Shown piece by piece: positions 1 to 43,619 of a stretch of DNA of 43,619 nucleotides. The position numbers and the translations under genes are program-made. The notes beneath the pieces were generated by a model. That model was given only the letters and a program-made list of their open reading frames with translations, searched no databases and was not told where the DNA came from. Origin of the DNA: Vulcanimicrobiota bacterium (GTDB taxonomy: Bacteria > Vulcanimicrobiota > Xenobia > Xenobiales > JADMJV01); the NCBI GenBank assembly GCA_022842865.1, contig JALHOV010000001.1, forward strand, positions 1 through 43,619, read 5' to 3'. The number at the start of each line of letters is the position of its first letter. The first letter of the stretch is position 1.

Positions 1-870
1 GCTCTTCCGATCTTTCTGAACAAAGGCGCCTTTAAGATTACCCTGGATACACTGGGCTTTTCCCAGGAGCAGATGTCGGCCTACAAGAGCTTTATTGAGC
101 GCCCCCATGGGCTGATTTTGACCAGTGGGCCGACCGGTTCTGGCAAGTCGACCACGCTCTATGCTAGCTTAAAGTCGATTGCGCGCCCCGATCGCAAGCT
201 TCTTACGGTCGAAGACCCCATCGAGTACGAAATGCCCGGCATCGTGCAGGTGCAGACCAATACTCAGGCTTCCGATCCGAGTAAGCATGTGACCTTTGCC
301 AGCGCTATGCGAGAGTTTTTGCGTCAGGACCCTGACGTGATCTTGGTGGGTGAAATTCGCGACGAGGAAACAGCGGCGATTGCCATACAAGCCGCTTTGA
401 CCGGGCACCTGGTTTTGTCCACGCTGCACACCAACGATGCCGTGGGTATCGTGAACCGTTTGAAAAACCAGAATGTGCAGCCCTTCCTGATCGCCTCCAC
501 ACTGCTGGGCGGGGTCGCCCAGAGACTGGTTCGAAAGTTATGCCCTGACTGTAAGCAACGTTGGGATCCGGATGCTGAGACCTTGGAACTATTCGTCCGC
601 GAGGGCTATAACAGTCCGGAACTCTATCAGGCAGGAAGCTGCGCCGAGTGCCACGAGCGGGGTTATCGAGGTCGGGTGGGCTTGTACGAGATTTTAAGGA
701 TGAACGAAGAATTGCGTGAACTGATCGAAGAGAACGCCACTGCTCACAAGCTCCGCAAAGCGGCCGAAAGAAACGGTATGAAGAGCCTTTGGCGGGATGG
801 GCTGCGCAAGGCGGCCGCTGGAATCGTCTCCTTGAGTGAGGTGAAAAGAGTTTGCCAGGCCGGGGACTGA
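1..870 (+). CDS. Type II secretion / type IV pilus assembly ATPase (GspE/PilB family), 5'-truncated at the window edge
   Basis: Frame 1 is open from nt 1. Motifs present: Walker A GPTGSGKST, Walker B/Asp box LVGEIRDEETA, His box LSTLHTND, and the C-terminal tetracysteine CPDC...CAEC typical of GspE/PilB. Stop TGA at 868-870. Nt 1-13 are adapter-like. Confidence 0.9.
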   Translation, partial: ALPIFLNKGAFKITLDTLGFSQEQMSAYKSFIERPHGLILTSGPTGSGKSTTLYASLKSIARPDRKLLTVEDPIEYEMPGIVQVQTNTQASDPSKHVTFASAMREFLRQDPDVILVGEIRDEETAAIAIQAALTGHLVLSTLHTNDAVGIVNRLKNQNVQPFLIASTLLGGVAQRLVRKLCPDCKQRWDPDAETLELFVREGYNSPELYQAGSCAECHERGYRGRVGLYEILRMNEELRELIEENATAHKLRKAAERNGMKSLWRDGLRKAAAGIVSLSEVKRVCQAGD

Positions 871-947
871 CAAAACGAAAAACTTGAGCTTGGGAGATTC
901 GACGACCAGCCGCTATGCCTCCGGCAGATTGGCCTGGGTGGCCGGCT

Positions 948-3014
948 TCAGGGCGTGAACTTGGGGATCACGACCTCGAGACCGGTGGGCTTCTGGATCT
1001 CGGCTACAAACGAACTCTGGTTGGAGTTGTCGTCGAAGCCGAAGGCGTAGGCGGCTCCGCCACCATTGGAGGCGGGCGGGCCGGGAGCGTCGTCGCTTAG
1101 AAGAGCGTTGTCGTGGATGGTCTTGGCATAGACGTTGATGCGCGGAGTGGTCGCATCCTTCTTATAAAAAAGGGTGAGGTCGGCGGGGTGGTTGACGTAG
1201 TCGCGGGTAAGCAGCGGTTCGTGAAGCAGGGTGGTGCGGTTCATGGCAGCGCTCATGGCCGAGATGATTTCACCGGCCGCAAACTTGGTGAATAGCTTGG
1301 GGTCGTCCCCCGGCCCGGGAACCCTGTCGCCCGCCTGCGGCTGGGGGACGGGCACGAAGGGTCCGTTGGGTACCGGTTGATAGGTGATTCCCCCGCTGGT
1401 GATGAGTGGGGTCGGCTCAAAAGCTTCGGCGGTTGAAGGCTTGCGCACGTGGATCTTGTCGAAGCCATCTCGGGGCACGCCGTTGGCATCTACGCAGGTA
1501 AACACGAGCTGGTTGTTGCCGTTGGACTGGCCATACCAGATGCCGAAGGCAGAGGTATAGCACTTGAGCTGTTCGCCCAGATAGCGGGCGTAGACATCAG
1601 TCAGGTATTGGTCAAAGTAATCCACGGCCAGGTTGGGATATTGAGGGAAGGGGCGGTTTAAAGCCAGGTTTTCGACGGCGTGAACCGGAGCCGAGGCACG
1701 AACGGGAAGATTGATGTCAAATTCGGTGCCATCTTCCTTCTTACCTTTGGCGGGGCCTGCTACGATTAGCTTTTGGAAGTCCGGGTCGGCCTGGAGAGTG
1801 CTGAAAATGGCCTCGCGCGCGCCGTCCTTGGTTCCCCGCCGCTGCTTGCCGTTGGTGACTCCCTCCAGAGTGAATTGGATTCCGAATCCAAACTGGTCGA
1901 CCTCCGACTTGTTGATGCCGATGCCGGCGGTGTTGGTATCGACATTGACCTTGTAGTCAAATTCCAGCCAATCACACAGCGTTCGGTAATTCGGGTCGTC
2001 GGCGTCCGTTCCCCACAGATTGGGCTGGGCCGCCAGAAAACGGGGGGCCGGCACTGGCGTCAGAGCAGGCGGAGGCGGTGGGATGTAGTCGTTGATTTGG
2101 ATTTGCATCTTGCGGCCCAACGTAACGTACATTCGGGCGGCGAAGACGGGCGGGAGATTTAAGGTGGTTTTGCCCGCTCCAAGAGGGATGTTGTAGCGAT
2201 CCGTCCAGCCTACCTGCCGGTTGAGGGGGTTATAGCTGGTGCGGTCGTCTCCAGCGTAGGCCTGCATCTTGCCGTCGGCGGTGACGTGGTAGAAATTAGG
2301 GTCGTCCTTGCCCGAGGGCAACTTGATAGGATTTTGCCCTACGATGGTGATGTAGGCCGGCGAGATGCCGGAGTTGTTGGTAATGGTGACGGGAATGGTA
2401 TCTTGTTGCACCGCGTTGCCCTCGATCAGGTAGGCATTGTCGGGATTCAAGACGCGGCTCGGCGACTGAGTGAAGCTGGCGTGCGAGCCGGCCTGGTTGT
2501 AGTTACCGCTCAAAGTCTCCAGATAGTCGGTGGCGCCTCCAGCGTAGCTATACAGTTGGGCGTTGTAGAGTTCGGCGTCCCCAGCGATAGCCCGTGGCCG
2601 CACCTCTCGGGCGGCCACTCGGGTGTTCACCGCCGCCGCTTCGGTGATGCGTAGTTCCTTGAGCAACGATAGCTCAAGCGGCTTGCTGGTGTTGAAAAGC
2701 AGATAGAAGAAGCCGTCACCACGATGGCCTGGCGGTGGTGTGGTGGAGAGGGTGAGGGTGAGTTGAGTTCCTTCGATGGCGCCCGGTGCAAAAGTTATGA
2801 AGCCGGTAAGGCCGTTGACTTTGGGGAGATCGACGTTTCCTCCGGCGGAGGGAACGACCACCTTGAAGGTGGTGGACTGCCCCCCCTGGGCGGTGTTGCT
2901 GGCGGGCGCGACGACCATTCCTGCGAACGACGTTGACGAATCGGACCCGCCGCAACCACTCAATAGGGCTGAACCGGCAAGGAGTAAAGATAAAAGACTG
3001 CAACGCTTTGACAT
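948..3014 (-). CDS. Secreted lipoprotein with a GH64-like (beta-1,3-glucanase / thaumatin-like superfamily) C-terminal region
   Basis: Start chosen at ATG 3014, with GGAGG 7 nt upstream. Lipobox LLSGC in MSKRCSLLSLLLAGSALLSGCGG. Motifs recalled from GH64: VTITNNSG..YITIVG, ARMYVTLG, DDPNY..DWLEFDY, SEVDQFGFGI. The family call is from memory, not a search. Confidence 0.6.
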   Translation of the reverse strand: MSKRCSLLSLLLAGSALLSGCGGSDSSTSFAGMVVAPASNTAQGGQSTTFKVVVPSAGGNVDLPKVNGLTGFITFAPGAIEGTQLTLTLSTTPPPGHRGDGFFYLLFNTSKPLELSLLKELRITEAAAVNTRVAAREVRPRAIAGDAELYNAQLYSYAGGATDYLETLSGNYNQAGSHASFTQSPSRVLNPDNAYLIEGNAVQQDTIPVTITNNSGISPAYITIVGQNPIKLPSGKDDPNFYHVTADGKMQAYAGDDRTSYNPLNRQVGWTDRYNIPLGAGKTTLNLPPVFAARMYVTLGRKMQIQINDYIPPPPPALTPVPAPRFLAAQPNLWGTDADDPNYRTLCDWLEFDYKVNVDTNTAGIGINKSEVDQFGFGIQFTLEGVTNGKQRRGTKDGAREAIFSTLQADPDFQKLIVAGPAKGKKEDGTEFDINLPVRASAPVHAVENLALNRPFPQYPNLAVDYFDQYLTDVYARYLGEQLKCYTSAFGIWYGQSNGNNQLVFTCVDANGVPRDGFDKIHVRKPSTAEAFEPTPLITSGGITYQPVPNGPFVPVPQPQAGDRVPGPGDDPKLFTKFAAGEIISAMSAAMNRTTLLHEPLLTRDYVNHPADLTLFYKKDATTPRINVYAKTIHDNALLSDDAPGPPASNGGGAAYAFGFDDNSNQSSFVAEIQKPTGLEVVIPKFTP

Positions 3015-3462
3015 GGGCTGGCCTCCCGTTGTTCTGACCCGTCTCAGGCACCCCGAGCCCAAGACGGTCCCAATAATTTTGTTGTTGAACCGACCAACCC
3101 TGCCGAGTTTTTAACGACTTGGGGCCTGCTGGTTCACTGGCTGCGCTTTCTGAACCCCTGGCTGCTGCCCAGCTTGTTAGCAAATTGCCGGTTGATCAAA
3201 ATTGCGACTACGAATGGGGGTGTTTCTAAAATGCGCATCCCTTCTTGGGCCACAAAGGATAAGCCCGAAAGCCTTGACGAGATGTCAACAAGCGGAATCG
3301 TTTGGAGGATTGCCAAAGGAATCCTGGAACCAGGAACGATGAATAGCGCACCCACAGGCTCCGATAGCACCCGCCCATTGCCAGCAAAGTGGCTCCCCTG
3401 CCTCTCCATATCCGCATAGCCGGATTCTGCACAGTCCCGCGCGGAAAGGAAACAACCTTCGC

Positions 3463-4815
3463 TTGAAAACCCTATTGCTCGCAGCCCTGCTGGCCCTACC
3501 CTGCCTGGGTCAGGCCCTACCCCCGGAGCTCAGCTCGCAGATCGATGCGGCGGCCCAAAAATTTCTCAAGAATGGCGGCCCTCCCAGTCTGGTGGTGGGC
3601 ATCGTCCGACAAGGAAAACCCGTCTTCGCCCGGGCCTACGGCCTGGCACAGCTAGACCCGGAGCAGCCAGCCCAGGCGGAAATGCGCTACGCCATCGGCT
3701 CCGTTTCCAAGCAGTTCACGGTAAGCGCCCTGCTGCTACTGCAAGAGCAGGGAAAACTCTCCCTCGACGATCCGGTATCTCGCTATCTACCCGGATTGAA
3801 CCGAGGCTCTGATGTCACCCTTAAACAATTGCTCTCTCATACTTCCGGCTACTCCGATTATTATCCTCAAGACTACCTGCCCAACTCGATGCTCGCTCCC
3901 ATCCGGGCCGAGCAAATTGCTCACGACTGGGCCGGCCGCCCCCTGGACTTCGAGCCGGGCACCCGATGGCAATACAGCAATACCAACTATGTGCTGGCCG
4001 GAATGGTGGTCGAAAAGGTGAGCGGAATGTCGCTGGCACAATTTCTGCGCCAGCAAATCTTCACCCCGCTTGATATGCTCAGCGCTTCCACCGAGGCTCC
4101 CGAGCCGGCGCCCACCTTCCGCTACGCCGGTGGGCCGCTACGAGTCACCGGTCGGGAAGGTCCGGGCTGGCTTTTCGCCACCGGCGACCTAACCATGAAC
4201 ATTCACGACTTGCTCCGTTGGGACGCGAACTTCATGGCTCACCGCCTGCTCAAGGAATCCAGTCATCAACTCATGGAACGGGAAGTGCTCACCTCCGACG
4301 GCGCGGGCACCGGCTATGCTCTGGGGCTCTTCGTTGCCCGCCAGGGAGACCAGCGTGCTCTCAGCCATGGCGGGGAAGTAGCCGGCTTCACCTGCGAGAA
4401 CTGGATGCTGCCGGAAGAAGGTTGCGCCGTGGCCGTTCTGAGCAATCAAATGGCCAGCCCGGTCCCTCAGGCGCTGGCCGGCGAGATCGCGAGCCTGCTG
4501 GCCCGGGTTTCCGATGACGCGGCCGTGGCTCGTCATCGCCTGTTCTTCGAGCAGTTAGCCCAGGGCACGCTCGATTCGTCGGTTCTATCAGACAACGCGC
4601 AAAAGTTCTTCACTTCCGAGGTGATAAAAGACCACACGACCGCCCTCCAGTCCGCCGGCCCCTCGCAAAGCTTCGTCTTAACCCGAAGCTTCCGTCGCGG
4701 CGGCATGATTGGCCGGGCCTACCGGGTGGCCACGGCAAAAAAGCGCTTTGCCATCCTCACCTTCAGCCTGCCGGACGAAAAGTTAGAGCAGTTCCTGCTA
4801 ACCCCCCTACCCTAG
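3463..4815 (+). CDS. Serine hydrolase, class-C beta-lactamase/transpeptidase fold (PF00144-like), secreted
   Basis: TTG start followed by signal peptide MKTLLLAALLALPCLGQA. Catalytic motifs: S-x-x-K (GSVSKQFT), Y-x-N (YSNTNY) and an HGG triad-like motif (SHGGEVAGF). Confidence 0.85.
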   Translation: MKTLLLAALLALPCLGQALPPELSSQIDAAAQKFLKNGGPPSLVVGIVRQGKPVFARAYGLAQLDPEQPAQAEMRYAIGSVSKQFTVSALLLLQEQGKLSLDDPVSRYLPGLNRGSDVTLKQLLSHTSGYSDYYPQDYLPNSMLAPIRAEQIAHDWAGRPLDFEPGTRWQYSNTNYVLAGMVVEKVSGMSLAQFLRQQIFTPLDMLSASTEAPEPAPTFRYAGGPLRVTGREGPGWLFATGDLTMNIHDLLRWDANFMAHRLLKESSHQLMEREVLTSDGAGTGYALGLFVARQGDQRALSHGGEVAGFTCENWMLPEEGCAVAVLSNQMASPVPQALAGEIASLLARVSDDAAVARHRLFFEQLAQGTLDSSVLSDNAQKFFTSEVIKDHTTALQSAGPSQSFVLTRSFRRGGMIGRAYRVATAKKRFAILTFSLPDEKLEQFLLTPLP

Positions 4816-4821
4816 CGGGCC

Positions 4822-5937
4822 TCAGGCAACCATTGCCAACAAGGAAGCTTCCTGAGCACGCGGGTAGCGTCGATAATCCTCGCTTCCCCGCCAGCCACAC
4901 CAGATATCAAGCCAGAAGGCGATGTCCAGGGTGCGTTCCTCACGAATGTCTTTGCCGAACTGGTTGAAAAATCGCACCCCGTGCGGGGCGCTGCCGACAA
5001 TCTTCAGTCGATTCTCGTGCACGTTTTTATGACATTTGCTGCACAAGGTGAGAAGATTGTCAGCAACAGTCAGTCCGCCATCCGAGTAATAAATAATGTG
5101 GTGAACGTCGAGCCAAATCGTATTCGGACAGCCGGGCACGGCACAGACGTGGCCATCGCGTCTCAGGATTTTGCGGCGATGGGCTTTGCTCGGAAATCGC
5201 GATTTGGGATCAACAATCTCGATTTCCGGATTGCCCGGACAGTCTTCGGTTTCTGCATTGATCACATCGGTCCACTGCAGATCCTTGAGGGACTCCCGGC
5301 GGACGTTTGCGAGTTGCTGTTCATCCACCTCATGTCCCGCCAGCTTCTCGGCGCAGAGCATTTCGATCGCCTCGGCCGCGGAAACGACACGCCCTGCCTG
5401 TTGGGACATCAGCTGCAGACACCGCTCCAAGACGGCCATCTGGTCAGGCTCAAACCGGCAACGCAGTTCGCTGCGAGGCGCATTCTTGACGGGCCGATCC
5501 GGTGGGATCTCTCCCCGCCGGGAACGCGCCACCAGGTCCTCAATCTCGGCATAGGTGTGATTGCGGCACAGCGCAGCCCACCCGCCCTCGGTTACCTCCG
5601 TAGCTACGCGGATGATTTCGCGTAACTTCGACCATTCGATCCGCCCCTCGTTGGCCAGGAAGCGCAAGTAAGGAAGGCACTCGAGTGCCCGCGCCACCAG
5701 CGCCAGTCGCAGGGCTTCCCGGTGCGGCAGACCCAACTGAAGAACCGCGTAATGCACACCGCTGCAACAACCGTGTTCCAAATAGGCGCCGGATTGTTCG
5801 ATGGCCACAATCAGGCGTCCCAGCAGGGCTCGGTGGCGCGTCAAGCTGCCGGCCGTCTTCTTGGCCAGCTGGTGCAAAGCATGGGAATCCATGCGAATCA
5901 TTTCGTCGAGAGTGAGGGAGACGGGGTCCAGTTCCAC
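4822..5937 (-). CDS. HNH endonuclease domain protein (DUF222-like N-terminus plus C-terminal HNH)
   Basis: C-terminal sequence HVCAVPGCPNTIWLDVHHIIYYSDGGLTVADNLLTLCSKCHKNVHE is a classical HNH/zinc-finger nuclease motif. Confidence 0.85.
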   Translation of the reverse strand: MELDPVSLTLDEMIRMDSHALHQLAKKTAGSLTRHRALLGRLIVAIEQSGAYLEHGCCSGVHYAVLQLGLPHREALRLALVARALECLPYLRFLANEGRIEWSKLREIIRVATEVTEGGWAALCRNHTYAEIEDLVARSRRGEIPPDRPVKNAPRSELRCRFEPDQMAVLERCLQLMSQQAGRVVSAAEAIEMLCAEKLAGHEVDEQQLANVRRESLKDLQWTDVINAETEDCPGNPEIEIVDPKSRFPSKAHRRKILRRDGHVCAVPGCPNTIWLDVHHIIYYSDGGLTVADNLLTLCSKCHKNVHENRLKIVGSAPHGVRFFNQFGKDIREERTLDIAFWLDIWCGWRGSEDYRRYPRAQEASLLAMVA

Positions 5938-6117
5938 AGCTACAGACTACTATATGTTCACGCATTTATGTCAAGCCCCTGCGCTCGCCGGAAAGCAAGC
6001 CGCCCCGTGCGGGGCGAGACGCCCCCGATCCCGCGCTAATGAGTACCTCGATCCTGAGTGAGCAAGCCTCCCAGGCTTTACTCTACAGGTCAACCTCTCG
6101 GATCGGCGGACGACTTC

Positions 6118-6912
6118 ATGAAAAAGATACTGGTGATTTTAAGCAGCGCGGACCATCTGGACCTGGCCAACGGTCAGCGTCTCAAAACCGGATTTTTTCT
6201 GAATGAATTCGGGGTTCCGGCCGAGCAGCTGGCGAAAGCCGGATTCCAGCTGGTGCTGGCCAATCCACGAGGCAATCGACCGGCGATGGACCCAGGCTCA
6301 GACGACCCCTCGTTTTTTGGCAAGGATCAGCAGCGTTATGAGCGCATCAAAGCATTTATCCAGCAACTCCCCGATCTCGACAAGCCCAAGACGTTCGCCC
6401 AGGTATTGACCGAAGGACTGGACGGCTATGCCGGGCTATTTGTCCCGGGCGGACACGCACCGATGGCTGACCTGCTGGTGGATGCGCAATTGGGACAAAT
6501 TCTACGCCATTTTCATAAGCATTCCAAACCCACCGCCATGATCTGTCACGGTCAGGCGGCGGCGCTGTCGGCCCAGTTTGACCCGATCGGCTTCGTGGCC
6601 GCGCGAAAAGAGGGACGGGAGGTCCCGGCTCAGGACTGGATCTACGCCAGTTACGCTATGACCGTCTTGTCCAATATCGAAGAGCGACTGGCCGAAACCA
6701 GTATGCCGGCCAAGATGCAATTTCACATCGAGAGCGCCCTTAAGGCGGCCGGAGCGAAAATGGACGTAGCCTGGATTCCCATGCAGTCCAAGGTCGTGCG
6801 CGACCGTGAGCTGATTACCGGGCAGAATCCCGCTTCGGCTGAAGAGCTGGCCCGCCAATTTCTGGAGATGCTCGGCGCCCGCCAACCGGCCGGCTCCCGT
6901 CAAGACGGCTAA
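6118..6912 (+). CDS. DJ-1/PfpI family (type 1 glutamine amidotransferase-like) protein
   Basis: Start chosen at MKKILVILSS. Motifs: FVPGGHAP and the nucleophile elbow AMICHGQAAL, plus the ELITGQNPAS tail typical of Hsp31/DJ-1-like proteins. Confidence 0.8.
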   Translation: MKKILVILSSADHLDLANGQRLKTGFFLNEFGVPAEQLAKAGFQLVLANPRGNRPAMDPGSDDPSFFGKDQQRYERIKAFIQQLPDLDKPKTFAQVLTEGLDGYAGLFVPGGHAPMADLLVDAQLGQILRHFHKHSKPTAMICHGQAAALSAQFDPIGFVAARKEGREVPAQDWIYASYAMTVLSNIEERLAETSMPAKMQFHIESALKAAGAKMDVAWIPMQSKVVRDRELITGQNPASAEELARQFLEMLGARQPAGSRQDG

Positions 6913-7161
6913 GTCCAGTTTCTCTGACGGCCGAGCCTGATGCTCCCGCCGGCGTTGGCCTTGAGATGGCCTGGCTGCTGACCGCCTTCACCGAAGAGCC
7001 CTGAGGCTCTCTCGCAATGGCGAACGCCCTGGAACTCTAAGGCCGAGAAGGCAAGCTGACGGTCGTGACCCAGAGGCTCGAAGCCTTTGGGGAAGGTGGC
7101 CAACTTCAAGATCGGAATGCAGAAGGCGGATTGAATATTTTGCCTAAGATAGCAACAGCCC

Positions 7162-8337
7162 ATGATTGAGAAGTATCTGGAGATTCATCGCCGCAAAGTA
7201 AGAGGTCACGAGTCCGTGCCCATGCGTCAAGGCATGCAGCCCACCAGAAATGCCTCGATGATCGCCGGGCTCGAGCCGGTAGAACGGGTGTTCTTGGAAG
7301 GCACCTCTCCGGTCAGCCTGGGGCATTTAACCTTGCGCACCGTCGAAGAAGCCAATGAGTTTTTGCGCAGCTACGGGATCGATCCGGAGTGTCCGGTGGA
7401 ACGCCTGAAAATGGAGGAAGTCCACCGCGAAGCCGTCGATTTCCTGAGAAGATTGCTGTGTCCGGCGCCGCGTACCTGCGACGCCACTTTGACGGTACCC
7501 CCCGAAGTGGAGGACCCAAGCAACATTACCCGCTTTCTCACCGGCGCTTCCAGCCTGTCCCAGCATCATCCGCTGCAAGCCTGGGCGTGCGCCGTACTGC
7601 GCGTCATGCACGCGATCACTTATGCCAATCAAGTATCGGTAGGACCACATTCGGTCCAGATCCGCCGCCAGATTCTGGATCGGTTTCGCAGTCGGGTGCA
7701 CACGGACGAGAACGGGCAGCTCTGGCTAGGACGCGAATGGGACGCGGTGGCCCTGTGCTCGATCCAATACCGCGAGGAGAAAGCACGCGACAGCGTCATC
7801 CTCAAATTGCTGCACAAGCCCGACAATCTTCCGCAGAGCGTGCACGACCGGGTGGGCGTGCGCATGGTGACGCCTACTAAAAGGGAGGCCCTGGAGGTCT
7901 TACAATATATCACCCGTCACCATCTAGCCAATGTGGCACATCTGACGCCGGGGCGGTCGCGCAATACCCTGCTGAGCGAAGATTGGGAGAAATCCGTCGA
8001 GCCCGGAAATCCTCATTCCAGTCCCGACTTTCGCTCGATCCAATTTACTTGCCGCCAACTGATCCGTCTCGACAATCCGATGTATCTGGCCACTCGAAAA
8101 ATGCGGAAAGCTTTACAGGAGAGCCCCTGCCCGGACCTGGAGGCCGCCCTCACAGAGCTGGAAGGGCACGCCGCCCAGCCCTACATTCGCTTCTTGTTTC
8201 CCTATGAAATTCAAATCCTGGATCAAGAAAACGATTTGAAATGCCAGGTCGGGGAGTCATCCCATTCCAGTTATCGCCAGCGTCAGTTGCGGGCCGTGCG
8301 CCACCGGGTCTTTCCGGCCGGACTGTTAGGCCGCTAA
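7162..8337 (+). CDS. RelA/SpoT-fold nucleotidyltransferase domain protein (divergent; function unknown)
   Basis: Matches the order of RelA_SpoT synthetase motifs: K..(x)..VHDRVGVRMV (D-x-G-x-R strand), FRSIQFTCR, and FPYEIQILDQE (the E-I-Q-I core of EIQIRT, lacking RT). Confidence 0.5.
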   Translation: MIEKYLEIHRRKVRGHESVPMRQGMQPTRNASMIAGLEPVERVFLEGTSPVSLGHLTLRTVEEANEFLRSYGIDPECPVERLKMEEVHREAVDFLRRLLCPAPRTCDATLTVPPEVEDPSNITRFLTGASSLSQHHPLQAWACAVLRVMHAITYANQVSVGPHSVQIRRQILDRFRSRVHTDENGQLWLGREWDAVALCSIQYREEKARDSVILKLLHKPDNLPQSVHDRVGVRMVTPTKREALEVLQYITRHHLANVAHLTPGRSRNTLLSEDWEKSVEPGNPHSSPDFRSIQFTCRQLIRLDNPMYLATRKMRKALQESPCPDLEAALTELEGHAAQPYIRFLFPYEIQILDQENDLKCQVGESSHSSYRQRQLRAVRHRVFPAGLLGR

Positions 8338-9980
8338 CGGAGGCTGGCTTCGAGGCCAGCGATCTCTTTTTCCAACGCCTCTTTGCTGGGCCCATAAAAT
8401 CGCTTCAGTTCCTGCCGGCATCGCGTTATGGCCTCACGGGCCGTGGGAGCATCGCCCGAGGCCGCCGCCAGCTGCGCCTGCATCAAAGGGGGTACGATCC
8501 GGTCGACGCGCCATTTGCTAACCGCCTGGCAAATCGCCTGGGCCTCCGATAGCTTTTTATCGGCGACCGCTTGCTGAAACAGTTGGCGAACCTCTTTCAC
8601 CACCGTCTCCGAAGGGGCGACGCCCACCGCGGTAGTAGCACAGCTGGTATAGGCTTCCAGGGCTTTGGAGTAATTCTTTTCGGCGGCGTAAAGCCTGGCG
8701 CTGATGTACTCCAGAGAATGGGTGGAAGCTTTGAGCTCACGCACCCGCGCCAGACCGGCTTCCACCTCACGCCGTGCGCGGACGGGGTCTTTCCGATCCA
8801 GAGCATCCTGGGCTCTGATGGTGGCAATCTGATAGACGGTGTCACCTCCCCGCGGCGGGGTCTGCCAGAGCGGAGCCAGCAACTCTTCCGCTTCCCTGGC
8901 TTTGTTTAGATGGTAAAGATACTTGGCTTGCTCCAAGAGCAGCGTCTCCTTCCGATCGGCCGGCAGCTTGGGATGGTTTGCCAGCGCCTGAACCACCTGC
9001 AAAGCCTCGGCGTAACGCTTGGGAGCGACCAGCAGTTCGAGTTTCTTTTCGGCCAGTTTAGCGCTGAAGATAAAGTTGTCGGCGCGCAAGGGAGTGGCCG
9101 CTTGCAGCGCGGCCAGGGCTTTGTCGATTTTGCCCTGGGCCTTGAGACAGTCCGCCGCCTTCACCCAGGCCTCCTCGCGGCGTTCGGCCGAGTAGACGGT
9201 GTTCTTCCCGACCTTTTCCCAGAGCACAACGGCTCGCTCTCTGGCCCCCACCTTCTCCAGGCTCGAGCCCCAGCTCAGCTCCACCCGGGAGTTGCGCAGA
9301 GCCTTTTGATCGGAACTGATGGGAAGCGCCAGCAAACTCTTGTAGATGCGGTCGACAACCGCCGTCGTAGACGGCGAGGGCGGGAGCGAGTGGGTCGTAT
9401 AGGCGGCCATGCCCAACTCGGTATCGGCCGCTTGGGGCTTGTATTTGGCCATCTGCTCGGCGGCTTTTTCGTAGCCCTCAATGACTTTCAGGTTCAGGGC
9501 CGGGTCGGATTTGGCGGGCACGATATAGGAAAGGCCGATTTCGTGGTAGGCAGTCGCCAGTTGCTCGGGAGTGGCTCCGATCAGCCCCGTGACCAGCTCC
9601 CACTCGGCCCGGGTGCGCGCCCGGCGGGCTGCCAGAATGCCCGCTCGAGCGCGCTCCTCGCCCGTTGCTCCGGCCACGTCGCGCGCCAGTCGGAAGGCTT
9701 TTAGGGCGTCATCACCGAGCGTCTGGCTGTCGGCGTAAGCCAGACCAGCTGACTCATAGGCCTGGAAACGCTGAGCGTCGCTGGACGCCAGCCGGGCTGC
9801 CCCAAGCCAGGCGTCCCCGGCCAGCGAGGCTTTATCGCGCTCACTCCAGGGCGTCTTGACGCCGTTGGCTTTGTCTTGCCTGTGCTGCTGCAGCAATCCC
9901 GTAGCCTGAGTAGCCTGACTCTCGAAGGTCTGGGCCCACAGCGGATTGGCGAGCATCAGGAGTAGGAGCGCGATTTTCAT
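8334..9980 (-). CDS. Secreted TPR-like repeat protein
   Basis: Start chosen at MKIALLLLMLANPLWAQ (signal peptide). The rest is Ala/Leu-rich helical repeat sequence. It overlaps the stop of the convergent 7162..8337 gene by 4 nt. Confidence 0.7.
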   Translation of the reverse strand: MKIALLLLMLANPLWAQTFESQATQATGLLQQHRQDKANGVKTPWSERDKASLAGDAWLGAARLASSDAQRFQAYESAGLAYADSQTLGDDALKAFRLARDVAGATGEERARAGILAARRARTRAEWELVTGLIGATPEQLATAYHEIGLSYIVPAKSDPALNLKVIEGYEKAAEQMAKYKPQAADTELGMAAYTTHSLPPSPSTTAVVDRIYKSLLALPISSDQKALRNSRVELSWGSSLEKVGARERAVVLWEKVGKNTVYSAERREEAWVKAADCLKAQGKIDKALAALQAATPLRADNFIFSAKLAEKKLELLVAPKRYAEALQVVQALANHPKLPADRKETLLLEQAKYLYHLNKAREAEELLAPLWQTPPRGGDTVYQIATIRAQDALDRKDPVRARREVEAGLARVRELKASTHSLEYISARLYAAEKNYSKALEAYTSCATTAVGVAPSETVVKEVRQLFQQAVADKKLSEAQAICQAVSKWRVDRIVPPLMQAQLAAASGDAPTAREAITRCRQELKRFYGPSKEALEKEIAGLEASLR

Positions 9981-10036
9981 GCAACGGCTGGTTCGCAAGA
10001 GCAGTGATCCAGCCCTGGCGGTCGAAGCAAGCAAAC

Positions 10037-10249
10037 ATGAAAAACAAACTGGGAATGCTTTTGATCTTGACGGCCCTGGCCGGCTGCGCGACCCCCAAGA
10101 TCGACCTGAATGCCAACAAGATCAAGTCGAAACAGAAAGCCCGGGTGACCGGCAACAACCAGAACCTCAAAGATCAGACCGGCACCGACCTGGAACTGGT
10201 GAAGCCCAAAAAGCGCAAGTTCGGAATGCCCACCTCGGTTGAGCCCTAG
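10037..10249 (+). CDS. Small lipoprotein (70 aa), Lys-rich
   Basis: MKNKLGMLLILTALAGCATP carries a lipobox (LAGC). The 3' end overlaps the next gene's TTG start. Confidence 0.55.
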   Translation: MKNKLGMLLILTALAGCATPKIDLNANKIKSKQKARVTGNNQNLKDQTGTDLELVKPKKRKFGMPTSVEP

Positions 10250-11651
10250 AGTCCTCCCCTTACTGCTGAGTTTGCTGGTTCTCCCGGTGGCGGCCGAGGA
10301 GCTGGTCAAGGTCGGTCACACCCGTCAGCTGCGCGGAGCCTGGGTGGCCAGCGTGGCCAACATGCACTGGCCGGCTCAGTCGGGGCTGACGTCCGCGCGA
10401 CAGCGGGAGGATCTGAGGCTTATGCTAGATCGTCTGGCCGAGGCTCGCTTCAACGCGGTCTTCTTCCAGGTCCGTCCTGAGGGCGATGCTCTCTATCGCT
10501 CTGAACTGGAACCCTGGAGCCGCTTCCTGAGCGGTCGCCAGGGTCACGATCCCGGCTATGACCCTCTGAATTTTCTGGTCAACGAGGCTCACCGGCGCGG
10601 TCTGGAAGTGCACGCCTGGCTGAATCCTTACCGGGCCCAGGCCACACCGCCTCCCCCGACTGCGGAATTGCCGGTCGCTCCCCATCAGGCAGCCGTGGAA
10701 CCCGAAAGCGTGCTCAGCTATGGGGCGCTGCGCTGGATGGACCCAGGCTCGCCCTCGGTGCGCGGGCGTTTAGTACGCGTCTGCCAGGACTTGACCCGGC
10801 GCTACGACCTGGACGGAATGCATTTCGACGACTATTTTTATCCCTACCCGGACTGGGAACTGCCTTTTCCCGACCAGGCCAGCTACACCCGCAGTGGGAC
10901 CAACCTGAGCCTGGGCGACTGGCGCCGGGCCCAGGTCAACGAAGCCATCCAGGAAGTCTCCTCGGCCATCGCCGCCGAAAAGCCCTACGTGCGCTTCGGT
11001 ATCTCACCTTTTGGCATACCGGCCCCCGAAAAGCCCGAGCAAATCAGTGGTTTGGACCAATACGAAAAGCTCTACGCGGATACGCAGCGTTGGATGGACG
11101 AAGGCTGGGTGGACTATCTGGCTCCCCAACTCTACTGGCCCACCACTCGCCAGGCTCAAGCCTACGAGCCGCTATTGAAGTGGTGGCGAGAGCACGCCCG
11201 GGAGGGCCGCTACATCTTTCCCGGGCTCAACCTGGCCGCCATGGGCACCAAGAGCGAGTGGGACCTGGCTGAGTACCGCCGAGAGCTAGCCCTGGCCGAG
11301 GGCTGCGGCGGCTATATCATTTGGAACGTCGCGCCAATTTTAGAGAATCGACAGAATGTGAAAGAGGAGTTGTTCGCCGAAGCCGAGGTGCTAACGCCGC
11401 CCCTGGCGCGTTGCGCGGACCGGGTCGCCTCCGCCCCGGACGTCTCCTGCGAGGGCTCCCGGGTACGCCTGACCTATACCGACCGGGTGCCCTGGCGCGC
11501 CTTTACCGTCTATGGCTGGAATGGAGACGTCTGGGCGCTACATCAGATCGTGCGCTCGGCAGAGCTGGATTTGCCGGCGGGCCGCTGGGCGCTGGCCTCG
11601 GTCAGTCGCGACGGTGCCGAAAGTCTGGCTCGGGTGGTAACTATCCCCTAG
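10239..11651 (+). CDS. Glycoside hydrolase-like family 10 (GHL10/DUF187, YngK-like) secreted protein
   Basis: Signal peptide MSPRVLPLLLSLLVLPVAA. Family signature: RGAWVASV...FNAVFFQVRPEGDALYRSELEPWS...GYDPLNFLVNEAHRRGLEVHAWLNPY. Confidence 0.8.
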   Translation: MSPRVLPLLLSLLVLPVAAEELVKVGHTRQLRGAWVASVANMHWPAQSGLTSARQREDLRLMLDRLAEARFNAVFFQVRPEGDALYRSELEPWSRFLSGRQGHDPGYDPLNFLVNEAHRRGLEVHAWLNPYRAQATPPPPTAELPVAPHQAAVEPESVLSYGALRWMDPGSPSVRGRLVRVCQDLTRRYDLDGMHFDDYFYPYPDWELPFPDQASYTRSGTNLSLGDWRRAQVNEAIQEVSSAIAAEKPYVRFGISPFGIPAPEKPEQISGLDQYEKLYADTQRWMDEGWVDYLAPQLYWPTTRQAQAYEPLLKWWREHAREGRYIFPGLNLAAMGTKSEWDLAEYRRELALAEGCGGYIIWNVAPILENRQNVKEELFAEAEVLTPPLARCADRVASAPDVSCEGSRVRLTYTDRVPWRAFTVYGWNGDVWALHQIVRSAELDLPAGRWALASVSRDGAESLARVVTIP

Positions 11652-11829
11652 CCTTTTCAGTTACTTTTCCGGGTGCTTGTTTTAGCATGCTTGACATGAA
11701 AATACAGCCAGTCCGAGCGAAACTGAAAAAAGCCCTGGACTACACCAAGCACGGCCCACCACAGCCTCCAATTATGAGAAGCCACAGATCATTCAGGCCG
11801 CTTCCTCTGCCTGTCTGGCCGGATTTTAT

Positions 11830-12591
11830 ATGATGGGGCCCGCCGGTGCGGTAACGCAAACAGCGGCCGCTCTCGTAGGCCTGAAGACCCAGGAGAAATA
11901 CGGCAAATGGGTGGGCGCCCTTTCTGGCGCCGCCACCGGCGCCGCTCTGGCTGCCTTGTCCGGCCATCTTCTAGGCACTCCCGGATTGGCCGTGCAAGCC
12001 ACTCTGGGCGGCATCGGCGGGGCCTTCTGCACCTTGCGCACCAACCAGGTATCCCGATTCCGCGACGCCGGCGCTTACGGCCTGACTTTCGGCTCGCCTC
12101 TGGCTGCAGGCGGCGCCAAAGCCGCACTGGGTCTGTCTTCGGTGCTGGCCGCTGAGGTGGAACACGAGGGCAAACGCGCTCTGGTGGCGGCGGGAATGGG
12201 CGCGGCCACCGGGGTGGCGCTGTCCATGGCCGGAATGAATCACTTCTCCCCGCTGGTCTCCGCCGCAGCCTGCGCCGGACTATCGGTATTCGCCTCAGTC
12301 TGCGGCCCTAGAGTCGCCATGGTCATGCGCAACGCCAGCGAAGACCTCGGCCAGAAGATGAGCAAGAGCCAGGCAGAATCAAAGGAAAAGAGCCTGACCG
12401 CCCGCATGCTGGGAACCTTGCCGATGGCCGCCGTGGCTCAAAGCGTGGCCGCCTTCACGATGGGCAAGTTCAACCCCGTTTCCATCGGCGTAGGCTTCGC
12501 AATCGACGCCTCCACCTCAGCCTACGAGGTCTACCTGAACCACAAGCAGGAAAAAGCGCAGGCCGACAAACCCCAGCCGCCTGGGGAGTGA
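11830..12591 (+). CDS. Gly/Ala-rich (glycine-zipper-like) membrane protein, function unknown
   Basis: 253-aa ORF with several G/A-rich hydrophobic segments (GALSGAATGAALAALSG, AAGMGAATGVALSMAG). The ATG overlaps the TGA of an upstream 45-codon ORF (ATGA). Confidence 0.55.
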   Translation: MMGPAGAVTQTAAALVGLKTQEKYGKWVGALSGAATGAALAALSGHLLGTPGLAVQATLGGIGGAFCTLRTNQVSRFRDAGAYGLTFGSPLAAGGAKAALGLSSVLAAEVEHEGKRALVAAGMGAATGVALSMAGMNHFSPLVSAAACAGLSVFASVCGPRVAMVMRNASEDLGQKMSKSQAESKEKSLTARMLGTLPMAAVAQSVAAFTMGKFNPVSIGVGFAIDASTSAYEVYLNHKQEKAQADKPQPPGE

Positions 12592-12598
12592 AAGCGAG

Positions 12599-12991
12599 TT
12601 AGTGGCGACTGCTGTTATTGGTGCCCATCGAGAGAGCGCCCAGAGCGGTGGCGCCTAGCACTCCCGGCAGGCCGAAGTGCCCACCAGCGTAGCCGCTGAG
12701 TCCGCCCACGATGGCGGCGCTGATCATGGCGCCGCGATTCTCTTTGCTGAAACCTCCGGCCCGGATGGCTACCACCGCGGCCCCGGCCAAGGCTCCTACC
12801 AAGAACGGATGCTGAGGAACGAGCATTCCGGCCAGAGCGGGGGCACCGAAGTGGACTGCGCCCAAACTGGCGCCTTCGAGAAAAGCGCTCTTGTCGGAGG
12901 GCCCTTTGCGAGCTTCTTTCGGCTCCGGTTGCGGCTGGTTGGCCAGTTTCTGGGGTAGACGGGGAGTCGGCTGGAATCGTTGTATTTGCAT
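12599..12991 (-). CDS. Glycine-zipper membrane protein (130 aa), function unknown
   Basis: Start chosen at MQIQRFQP. Pro/Gln-rich N-terminus followed by GxxxG-type hydrophobic segments (LVGALAGAAVVAI, IVGGLSGYAGGHFGLPGVLGATALGALS). Confidence 0.5.
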   Translation of the reverse strand: MQIQRFQPTPRLPQKLANQPQPEPKEARKGPSDKSAFLEGASLGAVHFGAPALAGMLVPQHPFLVGALAGAAVVAIRAGGFSKENRGAMISAAIVGGLSGYAGGHFGLPGVLGATALGALSMGTNNSSRH

Positions 12992-13065
12992 AGTCCCATG
13001 AGAATAGCTGAGCTGCCTAAAAAATCTCTCAAAGCTACCCTGGCCAGGGGCGGGCACCGAAGGGA

Positions 13066-13254
13066 CTACCCTCCGGATTGTTCTCGGGGATGATTCGGGC
13101 GATCCACCGAGGACCCTTGCTGGTCATACCAGCGTCTCGGATCCTTACGGGCCTCGTGGTCGGGCTTGGGCATATCGCCTTGCAGGGAGTGGGGCCTAAG
13201 CCGATGCATGTGGTCGACCTCGGGAATTTGCTCTTTCCAGTCCTGGTTATCCAT
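13066..13254 (-). CDS. Small hydrophilic protein (62 aa), function unknown
   Basis: AGGAGG lies 9 nt upstream of ATG 13254. The gene sits directly downstream of, and co-directional with, the C39-like peptidase gene. Confidence 0.5.
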   Translation of the reverse strand: MDNQDWKEQIPEVDHMHRLRPHSLQGDMPKPDHEARKDPRRWYDQQGSSVDRPNHPREQSGG

Positions 13255-13327
13255 CTTACAAAGCCTCCTGTTGCCCCTTCAGTGTAACCCGAGAGACCGC
13301 GCGCAACTCGGGATCCCAGTCCTGCCT

Positions 13328-14248
13328 TCAGGGCTTGGGAGCAAGAGCGATAGCCTCGATAAAGAACTGCTCCATCTCCCCTTCCGGCAAACGAGCCCCC
13401 GGGGTTGGAAAAAAACCGCCGGGATCATTGATGACATAATCAGAGCCCAGGCGGCCCACGCACAACAAGAAGTGATCTCCACCGGGAGAGCCAATGCGGT
13501 TGGTGTCGCCGCCGACCACCACCAGGTGTCCTTCGGCCAACGCCCGATCGATGTCCTGATACTTGCGGATCCGCTGGGAATGCAGGCCTAACTGTGTGGC
13601 TACCCGCTCGATTTCGCGGGCCTTGGTGGCGCGATTCTGATCCTGATTACCCACCGTCATCAATTGCCGGCACCATTCAATTAACCCCTGGCGATCGCCG
13701 GGCATCAAACCTTCGGGAGCCAAACCGTAAGCCAGGGCCACCATGGCCATGCAGGCGGGTCCGCAGTTGGCGCTTTGCTTTGGCGCCCATTGATTGTAGC
13801 GAGACTGATACTGGGTCACGAAGTAATCGGCCGGATTGGCCGGGACGGCTTTACGGGACACTACGCGACCTTGAACCTTCGGATGGACTCGCAGAACCCC
13901 GCCCGCGTCCCGACTGGTGCTCAGTCCCAGCGCCTGGCAGTAAGCCTCGGCCGGCACGAACACGTCCCCGCTTTCGACCAACAGAGCGATTTGCTTCTCT
14001 CCGACCCGGATGAAGCCACCCGGCACCGCGGCCGGCGGCGCTTCCTCTTGAATCGCTCCCCAAAATCCCTCGCCCGCCTCCCCCATCCGGGCGCCCAAGG
14101 CCTGGGAAAAGGGTTGCAGCAACACGTGGACGGTGCCGTGCCTCACCAAACAAGGGCCCTCGAAACGCTTCTCTTGAATGCGAATGTTCTGGGACCAGAC
14201 GGGTGAGGCCCCGAGCCCCAGCCACAACCAAAGAACAAAGTGCTTCAT
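13328..14248 (-). CDS. Secreted C39-like cysteine peptidase domain protein
   Basis: Start chosen at MKHFVLWLWLGLGASPVWSQ (signal peptide). C-terminal domain carries NCGPACMAMVALAYG (Cys motif) and GGDHFLLCVG..VINDPGG (His motif), as in Peptidase_C39_2. Confidence 0.7.
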   Translation of the reverse strand: MKHFVLWLWLGLGASPVWSQNIRIQEKRFEGPCLVRHGTVHVLLQPFSQALGARMGEAGEGFWGAIQEEAPPAAVPGGFIRVGEKQIALLVESGDVFVPAEAYCQALGLSTSRDAGGVLRVHPKVQGRVVSRKAVPANPADYFVTQYQSRYNQWAPKQSANCGPACMAMVALAYGLAPEGLMPGDRQGLIEWCRQLMTVGNQDQNRATKAREIERVATQLGLHSQRIRKYQDIDRALAEGHLVVVGGDTNRIGSPGGDHFLLCVGRLGSDYVINDPGGFFPTPGARLPEGEMEQFFIEAIALAPKP

Positions 14249-14329
14249 TGCTCGGAAGCATTTCGCGGAGTAGAAGGCCAATCCCGTCAAGGAGACTAAG
14301 AAGGGCCCATGCCAATTTAGGAGGTCCAC

Positions 14330-14668
14330 GTGTCAGAAGAGCATGCCATTACTCAGGACGAGCTCAAACGAGAGTTCACCAGCGAAGATGAATACTTTCG
14401 GAAGTTGGACGAGGAACGGATCGCAGCCGGGAAGCGCCGCAGCTTGACGCGCAAAATGTTGTGCCGCCGCGAAGGCCGGCCCCAGGACGGCTGTGAGCTG
14501 GAGTCAGTGCAGTTACACGGAATGGAAGTAGAACGCTGCTCCAGTTGCGGCGGTGTCTGGCTCGACGCCCACGAAGTGGAAGAACTACTCCGGTCCGAAA
14601 AGAAACAGCCCGGGCTATTCCAAAGATTCGCCGACATGCTCGTTCCCCGCGATCCGCCTAAAGAATAG
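14330..14668 (+). CDS. Zinc-ribbon protein (zf-TFIIB / PF13453-like)
   Basis: GTG start with AGGAGG 5 nt upstream. Family signature: VERCSSCGGVWLDAHEVEELL. Confidence 0.7.
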   Translation: MSEEHAITQDELKREFTSEDEYFRKLDEERIAAGKRRSLTRKMLCRREGRPQDGCELESVQLHGMEVERCSSCGGVWLDAHEVEELLRSEKKQPGLFQRFADMLVPRDPPKE

Positions 14669-14715
14669 AGTCAGGCCGCTAGGGATTGCAGCCCGGAAGT
14701 GGCGAATCGGATGCC

Positions 14716-15714
14716 ATGTTCAAACCGAAAACCCTTATGGCAGGCCTGCTCGTCGGCCTGATGACCCTCGCCCCTACAGCTGGAGCGGATGGTCTCTCCA
14801 AGCCCTCACCCTTAGCGGACCTTTGCGAGTGGGCGCTGCAAGTGCCGCTCACCGAGGCTCAGCGCCAGTCCTTAGCCCAGCTCATCACTGGTTTGCCCCC
14901 TTCTCGTTTGGCGCAGATGAATGCTGACGAGCAGCGGCTCCAGGCGACCGATGTGCAGCAGCGCAATTCGCTGAGAGCCGAGCTACACGGTCACTTGCTG
15001 GGGGGCAGCGATGCCCTGGCAAGCTGGGCCCTGCAAACCGAGAGCACCTCCAGCCTGGTGCTGGTAGCCGGCGAGCCCGCCCTGACCAGTCAGGCCATGG
15101 CGGCCTTCTGTGAGTGGCTGCTGTTCGCGGTCGACCCGGAGAACCCACCGGTCGTGTCAGCGCAGTTGGCCGCGATTCTGGACAGGGCGGTGGAAGATTT
15201 GTATCCCACCCTGGATGCCACCCAGCGAGCCCACCTGGCACAACTTCCCCTGGGATGGGCCAGTCTGCGCAAGCAATGGCCGGGCCTGGATGCCGCTCAT
15301 CGCGAGCAACTGCAGAGTAAATGGCGGGCTCAACTGGGTCCCATTTTCCAGCGTCAGAGCAAACTCCAACTGGCTAAACTGGCCCTCGACCAGTGCCTGC
15401 TTACGCTTCAGAACGGCGAACCGGGGGACCTGGACCCCAAACTGGCCCGACTCCAGTTCCTGGCCAATGGTTTGCGCCAGGAAAAAGACCCCCAATGCGC
15501 CCAGGCGGCCAGCCAGCTGGACCTGGTTATCGCGGACATTCAGCGGGGTCAGCAACAGCAAGCCTCCATCGATGCCATCAACAAGGTCTCCGACGAAATC
15601 AGCCAGCGCAGCCAGCTTCCGGGAATTGACTCAACCAGCCTCAAGCCCATGTTCTTCGGTCGCCGAGGCGGCCTTTTCGTCGGCGACGGCACCGGGATGC
15701 CCTACCGCTACTGA
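14716..15714 (+). CDS. Secreted hypothetical protein (Gln/Leu-rich helical)
   Basis: Start chosen at MFKPKTLMAGLLVGLMTLAPTAGADG (signal peptide). Followed by a strong terminator hairpin. Confidence 0.6.
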   Translation: MFKPKTLMAGLLVGLMTLAPTAGADGLSKPSPLADLCEWALQVPLTEAQRQSLAQLITGLPPSRLAQMNADEQRLQATDVQQRNSLRAELHGHLLGGSDALASWALQTESTSSLVLVAGEPALTSQAMAAFCEWLLFAVDPENPPVVSAQLAAILDRAVEDLYPTLDATQRAHLAQLPLGWASLRKQWPGLDAAHREQLQSKWRAQLGPIFQRQSKLQLAKLALDQCLLTLQNGEPGDLDPKLARLQFLANGLRQEKDPQCAQAASQLDLVIADIQRGQQQQASIDAINKVSDEISQRSQLPGIDSTSLKPMFFGRRGGLFVGDGTGMPYRY

Positions 15715-15743
15715 GAGGCGGCCGTTGCCGGCCGCCTCCTTTT
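15715..15743 (+). terminator. Rho-independent terminator
   Basis: Perfect 10-bp stem GAGGCGGCCG / CGGCCGCCTC with loop TTGC, followed by CTTTT. It begins 1 nt after the TGA of the 14716..15714 gene. Confidence 0.75.
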
Positions 15744-15746
15744 AGC

Positions 15747-16286
15747 TCACTTGCTGTTGACGGCGGCCATGGCCGCCTTCAACTGGTCGGCCTCTTTGGG
15801 GGTCCAGTTGACGAACACAGCGGTAGCCTTGCGTTCTTTGTACACAATAACGGTGTTCTTAACGGTCGGGTCGGTGTTGATCTTGTAGCCCGGCAGCGAC
15901 TCATCCTGAGTCCCTTTTAGTAGGGCCAGACCGACGTTGTCGGCCTTTTCCGCTTGATTCAGCTCCCGAAGATGCTCGGGAGTGTCCTGGACGAAGAGCA
16001 GAAAAGCCTTAAATTCGGCTTTGTTTTCTTGCTCTTGGACGGCCTGGCTCAGCAGGCGCATCAGCGGTTTGGTGTTGGCGTCATCTTTGCCATTGATAAA
16101 GACCTGGCACGCAGGTCGTCGACCATACTTTCAGACGGGGCAGGTATCGGTTCCGGCGTCTGGACCGGTTACATGTTGGGGATGATGGGCGGGCAGGTGA
16201 TCGCCGATGGCGGGGCCGGACTTGGGTACAGCCCAACCCGCCACGGCAATGACGGCCAGCGTCAGCAAAACGCGAAATTTTTGCAT
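15747..16286 (-). CDS. Secreted CxxC-type redox protein with in-frame TGA (candidate selenoprotein, CPV-U); alternatively a nonsense pseudogene
   Basis: ATG 16286 with GGAGG 6 nt upstream and signal peptide MQKFRVLLTLAVIAVAGWA. An in-frame TGA at 16133..16131 follows C-P-V. The frame stays open for 127 more codons, which is the 104-aa track ORF plus 24 start-less codons. A hairpin lies 13 nt after the TGA. Confidence 0.6.
16101..16117 (-). promoter_or_regulatory. SECIS-like hairpin downstream of the in-frame UGA
   Basis: Minus-strand GACCUG-CGUGC-CAGGUC (6-bp stem, 5-nt loop containing GU). It starts 13 nt after UGA 16133..16131, so the loop begins 19 nt after the UGA. Confidence 0.5.
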
Positions 16287-16403
16287 CGCATTCCTCCGAG
16301 GTATAGATTTGAGCCCTGGGGCTCATGGTTCAGAGGTGCGGACAGACGGGCAACAGTCCTGCTGAGCCAGGAAAATGGCTCCGTCCAAAGGAAAGCGAAT
16401 TCC

Positions 16404-17909
16404 ATGAAAAAGCTCTTTGTGACCTGCCTTATCCTCGGGCTCGGGGCCGTACCGGTCGCCGCCCGTCCTCCCGCCTTGGAGAAAGACCTGCTTGTCTCTC
16501 GCTTTGAGAACTACGCCGAGAAATCTCGGCAAGCCTGGGGTACGCCGGGCATGGCGGTGGTGCTGGTGGCCGACGGCAAAGTGCTGTGGTCCAAGGGCTT
16601 TGGCGTGAAAGAGACGGGTGGCAGCGAGCCGGTGGACGTGAAAACCCTTTTCCAGATCGGATCGGTTTCGAAGTCCTTCACCTCCAGTCTGGTGGCCCTG
16701 CAGGTTGACCGAGGCAAGTTGAAATGGGCCGACAAAGTGCTTGACTATGACCCGGATTTTCGCATGTATGACCCCTGGGTGACGCGCGAATTTACCGTCG
16801 AGGACACCATGTCGCAGCGCAGTGGCCAGCCGAGCTACGCCACCGACCTGCTCTCCTTTCTAGGCGCCACTCGGCCCGAGATCGTTCAGGCCTTGCGGGA
16901 AGTGCGACCGGTCTCGAGCTTTCGCAGTCGGTTCGCCTACGTCAACAATCTCTGGCTGGTGTCCGCTCGGGTGCTGGAACGGGTTACCGGCCGGACTTGG
17001 GAACAAGCGGTGGCCTCCGATATTTTTCAACCGCTGGCCATGAGCCGGACCAACACCGGTTTCCAGGGGCTTTGGAGCGATTCCAACCACAGCACTCCGC
17101 ACCAGGGTAAAAAGGGCGCGATTCAACCCTTACGGGACAACTGGCCTTTCAAAGACTGGGTCTATACCTATGGACCGGCCGGTGGCATCAATTCCAACGT
17201 CGAAGACATGGGCAAATACGTCCAGATGCAATTAGGAGTCACTCCCCTCATTCAGGCGGAGAGTCTGGCGGTCATGCACTCGCCCCACGTCCTGGTCGGC
17301 GGAGCTAAAAAAGAACAGCCCAAGGCCATCTTCGAACTCGGGATGGCCAGCTATTGCCTGGGCTGGATTCGCCAGGAACTACACCCCTCCACGCTCATCT
17401 GGCACAATGGCGGCACCAGTGGCTGCAAGACGGTGGTCGGTTTCTGTCCCGACGCCGGCATGGGCATCGTGGTGCTCTCGAACCTGGGCAATACCGAGCT
17501 GCCGGAAGCCCTGATGTATCGCTACTACGATCTCTATTTCGGTCGGCCTGACTACGATTACAGCGACACGTTTCTGCGCAACCAGCATCCCGCCGCAGCC
17601 GCCACTGCGCCGCCCCAAAACCCCAGACCTCCCGCCGCTTTAACCCGCTACGTCGGAAAGTATCGGCATCCCGTCTATGGCCTGGCCGAGGTGCGCCTGG
17701 TGGGGAGCGCTCTGGAGATCGGGCTGGGCAAGACAATGCGGCTCAAACTAACTCCCTGGGATGGCGACAATTTTTCCCATTCCGACCCCACGGAGTCGGA
17801 TGCTCCGCCTCAATTTGCCGGTTTTTCCAGCGACCCCGACGGCAAGTTCTCGCAACTGCACCTGACCCTTTGTGACGACGTGCTGGGCGGACGCTTTGAG
17901 CGTCAGTAG
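16404..17909 (+). CDS. Serine hydrolase, class-C beta-lactamase fold, with a C-terminal extra domain (DUF3471-like)
   Basis: Start chosen at MKKLFVTCLILGLGAVPVAA (signal peptide). Motifs: S-x-x-K (GSVSKSFT), Y-x-N (YVNNLW) and HNGGTSG. It is a paralogue of the 3463..4815 gene. Confidence 0.85.
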   Translation: MKKLFVTCLILGLGAVPVAARPPALEKDLLVSRFENYAEKSRQAWGTPGMAVVLVADGKVLWSKGFGVKETGGSEPVDVKTLFQIGSVSKSFTSSLVALQVDRGKLKWADKVLDYDPDFRMYDPWVTREFTVEDTMSQRSGQPSYATDLLSFLGATRPEIVQALREVRPVSSFRSRFAYVNNLWLVSARVLERVTGRTWEQAVASDIFQPLAMSRTNTGFQGLWSDSNHSTPHQGKKGAIQPLRDNWPFKDWVYTYGPAGGINSNVEDMGKYVQMQLGVTPLIQAESLAVMHSPHVLVGGAKKEQPKAIFELGMASYCLGWIRQELHPSTLIWHNGGTSGCKTVVGFCPDAGMGIVVLSNLGNTELPEALMYRYYDLYFGRPDYDYSDTFLRNQHPAAAATAPPQNPRPPAALTRYVGKYRHPVYGLAEVRLVGSALEIGLGKTMRLKLTPWDGDNFSHSDPTESDAPPQFAGFSSDPDGKFSQLHLTLCDDVLGGRFERQ

Positions 17910-17916
17910 ACGCTAT

Positions 17917-18288
17917 TCATTTCCGCTTGCGCGGAGGAACAGGGATGGATACGTGCGGGCGGTTCTTCTTGCGCGGCCTGGCTACGGGAAGGGGCTCCGG
18001 CTCCTTGGGCTTGGGACCGAGCTTCTTTAGAGCCAACTTTTCCATGGCGTTGTCTTTTTGCTCTTGCTTGGCCCGACTTTCAATGCTGACCACGACCGCC
18101 GGCTCAGACCGTCCGAATCGCTCCAGGTAGTGCTGCTGCACATACTCAGGGACGGAGATGTCAGTCAATTTCGCCAGTGAACGGGGAATGATTTCCAGTT
18201 CACGAGCCATTTGCACTTGTGCGTGAGTCAGGCTGTAGCGCTGGCGCGCATCCACCCACTCTTTCTCTTTGTTATTTAATTTGGCCAC
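17917..18288 (-). CDS. Hypothetical basic protein (Lys/Pro/Arg-rich tail)
   Basis: 123-aa ORF whose start overlaps the upstream response-regulator gene end by 13 nt (same strand). No recognised domain. Confidence 0.45.
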   Translation of the reverse strand: MAKLNNKEKEWVDARQRYSLTHAQVQMARELEIIPRSLAKLTDISVPEYVQQHYLERFGRSEPAVVVSIESRAKQEQKDNAMEKLALKKLGPKPKEPEPLPVARPRKKNRPHVSIPVPPRKRK

Positions 18289-18647
18289 GCCAGCAATGCC
18301 TCAACCTGCTTTTCCAGTTCGGGCAGAACCGCCGGTTTGCGGGCAAAACCCTCGGCACCCATAGCGGCGGCGCGCTGCTTCAGGTCGTCCCATCCGGACA
18401 TAACCAGGAACTTGACCGATTTGCGTTCCGGATCCTGTCGCACTCTTTCCAGCAGTTGCTCACCGCTAATCCCCGGCAAAGTGAGGTCGAGCAGCACCAG
18501 GGCGATATCTGCCTCACGGCCCAAAATCTCCAGGGCTTCCTCGCCACTGGCGGCAAGATGGAGCCCATACGGTTTGCGGCGAAAGATCATTTTATACATA
18601 TTGCGCAGGTCGGCAGCGTCTTCAACGATTAGTATAGATTGACTCAT
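18276..18647 (-). CDS. Single-domain response regulator (CheY-like receiver)
   Basis: Receiver signature: ILIVEDAADLR...ALVLLDLTLPGISG...LVMSGW...GFARKP. Confidence 0.9.
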   Translation of the reverse strand: MSQSILIVEDAADLRNMYKMIFRRKPYGLHLAASGEEALEILGREADIALVLLDLTLPGISGEQLLERVRQDPERKSVKFLVMSGWDDLKQRAAAMGAEGFARKPAVLPELEKQVEALLAWPN

Positions 18648-18667
18648 AGGGCGGGACTTCTTTCCGA

Positions 18668-18680
18668 GGGAGAATCTCCC
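18668..18680. promoter_or_regulatory. 13-bp palindrome in the divergent RR/HK promoter region
   Basis: GGGAGA-A-TCTCCC lies between the response regulator start (18647) and the kinase start (18703). Confidence 0.35.
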
Positions 18681-18702
18681 TTGGCCCGAAAGCTATTGTT
18701 TC

Positions 18703-22103
<3,401 letters not shown>

Positions 22104-22107
<4 letters not shown>

Positions 22108-23033
22108 ACCGATCGACCCCCTGGATCGTGGTAGCCGCTCTGGCTGTGGGTGGATTCGGCGCACCCTCTAAGCCTGACATCGGTGTCAATGGCAGCCTGC
22201 ACGGGCGCCTCCCCTTCCCGGCCGATAACCCCTGGAATCAGCGCATCGACCAGGCGCCAGTGGATCCCAACTCGGCCGCCCTCATCGCCAGCGTGGGCAA
22301 AGACCGGCCTTTGCACTCAGATTTCGGCAGCTTCTATGAAGGTCAACCAATAGGCATTCCTTACGTGGTGGTGGATGGAAGAACCCGGCGCCTGCCCGTA
22401 ACTTTCGAATATGCCGACGAGAGCGACGCCGGCCCCTATCCTGTGCCGGCCAATCCACCCATCGAAGGCGGGCCCCAAGGCGATGGAGACCGCCACATTC
22501 TCATGCTCGACCGCGACGCCTGGAAGCTTTATGAGCTATACCAGGCCTTTCCTAACAGCAAAGGCTTCAAGGCCGGGTCGGGCGCCATCTTTGACCTCAA
22601 CTCCAATCGTTTGCGACCCGACGGTTGGACCTCGGCCGACGCGGCCGGACTGCCCATCTTTCCCGGTCTGGTGCGCTACGACGAAGTGGTCGAACTCAAG
22701 GAAATCCGCCATGCCCTGCGTTTCACCGTGAGCCGCACGCGCAAGGCCTATGTGCCACCGGCTCGCCACTACGCCAGCAATTCCAACGATAAGAATCTGC
22801 CGCCGATGGGAATGCGCGTGCGCCTCAAAGCCTCCTACGACATTTCCGGCTTCCCCAAAAACGTCCAGGTAGTTCTACAGGCTCTCAAAACCTACGGAAT
22901 GATCCTGGCCGATAATGGCTCGGACTGGTTCATCAGCGGCACCCACGACAAACGCTGGAACAACGACGAAATGGCCGAAATCCGGCGCGTTCTGGGCAAA
23001 GACCTGGAGGTCGTCCAAATGAACAGCCGCTAA
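22104..23033 (+). CDS. Conserved secreted hypothetical protein
   Basis: The ATG overlaps the kinase TGA (ATGA). N-terminal hydrophobic signal WIVVAALAVGGFG. Coding-like throughout, with no domain I can name. Confidence 0.6.
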
Positions 23034-23185
23034 CCCGGCTGCGCTCGCAACACTCTCGTTGTCGCTGGTCCTCACACCGCCAGGCCTCGACGCACAACCA
23101 GGGCCCTCCGCCCCGCACGGGCCGACGGGCAAGAGCTCGTCGCCGCGGCCGGCCAGGGACCAGACTGCTTCGCTCGGCATAAACG

Positions 23186-23674
23186 GTGCGGCCTCGTGCG
23201 CCTTCAAATTCCCACCCAATAACGTCGGGTATTTCATTTTGGGTCTGCAACGCAAAATGTCACCCCAGGAGCTGGAAGCTCTGGCCACCGATTGGATTCG
23301 GCGGGCCATCCCCCAATAGGTCCCGCAGTTTTCACATCGCCCTCAAAGGCTATCGCCTCTTCCCGGAATGGTCCCTGACCACGCTGCAATATGCCGTGCC
23401 GCTCATAGAAGTGGTGCTGGGTATGGCCCTGATTCTCTTCCTCTCGCGAAAAGCGGTGGCCCTCTCCACGTTGCTCTTCGCCGCTTTCACGCTGGTGCTG
23501 AGCTACGCCCGGTGGCGCGGAATGCCCCTGATCTGCGGTTGCTTTGGGCGCATCGACCGCAGCCTGCACGAACTCCCCCACGGTCTTCTGCTGAACATCC
23601 TTCTCAATGCGCTGGTGACCCTTGGCCTTCTCTACAGCGCCAGGCCCCAGCACCTGGATTCCAGCCAAAAGTAA
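23186..23674 (+). CDS. MauE/DoxX-like redox-associated membrane protein; N-terminus atypical or possibly truncated
   Basis: YRLFPEW..LQYAVPLIEVVLGMALILF...LLFAAFTLVLSYARWRGMPLICGCFG carries the CGCFG signature of the MauE family. The expected first transmembrane helix is not evident, and the start codon is uncertain. Confidence 0.5.
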   Translation: MRPRAPSNSHPITSGISFWVCNAKCHPRSWKLWPPIGFGGPSPNRSRSFHIALKGYRLFPEWSLTTLQYAVPLIEVVLGMALILFLSRKAVALSTLLFAAFTLVLSYARWRGMPLICGCFGRIDRSLHELPHGLLLNILLNALVTLGLLYSARPQHLDSSQK

Positions 23675-23769
23675 CCGGCGCGGAAGCGCCCCAGTCCCAG
23701 ATCACCGTATGCATCTCGCCGGTAATTGTTACGCGGGATTTTGGCTCGCTGCTACGAACGCTCCCTGCC

Positions 23770-24588
23770 ATGCAGATCAGGCCAGCCCATACTTACCCCA
23801 AGGCGCATCCCGAGGCGTTGACTTTCACGCGGGTGCCTGAGAACAGCCTGATCCGAGACCTGGGCGTCAAACTGGGATTGTGCCAGCCCTCCCAGGAAGC
23901 CGAACTCAATCCCAAAATCTTCAGCCAGCGCTACTGCCAGGAAGTGCAAAAACTCTTGCCTGACGGGGTATTGCCGGACAATTTGGAGCAGGCCTATCAG
24001 TTGGCCCTGGCCGCCCTTCCTCCCCTGCAGGCGGCCGCTCTGGCCGGCGAGGTGGCCCAGGCCCTGGTCAGCCCCGAGCTCGAACAGCGAGCCGCCGAGG
24101 CGGTACCGGTCCGAGCTCACGGCGCCCTGACCCGTCAGGTAGAACAAGGCTGCGAACGGGCCGGAATGCCGATTCCCAATAAAGTATGGGTTATCCGCTC
24201 GGAGGAATGGGATGCCTGTTCCCACTTTGGCGGCATCGCCGTGGCCAGCGCCTACCTCGACTCTGCCCGGCCGGCGCGGCTTCACTTCGTCGTCGGGCAC
24301 GAACTCAGTCACAGTCGCCACCGTGACGACATCGCCATGCTCGGGTTCGAGGCTCTGTCCCAGGGCGTCAGCCAACCGCTGCTCGGCTATGCTCTCAAGC
24401 AAGACCTGAAAGCCCTGCACCACGCCATGGAATTACGCAGCGACCGCGAAGGGTGGGCTTACGCCGAGGCGCAACAGACCGAGCCTCAGCAGCTTTTCCA
24501 GGAAGTAGCCGACCTGCTCGGCCAGCAACAAGAAAGCGATACACACCCCGCCGGGCGGGAACGGCTGCAACAACTCAGACCTCGTTAA
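23770..24588 (+). CDS. M48-like zinc metallopeptidase
   Basis: Start chosen at MQIRPAHTY. Motifs: HExxH in VVGHELSHSRHRDD and a downstream SDTHPAGRERLQQL like the M48 C-terminal motif. Confidence 0.6.
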   Translation: MQIRPAHTYPKAHPEALTFTRVPENSLIRDLGVKLGLCQPSQEAELNPKIFSQRYCQEVQKLLPDGVLPDNLEQAYQLALAALPPLQAAALAGEVAQALVSPELEQRAAEAVPVRAHGALTRQVEQGCERAGMPIPNKVWVIRSEEWDACSHFGGIAVASAYLDSARPARLHFVVGHELSHSRHRDDIAMLGFEALSQGVSQPLLGYALKQDLKALHHAMELRSDREGWAYAEAQQTEPQQLFQEVADLLGQQQESDTHPAGRERLQQLRPR

Positions 24589-26012
24589 GCTTTGGAAAGA
24601 CTGGCCTTATAGGCGGCGCAGTCCAGCTCGGTCTGACGCGCGTAGGTTTCCGCATAGGTCTGCAGGCGTTCCACCACCAGTTCCTGATCAGGTCCGACCC
24701 ATTGCAGGATCTTCTCGGCCGCACCGGCCTGGAAGGCGTGAGCCCGAGCCAGGGCAATGGCGGCGTGGTCGACCAGCTCCTCCCACTGCTGAAAAGTGGT
24801 GAAATCATTGATAGGCAACGATCCTTTTTCACGCTGGCGCTCACGAACGTAATAAGCATCGTTGTCGATGGTGCCGGCGGCCATGGTGGGCTCGAAATGA
24901 CCGCCCAGCGCTTTCATACAAGCAAAGATATAATCGGCATTCGCTTCCTCGGTGTTGCCCGTGCCCTGCTCGGGCGCGGTGGGCAACTCTTGTTTCAGCT
25001 CCAGGATGCGCTCCTCGCCGTCGCTTCCCGCCGCCAGGATAAAATATCGGTTCAGTCCGAATGTACTTCCTCCCGAATCGGTCTTGCGAGCGATATCCAG
25101 CACTTCCAGAGGACGCACCAGCTCCGGCGTTTCGGCCACCTGGCTTTCCCAGTGGGGCAGAAAATCGCGAATCAGTTGCTCTTCGCGCCGGCTGATGTCC
25201 TTGAGCTCGTGATTGCGCTTCAGGCGCCCGTGTTTACAGAACTCATCAAGCAACTCGGCCTGCGTATTCTTCGACTTCTTGTCGATCAAGGCGGCCACCG
25301 CCCCCCACGACTCCTCGCGATGCAGCCCGTTGTGCACCGGCGCTTTTGTGTCTTCCAGGCGGCGCAGTTCCTCGAGATAACCCAGCGCCATGCGCTCCAC
25401 CAAAGGTCGGCACGCCCCATCCTCGAGCGGGCTCATCAACAATAAACTGGTGGCCATTCGCTCCAGATCATCCTCCGGCGTCCCCTTGCCGGCCATGTCA
25501 AAGTCGTTGATGCCCCAAAAGGTCGAGCCGTCCCGAGCCCGCAGAGTGCCGAAGTTGCCCAGGTGGCAGTCTCCAGCGATGATAATCTCGGGGGCCTTGC
25601 GGTCAGGGATCAAGTTGGACAGGTTGAAGTAAACGCCCAGCACGTCATCATAAAAAAGGGCCGGATTGACTCGAAAGAACTTGGCGGGACTGGAAACCGT
25701 GATCTGGTTGCGCCTGGCCAAAGTCTCAGGGTCCAGCTGCAATTCGGAGTTGAATCGGTGCACGAAGGATACGGCCGGCTCGGTATCGCGCAGCACGTCC
25801 ACGCGGGCCAGACCAGCCGCCTGCAGGGCCAGGGATTCTTGGGATTGCTGGACCTCGGGCCGAGTCCAAGGCCCCGGCGCTCGCCAGTGCGGCCGTCCGG
25901 GCAGATGGGTCGCCTCAACGCTGGGTCCCAGGCCGTCCGGACAGAGCTCGGCCTGGGAGGAGCGCTTGCTTCCTACCGACATCCACGCGGGTCCAGTGGC
26001 CATGACCTTCAT
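24585..26012 (-). CDS. DUF2252 domain protein (kinase-like fold)
   Basis: Signature IIAGDCHLGNFG, plus FWGINDFDMAG, typical of DUF2252. The exact start is uncertain. Confidence 0.7.
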   Translation of the reverse strand: MKVMATGPAWMSVGSKRSSQAELCPDGLGPSVEATHLPGRPHWRAPGPWTRPEVQQSQESLALQAAGLARVDVLRDTEPAVSFVHRFNSELQLDPETLARRNQITVSSPAKFFRVNPALFYDDVLGVYFNLSNLIPDRKAPEIIIAGDCHLGNFGTLRARDGSTFWGINDFDMAGKGTPEDDLERMATSLLLMSPLEDGACRPLVERMALGYLEELRRLEDTKAPVHNGLHREESWGAVAALIDKKSKNTQAELLDEFCKHGRLKRNHELKDISRREEQLIRDFLPHWESQVAETPELVRPLEVLDIARKTDSGGSTFGLNRYFILAAGSDGEERILELKQELPTAPEQGTGNTEEANADYIFACMKALGGHFEPTMAAGTIDNDAYYVRERQREKGSLPINDFTTFQQWEELVDHAAIALARAHAFQAGAAEKILQWVGPDQELVVERLQTYAETYARQTELDCAAYKASLSKA

Positions 26013-26321
26013 CCCACCAACTTACCCGATCGCCCGGAAAATCTGCTGAAACCGGCCCGGGTAAATTTTACAATCCGGCAACATCTGAAGCCTTCAGACG
26101 ACCTTCTCACCACCTCGGACGGCTATTCTGAGGTTCAGGTAGACGAAAGGAAACGATTCCAAAATGCTGAGATCTTCTTCCAAAAAGTCCAAGACCACCA
26201 AAAAATTGGAAATTCCCGTAACCGAATACGTGGCGCCCGCACCGGTCAAGAAGCCCCCGCCAACCCTTTATCTCTTCTCGAACCAGATGGGACTGGGCCG
26301 CAGTTTTCGCGAACGTATCGG

Positions 26322-27035
26322 TTAGTCGATTCGAGTCAATTTGGCCGGCCCACCCTTTTTGTCCAGCGCAAAGGGCGCAGCCGCCGCCTTAACAGTCCAG
26401 GCGCCCTGCTTACCCCTACGATAGGTTACGCGTTGAAACTTCGGTCCTGGTTCAGCGCTGACCGCATAAGCCAGGTCCTCGATTTTGTCGTCCGGCACGG
26501 GATCCTCACCCGGCAAAACATTACTGCTGAAAACTGTGGTCGCACCCTGGAAAGCACCGGAATCATAAAAATAGGCGTAAATGTTGGGGGTATCCTCGAC
26601 ATTCCGCAGCATGACCATTTCCGAGAGACCATTCTTATTCATGTCGGGCGCGCTAAAGATTGCCACGAAAAGGGCATAGTCGCCGGGGTCCCCGCTGTAA
26701 TGAGCAACCACCTTTCCCCCCTCGAGCACGACCACTCCATTGGTATAGGAATAGCGATAGAGAACCGCCTGCTGAGCCGAACCCGCGCGCGTAAACGAAC
26801 CTTTGGCCATTCCGCGAATCTCAAACGCCTCATCAAACTTGCCGTTGGTCAATCCCTCCAGCCGCTTCTTCAGGAACTTCTCCTGAGAACGACGGAGGAC
26901 TTCCGCCTTCACCGTGGCCGCCTCGGCTTTGCCGGGCTTTTGGATAGCCTTCAGGTAGCTGCGGCCGTCGAAGAGAGGAACCGGTTGGGCGGCCAGTCCG
27001 GTGGCGAGTAAAAGAGCAAAGGCAATGCGTTTCAT
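26322..27035 (-). CDS. Secreted hypothetical protein
   Basis: Start chosen at MKRIAFALLLATGLAAQP (signal peptide). Coding-like composition, with no recognised domain. Confidence 0.55.
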   Translation of the reverse strand: MKRIAFALLLATGLAAQPVPLFDGRSYLKAIQKPGKAEAATVKAEVLRRSQEKFLKKRLEGLTNGKFDEAFEIRGMAKGSFTRAGSAQQAVLYRYSYTNGVVVLEGGKVVAHYSGDPGDYALFVAIFSAPDMNKNGLSEMVMLRNVEDTPNIYAYFYDSGAFQGATTVFSSNVLPGEDPVPDDKIEDLAYAVSAEPGPKFQRVTYRRGKQGAWTVKAAAAPFALDKKGGPAKLTRID

Positions 27036-27078
27036 CTGATTCACTGCTTCCCAAACGGCTCGGATCCCTCTTGCGGCA

Positions 27079-27837
27079 TCAAGCTGCGCGCTGGATTCCC
27101 AGTCCATTGCGCAGAAGGTGAGCAAATCTTAGTTTGCAGACGTCCTCGTTTCGGATGCGAATGGGCTTTCTGGCCAGACATTCATCGCGGTAGTTGTCGT
27201 ATTCCAAAACATGAGTTTTGCCGTCGATCTCGACCAGATACCAGACCCCGTCCAGCATGACCAGCAGGTCCGCGCGAAAGCATCCTTTGGCGGTAAGGAG
27301 GTTCACCTGGGGCCAGATCAGCACGATCTTTCCATCCACTTTCCATTGTAAGCCCGGCAAACAACGTTCTCCCAGCGGCTTGCCGTCGCGGTCCAGAATG
27401 CACTGGTCCCGATACCCCCAGGCGTGTGGATTGCTGAACTGCCCGACCGCTCCCATCGCGGCCAGGCTCCAAAGCGCCAGGCATTCCACCGGCGATTCGC
27501 TGGCCAGGTTTTCCTTCATCCAGTCGCTCACTGCCGGCGGCACCGTCAGACGCCGGAGTTTGTAAGCGAAGACTTTCTCGGCACGCTGCCAGCAAATCTG
27601 GTTCGGCCGGGCCCACGCATAGGGATAACGCTGCACGAAATTCGGGCGCAGGACCTGTGAACTATCGGGAAGTCCCGGCAAAATCAAAGTCTGACGCAGT
27701 TTCTGAGCCACTCCTGGCTCTGGCAAGCAACGCCCCCGCTCGATGTTCAGCAGGGTGGTCTTGGGGACCCCGATTTGGTCGGCGATCTCCTGGGCAGTCA
27801 AGTTGAGTTCTAAGCGGCGAAGTCGGATGATTTGCAT
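27079..27837 (-). CDS. XRE-type HTH fused to a PD-(D/E)xK (DUF559/Vsr-like) nuclease-fold domain
   Basis: N-terminal LNLTAQEIADQIGVPKTTLLNIERG is an HTH_XRE motif. C-terminal FRADLLVMLDGVWYLVEIDGKTH matches the D...E-x-D-G-x-x-H core of DUF559/Vsr-like endonucleases. Confidence 0.65.
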   Translation of the reverse strand: MQIIRLRRLELNLTAQEIADQIGVPKTTLLNIERGRCLPEPGVAQKLRQTLILPGLPDSSQVLRPNFVQRYPYAWARPNQICWQRAEKVFAYKLRRLTVPPAVSDWMKENLASESPVECLALWSLAAMGAVGQFSNPHAWGYRDQCILDRDGKPLGERCLPGLQWKVDGKIVLIWPQVNLLTAKGCFRADLLVMLDGVWYLVEIDGKTHVLEYDNYRDECLARKPIRIRNEDVCKLRFAHLLRNGLGIQRAA

Positions 27838-27847
27838 AACGCCACAC

Positions 27848-27859
27848 TAGCAAATGCTA
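27848..27859. promoter_or_regulatory. 12-bp inverted repeat just upstream of the HTH-nuclease gene
   Basis: TAGCA-AA-TGCTA lies 11 nt upstream of ATG 27837 and is a possible autoregulatory operator. Confidence 0.3.
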
Positions 27860-27915
27860 AAAGAAACGGCAGTTTTCCGATCCTTTGATATTCCATGAAC
27901 ACGGGGGGCTAGAGG

Positions 27916-28320
27916 GGTCAAGTCAAGTCAGGAGATGTCCCTGAACAAGCCAGGACTTGACCAGACCGCCTCACCGCCCAGGTCAAGTCAGAGGTTGTCC
28001 CTGGGCAAGCCAGGAGTTGCCCAGCCCGCCTCCCCGCTCAGGTCAAGTCAGGAGATGTCCCTGGGCAAGCCAGTACTTGACCAGCCCCACCCACCGCCCA
28101 GGTCAAGTCAGAGGTTGTCCCTGGACAAGCCAGGAGTTGCCCAGACCGCATCACCGCTCAGGTCAAGTCAGGAGATGTCCCTGGGCAAGCCAGTACTTGA
28201 CCAGACCGCCTCACCGCCCAGGTCAAGCCGGGAGCCCGCCCTGGGCAACCCCGCCCCGTTCCAGCCCGCCGCCCCCGCCGGGTCAACCCCAGGAGTTGTC
28301 CAGGGAGAAGGGGCGAAGTA
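27916..28320. repeat. Tandem repeat array: 60-bp period, about 6.7 copies, alternating A/B units (120-bp super-repeat)
   Basis: GTCAAGTCAG recurs at 27922, 27982, 28042, 28102 and 28162, with degenerate copies at 28222 and 28282. A units contain GGTCAAGT..N26..ACTTGACC. B units contain CTGGGCAA-N8-TTGCCCAG. Confidence 0.9.
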
Positions 28321-28326
28321 GCCCGG

Positions 28327-29571
28327 ATGGTGGATGTCGAGGAGCAGGCTCGGCGAGGGTTAGCCTCCAGTGGGGGGCTGCCCATTGCGGCTGCTTATCC
28401 GATTCTGACCCTGTGCACCGGCCTGGCTGGAGACCTTTGGGAGAATCACCTGGGCCTGCTGGTCGGAGTGATTGCCGGCCTGGGGCTGCTGGGGGCGGTT
28501 CGCGAGGTCCTGGGACAGAAGCTACGCCAGGCGCCTGTAGCTCAGATTGACCAATGGAGATTCCGCTACTCCCTCTCGGTTCTGGCCCAGGCCCTGGTCT
28601 GGTCGATTTTCTCGGCGGCCATCGTTTATGTCTATGGCAAAAGCTGGACCGGACTGATGGCCTGCCTGGTGACGGCCGGGATCACGGCCGGATCGACGGC
28701 CAGCCTGACGCCCAGTTTCCGTCTGATGCGCGCCTACATTCCCGTCATCATCCTGCCCACTGCGATGGCCCTGATCTCCCATCGCAATTCCTCGGAGATG
28801 ATCGTGGGCGTCACTTTCCTGATTTATTGCTTATTTATGCTTTCGGTGGGGCAGCGCAACCATCTTCGCCAGAGTCAGCTGCTGTCCACCCTCCTGGACT
28901 TGCAGGCCGCCCGCAATGAATCCGAGCGCCAGGCCTTGCAATTACGCCAGCTCTCGGCCCAGCAGTTACAGGCCGTGGAAAACGAGCGACTGCACCTGGC
29001 TCGCGAAGTTCATGATGACCTCGGTCAGCTTCTCACAGCCCTGAAGATCAATCTGGCTCGCCTGGAACGGGTCACCGACGGAGCCGCTCTGGAACGAGTG
29101 CACGAAACCAATGCTCTGGTCGACCACGTCATGGGAGCGGTGCGACGGATCGCCAGCAGCCTGCGTCCCCCGCTGCTGGATGAACTGGGGCTGGCGGCCG
29201 CCCTCGACCGTTTTCTGACCGAGAATTGCCAGCGGGCGAGCCTAGAATATCGTCTAGACGTGCCCCGCTCGCTCCCTCAGCTGTCACCCGAACAGAGCCT
29301 GGCGGCCTTTCGAGTCTGTCAGGAAGCCTTTACCAACGTCATGCGTCACGCCGGAGCTCAAAATCTGTCGGTCATCCTATGTTGTACGCCGGAGGAAATG
29401 TGTATCGCCATTAGCGATGACGGCTGCGGAATCGACCAGCAGAAAATGCACTCCTCGCTGGGCTTGCTGGGTCTGCAGGAGCGCCTCCGACTGTTGGGCG
29501 GGTCGTTGACTATACACTCCCAGACGAATCAGGGCACGCTTCTGGACGCGCGCTTTCCGCTGACCCGCTAG
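28327..29571 (+). CDS. Membrane sensor histidine kinase (HisKA_3 / NarX-DegS type)
   Basis: Several N-terminal hydrophobic helices. H-box LHLAREVHDDLGQLLTALK and HATPase_c motifs (EAFTNVMRHA, DDGCGI, GLLGLQERL). There is no adjacent LuxR-type response regulator. Confidence 0.85.
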   Translation: MVDVEEQARRGLASSGGLPIAAAYPILTLCTGLAGDLWENHLGLLVGVIAGLGLLGAVREVLGQKLRQAPVAQIDQWRFRYSLSVLAQALVWSIFSAAIVYVYGKSWTGLMACLVTAGITAGSTASLTPSFRLMRAYIPVIILPTAMALISHRNSSEMIVGVTFLIYCLFMLSVGQRNHLRQSQLLSTLLDLQAARNESERQALQLRQLSAQQLQAVENERLHLAREVHDDLGQLLTALKINLARLERVTDGAALERVHETNALVDHVMGAVRRIASSLRPPLLDELGLAAALDRFLTENCQRASLEYRLDVPRSLPQLSPEQSLAAFRVCQEAFTNVMRHAGAQNLSVILCCTPEEMCIAISDDGCGIDQQKMHSSLGLLGLQERLRLLGGSLTIHSQTNQGTLLDARFPLTR

Positions 29572-30058
29572 AGAAGTTCCTGCGCATCCAGTCTTCGAAA
29601 GCACAGGCATCGTTGTGCTCGATGGCGGCGGTCACCTGGCCGCGCGCATCGGCGATCCAGGTTTCCAGTTGGACCGGAGTGGGCGGGGTGATGCCGGCCT
29701 CGACCAGCACGTCCAAAGCCTGAAAATCCGGCGCGCAGTACCCGATGCTGTGAATCAAAGATCCGGTTTGATGGGCCAGCACGGTGTTCCCCGCCGAATC
29801 CAAAGCGGACAGGTCGGCACCGCTGGCCAACAGCAGACGGTTGCACTCCGCCTGACGCGTCCGCATCAAGGGGGTCTGGCCGGAAACGTCGCGGACATTG
29901 GGATCCAGTCCGAGATCTAGTAAATGGCCAAGGGTATCGGGGTGGTCGCAAACATGCAAAAGCGTTCGCCCCGAGCCGTCGCGAGCGGCTTTGAGTGCTT
30001 CCGGGTCGAGGCCGGCCTCGAGTTGGCCGCGCCGAGCCTGGGAAAAAAGTTCTCTCAC
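29510..30058 (-). CDS. Ankyrin-repeat protein (start uncertain)
   Basis: The sequence GRTLLHVCDHPDTLGHLLDLGLDPNVRDVSGQTPLMRT..LLLASGADLSALDSAGNTVLAH contains two to three ANK repeats. A GTG at 30058 is the first start after the upstream gene's stop. The long track ORF (to 30373) overlaps the PCD gene and was not adopted. Confidence 0.5.
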   Translation of the reverse strand: MRELFSQARRGQLEAGLDPEALKAARDGSGRTLLHVCDHPDTLGHLLDLGLDPNVRDVSGQTPLMRTRQAECNRLLLASGADLSALDSAGNTVLAHQTGSLIHSIGYCAPDFQALDVLVEAGITPPTPVQLETWIADARGQVTAAIEHNDACAFEDWMRRNFSSGSAESARPEACPDSSGSV

Positions 30059-30123
30059 CAGGAAGGCTTCGCGCCGATGGGTCGCCGGCCTGCCAGTTGA
30101 AACAACGGACCAGCCGCCTCCCG

Positions 30124-30564
30124 CTAGCCTGGGCCCTTGAGCAGAGCGTCGGTGCGTTGGGCGCTGGTGATGTCGTTGGCGTGAACGCCGCTGACATCGT
30201 GGGTCCACCAGCCGACGGTGACTTTGCCCCATTCGGTGAGCAGCGTGGGGTGGTGGCCCTGCACTTCCGCGAATTCGGCGACCTTGTTGCTGAAAGTCAT
30301 GGCTTGCTGAAAGTCGGCAAAGGCAATCTGACGTTCCAGTCTGGGCAGACCATCGACGCGTTTCAGGTTCCAACCGGGTAACTTTTCCATGAGACCGGGC
30401 AGCTGTTCTTCCGGGATGGCGCCGCCCACCAGCGGATACATCGGCTTGATCAGGTCGGGCTGTGGCAGGCTGGACTGGAACTGATCCTGCACCACGGGGG
30501 CCTGCACGGCCGGTCGGTAGCTGAGACGAAGGGTTGGGTTAGCGGCCAAAGCTTGCAGTTTCAT
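30124..30564 (-). CDS. Pterin-4a-carbinolamine dehydratase (PCD/DCoH) domain protein with an N-terminal extension of about 45 aa
   Basis: Motifs: LPGWNL....LERQIAFADFQQAMTFSNKVAEFAEVQGHHPTLLTEWGKVTVGWWTHDVSGVHANDI. ATG 30564 lies 1 nt after the upstream stop. An internal start at MYPLVGG is also possible. Confidence 0.7.
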   Translation of the reverse strand: MKLQALAANPTLRLSYRPAVQAPVVQDQFQSSLPQPDLIKPMYPLVGGAIPEEQLPGLMEKLPGWNLKRVDGLPRLERQIAFADFQQAMTFSNKVAEFAEVQGHHPTLLTEWGKVTVGWWTHDVSGVHANDITSAQRTDALLKGPG

Positions 30565-30565
30565 C

Positions 30566-31963
30566 TTAGATGTGGGGGTTCGGCACGGGGCGCTTGCCCA
30601 GGATTTCAATTTCCTGGTCCAGCCGGCTGAGAAAGAAATTCTGCAGCCATTCATGGCCTCGGTTCAGATTAGGCAAGCCCTTATCGACACCATACTCCTT
30701 ACCCTGACCACTGACTTTGAGGGCGGCGTAAAGTGCACGAGGCACCACTCCCGCGCCATCTTTCAGGTAATTGCTGGGCATCATTAAATGTCCGCGGTCG
30801 TGGTGAATATTAAAACCGACTAGTTCTACCGTGCCTTTCAGAGCGGGGTCAGAAATATTCTCGACCGCGTCCTTGTACTCACGGTACCAAACTTCGCTGC
30901 GCTTATCCAGCTTCTTTACCTGCTCGGGGCTCATCTGGTTGCGTTCGATGTATTCCTTGCGTTCCACGAAGATACCCGAGTTGTGGCGCACGTCGTGGAG
31001 AAAAAAGTCGCCGCCGGGACGGACGAAGCCATCGGCCGGAATCGGATTATCAGTAACACCCGCCAGATAGATGGGATGATTCATCATACGCATGAAAATG
31101 TCGCCTTCCAGCTCATCCATGGAGGGCAGATTGAGCATCTCCAACTTGTCGGGGTTCTGAAAGCTGTCGACGTATTGCTTTTCCACGCGGTCGTAGCCCT
31201 TGGAGCCGGCCTTGGCCTGGAAGACGCTGAACTCGTTGTCGCGGTAACGGCGGAACTGCTCCTGAATGGTAACGTCTTCGTGTCCCTCGATGTGGCGATC
31301 CACCTCCAGGAAGGCCCGCTGGCCCAGGCTGAGCTTCTCGTGGTCGAAGTGGCCCAGAGCGTAGGAAGCGAAGTGTCCGATTTCCTGGATGCGCTTGTAG
31401 CTGACCTGTCCACCCTCGCTGAGTTGATCCGACTCGTTCTTGAGAGCGTGCAGAAACTCGATTCCGACGCCTCGGTCCTTGATTTTTTCGGTGCGGCCCA
31501 GGGCTGCTGGACTCAAGAAGAAAGTATTTTGCAGCTGCTCCTGCTCGGCTTTGAGGGCTTCGATCTTGCCGCCGATTTTGTCGCCCAGGGTCTTCAAGAA
31601 GGGAACGCCATACTCCGAGAAATCGAAGGAGTAAGGGTCATTAGGAGTGAGCTTCTTCTGCTCATCGAAACGCTGGCTCATCTTGGCCAGAAAAGCATCG
31701 GGGTCTTTCAGAACAAGCGCCAGCCCCGGGTATTTCTTGGCCATCTCTGCGTTGTTGGCTTCGTAGGCCTTCTGCTCTTCGGGCGAGATGGAGAGATCGG
31801 CGGGTGCTTCGAAGCGCAGCGCCTTCATCAGCTTGGGCGACTGGTAGGCCTGGCTGAGGTTGTCGACCGGGTTGTTGTCATTGGCCGACTGCAACGCTCG
31901 GGGCGCCAACGCCTTCAAGCAACTCAAGGGTTTGGTCCACATGGAAATTGCGTTCATAGTCAT
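30566..31963 (-). CDS. Hypothetical protein (465 aa), no signal peptide, lower GC than its neighbours
   Basis: Long ORF with coding-like, Lys/Glu-rich composition. His-rich motifs FLHDVRHNSG and FNIHHDRGH. No family recognised. Confidence 0.6.
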   Translation of the reverse strand: MTMNAISMWTKPLSCLKALAPRALQSANDNNPVDNLSQAYQSPKLMKALRFEAPADLSISPEEQKAYEANNAEMAKKYPGLALVLKDPDAFLAKMSQRFDEQKKLTPNDPYSFDFSEYGVPFLKTLGDKIGGKIEALKAEQEQLQNTFFLSPAALGRTEKIKDRGVGIEFLHALKNESDQLSEGGQVSYKRIQEIGHFASYALGHFDHEKLSLGQRAFLEVDRHIEGHEDVTIQEQFRRYRDNEFSVFQAKAGSKGYDRVEKQYVDSFQNPDKLEMLNLPSMDELEGDIFMRMMNHPIYLAGVTDNPIPADGFVRPGGDFFLHDVRHNSGIFVERKEYIERNQMSPEQVKKLDKRSEVWYREYKDAVENISDPALKGTVELVGFNIHHDRGHLMMPSNYLKDGAGVVPRALYAALKVSGQGKEYGVDKGLPNLNRGHEWLQNFFLSRLDQEIEILGKRPVPNPHI

Positions 31964-32010
31964 CTGCCTCTGCTCTCCTTGGCCCGGCTGATTGCCGTGT
32001 GCTTAAACTA

Positions 32011-32036
32011 AGGATAGCAGGCGGAGGTGATAAAAA
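32011..32036 (-). promoter_or_regulatory. Promoter-like motif, copy B (minus strand TTTTTA-N13-CTATCCT)
   Basis: Plus-strand AGGATAGCAGGCGGAGGTGATAAAAA, 48 nt upstream of ATG 31963. It is 23/26 identical to the copy at 36740..36765. Confidence 0.45.
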
Positions 32037-32140
32037 ACTCATACAGCCTGCCCGAATGTTAACTCCAAGTTAAAGCTTGAAGGCCTTTTTTCCGGCACTC
32101 GCCAGGGCGATTAACGAACGTTTAACTTTACCCGAAAGGC

Positions 32141-32806
32141 TCAGGGGCCGCTATTTTCCAGGCGGACGGCCAGGTTAAGCTGGTGGCGTTCGTTCAGGCC
32201 GGCTTTGTCGGCCTTGCGGCCGCCGCGGCGGGCCAGAGTGACATTGAGCTGCACCACCTTGCTGAGTTCGTCGCTGCTGAGCTGGAAGCTTTCGATATTT
32301 TTAGACAGGACCTGGAGCGAGGAGTACCCAGGGTTAAAGGTCGGGTTATCGCTGAGCAACGCGGACAGGTTGCCCATGGGTCCCTGGTAGGGCGCTCCGG
32401 CTGGTTTGTAGTATTGCTTGGCCAGCAGCCCGGGGTTGGCGCGGGTGGCATAGAGAACCATGTAGCGGTCCCAAAGTGGAGCGGCCGAGCTGGTGTTGAA
32501 CTTGCTGCCGTCGCTCCAGTTTTCCAGGCACGGCAGGCTGAGCGCGTGGCGAGCCACCGTTTGCCCTTCGGGGTTGGTGGTGGTGCGGGTACTGTCGGTT
32601 TCCAGGCCGCCAAAGTCGGAGCGCAGCAATTCCATCCGCACGGCCAGCAACACGCGGCGCCCTTCACTTTCCAGGCCGGCGCGGGCCTGGCCCAACAGAG
32701 CGGCGCGACTGCCCCATTGAAACAGTTCGAAGCAAACCAGCAAGGCCATGCTCAGCACAAAGCAGGCCACCATCACTTCGGCCAGAGTGAAGGCTCTCCG
32801 TTTCAA
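32141..32806 (-). CDS. Pseudopilin (prepilin-type N-terminal cleavage/methylation domain)
   Basis: The TTG start at 32806 gives MKRRAFTLAEVMVACFVLSMALLV and overlaps the upstream TGA (TTGA). The longer track ORF N-terminus was not adopted. Confidence 0.75.
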   Translation of the reverse strand: MKRRAFTLAEVMVACFVLSMALLVCFELFQWGSRAALLGQARAGLESEGRRVLLAVRMELLRSDFGGLETDSTRTTTNPEGQTVARHALSLPCLENWSDGSKFNTSSAAPLWDRYMVLYATRANPGLLAKQYYKPAGAPYQGPMGNLSALLSDNPTFNPGYSSLQVLSKNIESFQLSSDELSKVVQLNVTLARRGGRKADKAGLNERHQLNLAVRLENSGP

Positions 32807-33210
32807 GGGGTCACCAGGCGGCTCACGCTGGCTTCCAGACGCCCCTGACCCTGTCGCCGGCCACCCCGTGGCTGGGTCCACCAAACGTGCACGTCCATGT
32901 AGTAAATGGCGGGTTGACCCGGGGTCACCACCGTGGCACTGGAGCTGAGACGGTAGCTGAACTCCTGGGCAGCGCGGGCGTCGTGGGTATAGAGAGACAC
33001 TTTCCCATCCAGGGGTGGCGGATCGAAATTGCTGGCGCGGATGGCCTCTTCCAAGATCGAATCGGCCAGCTGCAAACCCGCCGAGCTATCGCCCGATTTG
33101 TCAGCACTGCCCAGCAGACGAAGAAATAGAAATCCCAGAGCCACTATCATCAAGGCGATCAACCCCAGAGCCAGCACCGTCTCCAGAAGTGAGAAAGCCC
33201 GGCGCCTCAT
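32803..33210 (-). CDS. Pseudopilin (prepilin-type N-terminal cleavage/methylation domain)
   Basis: MRRRAFSLLETVLALGLIALMIVALGF. The ATG overlaps the upstream stop (ATGA). Confidence 0.8.
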   Translation of the reverse strand: MRRRAFSLLETVLALGLIALMIVALGFLFLRLLGSADKSGDSSAGLQLADSILEEAIRASNFDPPPLDGKVSLYTHDARAAQEFSYRLSSSATVVTPGQPAIYYMDVHVWWTQPRGGRRQGQGRLEASVSRLVTP

Positions 33211-35414
33211 TCGCTCCAGAAGAACACGGGCACCAGTCCCAGCCGGCTCAACTCGAATTGCTCCTCCACCAGGCTGGGGTCAAAAACAAATTTCCCTTTC
33301 TGCAAATGCTCAAAACCAATGTTCCCTTTCGCAATCATGGCGCCAAACAAATTAAAGGTATTGTGAATACTGGCAAACAAATTGTCTTCAGAATAGAGAA
33401 GCCCCCCGAAAATGAGCTCTTGAAAGCTGCCCAGGTAAGGATCCAAGGCCGACACCGCCAGGTTCTGCATGTAATCGCCCAGGGTACGACCGTCGTTGCG
33501 AGCGTCCTGGTCGTAAGCCTGCACCTGATTGAGAATCGCGGCCGTGATCAAGTCGTCGTTGCTCGAATAGGTGGGGTCGAAAGCATCCAGAAGGTCGGTC
33601 CTGGGGGACCCCAGATCGACCGACTTGAGGAATTCACGGATGCGCAGGTAGTTGCCCAGAGTGAGCGGCACCGGATTGCCATCGGAATCGATGGTGTGCT
33701 CATCAATGAAGCGAGCAACCAGGTCCTGGCCGTTGATGGAAAGGAAGTCAGGCGGACGGACGCCCGGGTTGTGCACGGAAAGGGGAATCTGCTCGAGGGG
33801 AATGCCACCGAAAGAAGCCTGGGGCTTGGGATTGCCGTAATCCACCGGTTGATTGCGCAGGCCGGGAGCACCGAAACGGTCGACCGATCCTACCATGGTC
33901 AGGCGAGCGCTGGTGCTGGACTGGTGGAATTGGTCGAACAGGTCGGCCGAGGCAGGATGATTGTATTCAGAAAGGATCGCCGTTTGAAAAAGCGGTAGAT
34001 CGTTGGGAGCCATATAGGCGGGCAGCGAAATGGCCGTGCTGTTGACTTCGGAAAACTTGGCCACTCCTTGAGTGACCACGGCCATGCCATCGGTACGCGT
34101 CGAGGACATGAAGCTGTTACCCATCACGTTCAGGTTACCGCCCTGCCCGTTGTTCTTATTGACGAAAATCTGACCGTTGCCGACCAGATCGCCCACGACC
34201 GTAAGATCGCCACTCACGGTCAGGCGATCTTTGGGATCCTGGGCGGCCTTGGGAATGCCGCTCGCGTCATAACCAATGCCCAGGCTGATGATGGTGGGTT
34301 CGGGCTCCGAAGTGCTGTAGTGGGGCTCTGCTGGCGGTACGTTGACCCAGGTGCTGCGCGGAACCATCCCTTCCACCGTCAAGTTGCCCGCCACTTCGAC
34401 GTTGCCGAGCGGAATGAAGCGGAAGTCGCGCAGAGCCACTTTGTCGGTGAGGTCGGGCGAACCGCCGTTGCCGTTCTGGTCCTTGTAGGTCACCTGATCG
34501 GGAGCCACAAAAGTGTAAGTGCCGGCCGGGATGGTCTTGGGCGCTTCCTGAGGTTGCACCAGTTTATCGGGGGTGAAGGGCTGGTTGCTCTGGCTGCCAG
34601 TACGGATCTTGGCCTGCATCTGGGTGGATGCAGCGGCCGTGGCGGTGGGGTTGTTTTGCAATGCCGTTCCCGGAGTTGTGACCAAAAAGTCACCCAAGGA
34701 ATCAAAAGAGACCGAGGCATTGACGGCCACGTCGCCCCCCGAATGGATCGATCCGTTGCCGCCGTGAAATTTGACCTGGCTGATATTGGGAAAAACGACC
34801 TGGTTCTGGGCTTTGACCACGTTGCCGCGCGGCAGGCTGCTGGCGAACTGCATGACGTCCCCGGTAGCGCCGTTGGGCACATCCACGGCCACGCTCTCGC
34901 CAGCCGAGAGGGAATTGGTGAGCAGCGAACCCTTGGCCAGCAGGGCTTCGATATGCCGCTGGGAACCTTCGTAGTTGGCCTCCACCAACACCAGGGCACA
35001 GTGCGGGGCAACCTTGACCTTGGTTCGGCTCCATTCAGGAGCATCCAGCGCGGCCAGACCCTTGAGGTTGTTGAGGACCTGCACGCGAAATTGCCCCCCG
35101 GTGGCTTTGTCCTCTCCCCTGACCAAATTCGTGGACGCGCTGTTGCCCTGCTCCAAGATGCGCAGGTGGCTGTCATCGAGGGTGGTGGCGTTTCCGAAGG
35201 CTCCTTTGGACCAGCCCGGCTGTTGAGCCAGCCGCGCCCGCGCGTAGTCCAATCCGGAGTAGGCAGTTTTGAGGAGAACCTGGCGACGCCGCAGTTGTTC
35301 CCCGGAAATCAGGTTGCCCCGTGTGGCAACGACTAAGGAGGCGCTCAGCATGGCTAAAACGGTCACAGCCATGAGCACCGTGATCAAGGCAACCCCCCGG
35401 TTTGCTCTCGCCAT
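33207..35414 (-). CDS. Large GspK/PilX-like minor pseudopilin (735 aa)
   Basis: The N-terminus MARANRGVALITVLMAVTVLAMLSASL matches the GspK-type leader (RGVALITVL). It is followed by a long Gly/Asn/Thr-rich extracellular region. Confidence 0.65.
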   Translation of the reverse strand: MARANRGVALITVLMAVTVLAMLSASLVVATRGNLISGEQLRRRQVLLKTAYSGLDYARARLAQQPGWSKGAFGNATTLDDSHLRILEQGNSASTNLVRGEDKATGGQFRVQVLNNLKGLAALDAPEWSRTKVKVAPHCALVLVEANYEGSQRHIEALLAKGSLLTNSLSAGESVAVDVPNGATGDVMQFASSLPRGNVVKAQNQVVFPNISQVKFHGGNGSIHSGGDVAVNASVSFDSLGDFLVTTPGTALQNNPTATAAASTQMQAKIRTGSQSNQPFTPDKLVQPQEAPKTIPAGTYTFVAPDQVTYKDQNGNGGSPDLTDKVALRDFRFIPLGNVEVAGNLTVEGMVPRSTWVNVPPAEPHYSTSEPEPTIISLGIGYDASGIPKAAQDPKDRLTVSGDLTVVGDLVGNGQIFVNKNNGQGGNLNVMGNSFMSSTRTDGMAVVTQGVAKFSEVNSTAISLPAYMAPNDLPLFQTAILSEYNHPASADLFDQFHQSSTSARLTMVGSVDRFGAPGLRNQPVDYGNPKPQASFGGIPLEQIPLSVHNPGVRPPDFLSINGQDLVARFIDEHTIDSDGNPVPLTLGNYLRIREFLKSVDLGSPRTDLLDAFDPTYSSNDDLITAAILNQVQAYDQDARNDGRTLGDYMQNLAVSALDPYLGSFQELIFGGLLYSEDNLFASIHNTFNLFGAMIAKGNIGFEHLQKGKFVFDPSLVEEQFELSRLGLVPVFFWSE

Positions 35415-35476
35415 ACTACCCCTTCATTTCAGGATCTACCCCCTGGTTTCTGGCACTGGACCGATTGGTCCTGCTT

Positions 35477-36541
35477 TCAGCGATTGCTGTAAAACTGTCG
35501 CACCCGAGTCGGATCCAGCTCGGTATAGCCAGCGTGCTGGTCGGTCAGCTGGTTGCGCATGAGATTTTCAACCTGGGCGCTGCTCAGCATAGGATTGCGG
35601 CGGTGCAGCTCAGCCATGACACCGGAAACGCGCGGAGCGGCGAAGCTGGTGCCCACGGACGGGGAAGTCTGGCCGGGAGCCAGGTTGTTGGTGGGCGCCA
35701 TTCCCTCGGCGTAAACGATGTTGCCGCGCTCCTCGGCGCTAAAGCCGGAGCGGCCGATGCCGCGCATGCTGGCGCCCACGGCAGTGACGTCCTCGGTGAC
35801 GTTAAAGCTGCGCTGGAAATCCCCCGGCACTTTGACGCCGGGGTGAATTCCCACTGCGCCGGTGTTGGCCACGGCCACCACCACCGAGTTGTGTTGACCC
35901 TCGAAGCGCTTGACTGCCTGACGGTAGTCACGGCTGGCGCGGGCCACCTCCGGGTTGTTGTCGAGCGCCTGGTTGGTGGTGTTCACCAGGCCCTGCTGAA
36001 GTTTGAGCATTTCCGGGCCGGAAACGTTGGGGTCGGGCGACTGCAGCTTGACCCGGTCGACTCCGTAGGCGCGGCTGGCATTGTCAAACGATTGGGGCGA
36101 ATGGAACATGCGGCCAATCATCACGCGCACCACGTCGGCTTTGTTGAGGCCGCCGGAAATGTTCATCACCGAGTTTTTGACGCCGGCCTTGCTCTGCTGG
36201 TTGAGGGAGTCCGTGTAGGCTTGTAGCGACCCGCTGACGAGCTCGGTGGCATCCTTGCGCAAGGCCACCCGGGCCTGCTCGGGGGTCAGTTTCTTCTGGT
36301 CGAGCAAGGGGGCAGAACCCGCTCGGAATTGCGGTTCGGTCCGCGTGATGGGACCGCCGAAGCCGGACTCGCGCACGGTTCGGTTGACTAGCGACCCGTG
36401 TCCTTCGTAGCGGTCGTTGCAGTCGAAGCCGCCGTCGAGAACAATGACGGAGCCGGGCCGAGTGGGTGCGGTGGTGGTGCCGTTGCTATTGCGGCAGACG
36501 GCGGGAATCTGAGGAACCTTGCTAATATCCATCGATTTCAT
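35477..36541 (-). CDS. Subtilisin-like serine peptidase (S8 family), no obvious signal peptide
   Basis: Catalytic Asp (VIVLDGGFD), His (YEGHGSLV), oxyanion Asn (VAVANTG) and Ser (GTSFAAPRVSGVMAEL). ATG 36541 was chosen; TTG 36550 and ATG 36532 are also possible. Confidence 0.8.
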   Translation of the reverse strand: MKSMDISKVPQIPAVCRNSNGTTTAPTRPGSVIVLDGGFDCNDRYEGHGSLVNRTVRESGFGGPITRTEPQFRAGSAPLLDQKKLTPEQARVALRKDATELVSGSLQAYTDSLNQQSKAGVKNSVMNISGGLNKADVVRVMIGRMFHSPQSFDNASRAYGVDRVKLQSPDPNVSGPEMLKLQQGLVNTTNQALDNNPEVARASRDYRQAVKRFEGQHNSVVVAVANTGAVGIHPGVKVPGDFQRSFNVTEDVTAVGASMRGIGRSGFSAEERGNIVYAEGMAPTNNLAPGQTSPSVGTSFAAPRVSGVMAELHRRNPMLSSAQVENLMRNQLTDQHAGYTELDPTRVRQFYSNR

Positions 36542-36637
36542 TGTGAGCAATTAGCGTTGCCTTAACGTTAATTGAGACTCCACCTTATTAATCCAATGTT
36601 AAATTCTAGACACGATTCCATTCGGAACTTTTGCCAC

Positions 36638-36685
36638 GAAAAACAAAATAAGCCTTTAGAAATGCTACTAACATTTCTAAAGGCT
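36638..36685 (-). terminator. Strong intrinsic terminator in the 5' region of the S8 gene
   Basis: Perfect 14-bp stem AGCCTTTAGAAATG / CATTTCTAAAGGCT with a 7-nt loop. On the minus strand it is followed by TATTTTGTTTTT. Confidence 0.75.
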
Positions 36686-36739
36686 CGGTGCAGGTTCGCT
36701 TCCCTTGGAACATTGCCGCTGTTGCGGTCCTTGAAATAG

Positions 36740-36765
36740 AGAATAGCCGGCCGAGGTGATAAAAA
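36740..36765 (-). promoter_or_regulatory. Promoter-like motif, copy A (minus strand TTTTTA-N13-CTATTCT)
   Basis: Plus-strand AGAATAGCCGGCCGAGGTGATAAAAA, about 55 nt upstream (minus sense) of the terminator hairpin and about 190 nt upstream of the S8 start. Confidence 0.45.
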
Positions 36766-36812
36766 GGTGGTGAAGCCAGGGTTTTTGTGAACAGGTTGTG
36801 AACTTTGTTGGG

Positions 36813-37502
36813 ATGAAGTTACGATGGCTTTTGTGGGTTGCACTGACCGGGGTGGCTGTGGCCCAGGACACCTCCCACCTCCTCTGGATCATGCCCACGG
36901 CCAGCGGCGTGGCCACGCTGCAAGCCGAGGCTTCCGGCGCGGTGCGAGTGGCCCGGGCGCAGCAGCTCGAAAGCGGCTGCTGGCGGCTGCAACCCGTTCA
37001 GGGGGGCTATCACGTATTGTGCAGCGCCTTTGGCGGAAAGCGCGGCTTGAGTCTGCGCCAGGGCAAGCCCTACCTGGCCCAGGGGCCGGGGGAGCGCTGG
37101 CAAATCCGGCAGTCGAGCGCCGGCGTCTTCCACTTGCAGTGCGCCAAAGGCCGCCTGGGGAACCACGACTGGACGCTCTGGAGCCGCCAGCGCCTGGACC
37201 GGCGCCCCGAGCCGGGCAACTATCTTCGCTCCGACTTGGGGCAGTATTGGCGGGTTTTGCGTAACGATCTGGCAGGCCGCTCCGAGCCCAGGCCCAGCGC
37301 CCCGGTCGTGAAAAAATTCCGCCGCGACACGGTGTTCCTGGCGGACTGGGGGCGCGGCGGCTCGGATGAAGTGCTCTGGAACGAGGTGGACGAAAACGGC
37401 AACACCTGGCTCAAAGTGAAAGACCGAAAGGGAAATCCTTGCAATTGCTACGTGCGGGCCAACTCGACCTGGCTCAAGCCTTTCGACCTGGACAACCTTT
37501 AA
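36813..37502 (+). CDS. Secreted hypothetical protein
   Basis: Start chosen at MKLRWLLWVALTGVAVAQ (signal peptide). No confident domain. Confidence 0.55.
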   Translation: MKLRWLLWVALTGVAVAQDTSHLLWIMPTASGVATLQAEASGAVRVARAQQLESGCWRLQPVQGGYHVLCSAFGGKRGLSLRQGKPYLAQGPGERWQIRQSSAGVFHLQCAKGRLGNHDWTLWSRQRLDRRPEPGNYLRSDLGQYWRVLRNDLAGRSEPRPSAPVVKKFRRDTVFLADWGRGGSDEVLWNEVDENGNTWLKVKDRKGNPCNCYVRANSTWLKPFDLDNL

Positions 37503-38164
37503 TCTAAGTAACCGACGTAGTCCTTGTCCTTGAAGGCCATGGGCACCCAGTTGTTGCCGTCGCGTGCGAAACAGGTGACCTGCTCGACGTGGGTGCGACT
37601 GACGACCTGCGGCTCTTCGAAAGTGGCCACCGTGCCGGCTGGCGTTTCGGCGCTACCGATCTGGACGCGGGCGGGATCGACCTTGGTGTAGTGGTAGGCG
37701 GTGTATTCGACCGCACCCTCGTGTTCATAGTGTTCTTTGGTGCTGATGTTGTGGAATTTCTCGGTGTTCCAGAGCGTCTCGGCGTGCTTAGGCAACTTCT
37801 TGCCGCCTCGCAGGGTGGCCATCTCCTTGGGCGGTCCGCCAATAGTGGTGACTTCGCGTTTCTGGATCTTGCCATCGGCAGCCTGGAAAACGTAGCTGCG
37901 GCGGTCTCGCCAGTAGCCGAGGCATTCGCCCCGCTCTTTGGCCGGGGTGGCTTCGAGAAACTTCTTGAGGTCATCCACGTTCTTGAGAGGCCGCCAGCTG
38001 TCGGATTGGCTGGAGTCGCGCACGACCAGCACGGGTTCGTGGGCGGCCACCTGACCGTCGCAGTCGCGATCGAGTTTGAGGACGGGTTCCCCGGTGACGG
38101 TCTTGGCATTGACCAGATAACTGGCCTTAAAGCCTTGCAATTCGTTCAGGCGTGTGTTGATCAT
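37499..38164 (-). CDS. Hypothetical protein (221 aa), no signal peptide
   Basis: Coding-like, Lys/Glu-rich ORF. The promoter-like motif lies 37 nt upstream. Confidence 0.55.
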   Translation of the reverse strand: MINTRLNELQGFKASYLVNAKTVTGEPVLKLDRDCDGQVAAHEPVLVVRDSSQSDSWRPLKNVDDLKKFLEATPAKERGECLGYWRDRRSYVFQAADGKIQKREVTTIGGPPKEMATLRGGKKLPKHAETLWNTEKFHNISTKEHYEHEGAVEYTAYHYTKVDPARVQIGSAETPAGTVATFEEPQVVSRTHVEQVTCFARDGNNWVPMAFKDKDYVGYLD

Positions 38165-38200
38165 GTGGTTGAAGGTCCCAAAGAAAGATTATTTCTTTTA

Positions 38201-38226
38201 AGAATAGTCGAAGGACCCAGAAAAAA
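38201..38226 (-). promoter_or_regulatory. Promoter-like motif, copy C (minus strand TTTTTT-N13-CTATTCT)
   Basis: Plus-strand AGAATAGTCGAAGGACCCAGAAAAAA, 37 nt upstream of ATG 38164. It shares the outer blocks and the 13-nt spacing with copies A and B. Confidence 0.35.
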
Positions 38227-38238
38227 TCCTGAAAAGAC

Positions 38239-38865
38239 GTGGATATGAGTTATCGCAAAGCCGCTCAGTGGATCGATGAGCAATTTCAGTTAGACGATCC
38301 CCAGCAAGCCCTACACAACGCGCTCGGGGAGCTGGAACTGGTGCCTCCGCGCAAGCGGGACGCAGACTGGCACTACCTGCGCGGCTTCTGCTGCTACGAC
38401 CTGGGACAGGCCGAGGAGGCCGAGCGCGAATTTCGCACCTCTCTGCTACTCCAGCCGGAACAACGCTGGGCTGTTCTTTACCTGGGTCAAACGCTCTTCG
38501 ACCGGGGAGAGTATGCCGAAGCCCTCCCCTACTTCCAGCGAGCCCGCCTCGAGCAACCCTGGCGCGTTCTGAAGAATCAGGAAATGATGCTGTGCTGTCG
38601 CCTCTACACCCAGAGCCGACTGCCGAATATCCAGTTGCTTCGCGACCTGGTCGAGCTTTTCGAAAAGCATCCGAAGGATGCCCCGGAACCGACCGATATG
38701 GTGCTCTGCCTCGACCGCCTGCAGGAGCGCATCCCGGTCAAGCGCCGGGCCGAGTGGTGGGAATGCCTGCAGCGACTGGTTAAGGTCGGCGGCGGCTCAG
38801 GCCTGCAGCCCGTCATGGACCGTCTCGAAGCCAGCCTCGCGCCAACCGTCCAGGCCTCCAAGTAA
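38239..38865 (+). CDS. TPR-like hypothetical protein
   Basis: TPR-like helical pairs: GQAEEAEREFRTSLLLQPEQRWAVLYLGQTLFDRGEYAEALPYFQRA. Confidence 0.55.
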   Translation: MDMSYRKAAQWIDEQFQLDDPQQALHNALGELELVPPRKRDADWHYLRGFCCYDLGQAEEAEREFRTSLLLQPEQRWAVLYLGQTLFDRGEYAEALPYFQRARLEQPWRVLKNQEMMLCCRLYTQSRLPNIQLLRDLVELFEKHPKDAPEPTDMVLCLDRLQERIPVKRRAEWWECLQRLVKVGGGSGLQPVMDRLEASLAPTVQASK

Positions 38866-39729
38866 AGGCTGTACCTTCTCGAGGCCTTTCTTTTGTAAGA
38901 GCAGCGCCACACGGGCGCTGGTTGCTTCACTGGGTCAACTACAATAGACCACGATGGGAAGGTTGCGCGGGAGGCGTTCCAGGGAGTCGAGTGACACCAC
39001 GTGAGCCCCTGGAATGATGTAGGGGTCCGCTTGGCGCTGCAGCTCCTGGCGCAGGTCCACGATGTAGGGATCCTGCCCACCATCGATCATCTCTTTGAGC
39101 TGCTGGGGTGTGAGGCGGGCCGCCCGCCAGCGGCGCAAAAAGAACCATCGGCGAGCGAAACGGTAGCCCAGGTGAATTCCGATGACCACCACGCCAATCT
39201 GCACCAAAGTGGCGCCGGCGCCTTCCACCCATGCGATCAGCTCTTCTAACTGCTCGCGCAGCAGCCAGCCCAGGCCACCATAGACCGCCACCCAAAGACT
39301 GCTTCCAACGGTGTCCAGGGCGATAAATCGGTAGACGGGCACCCCGGTCAGGCCAGCCATCGGCGGCGCCAGCGTGGAAAGGCCGGGCAGGAATTTGGCC
39401 ACGACCAGCACCTTTTCGCCCCAGCGTTGGAACGTGCCGGCGGTGCTGTTCACGCAATGATCGGGTTCGATAGCCAGGCGGCAGAGAGTTCTCAGAACAC
39501 TTATACCGCGCGACCGGCCCAGGCCGTACCAGGCGAGGTCGCCGAGCACGGCGGCGCAGACAGTGATGAGCAAGGCCGGTACCAGGTCCAGGTAGCCCAG
39601 GCCCACCAGCGCTCCGGCCGCCATCAGCACGGGGGCCGCCGGGAAGGGCAGTCCCAGTTGCTCCAGCAGGACGGTAGCGAAAAGCAAAGGATAACCGTGG
39701 GTTTTAAGACTTTCGAGAGTGGCGCTCAC
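38797..39729 (-). CDS. DedA (VTT) membrane domain fused to rhodanese, with an in-frame TGA in the rhodanese active-site loop (candidate selenoprotein); ends at 38935 without read-through
   Basis: The GTG start at 39729 overlaps the FMN reductase TGA (GTGA). DedA motifs: LLEQLGLPFPAAP and AKFLPGLSTLAPPMAG. The rhodanese stops at IVVYCS-TGA (38937..38935). The same frame then continues as PSEATSARVALLLQKKGLEKVQPLLGGLDGWREAGFETV..., ending at TGA 38799..38797 and completing the domain. Confidence 0.6.
38902..38920 (-). promoter_or_regulatory. SECIS-like hairpin downstream of the in-frame UGA
   Basis: Minus-strand CAGCGCC-CGUGU-GGCGCUG (7-bp stem, 5-nt loop containing GU). It starts 14 nt after UGA 38937..38935, so the loop begins 21 nt after the UGA. 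Confidence 0.5.
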
Positions 39730-40238
39730 TGCAGAGTCTTGATCAGTCCTTCGGCGAGCTCCAGGCTCTTGGCGTCGGTCAGGCGCCCGTTCTCCACCTT
39801 GGTGTGAACGGTCGGGATGGCCACTTCTGGATAGGGGACGACCTCGGCCAGACAGGCGTAGAAGCACTCGCGGATGGAGGCCTGGGCGCGAGCCCCGCCG
39901 GTGGTGGCCATAGAGCAGGTGATAATGGCGACTTTTTTGCCTTTGAGGACGGATTGGTAGCCGGGTCGGGAAGCCCAATCCAGCGCGTTCTTCAAGACGC
40001 CCGGAATGCCATAGTTGTATTCCGGTGATACCACCAGAAGGCCCGCGCTGGCCGCGATGGCGTCCTTGAACTTACGCACCGGATCGGGAGGATGCTCGCC
40101 GTCCTGGTCCGCGTTATAAAGCGGGATGGAGGAAATGTCAAAGATCTCGATCTCCCGGCCCTCGGCCAGAGTGTTGAGAACGGCCCGATTGAAGGATTCG
40201 CGCCGCAGGCTGCCGGCAATGCCCAAGATTTTGTTCAT
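39726..40238 (-). CDS. NAD(P)H-dependent FMN reductase family oxidoreductase
   Basis: Start chosen at MNKILGIAGSLRRESFN. LLVVSPEYNYGIPGVLKNALDWASRP is the family signature (PF03358-like). Confidence 0.85.
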   Translation of the reverse strand: MNKILGIAGSLRRESFNRAVLNTLAEGREIEIFDISSIPLYNADQDGEHPPDPVRKFKDAIAASAGLLVVSPEYNYGIPGVLKNALDWASRPGYQSVLKGKKVAIITCSMATTGGARAQASIRECFYACLAEVVPYPEVAIPTVHTKVENGRLTDAKSLELAEGLIKTLQ

Positions 40239-40314
40239 AAGGTCCCGCTTCGTTTGCACAACTCGCTTTGCCTGCAGCGAGAGGGGGCGGGCTTTCCTTA
40301 CAGAAAGCCCGCCC

Positions 40315-40668
40315 ATGATTACTGCCAATCCGGTCCTTTTGAAATTCCTGTGCAGCCTGGCCTCGTGCGATGGCAAGCTGGTCGATCAAGAAGAGTCGTT
40401 CCTACGCAACATCTTCCATCAACTGCATTTGGACGTGGATGAACAAGAGTCCCTGCTGGCTTTTCAAGGGCCGCTGCCAAAGGAGCAGGAATTGCTGGTA
40501 GCCTGTCCAGACCCGGGCACGCGGCGCGAGTTTCTGAGGCTGGCCGTGGACCTGGCCTGGAGCGACGGTGAACTGTCCGATCCCGAGTGGGACTTGATCA
40601 AGGGCTTTTGCAGCACATTTACGATGCGTATCCGCACCTGGCAGGAACTCAACAACTGGCTGAGCTAG
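40315..40668 (+). CDS. TerB-like (tellurite-resistance TerB fold) small protein
   Basis: Start chosen at MITANPVLLKF. There are two copies of the TerB-type motif, CDGKLVDQEESFL and SDGELSDPEWDLI. Confidence 0.55.
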   Translation: MITANPVLLKFLCSLASCDGKLVDQEESFLRNIFHQLHLDVDEQESLLAFQGPLPKEQELLVACPDPGTRREFLRLAVDLAWSDGELSDPEWDLIKGFCSTFTMRIRTWQELNNWLS

Positions 40669-40785
40669 TTAGGCCGAAGGCCGCTAGCCTTCACTTGAGT
40701 TGTGGTCTAAATTGGCCCACTGACAGCACGCGGGAGCTGAAGCAGCTTGCTGCGAGCGACCGCTCAGGCTGGGGCCGATTTAGAG

Positions 40786-40962
40786 CTAGGGTTTCGGGGA
40801 AGGTTCGTCTCTCACCGGACGCGGCGGCTCGATGGCAGCCAGACGTCGGCCCTGGCTGGTTTGTAGTAAGCGCAGGAATTCACGCACAGTGACCCCTTTG
40901 GCGTCGGCGGCCCGGCGCACGCGTTTCAGATCCTCTTTGGAAAGGTCGGCAAAATCATACAT
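40786..40962 (-). CDS. Small ribbon-helix-helix-like protein (58 aa; below the ORF-track cut-off)
   Basis: ATG 40962 with GGAAGG 8 nt upstream. MYDFADLSKEDLKRVRRAADAKGVTVREFLRLLQ resembles CopG/RHH antitoxin-like domains. It lies 74 nt downstream of the caspase gene on the same strand. Confidence 0.45.
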   Translation of the reverse strand: MYDFADLSKEDLKRVRRAADAKGVTVREFLRLLQTSQGRRLAAIEPPRPVRDEPSPKP

Positions 40963-41035
40963 AGTTTCGCCTTCCTGTTCGAGGGGCAGTTTTCCCTTCC
41001 GCCTGATCAGGTCAATTCGTGCTACGCCTAAAACC

Positions 41036-42457
41036 TCAGGGCATCACCTGGATCGAGAGATCGCTGGTGTTGATTGGCGCTCGACCTTCCTCCGCAACCA
41101 TACCAAAGACCAGGCTCCGCCCCCCCAGTTTAGTGGCGGCTTGCTTGAAGTCCGTACCGCTGCTGGCGTGCATGGACTGAAAAAATTCCTGGCCTTTGTC
41201 TCGGCTGGCGAAGAGGAACGCTTTGACGCGCTCCTGGCCAGGGCGATCGGGAGAAAGGGTCAAAGAAGGGCCGGGAATGTCCACCACATCGCCCCCCTTC
41301 ACCAGGGCATCATCCAGTTGGCCGCTGAGGGGATAAAGAGTATTGATTTTGTTTTCTGAACCGTGATTGATGACCAGAAGATAACCAGGCTTGCCCACCG
41401 TAATCTTGATCTGGATGGGCTGACCGACCCGAACGGCGTCCTGATCTGGGTGCACCGAAACGCGCACGGCCTGCGGATCGCGGATGTCGGCGGCATAGAG
41501 ATCCCAAGCAGAGGTGGGCGGCCCCCCCCAACTGGGCCCTGCCGTGCTGCCGTTGCCGTTGCCGAGAATGGGTTCGCGGCTTTGAGTGGAGTGGGCGGGC
41601 AGGTTGGCCTGCACAGCCGGATTGGCTTCGCCGACCTCGATTCCGGGAACCCGGCTGGCCAGAGCGCTTTGTGCGAAAACAGGGTGCTGACGGTCCTCGG
41701 CCAGAACGCTCAACTTGCTGGCGACCTGGACTTGAACGGCTTGCCAGGTGGTATTGGGGTAGGCCTTCAGGGTCTGGCACATCAGGGCGGTGAACAGACC
41801 GGCCGGTCGCCCATCAACGCTGGCCTCGAGAGCTTCCTCGTTGTAGCGGCTGGCCGCGATGTAGCGAACCTTGTCGTGGCTGACGCCGGGAATGTCGTAG
41901 GCGCTGGCCATCATGATTTCACGAGAGCCACTCCCTTTGCGGGCGCGATAGTAGCGAACGACGTCGTCCGAGGGGCCGTCTTTGCTGCTACGCGCGGCGG
42001 TGAAGCAAGTATCGAGAATGCACACGCGCTCCCGGGCCGGCAGCGAGACCAGAGCTTGATCCAATTCCTTCAGGGTCAGGGCGTTGTCCAGGCGCGCGCC
42101 CTGCTCTTGTGTGTCGGCGCAAAGCAAGCGTGGTTCGCTCGGCCCGCTGCCGTAACCAGCGTAGTAGACTAATACGTTGCTGGACGCGTCGCCTTCGCGC
42201 AGGGCTTTGAGAATATTCTGGCGTGAAGCCTGGTCATCCAGCAGAGTCGTTACCTGAATACCGCGAGCGCGGCAAGACTCAGCAAAGTTTTCTGCATCGG
42301 CTCGGGCCCCCGCCAGAGCTTTGGCGGAAGTGCCCGGGTATTTATTAATGCCGATCACAACCGCTCGGTAGGAATGCCCGGCGCTGAACGCGCTCCATTG
42401 GGGAGTTCCGCAAACCAGGAGGAAAGCCGCGGCGGCCACAAATTTGGTAGACTTCAT
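41036..42457 (-). CDS. Secreted caspase-like (peptidase C14) domain protein with C-terminal DUF4384
   Basis: Signal peptide MKSTKFVAAAAFLLVCG. Caspase-fold blocks: YRAVVIGINKY, VLVYYAGYGSG and CILDTCF. C-terminal GQPIQIKITVGKPGYLLVINHGSENKINTLYP matches DUF4384. Confidence 0.75.
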   Translation of the reverse strand: MKSTKFVAAAAFLLVCGTPQWSAFSAGHSYRAVVIGINKYPGTSAKALAGARADAENFAESCRARGIQVTTLLDDQASRQNILKALREGDASSNVLVYYAGYGSGPSEPRLLCADTQEQGARLDNALTLKELDQALVSLPARERVCILDTCFTAARSSKDGPSDDVVRYYRARKGSGSREIMMASAYDIPGVSHDKVRYIAASRYNEEALEASVDGRPAGLFTALMCQTLKAYPNTTWQAVQVQVASKLSVLAEDRQHPVFAQSALASRVPGIEVGEANPAVQANLPAHSTQSREPILGNGNGSTAGPSWGGPPTSAWDLYAADIRDPQAVRVSVHPDQDAVRVGQPIQIKITVGKPGYLLVINHGSENKINTLYPLSGQLDDALVKGGDVVDIPGPSLTLSPDRPGQERVKAFLFASRDKGQEFFQSMHASSGTDFKQAATKLGGRSLVFGMVAEEGRAPINTSDLSIQVMP

Positions 42458-42530
42458 TCAGGCCCATTCGAGATGCTCGCTGTTTCCCCTAGCGCAGGGT
42501 TGCCTGATGACTTGTAGAACTTCGAACGAA

Positions 42531-43619
42531 ATGCAGTCCGCGCCCGATAACGTTTGTGGTTTCAAAATAATCGAAGAACTTGGCCAGGGGGCCATGGGCG
42601 TCGTTTATTTAGGTCTCCACGAAAACTTAGGACGAAAATTGGCCATCAAAGTGATGTCCAAGGATTACGCCCACAACACCGAGTTCGTCGAGCGCTTCAA
42701 ACGCGAAGGGCAAATCGCCGCCAAACTCCGCCATCCCTACATCGTGCAGGTTTACGACTTTGCCATTCACGAGGGTACGCCGTTCATCGCCATGGAGTAC
42801 CTGGGCTCGCGGACCCTGAAGTCCCATATCCACGAGCTCAAGCGGGTTCCAATTGCGGAAGCGGTGCGCCTGACCGATCAGTTGCTAGACGGCCTCGAGC
42901 ATGCTCACTCGCACGGCATCATCCATCGCGACATCAAACCCGCCAATGTGATGGTCACGGACGCGGGCAACGCCGCTCTCACGGACTTCTCCATCTCTTA
43001 CCTGGCCTCAGCCAACCAGTTAACGCAAACCGGGACCACTCTAGGCACGCCGGAGTATATGGCCCCGGAACAGCTGGACGGACGCCATTACGAGAATTCC
43101 GACGTTTACGCCACCGCGGTCATGCTCTACGAAATGGTGACCGGCATCAGCCCTTTTCGCGCCGAGTCGCTGTCACAGGTCATGAAAAAGCAGCTTTTCG
43201 AGATGCCAGCCCCCCCCGACTCGCTCGACTTTGCCATCCCCGAGGCTTTGTCTCACGTCATCATGAAGGCGCTGGCCAAAAACACCAACGACCGCTACCC
43301 CAACGCCAAGGAAATGCGGGCCGCCCTGCGGGAAGCGATGCAGGCCGCTACCGTCGCCCCGACTGCAACGCCAGCAGCGGTAGAACCAGCGAAGCCCGCG
43401 GTCGTAAGCCCCCTGGAAAGAGCCAGGGAAGAACTCAAAACGGAAGTAGCGCCAGTGCCTGCACCACCGCCGCCGGTCTTTGCCGAGGCGCCGAAAGCTC
43501 CCGATTGGTCGGGGGTCGAACACCTGGATTCGGCCACTATGGTCGGCCGAAACTGGGACTTGAAATCGATTACCGAAGACACCCAAACGGGCGCAGGCGC
43601 GCCCTTAAAGATGCTTCCC
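42531..43619 (+). CDS. Ser/Thr protein kinase (Hanks type), 3'-truncated at the window edge
   Basis: Absent from the ORF track because there is no stop before the end. The frame is open from ATG 42531 to 43619 (363 codons). Motifs: G-loop LGQGAMGVVY, LAIKVM, HRDIKPANVM, DFS(IS) and GTPEYMAPEQ, then a Pro/Ala-rich linker. Confidence 0.9.
   Translation, partial: MQSAPDNVCGFKIIEELGQGAMGVVYLGLHENLGRKLAIKVMSKDYAHNTEFVERFKREGQIAAKLRHPYIVQVYDFAIHEGTPFIAMEYLGSRTLKSHIHELKRVPIAEAVRLTDQLLDGLEHAHSHGIIHRDIKPANVMVTDAGNAALTDFSISYLASANQLTQTGTTLGTPEYMAPEQLDGRHYENSDVYATAVMLYEMVTGISPFRAESLSQVMKKQLFEMPAPPDSLDFAIPEALSHVIMKALAKNTNDRYPNAKEMRAALREAMQAATVAPTATPAAVEPAKPAVVSPLERAREELKTEVAPVPAPPPPVFAEAPKAPDWSGVEHLDSATMVGRNWDLKSITEDTQTGAGAPLKMLP

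Follow-up and report, generated by a model that had tools for sequence, protein, structure and literature searches.

A candidate family of exported selenoproteins with a C-P-x-U motif in Vulcanimicrobiota and Armatimonadota

The closest described systems and the interrupted gene

The selenoproteins of prokaryotes have been tabulated in a May 2026 review as 119 families with their domain identifiers (PMC13188914, Table 1), and the described systems that come closest to the locus considered here are the thioredoxin-fold CxxU proteins of that table, i.e., the SelW-like (PF10262) and Trx7/PDZ (NF041199) families, in which selenocysteine (Sec) stands for the second Cys of a CxxC pair, Cys homologues are common and a hairpin lies within the gene after the UGA. 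Bacterial SECIS elements (bSECIS), including that of E. coli fdhF, place a stem-loop with a small G[G/U] loop directly after the UGA, and the constraints set out for them comprise an apical loop of 3-9 nt, an upper stem of 4-16 bp, a spacing of 16-37 nt from the UGA, a G in the first two loop positions and an MFE of -7.5 kcal/mol or lower (PMC13188914). Given a downstream SECIS, UGA can also be decoded as Cys by tRNA-ReC, and tRNA-ReC-like tRNAs have been found beside canonical SelC in five of five Armatimonadota genomes with UXXU hydrogenases (PMC13582414).

The stretch of DNA that we have analysed (43,619 nt; hereafter the window) carries on its minus strand a candidate selenoprotein gene (15747..16286) of 179 residues, with Sec at codon 52 and a terminal TGA stop, a gene model that draws on the translation, on Cys homologues covering 85-97% of it and on low dN/dS values either side of the internal TGA. 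Its start codon (ATG, 16286..16284) is preceded at a distance of 6 nt by a Shine-Dalgarno-like GGAGG (16293..16297), and codons 1-19 (16230..16286) encode the N-terminus MQKFRVLLTLAVIAVAGWA, which resembles a signal peptide in its basic residue, hydrophobic core and A-x-A-like end and is comparable to the hydrophobic N-termini of homologues. The frame runs through 51 sense codons as far as GTDTCPV, where it meets the in-frame TGA (16133..16131) that we propose to be a Sec codon, and then continues through 127 open codons to the TGA at 15749..15747; codons 49-52 (16131..16142) would spell the motif C-P-V-U. A preliminary description of this DNA had given the same start codon, ribosome-binding site, signal peptide and codon counts, and all of them were recovered when the sequence was read again. 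It had also described a listed ORF of 104 aa (15747..16061) as only the tail of a longer frame, and this too is borne out: the ORF is the end of the minus-strand frame 16286..15747, no start codon or RBS of its own was found for the part of that frame past the TGA, and ATG, GTG and TTG are all absent from the in-frame codons between the TGA and the Met of the ORF, which number 23 on recounting and not 24 as had been stated.

Elsewhere in the window TGA behaves as a conventional stop codon, in keeping with what had been described. It terminates 13 of the 33 long ORFs, the candidate selenoprotein gene itself among them, and since it is an ordinary stop both in other genes and at the end of this one, the reading of the genome as recoded was rejected. 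Further in-frame TGA candidates were sought across the window, and none was convincing. Between the candidate gene and a convergent gene (14686..15714) lies a G+C-rich hairpin of 10 bp (15715..15738), with a T-run on the plus-strand side only, which is likely to be the terminator shared by the two convergent genes.

Homologues and the predicted fold

A search of 5.8 billion proteins with the window protein, in which C took the place of U, gave 26 matches, about twenty of which are full-length proteins of 170-200 residues with 35-45% identity; in all of the latter the motif is C-P-[VP]-C-K-Y-G, its second Cys standing at the column of the TGA. In an alignment of 21 full-length homologues the invariant positions include both Cys residues (C51 and C54, the latter aligned to the TGA) and a His 11 residues ahead of the first of them. 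Cys occupies the TGA column in a further 71 Cys-type loci from a genome collection, and across some 80 full-length Cys homologues, in which C-P/F-x-C is invariant, the context of the column is C-P-x-C-K/T-Y/F-G. The motif that the preliminary description had given for Cys homologues, C-x-x-C-K/R-Y-G-x-x-P, matches these proteins, and its expectation that homologues would carry Cys or Sec at this column is answered by full-length proteins with Cys and by many independent relatives with TGA.

The closest relatives of the window protein (64-75% identity) are annotated merely as C-terminal fragments of 104-115 residues, and one protein terminates precisely at ...TDTCPV. Inspection of the DNA of close relatives showed that five further lineages (L001/L002, L003, L005/L006, L007/L008 and L077) share this architecture, down to the TGA, so that six lineages of the Vulcanimicrobiota type (the window, L077, L001, L003, L005 and L007) carry the TGA; two of the TGA-lineage records bear the label Vulcanimicrobiota, a phylum previously known as Eremiobacterota. 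The family as a whole reaches well beyond this group. A scan of one genome per species returned 303 relatives, mostly from Armatimonadota (Fimbriimonadaceae, Chthonomonas), with a few from Vulcanimicrobiota and some from Bacteroidota, and in one of them, from a Chthonomonas MAG (L023), the column is again TGA. When 1.8 billion cluster representatives were searched with a profile, 1168 family members were found, and roughly 33 of the best 150 of these 1168 representatives are proteins of about 100-130 residues that start just past the motif, often at the GTG of 'VQVW', which is what a gene caller is expected to produce where a TGA is present upstream. The DNA of six such N-truncated representatives (L089, L105, L106, L107, L108 and L109) was checked, and all six have TGA at the column, as does L094, one of 11 loci found in a metagenome scan. 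Together with the six Vulcanimicrobiota-type lineages, these genes (L023, L089, L094 and L105-L109) make a total of 14 distinct TGA genes. In a rough neighbour-joining tree the TGA forms arise at no fewer than five separate places among the Cys forms, and this scatter indicates that Sec and Cys have been exchanged repeatedly.

Sequence-profile searches of Pfam, NCBIfam and the PDB found nothing for the window protein or for the 21 homologues, the window protein giving chance hits only at E <= 10. An AlphaFold2 model of P0016, a Cys homologue with 45% identity, has a pLDDT of 91 and shows a strand, a short helix at the CxxC, and then the order beta-alpha-beta-alpha-beta-alpha-beta-beta-alpha. 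A Foldseek search with this model gave 242 PDB matches at E <= 0.001, and its structural neighbours, at 10-18% identity, are 1-Cys peroxiredoxins (LsfA, PRDX6) and proteins of the TlpA, ResA and DsbE types, with peroxiredoxin structures ranked first, with TM values of 0.5-0.63 by query and up to 0.81 by target (DsbE 3gl3). From this homologue a thioredoxin/peroxiredoxin-like fold is predicted for the family with high confidence; its core strands and helices would be encoded by the region after the Sec codon (15750..16130), where dN/dS is 0.06-0.22. In the P0016 model the CxxC (51-54) comes ahead of strand 61-66 and helix 71-87, and the helix that follows it is only 5 residues long; judged by the order of secondary-structure elements alone, the CxxC/U stands some 10 residues upstream of the first core strand and away from the classical active-site loop, which reads W-x-N-G-D. 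Some homologues carry another CxxC past the next strand. An hhalign comparison of the family profile with a neighbouring redoxin protein gave a probability of 0.8%, which is not significant.

Members of the family are named 'hypothetical protein' by NCBI, and some are labelled 'protocatechuate 3,4-dioxygenase beta subunit' by IMG, a label probably carried over from Bacteroidota proteins in which the family domain is fused behind Dioxygenase_C. The domain also occurs joined to YceI, to a propeller of the SMP-30 type and, in P0036, to a classical WCGPC thioredoxin, and the H...C-P-x-C segment is kept in all of the fusion proteins; the N-terminal segment H-x10-C-P-x-C/U-K/T-Y-G is the feature conserved across the family. 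Clustering over about 80 loci found no conserved gene neighbourhood, and the LysR/BTP/TerB context of close relatives does not recur at the window locus. A catalase, MsrB and a redoxin-family protein are encoded close to the Sec-type locus L105, an association that is suggestive only. The product is predicted to be a secreted or periplasmic protein of the thioredoxin/peroxiredoxin-like type, and on the grounds of motif, fold and the one thioredoxin fusion its role would most likely be that of a thiol- or selenol-based site in the cell envelope, for redox, peroxide or metal handling. The 'redox-type' protein of the preliminary description is thus upheld in part, through the thioredoxin-like fold predicted for a homologue; the CxxU, however, seems to lie off the classical active-site position, upstream of the first core strand, which is why a redox role is put forward here as a proposal.

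The hairpin past the UGA

The preliminary description had pointed to the hairpin GACCUG-CGUGC-CAGGUC, 13 nt after the TGA, as having the layout of a bacterial SECIS. We find this core hairpin at 16117..16101 on the minus strand, with a stem of 6 bp and a loop of 5 nt that begins 19 nt past the UGA, and it falls within every one of the published bSECIS limits: the loop has G at position 2 followed by U, the spacing from the UGA is 19 nt, and the MFE is -8.5 kcal/mol for a local fold of 27 nt and -10.1 kcal/mol for a fold of 45 nt. A possible extension of the lower stem (16094..16125) appears in the MFE structure; it is weak and is not conserved in relatives. The folding energy of the lone hairpin is within chance (z = -0.62 for the 45-nt fold, with 43 of 200 shuffles folding as well), and only the comparison with relatives gives it weight. 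Rfam yielded neither a SECIS nor any other relevant match, whether for the whole window at the gathering threshold or for 16000..16200 at an E-value threshold.

That comparison separates the two kinds of gene within the family. A hairpin whose loop reads G[G/U] lies 19-27 nt past the UGA in each of the TGA genes, and the Cys genes are mostly without one. At least 5 contiguous pairs form in one of two registers in 14 of 14 TGA genes, with loops that read CGUGY, CGGUG or GGUC, and the best contiguous pairing averages 6.5 in these genes as against 3.2 in 78 Cys genes (Mann-Whitney p = 3e-9, and p = 1e-6 with one value per clade). The type-1 register, which is found in ten TGA lineages, has the stem (A/C)(G/C)(A/G)CCUG / CAGGU(C/G)U over the codons for R/T-P-A-x-Q-V and a CGUGY or CGGUG loop; its pairs form in every type-1 TGA gene and in few Cys genes. 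The second register, in L094, L107, L108 and L109, lies two to three codons further on and pairs (G/A)UCCA with UGGA(U/C) round a GGUC loop, the loop of the fdhF SECIS. In the Vulcanimicrobiota-type Sec clade, and only there, the loop also holds an extra Cys codon (C60; UGC, 16107..16109, minus strand), where other members of the family have Val.

Codon choice differs between the two kinds of gene, and the same peptide RPAVQVW is written with other codons in the Cys genes. Pro+6 is CCT in all nine type-1 TGA genes compared with 9 of 56 Cys genes, and Val+10 is GTC in 10 of 11 TGA genes compared with 17 of 56 Cys genes. The conserved peptide R-P-A-x-Q-V itself dictates some of the stem. Covariation in the strict sense is thin, consisting of one compensatory change from G-C to C-G (L089) and one G-U pair (L106), and a count of one compensatory pair is equalled by 52 of 500 shuffles. 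Since formal covariation is weak, the argument rests instead on the contrast between Sec and Cys genes, and by that measure the hairpin appears to be under selection at the level of RNA, held in place by codon choice in the TGA genes only, and not to be a by-product of the peptide.

Readings of the UGA and the place of the family

Public gene callers split the TGA-containing relatives exactly at the TGA, in every relative, and it is this annotation that speaks for a broken or split gene, either a nonsense pseudogene or a peptide of 51 aa and a protein of 104 aa encoded as two genes. The record of selection does not accord with such a split. Among five Vulcanimicrobiota-type lineages (L077 left out) pairwise dS is 0.6-2.5, i.e., near saturation, and the TGA is invariant; dN/dS in the same comparison is 0.06-0.22 after the TGA (codons 53-178, at dS 0.8-2.5) and 0.01-0.14 before it, and the low downstream values take in the 23 codons that no gene caller has annotated. 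A TGA that stays invariant at near-saturated dS, followed by codons under such constraint, means that the downstream 127 codons are translated in this frame, which in turn rules out a pseudogene and a stand-alone peptide of 51 residues. The halves before and after the TGA are one conserved coding unit. With the TGA kept in 14 distinct genes, with a second part that has neither start codon nor RBS, and with homologues that are single polypeptides, a split or broken gene is very improbable, and the suggestion that the family simply ends at this codon, which had been named as a way in which the proposal might fail, falls with it. Nothing beyond the prior expectation that single-base errors occur favours a sequencing or assembly error in place of a true TGC or TGT. 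The 540-nt gene, TGA included, is identical in the assemblies of four independently assembled runs (SRR28154523, -24, -25 and -29), the 51-residue product is annotated in exactly that form on seven contigs, and the same TGA recurs in many unrelated assemblies of relatives; an error of this kind, another way in which the proposal might have failed, is so unlikely as to be nearly negligible.

How the UGA is read is a separate question. The computational features by which selenoproteins are recognized (PMC1088965; PMC13188914) are present together in this family, namely a TGA aligned with Cys in two or more homologues, TGA homologues in other organisms, conservation past the TGA and a bSECIS, and on this comparative evidence we consider it highly probable that a SECIS directs the recoding of UGA codon 52 to Sec. 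By the established bacterial pathway, a ribosome arriving at the UGA (16133..16131) would encounter, 13-29 nt downstream, the hairpin with stem GACCUG/CAGGUC and loop CGUGC acting as a bacterial SECIS, which would recruit SelB, GTP and Sec-tRNA(Sec); Sec would be inserted where a CxxC pair has its second Cys, an arrangement known from other CxxU proteins, and translation would run on to the real stop at 15749..15747, giving a single exported protein of 179 residues. A scan of the window and about 612 kb of flanking DNA from the loci studied (ARAGORN, SelD-motif scan), which is a tiny sample, showed no selA, selB, selD or tRNA-Sec. The comparative evidence would fit equally well if the same SECIS and SelB served a SelC*-type tRNA (tRNA-ReC) that inserts Cys, the product then being a CxxC protein, and most members of the family come from Armatimonadota, the phylum in which tRNA-ReC has been reported (PMC13582414). 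Yet tRNA-ReC is reported only beside canonical tRNA-Sec (PMC13582414), none was seen in the window and the flanking DNA (again a tiny sample), and it is hard to explain why a costly recoding signal would be maintained for Cys when a single mutation would give TGC, the codon that most relatives use; we regard insertion of Cys as unlikely. Low-level read-through by a near-cognate tRNA (Trp, Arg or Cys), which would need no Sec machinery and would yield the short peptide with a little full-length protein, draws on the fact that UGA is the leakiest stop codon and that Sec machinery is only inferred for this genome. Against leaky termination, the column is invariantly Cys in some 80 homologues and Trp or Arg would destroy the sole invariant motif, a hairpin that is peculiar to the TGA genes, has a G[G/U] loop and stands at SECIS spacing would be unexpected, and the strong purifying selection on the downstream 127 codons argues for efficient production, so that read-through of this kind strikes us as quite improbable.

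In kind, then, the Sec reading describes something familiar, a CxxU selenoprotein of the thioredoxin fold that has Cys homologues and carries a bacterial SECIS in frame. The window family shares with the SelW-like and Trx7/PDZ proteins (PMC13188914, Table 1) the Sec in place of the second Cys, the abundance of Cys homologues, the predicted thioredoxin-like fold and the in-gene hairpin, and differs from them in that the window protein has no HMM match to either model and is predicted to be exported, in that its motif, by the order of secondary-structure elements, comes about 10 residues ahead of the first core strand and not at the strand-to-helix active site, and in its invariant His 11 residues upstream of the first Cys. 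The Prx, TlpA, ResA and DsbE types, many of which are envelope proteins, are the best structural neighbours of the P0016 model (TM 0.5-0.8), and the window protein contains a literal PxxxTxxC string (P42, T46, C49) of the peroxiredoxin kind; it has no peroxiredoxin profile match, however, and the Sec follows the Cys of that string and does not replace it. The candidate hairpin resembles the fdhF-type element and the bSECIS consensus in its location, loop and spacing, but no bulged U is evident in it, its CGUGC loop is without a closing N1-N2 pair, and two hairpin registers occur within one protein family.

Pfam and NCBIfam models of the 119 tabulated families (PMC13188914) gave no match to the window protein and none common to the 21 homologues. 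Families represented only in CDD or PANTHER (cd02966, cd02970, cd10141, cd01144 and PTHR43551) are set apart by their listed motifs UxxC, UGC and UxxS; AhpC-TSA, Redoxin and Thioredoxin_8, which are their Pfam counterparts, miss the window protein and all 21 homologues, as does NF045827, and the new deep-Sep families (PMC12013277) are different proteins. With no match to a catalogued family, this one is uncatalogued, as far as that can be tested, and a literature search returned nothing relevant on selenocysteine in Eremiobacterota or Vulcanimicrobiota. We lean, with some reserve, toward the view that these genes represent an uncatalogued and widespread family of exported selenoproteins, in which about a fifth of sequence clusters would have Sec, five or more exchanges between Cys and Sec would have taken place, codon choice on RPAVQVW would build the SECIS in two registers, and an H-x10-C-P-x-U redox or metal site would lie outside the classical active site of the thioredoxin fold. 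With this family, Sec decoding would be documented for the first time in Vulcanimicrobiota (Eremiobacterota).

If this is true, one more entry would stand beside the roughly 119 known families of prokaryotic selenoproteins, and the use of selenium would be extended to barely studied phyla of soil and sludge (Vulcanimicrobiota, Armatimonadota). Recognition of the family would mend hundreds of gene models that are now split into a 51-residue peptide and a headless fragment. The pairing of Sec with Cys pinpoints the functional residue in a protein family of no known function, and the paired Sec and Cys genes, which write one peptide in different codons, amount to a natural experiment in fitting a SECIS into coding sequence.

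Cysteines and the hairpin in the family

All six of the Vulcanimicrobiota-type genes with a TGA at the motif column (the window gene and the relatives at loci L001, L003, L005, L007 and L077) encode a cysteine, as UGC or UGU, at codon 60 (window 16107..16109), eight residues beyond the proposed selenocysteine. This column is occupied by valine in all remaining members of the family, which read RPAVQVW as compared to RPACQVF in the Vulcanimicrobiota-type Sec genes. Codon 60 also contributes the "UG" found in the loop of the hairpin (CGUGY), and the switch to cysteine could thus be of benefit to the RNA, to the protein as a resolving cysteine, or to both. A hairpin of 6-7 bp in the type-1 register, i.e., with pairing over the codons R/T-P-A-x-Q-V as in the window, is still present in two genes that carry a cysteine codon (TGC) at the motif column (L018 3001-3504 and L048 2627-3166), and these genes may be recent Sec-to-Cys conversions.

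A subset of the Cys homologues (proteins P0006, P0007, P0008, P0010, P0011, P0017 and P0023, and loci L012 and L013) has a second CxxC, e.g., HCDAC, directly after the F-K-A-F strand. With four cysteines in total, these proteins might house a metal or Fe-S site, or else operate as a disulfide relay. In the window protein this second motif is absent, and QDTPEH stands in its place.

Domain fusions and public names

In the Bacteroidota (L081-L088, from Flavobacterium, Chryseobacterium and others; P0073, P0101, P0111 and P0142), the family domain makes up the C-terminal half of ~400-residue lipoproteins, whose N-terminal half matches Dioxygenase_C (PF00775). Stand-alone Armatimonadota members of 182 residues, without the dioxygenase domain, are publicly named "protocatechuate 3,4-dioxygenase beta subunit", a label that has spread onto them.

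Genomic surroundings

The selenoprotein gene is overlapped on the opposite strand by a mechanically called ORF of 651 aa (15954..17909, plus strand), within which ATG 16404 is the most likely start of the true gene. Read from there, the gene is transcribed divergently from the selenoprotein gene, and its product belongs to the beta-lactamase family, contains DUF3471 and carries a signal peptide of its own. Between the convergent stops of the selenoprotein gene and 14686..15714 lies a hairpin of 10 bp, 9 of them GC (15715..15738), with a T-run on the plus-strand side only, which is probably a terminator common to both genes. Two other nearby genes (window 18703..22107 and 10239..11651), one for a large hybrid histidine kinase rich in PAS domains and one for a GHL10 glycosyl-hydrolase-like protein, are ordinary and have no relation to the selenoprotein finding.

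At L105, a Sec-type locus on a metagenome contig of 597 kb, the genes within 5 kb include those for a redoxin/AhpC-TSA protein, a catalase and MsrB (4829-6130, 11226-13388 and 13557-13952), a single instance of a possible oxidative-stress neighbourhood. The closest Sec-type relatives (recorded for L001 6566-6985, L003 9289-9708 and L007 4280-4699) are preceded by a BTP (PF05232) membrane protein gene and a divergent LysR-type regulator, with a TerB-like gene and an acyltransferase gene on the downstream side. The context of the window gene is unlike this one, and the gene has therefore moved between neighbourhoods.

Follow-up and report, generated by a model that had tools for sequence, protein, structure and literature searches.

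Two in-frame UGA codons followed by similar hairpins in a Vulcanimicrobiota contig as predicted selenocysteine insertion sites

Introduction

The SelB- and SECIS-dependent recoding of UGA to selenocysteine (Sec) is a known, textbook mechanism. In bacteria, the signal is described by the bSECIS model: a stem of 4–16 bp, a loop of 3–9 nt with a G within its first two positions, a UGA-to-loop distance of 16–37 nt, and a minimum free energy (MFE) of at most -7.5 kcal/mol (PMC13188914). Among the proteins that use it, NF041203 is listed as a CxU selenoprotein family (PMC13188914). The fusion of a DedA membrane protein to a rhodanese domain has likewise been described as an architecture (PMC10127716); in the literature on this fusion we found neither a function nor a Sec form described, and no report was found of Sec decoding in Vulcanimicrobiota (Eremiobacterota).

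Here, we analyse a stretch of 43,619 nucleotides, hereafter the window, which is the whole of contig JALHOV010000001.1 (assembly GCA_022842865.1) of a Vulcanimicrobiota bacterium. Two genes on its minus strand contain an in-frame UGA followed by a short hairpin. From their sequence and that of their relatives, we infer SelB binding and Sec insertion, and consider it very probable that both are bacterial (SelB-type) selenocysteine insertion sites.

Results

With its UGA read through, the first gene (site 1; 15747–16286, minus strand) is translated into 179 aa and terminates at a TGA at 15749–15747. Its product carries a signal peptide, is predicted to be secreted, and contains the motif GTDTC-P-V-U-KYG in a thioredoxin fold. 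The in-frame UGA is codon 52 (16131–16133, minus strand), predicted to encode Sec from the alignment with Cys homologues and from orthologues with TGA. It pairs with the second Cys of a CxxC motif in the homologue alignment, and Cys stands opposite it in all 21 full-length homologues (motif CP[V/P]C). TGA is found at the same codon in five other distinct sequences (L001, L002, L004/L005, L065 and L066), which all retain the downstream open frame, the peptide and the hairpin. The protein has no Pfam or NCBIfam match at E ≤ 0.01 and is, at this threshold, not assignable to Pfam AhpC-TSA, Redoxin or Thioredoxin_8 or to an NCBIfam family. The fold was tested on a structure model of the homologue P0006, which is 44% identical to the site-1 protein, and not on the window protein itself. 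This model (pLDDT 89.7) resembles TlpA/ResA/DsbE/peroxiredoxin structures, with a Foldseek probability of 1.0 and target-normalised TM-scores of up to 0.82 against 3gl3, 4nmu, 8t4c and ResA, and it places the predicted position of the site-1 CxxC at the N-terminus of helix 1. About one quarter of the top representatives of the family look like fragments of Sec types.

The second gene (site 2; 38797–39729, minus strand) starts with GTG, encodes about 310 aa when its UGA is read through, and terminates at a TGA at 38799–38797. A DedA/VTT membrane domain (PF09335) is followed by a C-terminal rhodanese domain (PF00581), in the order of a DedA (COG0586)–rhodanese fusion, with the motif VVYCS-U-PSEATS. 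The in-frame UGA, codon 265 (38935–38937, minus strand), is again predicted to encode Sec from the Cys alignment and the TGA loci. Aligned to the solved rhodaneses 6mxv and 3foj, it takes the place of the catalytic Cys of the active-site loop; Cys is found opposite it in 111/111 full-length homologues, and all family members share the active-site motif YC[S/T]-U/C-P, and with it C-x-U/C. TGA occupies this codon at 24 loci (21 distinct sequences) with the downstream frame and peptide retained, and the Sec form accounts for more than half of the sampled metagenome loci of the fusion. Among NCBIfam families, NF041203 (‘rhodanese-related (seleno)protein’) matches this domain best, with a score of 56.7 bits over profile positions 20–122 of 126, below the curated cutoff of 115 bits.

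The initial annotation had described both UGA codons as lying inside coding sequence and falling on redox cysteines. Both statements are borne out: the frames stay open for 127 (site 1) and 45 (site 2) further codons, and the homologues place a redox or catalytic Cys at each position. The hairpins are also present as it had written them, with the strand being minus. At site 1, the hairpin GACCUG-CGUGC-CAGGUC (16101–16117, minus strand) follows the UGA after a spacer of 13 nt; at site 2, CAGCGCC-CGUGU-GGCGCUG (38902–38920, minus strand) follows after 14 nt. Both stems are perfect and G+C-rich, and both hairpins lie within all four limits of the bSECIS model, with a UGA-to-loop distance of 19 and 21 nt, a stem of 6 and 7 bp, a CGUGC and CGUGU loop, and a dG for the hairpin alone of -8.5 and -12.5 kcal/mol at sites 1 and 2, respectively. 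With 60 nt of context, each hairpin belongs to the MFE fold. The loop G-U falls at nt 24–25 (site 1) and 26–27 (site 2) after the UGA. Since the pentaloops lie in different codon phases and encode Ala-Cys in one case and Arg-Val in the other, a shared peptide cannot account for the common loop.

How unusual this layout is depends on how narrowly it is defined. The bSECIS model is permissive, as it accepts 10.4% of the TGA triplets in the whole window, and a TGA followed by some hairpin is frequent in a window of 60% G+C (13 of the 121 TGAs that have an open frame before and after them). Short-range thermodynamic z-scores of -0.49 and -1.22 are unremarkable and not significant, and no Rfam model matches either hairpin. 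Hairpins that combine a CGUGY loop with a stem of 6 or more Watson-Crick pairs, however, occur exactly twice on both strands of the window, at sites 1 and 2, against a mean of 0.033 in 300 dinucleotide shuffles, or 0.003 if a TGA is required 12–15 nt upstream; these shuffle figures overstate the significance, because the descriptor was set after the sites had been seen. Outside the two gene families, the strict descriptor matched nothing in the fetched loci, which total 294 kb (about 0.6 Mb of strand sequence). When relaxed, it picked up 29 genuine sites of the families on these loci, along with 2 weak matches attributable to chance. The proposal that the descriptor could serve to find more selenoproteins was not borne out, as it led to no further gene in the window or the fetched loci.

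At site 2, hairpin and TGA go together. All 21 distinct TGA-type sequences have the hairpin and none of the 17 Cys-type sequences does (21/21 versus 0/17), and the mean dG at its position is -11.6 in the former versus -6.1 in the latter (p = 2.6e-6); the site-2 orthologues span 33–87% protein identity and come from many metagenomes. In the covariation alignment, made of 14 orthologue sequences with the window excluded, 95.6% of cells are paired, columns 18–36 show four pair types, and double changes occur at 2 pairs; L021 and L024 carry the compensatory change AGC/GCG to AGU/GCA at synonymous sites. The covariance model R1 scores the site-2 hairpin at 58.5 bits; the model built from the site-2 orthologues fails to detect site 1. 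The orthologue loops read CGGGC (9), CGUGU (8), CGUGC (3) and CGGGU (1), so that the loop Arg codon of the TGA-type genes is only ever CGU or CGG, which matches the published rule of a G followed by G/U.

The case from conservation and covariation is weaker for site 1 than for site 2. The stem is retained in all six TGA-type sequences, with a single G-C to C-G swap (L066), and the covariation depends on this one sequence, as 71 of 500 shuffles equal the observed value. Third codon positions are variable in 1 of 6 codons within the hairpin compared with 43 of 57 elsewhere (p = 0.008). In distant relatives, the loop is CGGUG. For the hairpins in general, a large share of the stem conservation cannot be told apart from conservation of the peptide encoded there. 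The suggestion that CGUGY represents a lineage-specific consensus therefore does not stand: across relatives, the loops read CG[U/G]G[C/U] or CGGUG and are inherited with each gene.

Discussion

The initial annotation's central claim, SelB-dependent recoding at both sites, is strongly supported by the Sec/Cys pairs, the TGA orthologues, a hairpin that tracks the TGA, compensatory changes and the fit to the bSECIS model. In the mRNA of each gene, an in-frame UGA at a catalytic or redox Cys position would be decoded as Sec. At site 1, Sec would form the second Cys position of the CxxC in a secreted thioredoxin-fold oxidoreductase; at site 2, it would take the catalytic Cys position in the rhodanese part of a DedA–rhodanese membrane protein. 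The signal would be a short perfect hairpin in the coding sequence, whose pentaloop begins 19–21 nt after the UGA and presents C-G-[U/G] on its 5' side. The two hairpins are unrelated by descent; they would be alike because one and the same SelB has to read all SECIS elements of a cell, each placed at a fixed distance after the UGA, and a single SelB per cell indeed predicts a layout common to both sites.

Could the UGA codons be passed without SelB? Ribosomes might read through them, or a near-cognate or suppressor tRNA might insert Cys or Trp, with the hairpin acting as a generic stimulator of read-through or pausing. The available sequence offers no Sec machinery that would speak otherwise, as selA, selB, selC (tRNA-Sec) and selD are all absent from the window, and a search of the fetched loci returned no selA, selB, selD or tRNA-Sec; the hairpins are also small and thermodynamically unremarkable. 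However, such a mechanism would have to act on a codon that is the main ordinary stop here, and the sites lie exactly at catalytic Cys positions with Cys-codon homologues. The loops follow the SelB-type G-[G/U] rule, their distance from the UGA is within 1–3 nt of that in E. coli fdhF, and the rhodanese domain has a curated selenoprotein family as its best match. We regard this explanation as improbable.

It is very improbable, in our view, that the sites are real Sec sites whose common CGUGY is a product of coincidence and coding constraint, with the hairpins being by-products of conserved peptides and G+C-rich codon usage and the true SelB determinant lying elsewhere. The peptides that the stems encode, RPA-QV and SAR-AL, are indeed conserved, the site-2 covariance model misses site 1, the CGGUG loop appears in distant members of the site-1 family, and two of the six Cys-type controls of that family (L059 and L061) carry other stable hairpins at a compatible distance. 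Yet the Cys-type L011 encodes the same peptide as the site-2 family (SARAAL) and L058 the same as the Sec-type L065 (NRPAVQVW), both by other codons and without the hairpin. The compensatory changes fall on synonymous sites, the synonymous sites of the site-1 hairpin are frozen, CGU and CGG are the only codons used for the loop Arg in TGA-type genes, and no other conserved structure was seen downstream.

That the TGAs are real stops, leaving pseudogenes or split genes, or else assembly errors, is what public gene callers imply with their truncated or split ORFs (P0027, which ends the site-2 protein at 264 aa, P0001–P0004 and P0026). But the identical TGA recurs in dozens of assemblies that are independent of each other, where the frame beyond it is open and evolves under purifying selection, the downstream parts have no start codon in the window, and a split would sever the thioredoxin fold and the rhodanese active-site loop, which makes this account extremely improbable. 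A reassigned genetic code, with UGA read as Trp or Gly, has nothing in its favour beyond the two in-frame TGAs and is effectively refuted, as 12 of the 21 genes end in TGA, the two sites are the only internal stops among the 21 genes checked, and the homologue residue is Cys, not Trp or Gly.

Selenocysteine insertion at both sites would have consequences for annotation, as every public record examined wrongly gives the two genes as truncated or split ORFs. The site-1 protein family, for which there is no Pfam or NCBIfam model, appears to hold many unannotated Sec forms. The predicted Sec DedA–rhodanese is common in soil metagenomes and would place selenium in the active site of a sulfurtransferase anchored in the membrane. 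Judged by their sequences, the sites also imply Sec decoding in Vulcanimicrobiota/Eremiobacterota relatives. As a local marker the narrow descriptor is clean; it goes with each of the gene families and does not amount to a consensus for the lineage at large. We give about even chances to the joint proposal of an uncatalogued, widespread family of secreted C-P-x-U-K-Y-G oxidoreductase selenoproteins, an undescribed Sec DedA–rhodanese, and a compact SECIS class (perfect stem of 6–9 bp, C-G-[G/U]-N-N pentaloop, 19–21 nt from the UGA) common to soil bacteria including Vulcanimicrobiota (Eremiobacterota).

Finally, we would like to set both proteins and their hairpins beside known systems. The site-2 protein shares the rhodanese domain, the C-x-U motif and its predicted Sec at the catalytic position with rhodanese-like selenoprotein form 3 (NF041203, rhodanese_LYCAU); the latter is a stand-alone protein of about 126 aa, whereas the site-2 rhodanese sits at the C-terminal end of a DedA (COG0586-type) membrane protein. 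The site-1 protein resembles TlpA-, Prx- and DsbE-like selenoproteins in its thioredoxin fold, in a redox motif at the N-terminus of helix 1, in the predicted replacement of one CxxC Cys by Sec, and in the abundance of Cys homologues. It is set apart from thioredoxin-fold selenoproteins by its signal peptide, by its lack of Pfam/NCBIfam sequence membership, and by its CxxU motif (C-P-V/P-U-K-Y-G), the listed TlpA-/redoxin-type selenoproteins being UxxC or UGC (PMC13188914). In most published SECIS elements, loop positions N1 and N2 pair (PMC13188914), whereas loop bases 1 and 5 (C and C/U) are unable to pair here. Compared with the roughly 40-nt element of E. coli fdhF, with its bulged U and its lower helix extended towards the UGA, the window hairpins show no bulged U and no conserved lower helix of this kind, and consist of a short perfect helix of 6–7 bp (6–9 bp in relatives) and a pentaloop. 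The loop starts 19–21 nt from the UGA here, compared with 18 nt for fdhF, and its G-U lies at nt 24–27 versus 23–24, that is, 1–3 nt further from the UGA. What they have in common with fdhF is the arrangement: a stem-loop in the coding sequence directly 3' of an in-frame UGA and, in a small apical loop, a G and then a U or G towards the 5' side.

Two UGA codons with one downstream layout

Both in-frame UGA codons of the window look like genuine bacterial SECIS-directed Sec sites, and that Sec is inserted at them we infer with high confidence. The motifs described in the initial annotation are present letter for letter, though on the minus strand. Site 1 lies in the gene of a thioredoxin-fold protein (15747-16286, minus strand), with the TGA at 16133-16131, a spacer of 13 nt and the hairpin GACCUG-CGUGC-CAGGUC at 16117-16101; site 2 lies in a gene for a DedA-rhodanese fusion (38797-39729, minus strand), with the TGA at 38937-38935, a spacer of 14 nt and CAGCGCC-CGUGU-GGCGCUG at 38920-38902. 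Both TGAs fall within coding sequence, as had been claimed, in frame and with long open frames on both sides. Alone, the hairpins have dG values of -8.5 (site 1) and -12.5 kcal/mol (site 2), and either belongs to the MFE structure of a 60-nt fold, although site 1 folds differently with 54 nt; neither z-score (-0.49 and -1.22, respectively) is significant. The loops stand in different codon phases: that of site 1 falls in GCG UGC (Ala-Cys), whose first G precedes the loop, and that of site 2 in CGU GUG (Arg-Val), whose last G follows it. The likeness of the two sites is therefore one of RNA and not of a shared peptide, and such likeness would be predicted if a single SelB reads all SECIS elements of one cell. 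Both genes end at an ordinary TGA, so that the codon would specify Sec internally and stop terminally on the same mRNA; no CGKGY hairpin follows the terminal TGA in either gene.

Counting both strands, the whole window contains exactly two hairpins in which a stem of 6 or more Watson-Crick pairs carries a CGUGY loop, namely those of sites 1 and 2; shuffled sequence gives a mean of 0.033, or 0.003 if an upstream TGA is also demanded. This descriptor was drawn up post hoc and was hence calibrated three ways. Of 121 TGAs flanked on each side by 40 or more open codons, 13 are followed by a hairpin of -7 kcal/mol or below, and our own implementation of the published general bSECIS model is passed by 10.4% of 1175 TGA triplets, including one before a terminator beyond site 1's true stop. 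This strong G+C hairpin of 10-11 bp with a T run (15715-15738), probably a bidirectional terminator, lies between that stop and the convergent gene 14686-15714; passing the model after a genuine terminal TGA, it shows how permissive the model is. In 294 kb of homologous loci, every match of the strict descriptor belongs to one of the two gene families. When stems down to 5 bp, G-U pairs, CGKGY loops and spacers of 11-17 nt are admitted, it gives 31 matches, 29 of which are in-frame TGAs of the two families and two weak 5-bp chance matches. A mere UGA with a hairpin is thus weak evidence, but the specific layout common to both sites is not chance.

The descriptor had also been proposed as a finder of more selenoprotein genes, yet it yielded none further in the window or the homologous loci. 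A search of the window for more in-frame TGAs with hairpins gave eleven other candidates; the five compared with the gene map proved to be out of frame, the normal end of a gene, or antisense to the likely gene. At 11270-11833 (plus strand), an alternative frame is open for 236 codons before and 186 after TGA 11270, which has a downstream hairpin. It overlaps the 3' part of a GHL10 glycosyl-hydrolase ORF (10239-11651), whose Pfam match stops at residue 322 of 470. High G+C content may have produced this frame as an off-frame artefact, or the GHL10 gene may carry a frameshift.

A probable CxxU protein with a thioredoxin fold at site 1

The site-1 protein (179 aa) carries a signal peptide and the motif GTDTC-P-V-U-KYG, and has no Pfam or NCBIfam match. 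Cys occupies the U position in 21 of 21 full-length homologues (34-45% identity), as CP[V/P]C. The AlphaFold model of one homologous protein, P0006 (44% identical to the site-1 protein; pLDDT 89.7), has a thioredoxin fold whose best structural matches are TlpA, ResA, DsbE and peroxiredoxins, with the CxxC at the N terminus of helix 1. From the CxxC alignment and the fold of this homologue it follows that the UGA replaces the second redox Cys, giving CxxU. TGA stands at the identical codon in the orthologous DNA loci L001, L002 and L004/L005 (64-72% identity; Vulcanimicrobiota and unclassified MAGs), with the hairpin (A)GACCUG-CGUG[C/U]-CAGGUC(U). Where the encoded amino acid is invariant, third codon positions vary in 43 of 57 codons gene-wide but in only one of six in the hairpin (Fisher p = 0.008), the sole variable one being the loop Y.

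A profile search of 1.84 billion representatives returned 1168 members of this family (family 1) at E <= 1e-3. Among the best 150, about 35 are fragments, 120-130 aa long, whose N terminus lies immediately behind the CxxC, and both fragments examined at the DNA level (L065:577-621 and L066:29-73) are of TGA type. The former reads CPP-U-KYGNRPAVQVW and has the stem AGACCUG/CAGGUCU, the latter CPV-U-KYGLTPAVQVW with ACACCUG/CAGGUGU, a compensatory swap of G-C for C-G; the loop is CGGUG in both. The family is unannotated, and split ORFs in public databases probably conceal many of its Sec forms. A Cys-type locus, L058, spells the NRPAVQVW peptide of L065 with different codons, and no hairpin forms there. 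Of six Cys-type controls, two, L059 (608-664) and L061, carry stable hairpins of a different sequence (-11.8 and -9.9 kcal/mol), whose loop begins with G and whose distance would suit a SECIS. They may be relics of SECIS elements that outlived a change from Sec to Cys, or may have arisen by chance in G+C-rich DNA. Because of them, and because covariation in family 1 rests on one sequence (L066), the RNA evidence for site 1 is good yet weaker than that for site 2.

A probable Sec form of a DedA-rhodanese fusion at site 2

The site-2 protein starts with GTG at 39729 and joins a DedA/VTT membrane domain to a rhodanese domain; the fusion of DedA (COG0586) with rhodanese is a known architecture whose role is unknown (PMC10127716). 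The U position is taken by Cys in each of the 111 full-length homologues (YC[S/T]-C-PNE), and in alignment with the solved rhodaneses 6mxv (YFYCGGGFRS) and 3foj (YIICKAGGRS) this position is the canonical catalytic Cys. The top NCBIfam match, to NF041203 ('rhodanese-related (seleno)protein'), scores 56.7 bits, the cutoff being 115; this family appears as 'rhodanese-like form 3, CxU' in a 2026 review (PMC13188914). Literature searches found no report of a DedA-rhodanese selenoprotein.

A metagenome scan gave 51 loci of this family (family 2). In an unbiased census, the site-2 codon is TGA in 24 loci (21 distinct sequences, window included) and TGC or TGT in 18 (17 distinct sequences). At every TGA locus the frame is open onward and the peptide PNEA[T/S]SAR[V/A]AL continues. 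All 21 TGA-type sequences have a 5-nt loop (CGGGC in nine, CGUGU in eight, CGUGC in three, CGGGU in one), and 20 combine a stem of 6-8 bp with a spacer of 13-15 nt, while no comparable hairpin occurs in any of the 17 Cys-type sequences (mean best dG -11.6 for TGA type versus -6.1 for Cys type; Mann-Whitney p = 2.6e-6). L011 keeps the SARAAL peptide in other codons and has no hairpin. A scan of genome contigs recovered a single locus, the Cys-type L006 (Vulcanimicrobiota MAG JAFKGI010000019.1, position 10793), which is the closest full-length relative of the site-2 protein (76% identical), has TGC and no hairpin, and has diverged in peptide (TAANVAM versus TSARVAL). It points to a recent Sec/Cys switch inside the phylum.

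In an alignment of 14 orthologues with the window left out, 95.6% of cells are paired. Columns 18 and 36, both third codon positions, pair as C-G, G-C, G-U and U-G; L021 and L024 carry compensatory AGC to AGU and GCG to GCA changes at two synonymous sites, and a subgroup with Val for Ala keeps the pairing via a U-G wobble. The loop Arg codon in TGA-type sequences is CGU (11) or CGG (10), and neither CGC nor CGA occurs; where Cys-type genes have Arg at this position, they use CGC and CGG. This restriction agrees with the published rule that the loop G has G or U as its 3' neighbour.

In the sequence GTGA (39726-39729), the GTG start of the fusion gene overlaps the stop codon of its upstream neighbour, which encodes an NADPH-dependent FMN reductase (39726-40376, minus strand). 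This arrangement hints at coupled translation and makes the reductase a possible redox partner; as a broadly conserved partner the reductase was rejected, since it recurs in just one other locus, L013. At its 3' end, the fusion gene shares 69 nt (38797-38865) with a convergent TPR-repeat gene (38239-38865, plus strand), whose stop precedes the site-2 hairpin by 37 nt. No T tract accompanies the hairpin, and it does not resemble a terminator.

Alternative readings and Sec machinery

The reading of both UGAs as Sec codons, put forward in the initial annotation, is supported by homologues with Cys, homologues with TGA and a hairpin resembling a bSECIS. These are the field's usual criteria for selenoproteins (PMC12013277), and since both genes have all three, both qualify as selenoprotein genes. 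Neither selA, selB, selD nor tRNA-Sec is present in the window, a whole contig of 43,619 bp: ARAGORN detected no tRNA-Sec in it or in 57 loci, and a Pfam scan of about 40 window ORFs no SelA, SelB or SelD. Literature searches found no report of Sec use in Eremiobacterota/WPS-2/Vulcanimicrobiota. Read-through of the UGAs independent of SelB is very improbable. A pseudogene, split gene or assembly error is excluded, as the TGA recurs in independent assemblies and the downstream sequence is under purifying selection. A reassigned genetic code is likewise excluded, with 12 of 21 genes ending in TGA and no other internal stops in those 21, and neither hairpin is a terminator, having no T tract after it.

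Comparison with known SECIS elements

CGUGY had been proposed as a lineage-specific consensus, and this does not hold: orthologues that come from many metagenomes and are 33-87% identical keep the site-2 hairpin, its loop being CGKGY, and outside the window's lineage family 1 has the loop CGGUG. A covariance model of 14 site-2 orthologue hairpins (R1) finds site 2 at 58.5 bits (E = 3e-13) and misses site 1, its best other match having E = 0.83; a single-family model therefore does not generalise. Each SECIS passes down with its own gene, as reported for bacterial selenoproteins generally (PMC1794560). What is new is the CxxU thioredoxin-fold selenoprotein family, apparently not catalogued, and the Sec form of the DedA-rhodanese fusion, which is common in soil metagenomes.

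The mechanism is already known. Rfam searches over both sites, at gathering thresholds and permissive E-values, gave nothing relevant. The bSECIS model describes a loop of 3-9 nt on a stem of 4-16 bp, a G as the first or second loop base, as a rule with G or U next to it, a UGA-to-loop distance of 16-37 nt and an MFE of at most -7.5 kcal/mol (PMC13188914), and sites 1 and 2 each agree with it on all four counts. Compared with the known mechanism, however, the stems in the window are short and perfect, without a bulged U or a conserved lower helix, and loop bases 1 and 5 are unable to pair. In E. coli fdhF, where the UGA is codon 140, the loop GGUC occupies nt 22-25 with its G-U at nt 23-24; the loop G-U lies at nt 24-25 in site 1 and at nt 26-27 in site 2.

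What the first reader, a model, noticed from the sequence alone, without database searches (positions are those of the whole stretch)
38797..39729. DedA-rhodanese fusion interrupted by TGA inside the rhodanese active-site loop: second candidate selenoprotein
The annotated ORF ends ...NLPIVVYCS-TGA (38937..38935), in the middle of a rhodanese domain.

- Reading through in the same frame gives PSEATSARVALLLQKKGLEKVQPLLGGLDGWREAGFETVHDGLQA, then TGA (38799..38797).
- That stretch is exactly the missing C-terminal half of a rhodanese: the active-site loop, then a helix, then GG..W...G.
- From memory, Cys versions of this DedA-rhodanese architecture read YC[ST]CPNEA[TS]SA at this spot. The TGA therefore replaces a loop cysteine. 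C/U-P-x-E-A-T-S fits the C-x5-[ST] rhodanese loop.
- 14 nt after the TGA lies the hairpin CAGCGCC-CGUGU-GGCGCUG.
- Rhodanese-related sulfurtransferases are a selenoprotein family already described in prokaryotic selenoproteome surveys. A Sec-rhodanese fused to a DedA membrane domain is, to my knowledge, not characterised.

The read-through tail overlaps the convergent 38239..38865 gene by 69 nt.
Basis: partly seen in the sequence, partly recalled or inferred. Interest (0 to 1): 0.8.

Follow-up and report, generated by a model that had tools for sequence, protein, structure and literature searches.

The report
Selenocysteine-containing DedA–rhodanese membrane protein gene
The "premature" TGA in this membrane-protein gene very probably encodes selenocysteine at the catalytic site of its rhodanese domain, and the same recoded gene, routinely mis-annotated as truncated, is widespread in soil bacteria.

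Summary

- **The gene.** It lies on the minus strand at 39729..38797 and has an in-frame TGA at 38937..38935. Reading through adds 45 codons and completes a rhodanese domain (Pfam 39.3 bits against 17.9 when truncated).
- **The TGA position.** The TGA sits on the catalytic Cys of the rhodanese loop. Full-length relatives read YC[ST]CPNEA there.
- **The hairpin.** The hairpin at 38920..38902 meets all four published bacterial SECIS constraints. It shows compensatory covariation across 120 sequences and is absent from Cys-type relatives that encode the same peptide.
- **Family size.** Eighty of the 120 hits are DedA fusions. About a quarter of the nearest protein clusters stop exactly at this codon.
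- **Closest curated family.** NF041203 is a stand-alone CxU rhodanese selenoprotein. The window's protein scores 56.7 bits against a cutoff of 115, so it is a related but distinct, undescribed architecture.

Sec machinery could not be checked in the source genome, and the biochemical function remains inferred.

The parts
38797..39729 (-). Full coding sequence of the DedA-rhodanese selenoprotein: 310 residues, GTG start, in-frame Sec-TGA at codon 265, true terminator TGA at 38799..38797
   Evidence: N-terminus identical to orthologs P0002-P0005.
39265..39645 (-). DedA/VTT membrane domain (residues 29-155)
   Evidence: PF09335, 52.8 bits against cutoff 33.9. Weak similarity to DedA/UptA NCBIfam models, all below their cutoffs.
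39454..39483 (-). C83-x8-C92 motif (LCRLAIEPDHC) in a positively charged loop of the DedA half
   Evidence: Both Cys invariant in 111 full-length relatives. A strict regex finds the motif in 67 of 77 Sec-type DedA fusions.
38836..39111 (-). Rhodanese domain (residues 207-298), spanning the TGA
   Evidence: PF00581, 39.3 bits over profile positions 1-101 of 102 with read-through; 17.9 bits over positions 1-69 without. Foldseek matches of the ortholog model are to rhodanese domains only.
38941..38943 (-). Codon for Cys263, the first residue of the C-x-U dyad
   Evidence: Invariant in 111 Cys-type relatives. In the metagenome set this Cys was fixed by the search pattern.
38935..38937 (-). In-frame TGA, read as selenocysteine 265 at the catalytic position of the rhodanese loop U-P-S-E-A-T-S
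   Evidence: Aligns with the catalytic Cys of 6mxv, 3foj and 3iwh and with invariant C265 of Cys-type relatives. TGA at the same codon in 6 distinct orthologs and 120 metagenome loci.
38902..38920 (-). SECIS-like hairpin: 7-bp stem CAGCGCC/GGCGCUG with 5-nt loop CGUGU, beginning 14 nt after the TGA (21 nt from the TGA to the loop)
   Evidence: -11.8 kcal/mol. Covariation in 120 sequences. Loop G invariant and the next base only U or G. Meets the four bSECIS constraints quoted in PMC13188914. Not kept in Cys-type genes.
38800..38934 (-). Post-TGA tail of 45 codons: rest of the active-site loop, a helix, and the GGLDGW motif
   Evidence: Conserved in frame in all orthologs. pN/pS 0.10-0.42.
39726..40241 (-). 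Upstream NADPH-dependent FMN reductase gene whose TGA stop overlaps the GTG start (operon-like). Possible redox partner.
   Evidence: PF03358, 122 bits. Same arrangement in L002. An unrelated flavoenzyme (nitroreductase) occupies the same position in another lineage.

Best explanation
This is a genuine bacterial selenoprotein gene.

**Recoding.** During translation, the UGA at codon 265 is decoded as selenocysteine by SelB carrying Sec-tRNA(Sec). SelB is recruited by the mRNA hairpin that begins 14 nt downstream. The product is a 310-residue inner-membrane protein with an N-terminal DedA/VTT membrane domain and a C-terminal rhodanese domain that is probably cytoplasmic.

**Active site.** Sec occupies the catalytic position of the rhodanese active-site loop (U-P-S-E-A-T-S). 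It lies two residues after an invariant Cys, forming a C-x-U dyad. The dyad most likely cycles through a selenenylsulfide or carries a sulfane/selenium adduct.

**What is shown and what is inferred.**
- Shown: the Cys/Sec alignment, the conserved TGA, coding selection on the tail, and the covarying SECIS-type hairpin.
- Inferred: the actual insertion of Sec, the cytoplasmic location, and the chemistry. The chemistry could be sulfur or selenium transfer, or thiol-selenol redox. It may be coupled to the second invariant Cys pair (C83-x8-C92) and to an upstream flavin reductase.
For: - **Domain completion.** Read-through restores a full rhodanese domain.
- **Catalytic position.** The TGA aligns with the catalytic Cys of solved rhodaneses and with invariant C265 in 111 Cys-type relatives.
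- **Conserved TGA.** TGA is at the same codon in 6 distinct orthologs at 56-87% identity.
- **Coding selection.** Tail pN/pS is 0.10-0.42.
- **Hairpin pairing.** 92.3% of cells pair, against 83.9% in shuffles (0 of 500 reach it). Covariation is 0.219 against 0.083, and slid registers give 23-55%.
- **Compensatory changes.** Pair 27-39 reads CG 100, UA 16, GC 2. Pair 26-40 reads GC 108, CG 8.
- **Loop.** The loop G is invariant while the encoded residue varies among R, G, S and W. The next base is only U or G in 120 of 120 sequences.
- **bSECIS model.** All four published constraints are met.
- **Cys-type control.** Four Cys-type genes encoding the same or a similar peptide use other codons. 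They break the closing pair and have C or A at the U/G-only loop position.
- **TGA is still a stop.** TGA is the real terminator of this gene, of its upstream neighbour, and of 70 of 115 family genes, so it is not reassigned.
- **Known relative.** The nearest curated family, NF041203, is itself a recognised CxU rhodanese selenoprotein.
Against: - No selA, selB, selD or tRNA-Sec was found in the window or in about 756 kb of related loci. These are short contigs, so the absence is uninformative, but the machinery remains unverified for this genome.
- No Rfam family matches the hairpin.
- Part of the C·G to U·A covariation could reflect lineage GC content. However, U27 pairs with A39 in 16 of 17 cases and never with U or C. 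The UCC...GGA and GCU...AGC variants are multi-pair swaps that GC bias does not explain.
- Most of the stem is also constrained by the conserved peptide S-A-R-V-A-L.
Confidence: 0.9

Rival explanations
1. The TGA is a true stop. The functional product is the 264-residue DedA protein with a dead partial rhodanese, or the gene is a pseudogene or carries a sequencing error.
For: All public gene calls stop at the TGA (P0001 and P0003-P0010). A truncated product would in any case be made when Sec insertion fails.
Against: The same TGA appears in more than 120 independent assemblies. The tail stays in frame without stops for 35-70 codons, is conserved at the protein level, and has pN/pS 0.10-0.42. 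The truncated protein falls below the rhodanese threshold. A conserved, covarying hairpin sits at the SECIS position.
Confidence: 0.03
2. The UGA is read through, but by something other than Sec. Candidates are near-cognate Trp or Cys at a leaky UGA-C context, or a SelB-dependent Cys-inserting tRNA. The hairpin would act only as a read-through stimulator.
For: The UGA is always followed by C (this was forced by the Pro codon in my search pattern). Sec machinery is unverified for this genome.
Against: The position is the catalytic Cys, where Trp would inactivate the enzyme. The loop keeps the SelB-type N-G-[G|U] signature at the canonical distance. The sister family NF041203 is curated as a selenoprotein. 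A clade that needed only Cys could simply use TGC, as L001 does.
Confidence: 0.05
3. The conserved hairpin is only a by-product of the conserved peptide S-A-R-V-A-L. AGCGC and GCGCU are self-complementary by amino-acid necessity, so the hairpin is not a functional RNA element.
For: Cys-type genes encoding SARVAL still form 4-6 of the 7 register pairs. Arg at the loop codon is at least 90% conserved in Cys-type proteins too.
Against: In TGA genes the free third-codon positions are fixed or covary: pair 30-36 is C·G in 119 of 120, and pair 27-39 reads CG 100, UA 16. The loop third position is U or G in 120 of 120. The four Cys-type genes show T, G, C or A at these sites and C or A in the loop. 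When the peptide changes (SAGQAE, AAGQAA), the stem changes in a compensatory way. The nearest Cys ortholog has lost both the peptide and the hairpin.
Confidence: 0.02

Closest known systems
[quoted passage not shown]
   Same: Rhodanese domain with Sec at the catalytic position and a Cys two residues before it (CxU). Same loop, U-P-x-E-A-T-S. Same type and position of SECIS hairpin: the stand-alone forms appeared in the same DNA scan and fit the same covarying stem. It is the best NCBIfam hit for the window's protein.
   Different: The window's protein scores 56.7 bits against a cutoff of 115, while a stand-alone form scores 188.3. NF041203 proteins are about 130-residue single-domain proteins with signal-peptide-like N-termini. 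This one is a C-terminal domain on a DedA membrane protein, probably on the cytoplasmic side.
Cys-type DedA(COG0586)-rhodanese fusions (PF09335+PF00581), noted by Todor, Herrera & Gross 2023 (bioRxiv 10.1101/2023.01.04.522824)
   Same: Identical architecture, 40-87% identity, and the same four invariant Cys positions and active-site loop. The nearest one (P0002/L001, Vulcanimicrobiota MAG) shares neighbouring genes with the window.
   Different: They have TGC/TGT instead of TGA and lack the constrained hairpin. That paper states only that the link between the rhodanese and UndP flipping is 'unclear', and does not mention Sec forms.
E. coli YgaP, a membrane-anchored single-domain rhodanese
   Same: A cytoplasmic rhodanese domain tethered to the inner membrane. 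It is a structural neighbour of the model's rhodanese domain (5hbo, 2moi).
   Different: YgaP has the rhodanese at the N-terminus with two C-terminal helices and no DedA domain. It has a single catalytic Cys, no CxC/CxU dyad and no Sec.
E. coli fdhF/fdnG SECIS and the bSECISearch consensus model (as summarised in PMC13188914)
   Same: A stem-loop immediately downstream of the UGA, inside the coding region. Small apical loop with G followed by U or G in the first positions. Spacing within 16-37 nt. MFE below -7.5 kcal/mol.
   Different: The sequence is unrelated and the core stem has no bulged U. From memory, the loop G sits about 3 nt further from the UGA than G23 of fdhF. SelB binding was not tested.

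Membership tests
Bacterial selenoprotein gene (Sec-UGA recoding) | In-frame UGA aligned with Cys in homologs (Cys/Sec pair) | tested here: met
   Aligned with invariant C265 of 111 relatives and with the catalytic Cys of solved rhodaneses.
Bacterial selenoprotein gene (Sec-UGA recoding) | Conserved coding sequence downstream of the UGA, and TGA-containing orthologs in other organisms | tested here: met
   pN/pS 0.10-0.42.
Bacterial selenoprotein gene (Sec-UGA recoding) | bSECIS element: 3-9 nt loop, 4-16 bp stem, G in the first two loop positions (N-G-[G|U]), 16-37 nt from the UGA, MFE <= -7.5 kcal/mol | tested here: met
   5-nt loop CGUGU, 7-bp stem, 21 nt spacing, -11.8 kcal/mol. 103 of 120 family members meet all four with the minimal hairpin alone. 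Covariation.
Bacterial selenoprotein gene (Sec-UGA recoding) | selA, selB, selC and selD present in the same genome | not testable with these tools
   None in the 43.6-kb window or in about 756 kb of related loci.
Bacterial selenoprotein gene (Sec-UGA recoding) | Selenium actually incorporated (75Se labelling or mass spectrometry) | not testable with these tools
   Requires experiment.
NF041203 rhodanese_LYCAU (seleno)protein | Score at or above the curated cutoff of 115 bits | tested here: not met
   The window's protein scores 56.7 bits and another DedA-Sec form 80.7. A stand-alone form, L037, scores 188.3.
NF041203 rhodanese_LYCAU (seleno)protein | C-x-U motif at the rhodanese active site | tested here: met
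   C263-S264-U265.
NF041203 rhodanese_LYCAU (seleno)protein | Single-domain protein of about 126 residues | tested here: not met
   310-residue two-domain membrane protein.
Rhodanese domain PF00581 | Pfam gathering score of 22.2 bits, with a Cys-type catalytic residue at the start of the active-site loop | tested here: met
   39.3 bits over profile positions 1-101 of 102. Alignments. Fold matches.
DedA/VTT family PF09335 | Pfam gathering score of 33.9 bits | tested here: met
   52.8 bits, residues 29-155.
Undecaprenyl-phosphate transporter UptA (NF052604/NF052605) | Score at or above the equivalog cutoff (250 or 300 bits) | tested here: not met
   43.1 and 31.2 bits. This is DedA-like, but cannot be called a UptA ortholog.

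The most novel reading that the evidence does not exclude
The DedA-rhodanese proteins, in Sec or Cys form, would be a membrane redox or chalcogen-handling module. Electrons would flow from NAD(P)H through the adjacent flavin reductase (FMN_red in this clade, nitroreductase in another) to the C-x-U/C dyad and the C-x8-C loop. That chemistry would act on a substrate moved by the DedA domain, for example selenite, tellurite or another sulfur or selenium species, or a lipid-linked carrier. This would give DedA proteins a catalytic partner and would make this the first selenoenzyme of the DedA superfamily.
Probability: 0.15. Interest if true: 0.75.

Novelty: new variant of a known kind. Interest (0 to 1): 0.55.

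Why it matters
- **Annotation.** A common soil-bacterial gene family is systematically annotated as a truncated "DedA" protein. All nine closest database clusters stop at the TGA, and so do 33 of the 150 nearest 50%-identity clusters. Recognising it as a selenoprotein corrects those annotations.
- **Selenoproteome.** The architecture is absent from the 2026 selenoproteome catalogue and from NCBIfam, so it adds a new entry.
- **Selenium use.** It extends known selenium use to the poorly studied phylum Vulcanimicrobiota (Eremiobacterota).
- **DedA biology.** Selection for Sec, together with four invariant redox-type residues, is the first concrete hint that the unexplained DedA-rhodanese fusions perform thiol/selenol chemistry at the membrane.
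- **SECIS evolution.** The Sec and Cys forms inside one clade (87% identical) form a natural experiment on how a SECIS is gained and lost.

Tried and rejected
- **Rfam.** Searches at gathering threshold (whole window) and at E<=10 (38780..39000) found nothing relevant.
- **tRNA-Sec.** ARAGORN found none in the window or in 129 loci.
- **Sec machinery.** tblastn with E. coli SelA, SelB and SelD against the window plus all loci (about 756 kb) gave no hits. This is uninformative because the contigs are short.
- **The other selenoprotein.** I looked for the 'first' candidate implied by the title, using in-frame TGA scans with GC3 and redox-motif filters and Pfam on about 40 window ORFs. Nothing convincing emerged.
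- **Neighbours.** FMN_red and TerB are conserved only in the closest relatives, so I rejected them as family-wide context. Unsupervised neighbour clustering then found the nitroreductase association in another lineage.
- **Short upstream ORFs.** Some DedA-type loci (L025, L048, L070, L107) have short upstream ORFs. These look like frameshifts, not a second Sec codon.
- **Literature.** Searches for DedA+rhodanese+selenocysteine and for Eremiobacterota+selenocysteine returned nothing.
- **Genetic-code reassignment.** Rejected, because TGA terminates this gene, its upstream neighbour and 70 of 115 family genes.
Full report
**1. The observation.**
The minus-strand ORF starts at GTG 39729..39727. 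This start overlaps the TGA stop of an upstream FMN-reductase gene. The ORF runs to ...NLPIVVYCS followed by TGA at 38937..38935. The same frame then continues for 45 codons (PSEATSARVALLLQKKGLEKVQPLLGGLDGWREAGFETVHDGLQA) to TGA 38799..38797.

Fourteen nucleotides after the internal TGA lies the hairpin CAGCGCC-CGUGU-GGCGCUG (38920..38902). The tail overlaps the convergent TPR gene 38239..38865 by 69 nt. All coordinates and sequences in the finding are correct.

**2. Read-through completes a rhodanese domain, and the TGA is at the catalytic Cys.**
With the TGA read as a residue, Pfam finds VTT/DedA (residues 29-155, 52.8 bits). It also finds Rhodanese (residues 207-298, 39.3 bits, profile positions 1-101 of 102). 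The truncated protein scores only 17.9 bits for rhodanese, below the 22.2-bit threshold, and covers profile positions 1-69 only.

Pairwise alignments to solved rhodaneses (6mxv, 3foj, 3iwh) put the TGA position on the catalytic Cys at the head of the C-X5 loop. The Cys two residues earlier falls in the preceding strand.

In 111 full-length Cys-type relatives, Y262, C263, C265, P266 and E268 are invariant. So are two further cysteines in the DedA half, C83 and C92 (LCRxSxEPDxC).

**3. The TGA is conserved.**
The protein search returned the window's own call (P0001, 264 aa) and eight further clusters at 56-87% identity. All eight end at ...YC[ST] and carry only the DedA domain. Full-length relatives read YC[ST]CPNEA.

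DNA was recovered for six of these clusters (8 loci). All have TGA at that codon, a conserved in-frame tail, and a real stop (TGA, TAA or TAG) 43-52 codons later. Tail pN/pS against the window is 0.10-0.42.

I then scanned metagenomes with a pattern that fixes only the peptide motif (L/I/V)(L/I/V)-Y-C-x-TGA-P-x-E-A-T-x-A and leaves the hairpin bases free. Every one shows the conserved rhodanese tail in frame.

- 80 of the 120 are DedA fusions.
- 16 are cut by contig ends.
- About 24 are other architectures, mostly stand-alone, signal-peptide-bearing 'LYCAU' rhodaneses.

In an exhaustive search of 1.84 billion cluster representatives, I classified the 150 best hits:

- 94 are full-length C-x-C forms.
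- 33 stop exactly at ...C-x, which makes them Sec-type candidates.
- 13 are fragments that do not cover the site.
- 10 have another residue at the site or lack the C-x-C motif.

TGA is also the genuine terminator of 70 of 115 of these genes, of this gene, and of its upstream neighbour. TGA is therefore not reassigned.

**4. The hairpin behaves as a SECIS element.**
I aligned 120 distinct sequences without gaps, from 6 nt before the TGA to 54 nt after its first base. On this alignment the stem pairs columns 24-30 with columns 36-42.

| Measure | Observed | Control |
|---|---|---|
| Cells forming a standard pair | 92.3% | 83.9% in shuffles (0 of 500 reach the observed value) |
| Covariation score | 0.219 | 0.083 in shuffles (0 of 500) |
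| Pairing with the 3' partner slid by 1-3 columns | n/a | 23-55% |

Individual pairs:

- Pair 27-39: CG 100, UA 16, GC 2, UG 1, unpaired 1. Both columns are third-codon positions.
- Pair 26-40: GC 108, CG 8.
- Pair 25-41: AU 88, UA 5, GC 2.
- Pair 30-36: C·G in 119 of 120.

Variant stems such as UCCGCC...GGCGGA and GCUGCC...GGCAGC change two or three pairs at once.

The second loop base is G in 120 of 120 sequences, although the codon encodes R, G, S or W. The next base, a four-fold-degenerate site in most of these sequences, is only U (66) or G (54).

The published bSECIS model has four constraints: a 3-9 nt loop on a 4-16 bp stem; G in the first two loop positions (N-G-[G|U]); 16-37 nt between the UGA and the loop; and MFE <= -7.5 kcal/mol (PMC13188914). 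The window's element meets all four, with a 5-nt loop, a 7-bp stem, the loop CGUGU, 21 nt spacing and -11.8 kcal/mol. The minimal hairpin alone meets all four in 103 of 120 family members.

One caveat applies. The C·G to U·A change could partly follow genomic GC content. However, U27 is partnered by A39 in 16 of 17 cases and never by U or C, and column 30 stays C even in AT-rich members.

**5. Cys-type genes lack the constraint.**
Four Cys-type genes were examined.

- L130, L131 and L132 encode S-A-R-V-A-L but use GCT/GCG/GCC, CGC/CGA, GTA/GTT and GCC/GCG/GCT. Two of the three break the closing pair (L130 has U·A there), and all three put C or A at the U/G-only loop position.
- The nearest Cys ortholog (P0002/L001, a Vulcanimicrobiota MAG) is 87% identical to the Sec form P0005. 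That is closer than P0005 is to any other Sec form. It has TGC, and its hairpin peptide has changed to A-A-N-V-A-M, which forms no hairpin.

This is a recent Sec/Cys switch within the clade. It shows that the hairpin and the TGA are gained or lost together.

The peptide S-A...A-L is intrinsically self-complementary at the RNA level (AGCGC/GCGCU). That probably made it easy for a SECIS to evolve here. This last point is my inference.

**6. Relation to what is known.**
The best NCBIfam hit is NF041203, 'rhodanese_LYCAU, rhodanese-related (seleno)protein'. Selenoproteome reviews list this family as rhodanese form 3 / COG0607 form 2 with motif CxU.

| Protein | Score against NF041203 (cutoff 115 bits) |
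|---|---|
| Window's protein | 56.7 |
| Another DedA-Sec form | 80.7 |
| Stand-alone form from the scan (L037) | 188.3 |

So the fusion is a relative of NF041203, not a member. No other NCBIfam model covers it. Its DedA half resembles DedA and UptA models only weakly, at 43-45 bits against cutoffs of 236-300.

The 2026 review does not contain the word DedA. No paper in the searched library combines DedA, rhodanese and selenocysteine. Todor et al. 2023 note that COG0586 DedA-rhodanese fusions exist and that their role is unclear.

**7. How the protein may work (inferred).**
An AlphaFold model of the Cys ortholog is confident (mean pLDDT 85.2, pTM 0.67). It shows a helical DedA bundle followed by a canonical rhodanese. 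Foldseek finds only rhodanese domains in the PDB, including Alr3790, YgaP and a persulfide dioxygenase-rhodanese fusion. Nothing solved matches the DedA half.

The segment after the last membrane helix (RFARRWFFLRRWRAAR) and the C-x8-C loop are rich in Arg and Lys. The SCAM topology study of YqjA places its N-terminus and residue G217 in the cytoplasm. Both points argue that the rhodanese domain and the C-x8-C loop are cytoplasmic.

Selection for Sec at the catalytic site points to thiol/selenol redox or sulfur/selenium transfer at the membrane. So do the invariant Cys two residues before it, the second invariant Cys pair, and the invariant Glu in the loop, which is unusual for an anion-binding rhodanese loop.

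A flavin-dependent reductase sits immediately upstream on the same strand in two non-homologous forms.

- In the window and L002 it is FMN_red, with its stop overlapping the DedA start.
- In 21 Sec-type loci of another sub-lineage, and in the Cys-type L130, it is a nitroreductase about 20 nt upstream.

This suggests, but does not prove, an NAD(P)H-driven partner. A divergent TerB-like gene is shared only with the closest relatives. Published hints that a DedA protein affects selenite uptake make a chalcogen-related role attractive, but that role is unsupported here.

**8. What could not be done.**
Sec machinery could not be sought in the source genome. None was found in the window or in about 756 kb of related contigs. 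I found no second selenoprotein in the window.

**9. Verdict.**
It is best described as a new architectural variant of a known kind: the CxU rhodanese selenoproteins. The variant is a membrane DedA fusion with cytoplasmic Sec. It is widespread and mis-annotated at scale. My confidence that this is a genuine Sec-encoding gene is about 0.9. My confidence in any specific biochemical function is low.

Noticed in passing
window 39726..40241 (-) and loci L013, L032, L043, L045, L047, L049, L056, L058, L060, L063, L082, L084, L085, L088, L100, L104, L106, L116, L121, L122, L129, L130: Two unrelated flavin reductases occupy the slot immediately upstream of DedA-rhodanese genes on the same strand. In the window's clade it is FMN_red (PF03358), with its stop overlapping the DedA start. 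In another sub-lineage (Sec and Cys forms) it is a nitroreductase (PF00881) about 20 nt upstream. This may be a redox partner.
   Followed up: partly
window 39454..39483 (-), residues C83-x8-C92: A second pair of cysteines (LCRxSxEPDxC) in a basic loop of the DedA half is invariant in 111 full-length relatives and present in most Sec forms. Whether generic DedA proteins lack it was not checked.
   Followed up: partly
window 40315..40668 (+): A TerB-like (tellurite-resistance domain) gene is transcribed divergently from the FMN_red/DedA-rhodanese pair. It is conserved next to the gene in L001, L002 and L003 only.
   Followed up: partly
L012, L023, L035, L037, L040, L059, L086, L097, L108, L118, L119: Stand-alone rhodaneses of about 135 residues with signal-peptide-like N-termini and the motif LYCA-TGA-P-x-EATSA. 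L037 is a full member of NF041203 (188 bits). They share the same hairpin register as the DedA fusions, with AGU...GCA in place of AGC...GCG.
   Followed up: partly
L001 10001..10924 compared with P0005: The Cys-type ortholog in a Vulcanimicrobiota MAG is 87% identical to a Sec-type ortholog, closer than Sec forms are to each other. This is a recent Sec/Cys switch, accompanied by loss of the hairpin and of the SARVAL peptide (now AANVAM).
   Followed up: yes
window 38797..38865: The selenoprotein tail and the C-terminus of a convergent TPR gene (38239..38865, +) overlap by 69 nt. The same overlap seems to be present in L002. The rhodanese frame is the one conserved across the family.
   Followed up: partly
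L025, L048, L070, L107: DedA-type Sec loci whose DedA half is interrupted. Homology continues in another frame or is lost, which looks like frameshifts or assembly errors and not a second Sec codon.
   Followed up: partly
window, whole: The finding's title calls this the 'second' candidate selenoprotein. My scans for in-frame TGA with coding potential or redox motifs, and Pfam on about 40 ORFs, did not reveal another convincing candidate. They also found no sel genes. Gene content (T2SS/T4P ATPase, caspase-like peptidase, Ser/Thr kinase, hybrid histidine kinase, beta-lactamase-fold proteins) and synteny with L001 suggest a Vulcanimicrobiota/Eremiobacterota relative.
   Followed up: partly
L024 10186..10261, L034 2803..2878, L076 4104..4179, L126 2105..2180: In one sub-lineage (motif FYCT-U-PGEATSA) a tRNA-Asn(GTT) gene lies about 200 nt downstream of the Sec-rhodanese gene. 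This is probably lineage synteny.
   Followed up: no

Follow-up and report, generated by a model that had tools for sequence, protein, structure and literature searches.

Fusions of a DedA membrane domain to a rhodanese domain are already known but unexplained. One of these, the COG0586 protein PA1209 of P. aeruginosa (311 aa), has the same PF09335 and PF00581 domains and the same length as the protein studied here, as far as it is described (PMC12893004, PMC10127716); PA1209 is compared by this published description, and our protein differs from it in being a selenocysteine (Sec) form. The passages of this literature that deal with the COG0586 fusions give their function as unknown and make no mention of Sec. 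Our literature searches returned no paper joining DedA, rhodanese and selenocysteine, and among the matches listed for DedA with selenoprotein none was evidently on a DedA selenoprotein. Sec-containing rhodaneses as such have been described, and a rhodanese-like selenoprotein with the motif CxU is entered as form 3 in a table of a 2026 selenoproteome review (PMC13188914), the main text of which does not mention DedA, SNARE or 'membrane protein'. The best NCBIfam match of the rhodanese part of our protein is to this form, NF041203 (rhodanese_LYCAU; E 1.9e-15, model positions 20-122 of 126), which likewise consists of a single rhodanese domain with a Cys-x-Sec loop (YC-S-U in our protein). However, at 56.7 bits the match is far below the equivalog cut-off of 115, and the rhodanese is instead fused behind a DedA domain of approximately 200 residues that has an invariant CX8C of its own. 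E. coli YgaP is likewise a rhodanese tethered to the inner membrane, with 5hbo, 5hbl and 2mrm as fold matches of the C-terminal domain of our structural model. This is in contrast to the architecture found here, as YgaP has two C-terminal transmembrane helices and a canonical single-Cys loop without Sec, whereas the DedA domain of our protein is N-terminal. The DedA part shares with YghB and YqjA of E. coli and UptA of B. subtilis the VTT/DedA core, the re-entrant helices, an equivalent of Glu39 and the anchoring Pro, Gly and Phe residues, but unlike the YghB/UptA flippases it is without equivalents of Asp51 and Arg136, and carries the extra CX8C loop and the C-terminal rhodanese.

The proposed DedA-rhodanese operon and its gene order in relatives

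We analysed a stretch of 43,619 nucleotides from a Vulcanimicrobiota bacterium (GCA_022842865.1), which as a whole is termed the window below. Direct sequence reading and Pfam searches place three genes exactly where the initial annotation had located them, and its family assignments hold for FMN reductase, DedA, rhodanese and TerB alike. On the minus strand are an FMN reductase gene (39726..40238; 170 aa, ATG start, TGA stop; PF03358 at 123.1 bits, cut-off 24) and the DedA (VTT)-rhodanese fusion gene (38797..39729; 310 codons, GTG start, terminal TGA at 38797..38799; VTT_dom PF09335 at 52.8 bits, cut-off 33.9; Rhodanese PF00581 at 39.3 bits), and on the plus strand is a TerB-domain gene (40315..40668; 117 aa; PF05099 at 36.8 bits, cut-off 24.4). 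The GTG start is supported by orthologues of the fusion that conserve its first 14 residues, and the start of the 117-aa TerB protein by orthologues that align from residue 1. At 39726..39729 the plus strand reads TCAC and the minus strand GTGA, and the reductase stop therefore overlaps the GTG start of the DedA-rhodanese gene. The overlap that had been reported is thus physically present, while the translational coupling that had been stated along with it is something we infer. Overlaps of 4 nt and divergent neighbours are ordinary in bacterial genomes, and alone are without statistical weight. The divergent spacer to the TerB gene measures 76 nt (40239..40314), as previously given, and contains a perfect inverted repeat with 12-bp arms at 40285-40296 and 40303-40314, directly adjoining the TerB ATG; consensus scans found no sigma-70-like promoter in the spacer and no terminator 3' of the reductase/DedA-rhodanese operon. 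The sequence from 38700 to 40691 is spanned without differences by contigs of three runs from one study, which is a possible source of the window DNA and so not independent, and 38902..39162, including the in-frame TGA discussed below, is identical in a contig from a second study.

The fusion protein consists of a DedA membrane domain followed by a long helix and a single rhodanese domain with the active-site loop C-x-U-P-x-E-A. Alignments of 22 and of 89 homologues have C83, C92, C263, C/U265, P266 and E268 in every sequence, with C83 and C92 forming the CX8C pair in the DedA loop, and place the protein in a large family of Sec and Cys forms in which four Cys/Sec positions do not vary. A Foldseek search of the PDB with its AlphaFold2 model (pLDDT 87.4, pTM 0.74) matched the rhodanese domain only, and returned no DedA structure. 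Homologues with 35-41% identity are present in 158 plasmid or chromid records, and occur commonly on replicons of Ralstonia, Paraburkholderia and Xanthomonas.

Full-length DedA-rhodanese orthologues numbered 12 in 40 relatives, the fusion being present in 13 of 41 genomes. The reductase adjoins none of the 12 orthologues and TerB only one, by tblastn and by Pfam on the 125 ORFs of the 13 loci; all of these relatives are draft MAGs, which do not count as mutually independent. In G001, the one case, TerB is followed by a Cys form of DedA-rhodanese with 73 nt instead of the reductase. In G004, the order is TerB, then a glycosyltransferase and the reductase (90% identity), then a TPR gene, with no DedA-rhodanese gene and 10 nt in place of the 866-nt body that it has in the window; the intergenic stretch between TerB and the glycosyltransferase in this genome is homologous to the window's divergent spacer. 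A candidate remnant of the DedA-rhodanese 3' end in G004 (residues 287-343) was rejected, as it is the antisense of the conserved end of the TPR gene. TerB orthologues are found in G004 (85%), G001 (74%), G003 (61%) and G005 (56%), of which only those of G001 and G004 adjoin a gene of the reductase/DedA-rhodanese operon. No partner was present among 52 ORFs within 1.5 kb of the reductase orthologues of G006, G009 and G010 or the TerB orthologues of G003 and G005. Pfam-based absence is weak for small genes, as our greedy ORF caller chose opposite-strand ORFs over TerB in G001 and G004, where tblastn recovered it. The same picture was obtained beyond these genomes: reductase and TerB were found by tblastn at 0 of 80 metagenomic DedA-rhodanese loci, the 148 ORFs flanking metagenomic loci gave no match to PF03358 or PF05099, and neither gene is annotated within 5 kb of DedA-rhodanese at any of 4 inspected plasmid or chromid loci, with the FMN_red genes of Ralstonia and Paraburkholderia replicons at least 29 kb away. 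A contig search with a single DedA-rhodanese protein as query gave one locus only, the G001 equivalent.

Across three congeners, the reductase, DedA-rhodanese, glycosyltransferase and TPR genes come and go as gene-sized insertions or deletions, in a region flanked in all three by the syntenic TerB-domain gene and a conserved 221-aa ORF. In close relatives, each gene is found in the absence of the others, and the trio is therefore, on comparison of these genomes, a local arrangement rather than a conserved selenium/tellurium machine, the TerB-domain gene being recognisable as belonging to the genus's syntenic backbone. Our preferred explanation, which we hold to be reasonably likely, is a two-gene operon specific to this lineage, located at a hot spot for indels of gene size. 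Here the reductase and DedA-rhodanese genes would share a transcript and be coupled in translation, the FMN reductase would be no more than a local NAD(P)H-linked partner that can be replaced, and TerB may be a bystander.

Flavoenzyme neighbours and alternative readings of the locus

The window reductase shares its PF03358 fold and full-length similarity with the NAD(P)H:quinone (chromate) FMN reductases PA1204, ChrR and YieF. Its best solved relative is 1rtt/1x77 (E 2.2e-30, full-length match), of which 1X77 is PA1204 (PMC4051601), followed by the chromate reductases 3s2y/4hs4 (E 1.7e-25) and YieF 3svl (E 2.2e-23), whereas it scores far below the NCBIfam equivalog cut-offs of ArsH, SsuE and MsuE. 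By these similarities it classes as the ChrR/YieF/PA1204 quinone-reductase type. Elsewhere in the family, a nitroreductase gene (PF00881) is directly upstream of DedA-rhodanese on the same strand in 30 of the 80 metagenomic loci (median gap 42 nt), with YceI, MarR and SDR genes further upstream; these loci are one clade on a tree of 89 proteins, and so count as one event. The remaining metagenomic loci have scattered pirin, Pyr_redox_2, Zn-ADH, GST, DoxX and isochorismatase genes, with Pyr_redox_2 beside the family in 3 loci and Zn-ADH in 2, although oxidoreductases are common genes and all these neighbour counts are given without background frequency. In P. aeruginosa, PA1204 is five locus tags from PA1209, a proximity taken from the locus-tag numbers given in two papers. 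These neighbourhoods suggest a looser and weaker idea, namely a tendency of NAD(P)H flavoenzymes, although not homologous to one another, to be encoded in the vicinity of DedA-rhodanese, and this would indicate redox chemistry of quinones or electrophiles rather than of selenium or tellurium.

The alternative that survives best is that the two genes encode a dedicated pair, in which the FMN reductase would use NAD(P)H to re-reduce a C263-U265 selenenylsulfide or the CX8C pair, with a nitroreductase or a PA1204-like enzyme in its place elsewhere. The GTGA overlap is consistent with this, since it suggests that the two proteins are probably made together in this genome, as are the four invariant Cys/Sec positions and the short distance of the same-strand nitroreductase. 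PA1204 is the closest solved relative of the reductase and its gene is near PA1209, and a genuine partnership of reductase and DedA-rhodanese is therefore conceivable, but that proximity is one of locus tags, not of sequence. We nevertheless regard a dedicated pair as unlikely, as the pairing with a PF03358 gene is found in this genome only, the same reductase is coupled to a glycosyltransferase gene in G004, the nitroreductase loci form a single clade and most other loci have no adjacent flavoenzyme.

It has also to be considered that the DedA domain might work as a normal undecaprenyl-phosphate flippase of COG0586, with the rhodanese as no more than a regulatory or sensor appendage and the reductase as an unrelated gene brought into overlap by chance after a deletion. 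Todor et al. placed DedA-rhodanese fusions in COG0586, noting in their remarks on the fusions that the 'connection to UndP is unclear' (PMC10127716), and the mosaic of indels at the locus would fit a chance overlap. According to the same paper (PMC10127716), the tip of re-entrant helix 1 in the flippases carries the acidic residues Glu39 and Asp51, and that of helix 2 the basic residues Arg130 and Arg136. In a MAFFT alignment with E. coli YghB, at 23-30% identity and anchored by invariant Pro, Gly and Phe columns, Glu39 corresponds to Glu23 in the window protein, but Asp51 to Ala, Arg130 to Lys112 and Arg136 to Ser118; two of the four charged residues, both regarded as essential for the flipping of undecaprenyl phosphate, are thus missing and only Glu39 is kept unchanged. 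The remaining rows of the alignment have other small or non-acidic residues in the Asp51 column. The DedA part gives weak NCBIfam matches to UptA (43.1 bits) and PRK10847 (44.5 bits), which speak for a flippase, yet fall far short of the equivalog cut-offs, which are 236-250 bits for these two models and 236-300 bits for UptA and DedA models overall. A function in sensing alone would not fit well with the invariance of the CX8C and C-x-C/U motifs, which favours chemistry, and an ordinary flippase with a sensor appendage therefore appears improbable to us.

The initial annotation had joined reductase, DedA-rhodanese(Sec) and TerB into a membrane-coupled unit for the import, reduction or trafficking of selenite or tellurite, and had named a gene order that is not kept in relatives as a refutation of this, which is what the orthologues and the metagenomic and plasmid loci show. 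The proposal had grounds in the adjacency of the three genes, two of them coupled, in the Sec of the rhodanese loop, and in the reduction of chromate by ChrR/YieF-type enzymes, as judged from the molecule names of the structures. In a passage of one review, a DedA of Ralstonia is credited with the uptake of selenite (PMC11422209), and the title of a 2005 paper by Ledgham, present in a reference list, also counts for a selenium/tellurium reading of DedA. In one relative, G015, the only selD match of the genome is a Pyr_redox_2-SelD fusion two genes from a DedA-rhodanese(Sec)-DUF309 gene, which may be a hint in the same direction. The TerB of the window has the PF05099 domain in common with TerB of the terZABCDE tellurite-resistance clusters, but differs in being a lone 117-aa protein without a nearby ter gene. 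No Pfam match to TerC, TerD, TerE, TerZ or TerA and no selenium uptake or transport gene was found among the ORFs of the window between 25.5 and 43.6 kb. The TerB protein also has a weak NCBIfam match to the TerB-like region of DjlA, and a second TerB paralogue lies elsewhere in the genome. In addition, congeners carry each gene alone, the neighbours of the family elsewhere are redox or electrophile genes, and selD is present in 37 of 41 genomes with or without the fusion, so that it is too widespread in the clade for its co-occurrence with the fusion to discriminate. The trio as a functional selenium/tellurium oxyanion module is thus unsupported, and we consider such a unit very unlikely.

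Probable selenocysteine decoding and exchange with cysteine

The fusion gene contains an in-frame UGA at codon 265 (38935..38937, minus strand) in the motif YC-S-U-P-S-E-A, followed by a SECIS-type hairpin with a 7-bp stem and a 5-nt loop (38902..38920, minus strand). The stem spans base 18 to base 36 from the U of the UGA, leaving a gap of 14 nt between UGA and stem. This TGA is very probably read as selenocysteine, because homologues have Cys at the position, a conserved hairpin lies downstream and the genome contains selD (350.7 bits), selB (405.1), selA (438.6) and tRNA-Sec (62.4), all above cut-offs; the earlier proposal of Sec in the rhodanese loop is upheld by the same evidence. At codon 265, TGA and the Cys codons TGC or TGT are equally frequent among the 12 orthologues of relatives (6 each), and at the 80 metagenomic loci TGA (53) is about twice as frequent as Cys codons (27). 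Across 55 distinct Sec-form sequences, 96.4% of hairpin cells are paired, with compensatory double changes at two pairs (CG/GC in 11 sequences, CG/UA in 2) and a covariation score reached by 0 of 500 shuffles. In Sec forms the codons of the stem are fixed (AGC in 52 of 52, GCC in 52 of 52, GCG in 51 of 52), whereas in Cys forms they vary synonymously, and the hairpin is absent from the Cys-form congener G001. The fold energy of the 76-nt stretch is by itself not unusual (z 0.10). On the tree of 89 proteins the Sec/Cys label changes 9 times, with 6 changes forced by well-supported branches, from which Sec and Cys are reconstructed as having been swapped at codon 265 at least 6-9 times within this large family. 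That the TGA is a true stop, leaving a truncated 264-aa DedA protein and a decaying rhodanese remnant, is the reading of standard annotation and would suit the 9 of the best 120 database homologues that are gene calls ending at 264 or 268 aa, but such a pseudogene is extremely improbable given that 45 further open codons complete the rhodanese fold, that the TGA recurs at the same codon in 6 relatives and most of the metagenomic loci with the hairpin always downstream of it, and that the genome has the Sec machinery.

A possible redox role for the DedA-rhodanese family

If the locus is a lineage-specific two-gene operon, as we prefer, the DedA-rhodanese protein, tethered to the membrane, may act in selenol/thiol redox chemistry or as a sulfur-transfer enzyme, cycling via a C263-U265 selenenylsulfide. 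By the positive-inside rule, its rhodanese domain and CX8C loop would both face the cytoplasm. A role in general redox, quinone or electrophile stress defence is suggested by the nitroreductase, MarR, YceI, SDR, pirin and Pyr_redox_2 genes that neighbour its homologues. A more far-reaching proposal, which we put forward as speculative and rather unlikely, is that the DedA-rhodanese proteins are an unrecognised kind of membrane redox enzyme, with a CX8C relay to the C-x-U/C site and recharging by flavoenzymes. The DedA scaffold would here have lost two of the four charged flippase residues and gained the CX8C pair, which would relay electrons to or from the C-x-U/C rhodanese site at the cytoplasmic face. 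Recharging would be by the FMN reductase in this genome, by the nitroreductase in the soil clade and possibly by PA1204 near PA1209. Candidate substrates would be lipid-soluble compounds, for instance quinones, polyprenyl species or chalcogen adducts, and the frequent occurrence of Sec would mark the catalytic nucleophile.

The comparison with relatives dissolves what had been an attractive and testable selenium/tellurium module, and thereby saves bench effort. What our study adds to the known fusions is that many DedA-rhodanese members appear to be selenoproteins cut short by gene callers, as in 9 of the best 120 database hits and 53 of the 80 metagenomic loci. Together, the invariant Cys/Sec positions and the missing flippase residues offer a concrete redox hypothesis for the presence of a rhodanese on a DedA protein, with defined point mutants.

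The operon and the conservation of its gene order

The FMN reductase gene (39726..40238, minus strand; 170 aa, PF03358 123.1 bits, stop TGA) and the gene for a fused DedA/VTT and rhodanese protein (38797..39729, minus strand; start GTG, PF09335 52.8 bits, PF00581 39.3 bits) form a real two-gene operon. Direct reading of the sequence agrees with the initial annotation that the reductase stop TGA and the DedA-rhodanese start GTG overlap as GTGA (39726..39729, minus strand), and the two genes are likely to be co-translated in the window's genome. The TerB-domain gene (40315..40668, plus strand; 117 aa, PF05099 36.8 bits) is divergent across a 76-nt spacer, as had also been described, and the start codons of the locus are backed by N-termini kept in orthologues. 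The in-frame TGA of the DedA-rhodanese gene (38935..38937, minus strand, codon 265) is followed by 45 further open codons, which complete the rhodanese domain. Positions 38700..40691 are free of differences in contigs assembled from three runs of a single study, which may be the source of the window's DNA, and 38902..39162 is identical, TGA included, in a contig of a second study. A convergent TPR gene (38239-38865) shares 69 nt of its 3' end with the DedA-rhodanese gene (38797-38865); an apparent remnant of the DedA-rhodanese C-terminus in the congener G004 was a spurious match arising from this overlap.

The initial annotation had proposed that these three genes act together as a selenium or tellurium oxyanion handling module, and had staked this in advance on the gene order being kept in relatives. 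In the sequences compared, the trio is not conserved. At the 12 orthologue loci, tblastn over 1.5 kb on each side found the window's reductase at none and TerB at one, that of the congener G001. When the same loci were widened to 5 kb and the G004 locus was added (125 ORFs), PF03358 was found solely in G004, a genome that has no DedA-rhodanese gene. Orthologues of the reductase in G006, G009 and G010 (54-59% identity) and of TerB in G003 and G005 (56-61% identity) have no trio partner within 1.5 kb, in a check covering 52 ORFs. Neither gene was detected by tblastn at any of 80 metagenomic DedA-rhodanese loci, with 1 kb or more of sequence available upstream at 57 of them and downstream at 53; nor did PF03358 or PF05099 match at E 1e-6 any of 148 flanking ORFs at the 50 of these loci that lack a nitroreductase gene. 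Four annotated proteobacterial plasmid or chromid loci likewise had no reductase or TerB neighbour within 5 kb, and no ter genes or selenium- or tellurium-related families were present among the ORFs of window 25.5-43.6 kb. The three-gene module is therefore not a real conserved feature. Co-occurrence with selD is uninformative, since 37 of the 41 clade genomes have selD and only 13 have the fusion; among 301 sampled genomes of the phylum, those 13 are the only carriers of the fusion, and all belong to the window's own order.

Mosaic organisation among congeners

Comparison of the window (37400-41100) with the loci of G004 and G001 reveals a hot spot of gene-sized indels. The window's order is orf221 (a conserved 221-aa ORF)-TPR, DedA-rhodanese(Sec)-reductase, TerB, a repeat and a caspase-like gene; that of G004 is orf221-TPR, reductase (90% identity)-glycosyltransferase, TerB, ORF X and the caspase-like gene; and that of G001 is orf221, DedA-rhodanese (Cys form, 76% identity) and TerB, without the TPR gene. 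Each of five genes (glycosyltransferase, FMN reductase, DedA-rhodanese, TPR and ORF X) is present or absent with clean boundaries among the three congeners, the 866-nt DedA-rhodanese body being replaced by 10 nt in G004 and the reductase by 73 nt in G001. The TerB-glycosyltransferase spacer of G004 is homologous to the TerB-reductase spacer of the window. TerB itself appears to belong to the syntenic backbone, outside the operon; it has a second paralogue (35% identity) elsewhere in the genome and a weak solved relative only (2h5n, E 0.031).

The divergent spacer contains a perfect inverted repeat (40285-40314; 12-bp arms, 6-nt loop) abutting the TerB ATG, with arms partly altered in the homologous spacer of G004; it might serve as an operator or form a structure that blocks the TerB ribosome-binding site. 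A dispersed repeat of about 125 nt (40664-40790) begins exactly at the TerB stop codon, a position where G004 lacks it. The window's genome contains 49 matches to it, including tandem copies such as a run of three on contig C382; its word depth is very high, and it looks like a MITE/REP-like intergenic element. TerB is adjoined by a gene with caspase (Peptidase_C14) and DUF4384 domains (41036-42457; 88% identity in G004). Elsewhere in the window, there is a tandem array of 60-nt period (27859-28338), made up of six overlapping copies of 180 nt at 62-91% identity, and the ORF that it overlaps (27935-28318) has no Pfam match.

Probable selenocysteine at codon 265

Judged from sequence, the UGA bears every signature of Sec decoding, in agreement with the Sec residue first proposed in the rhodanese loop. 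The window's genome encodes selD, selA, selB and tRNA-Sec, each above its family cut-off. Its selD (G000:C326:6792-7718), like that of many relatives, carries an in-frame TGA and is probably itself a selenoprotein. Among 40 relatives there are 12 full-length DedA-rhodanese orthologues, with TGA at codon 265 in six (G002, G014, G015, G033, G035, G039) and TGC or TGT in the other six (G001, G016, G018, G020, G022, G024); a metagenome scan queried with the family alignment gave the 80 loci, in which this codon is TGA 53 times and a Cys codon 27 times. The Sec/Cys label changes nine times on a FastTree of 89 family members, six of these changes being forced by well-supported branches, and the sister of the window's Sec form is the Cys form of G001.

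Downstream of the UGA lies a conserved hairpin, with a 7-bp stem and a 5-nt loop at bases 18 to 36 counting from the U. The evidence for it is comparative, because the local 76-nt fold energy alone is not unusual (z 0.10). Across 55 distinct sequences of the Sec form, standard pairs fill 96.4% of pair cells, compensatory double changes occur at two stem pairs (11 sequences with C-G to G-C, two with C-G to U-A), the observed covariation score was reached in none of 500 column shuffles, and pairing collapses in every slid register. Stem codons are invariant or nearly so in Sec forms (AGC 52/52, GCC 52/52, GCG 51/52), and synonymous codons are mixed in Cys forms that encode identical or similar residues; full 7/7 pairing is seen in 38 of 52 Sec forms versus 2 of 27 Cys forms. 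Any choice between C263 and U265 as nucleophile must be tentative, because alignments disagree: that to 6mxv, the best-scoring solved relative, is ungapped and sets U265 on the catalytic Cys, and two others set C263 there with a 2-residue gap.

Architecture and setting of the DedA-rhodanese family

When 8000 database candidates were scored, at least 339 proteins reached E 1e-10 or better; among the best 120 of these, 111 have both domains and nine are UGA-terminated gene calls of 264 or 268 aa. C83, C92, C263, C/U265, P266 and E268 are invariant in the 89-member alignment, with C83 and C92, a CX8C pair, lying in one of the DedA-domain loops. This region and the stretch after the last hydrophobic helix are Arg/Lys-rich and so, by the positive-inside rule, are probably cytoplasmic. 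In a confident AlphaFold2 model (pLDDT 87.4, pTM 0.74) a helix of 47 residues (158-204) connects a helical membrane domain to a rhodanese fold, and the model's Foldseek matches are rhodanese structures only, including the membrane-anchored rhodanese domain of YgaP. Todor et al. (PMC10127716) characterize the undecaprenyl-phosphate flippases of COG0586 by four hallmark residues; aligned to YghB of E. coli, the window's DedA domain retains only Glu39, whereas Asp51, Arg130 and Arg136 are replaced by Ala, Lys and Ser. Single-frame VTT-rhodanese(Sec)-DUF309 triple fusions occur in G014 (544 aa, L042:3165-4796) and G015 (506 aa, L041:4440-5957).

Other neighbours accompany the family elsewhere. Of the 80 metagenomic loci, 30 have a same-strand nitroreductase gene (PF00881) a median of 42 nt upstream; genes for YceI, MarR and SDR proteins come before it, and a dCTP deaminase gene lies past DedA-rhodanese in convergent orientation; the operon SDR-MarR-YceI-nitroreductase-DedA-rhodanese, mostly Sec, is found at about 24-30 of the 80 (for example L078:2299-5939 and L083:2316-5939). 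Where at least 700 nt is available upstream, the nitroreductase accompanies 26 of 41 Sec forms versus 1 of 23 Cys forms, but these loci are one clade of the protein tree and therefore count as one evolutionary event. The other loci vary in content, and redox or electrophile-stress genes are often among the neighbours: pirin (five metagenomic loci and Xanthomonas), Pyr_redox_2 fusions (three loci), Zn-dependent dehydrogenases (two loci), and GST, glyoxalase, DoxX, YceI, isochorismatase, BT1 transporter, SDR and LysR genes. Because these are raw counts, the theme should be read as a lead rather than as a result. A connection with selenium is hinted at in one place only, by a Pyr_redox_2-SelD fusion in G015 (L041:2165-4402), the sole selD match of that genome, two genes from DedA-rhodanese(Sec)-DUF309.

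The solved relatives nearest to the reductase are 1rtt/1x77 (E 2e-30), the chromate reductases 3s2y/4hs4 and E. coli YieF. According to PMC4051601, 1X77 is P. aeruginosa PA1204, an NAD(P)H quinone oxidoreductase encoded in the PA1202-PA1205 operon, which belongs to the BexR regulon; six other Pseudomonas genomes contain no close homologue of it (PMC4051601, PMC5521831). The DedA-rhodanese protein of the same species is PA1209, of 311 aa, whose orthologues are limited to 4.2% of the other Pseudomonas genomes (PMC12893004); judged by locus-tag numbers, PA1204 is five genes away from it.

CxU rhodanese selenoproteins are already catalogued as 'form 3', NF041203 (PMC13188914, table), and DedA-rhodanese fusions are noted, as unexplained, in passages of the DedA literature (PMC10127716, PMC12893004). 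Our literature search for DedA-rhodanese with selenocysteine found no paper joining the two, and 'DedA' is absent from the main text of the selenoproteome review (PMC13188914).

That the operon is real, that its UGA bears the Sec signatures and that the trio is not conserved are results; the overall reading, which adds a membrane-tethered redox enzyme with a replaceable reductase and TerB outside the operon, we consider reasonably probable, and the mechanistic part by itself less likely than not. Under that mechanism DedA-rhodanese would be a membrane-tethered selenol/thiol enzyme cycling via a C263-U265 selenenylsulfide, possibly with a relay through C83/C92, and the reductase would be its NAD(P)H-linked neighbour. 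The physiological setting of DedA-rhodanese would be redox, quinone or electrophile stress rather than the handling of selenium or tellurium.
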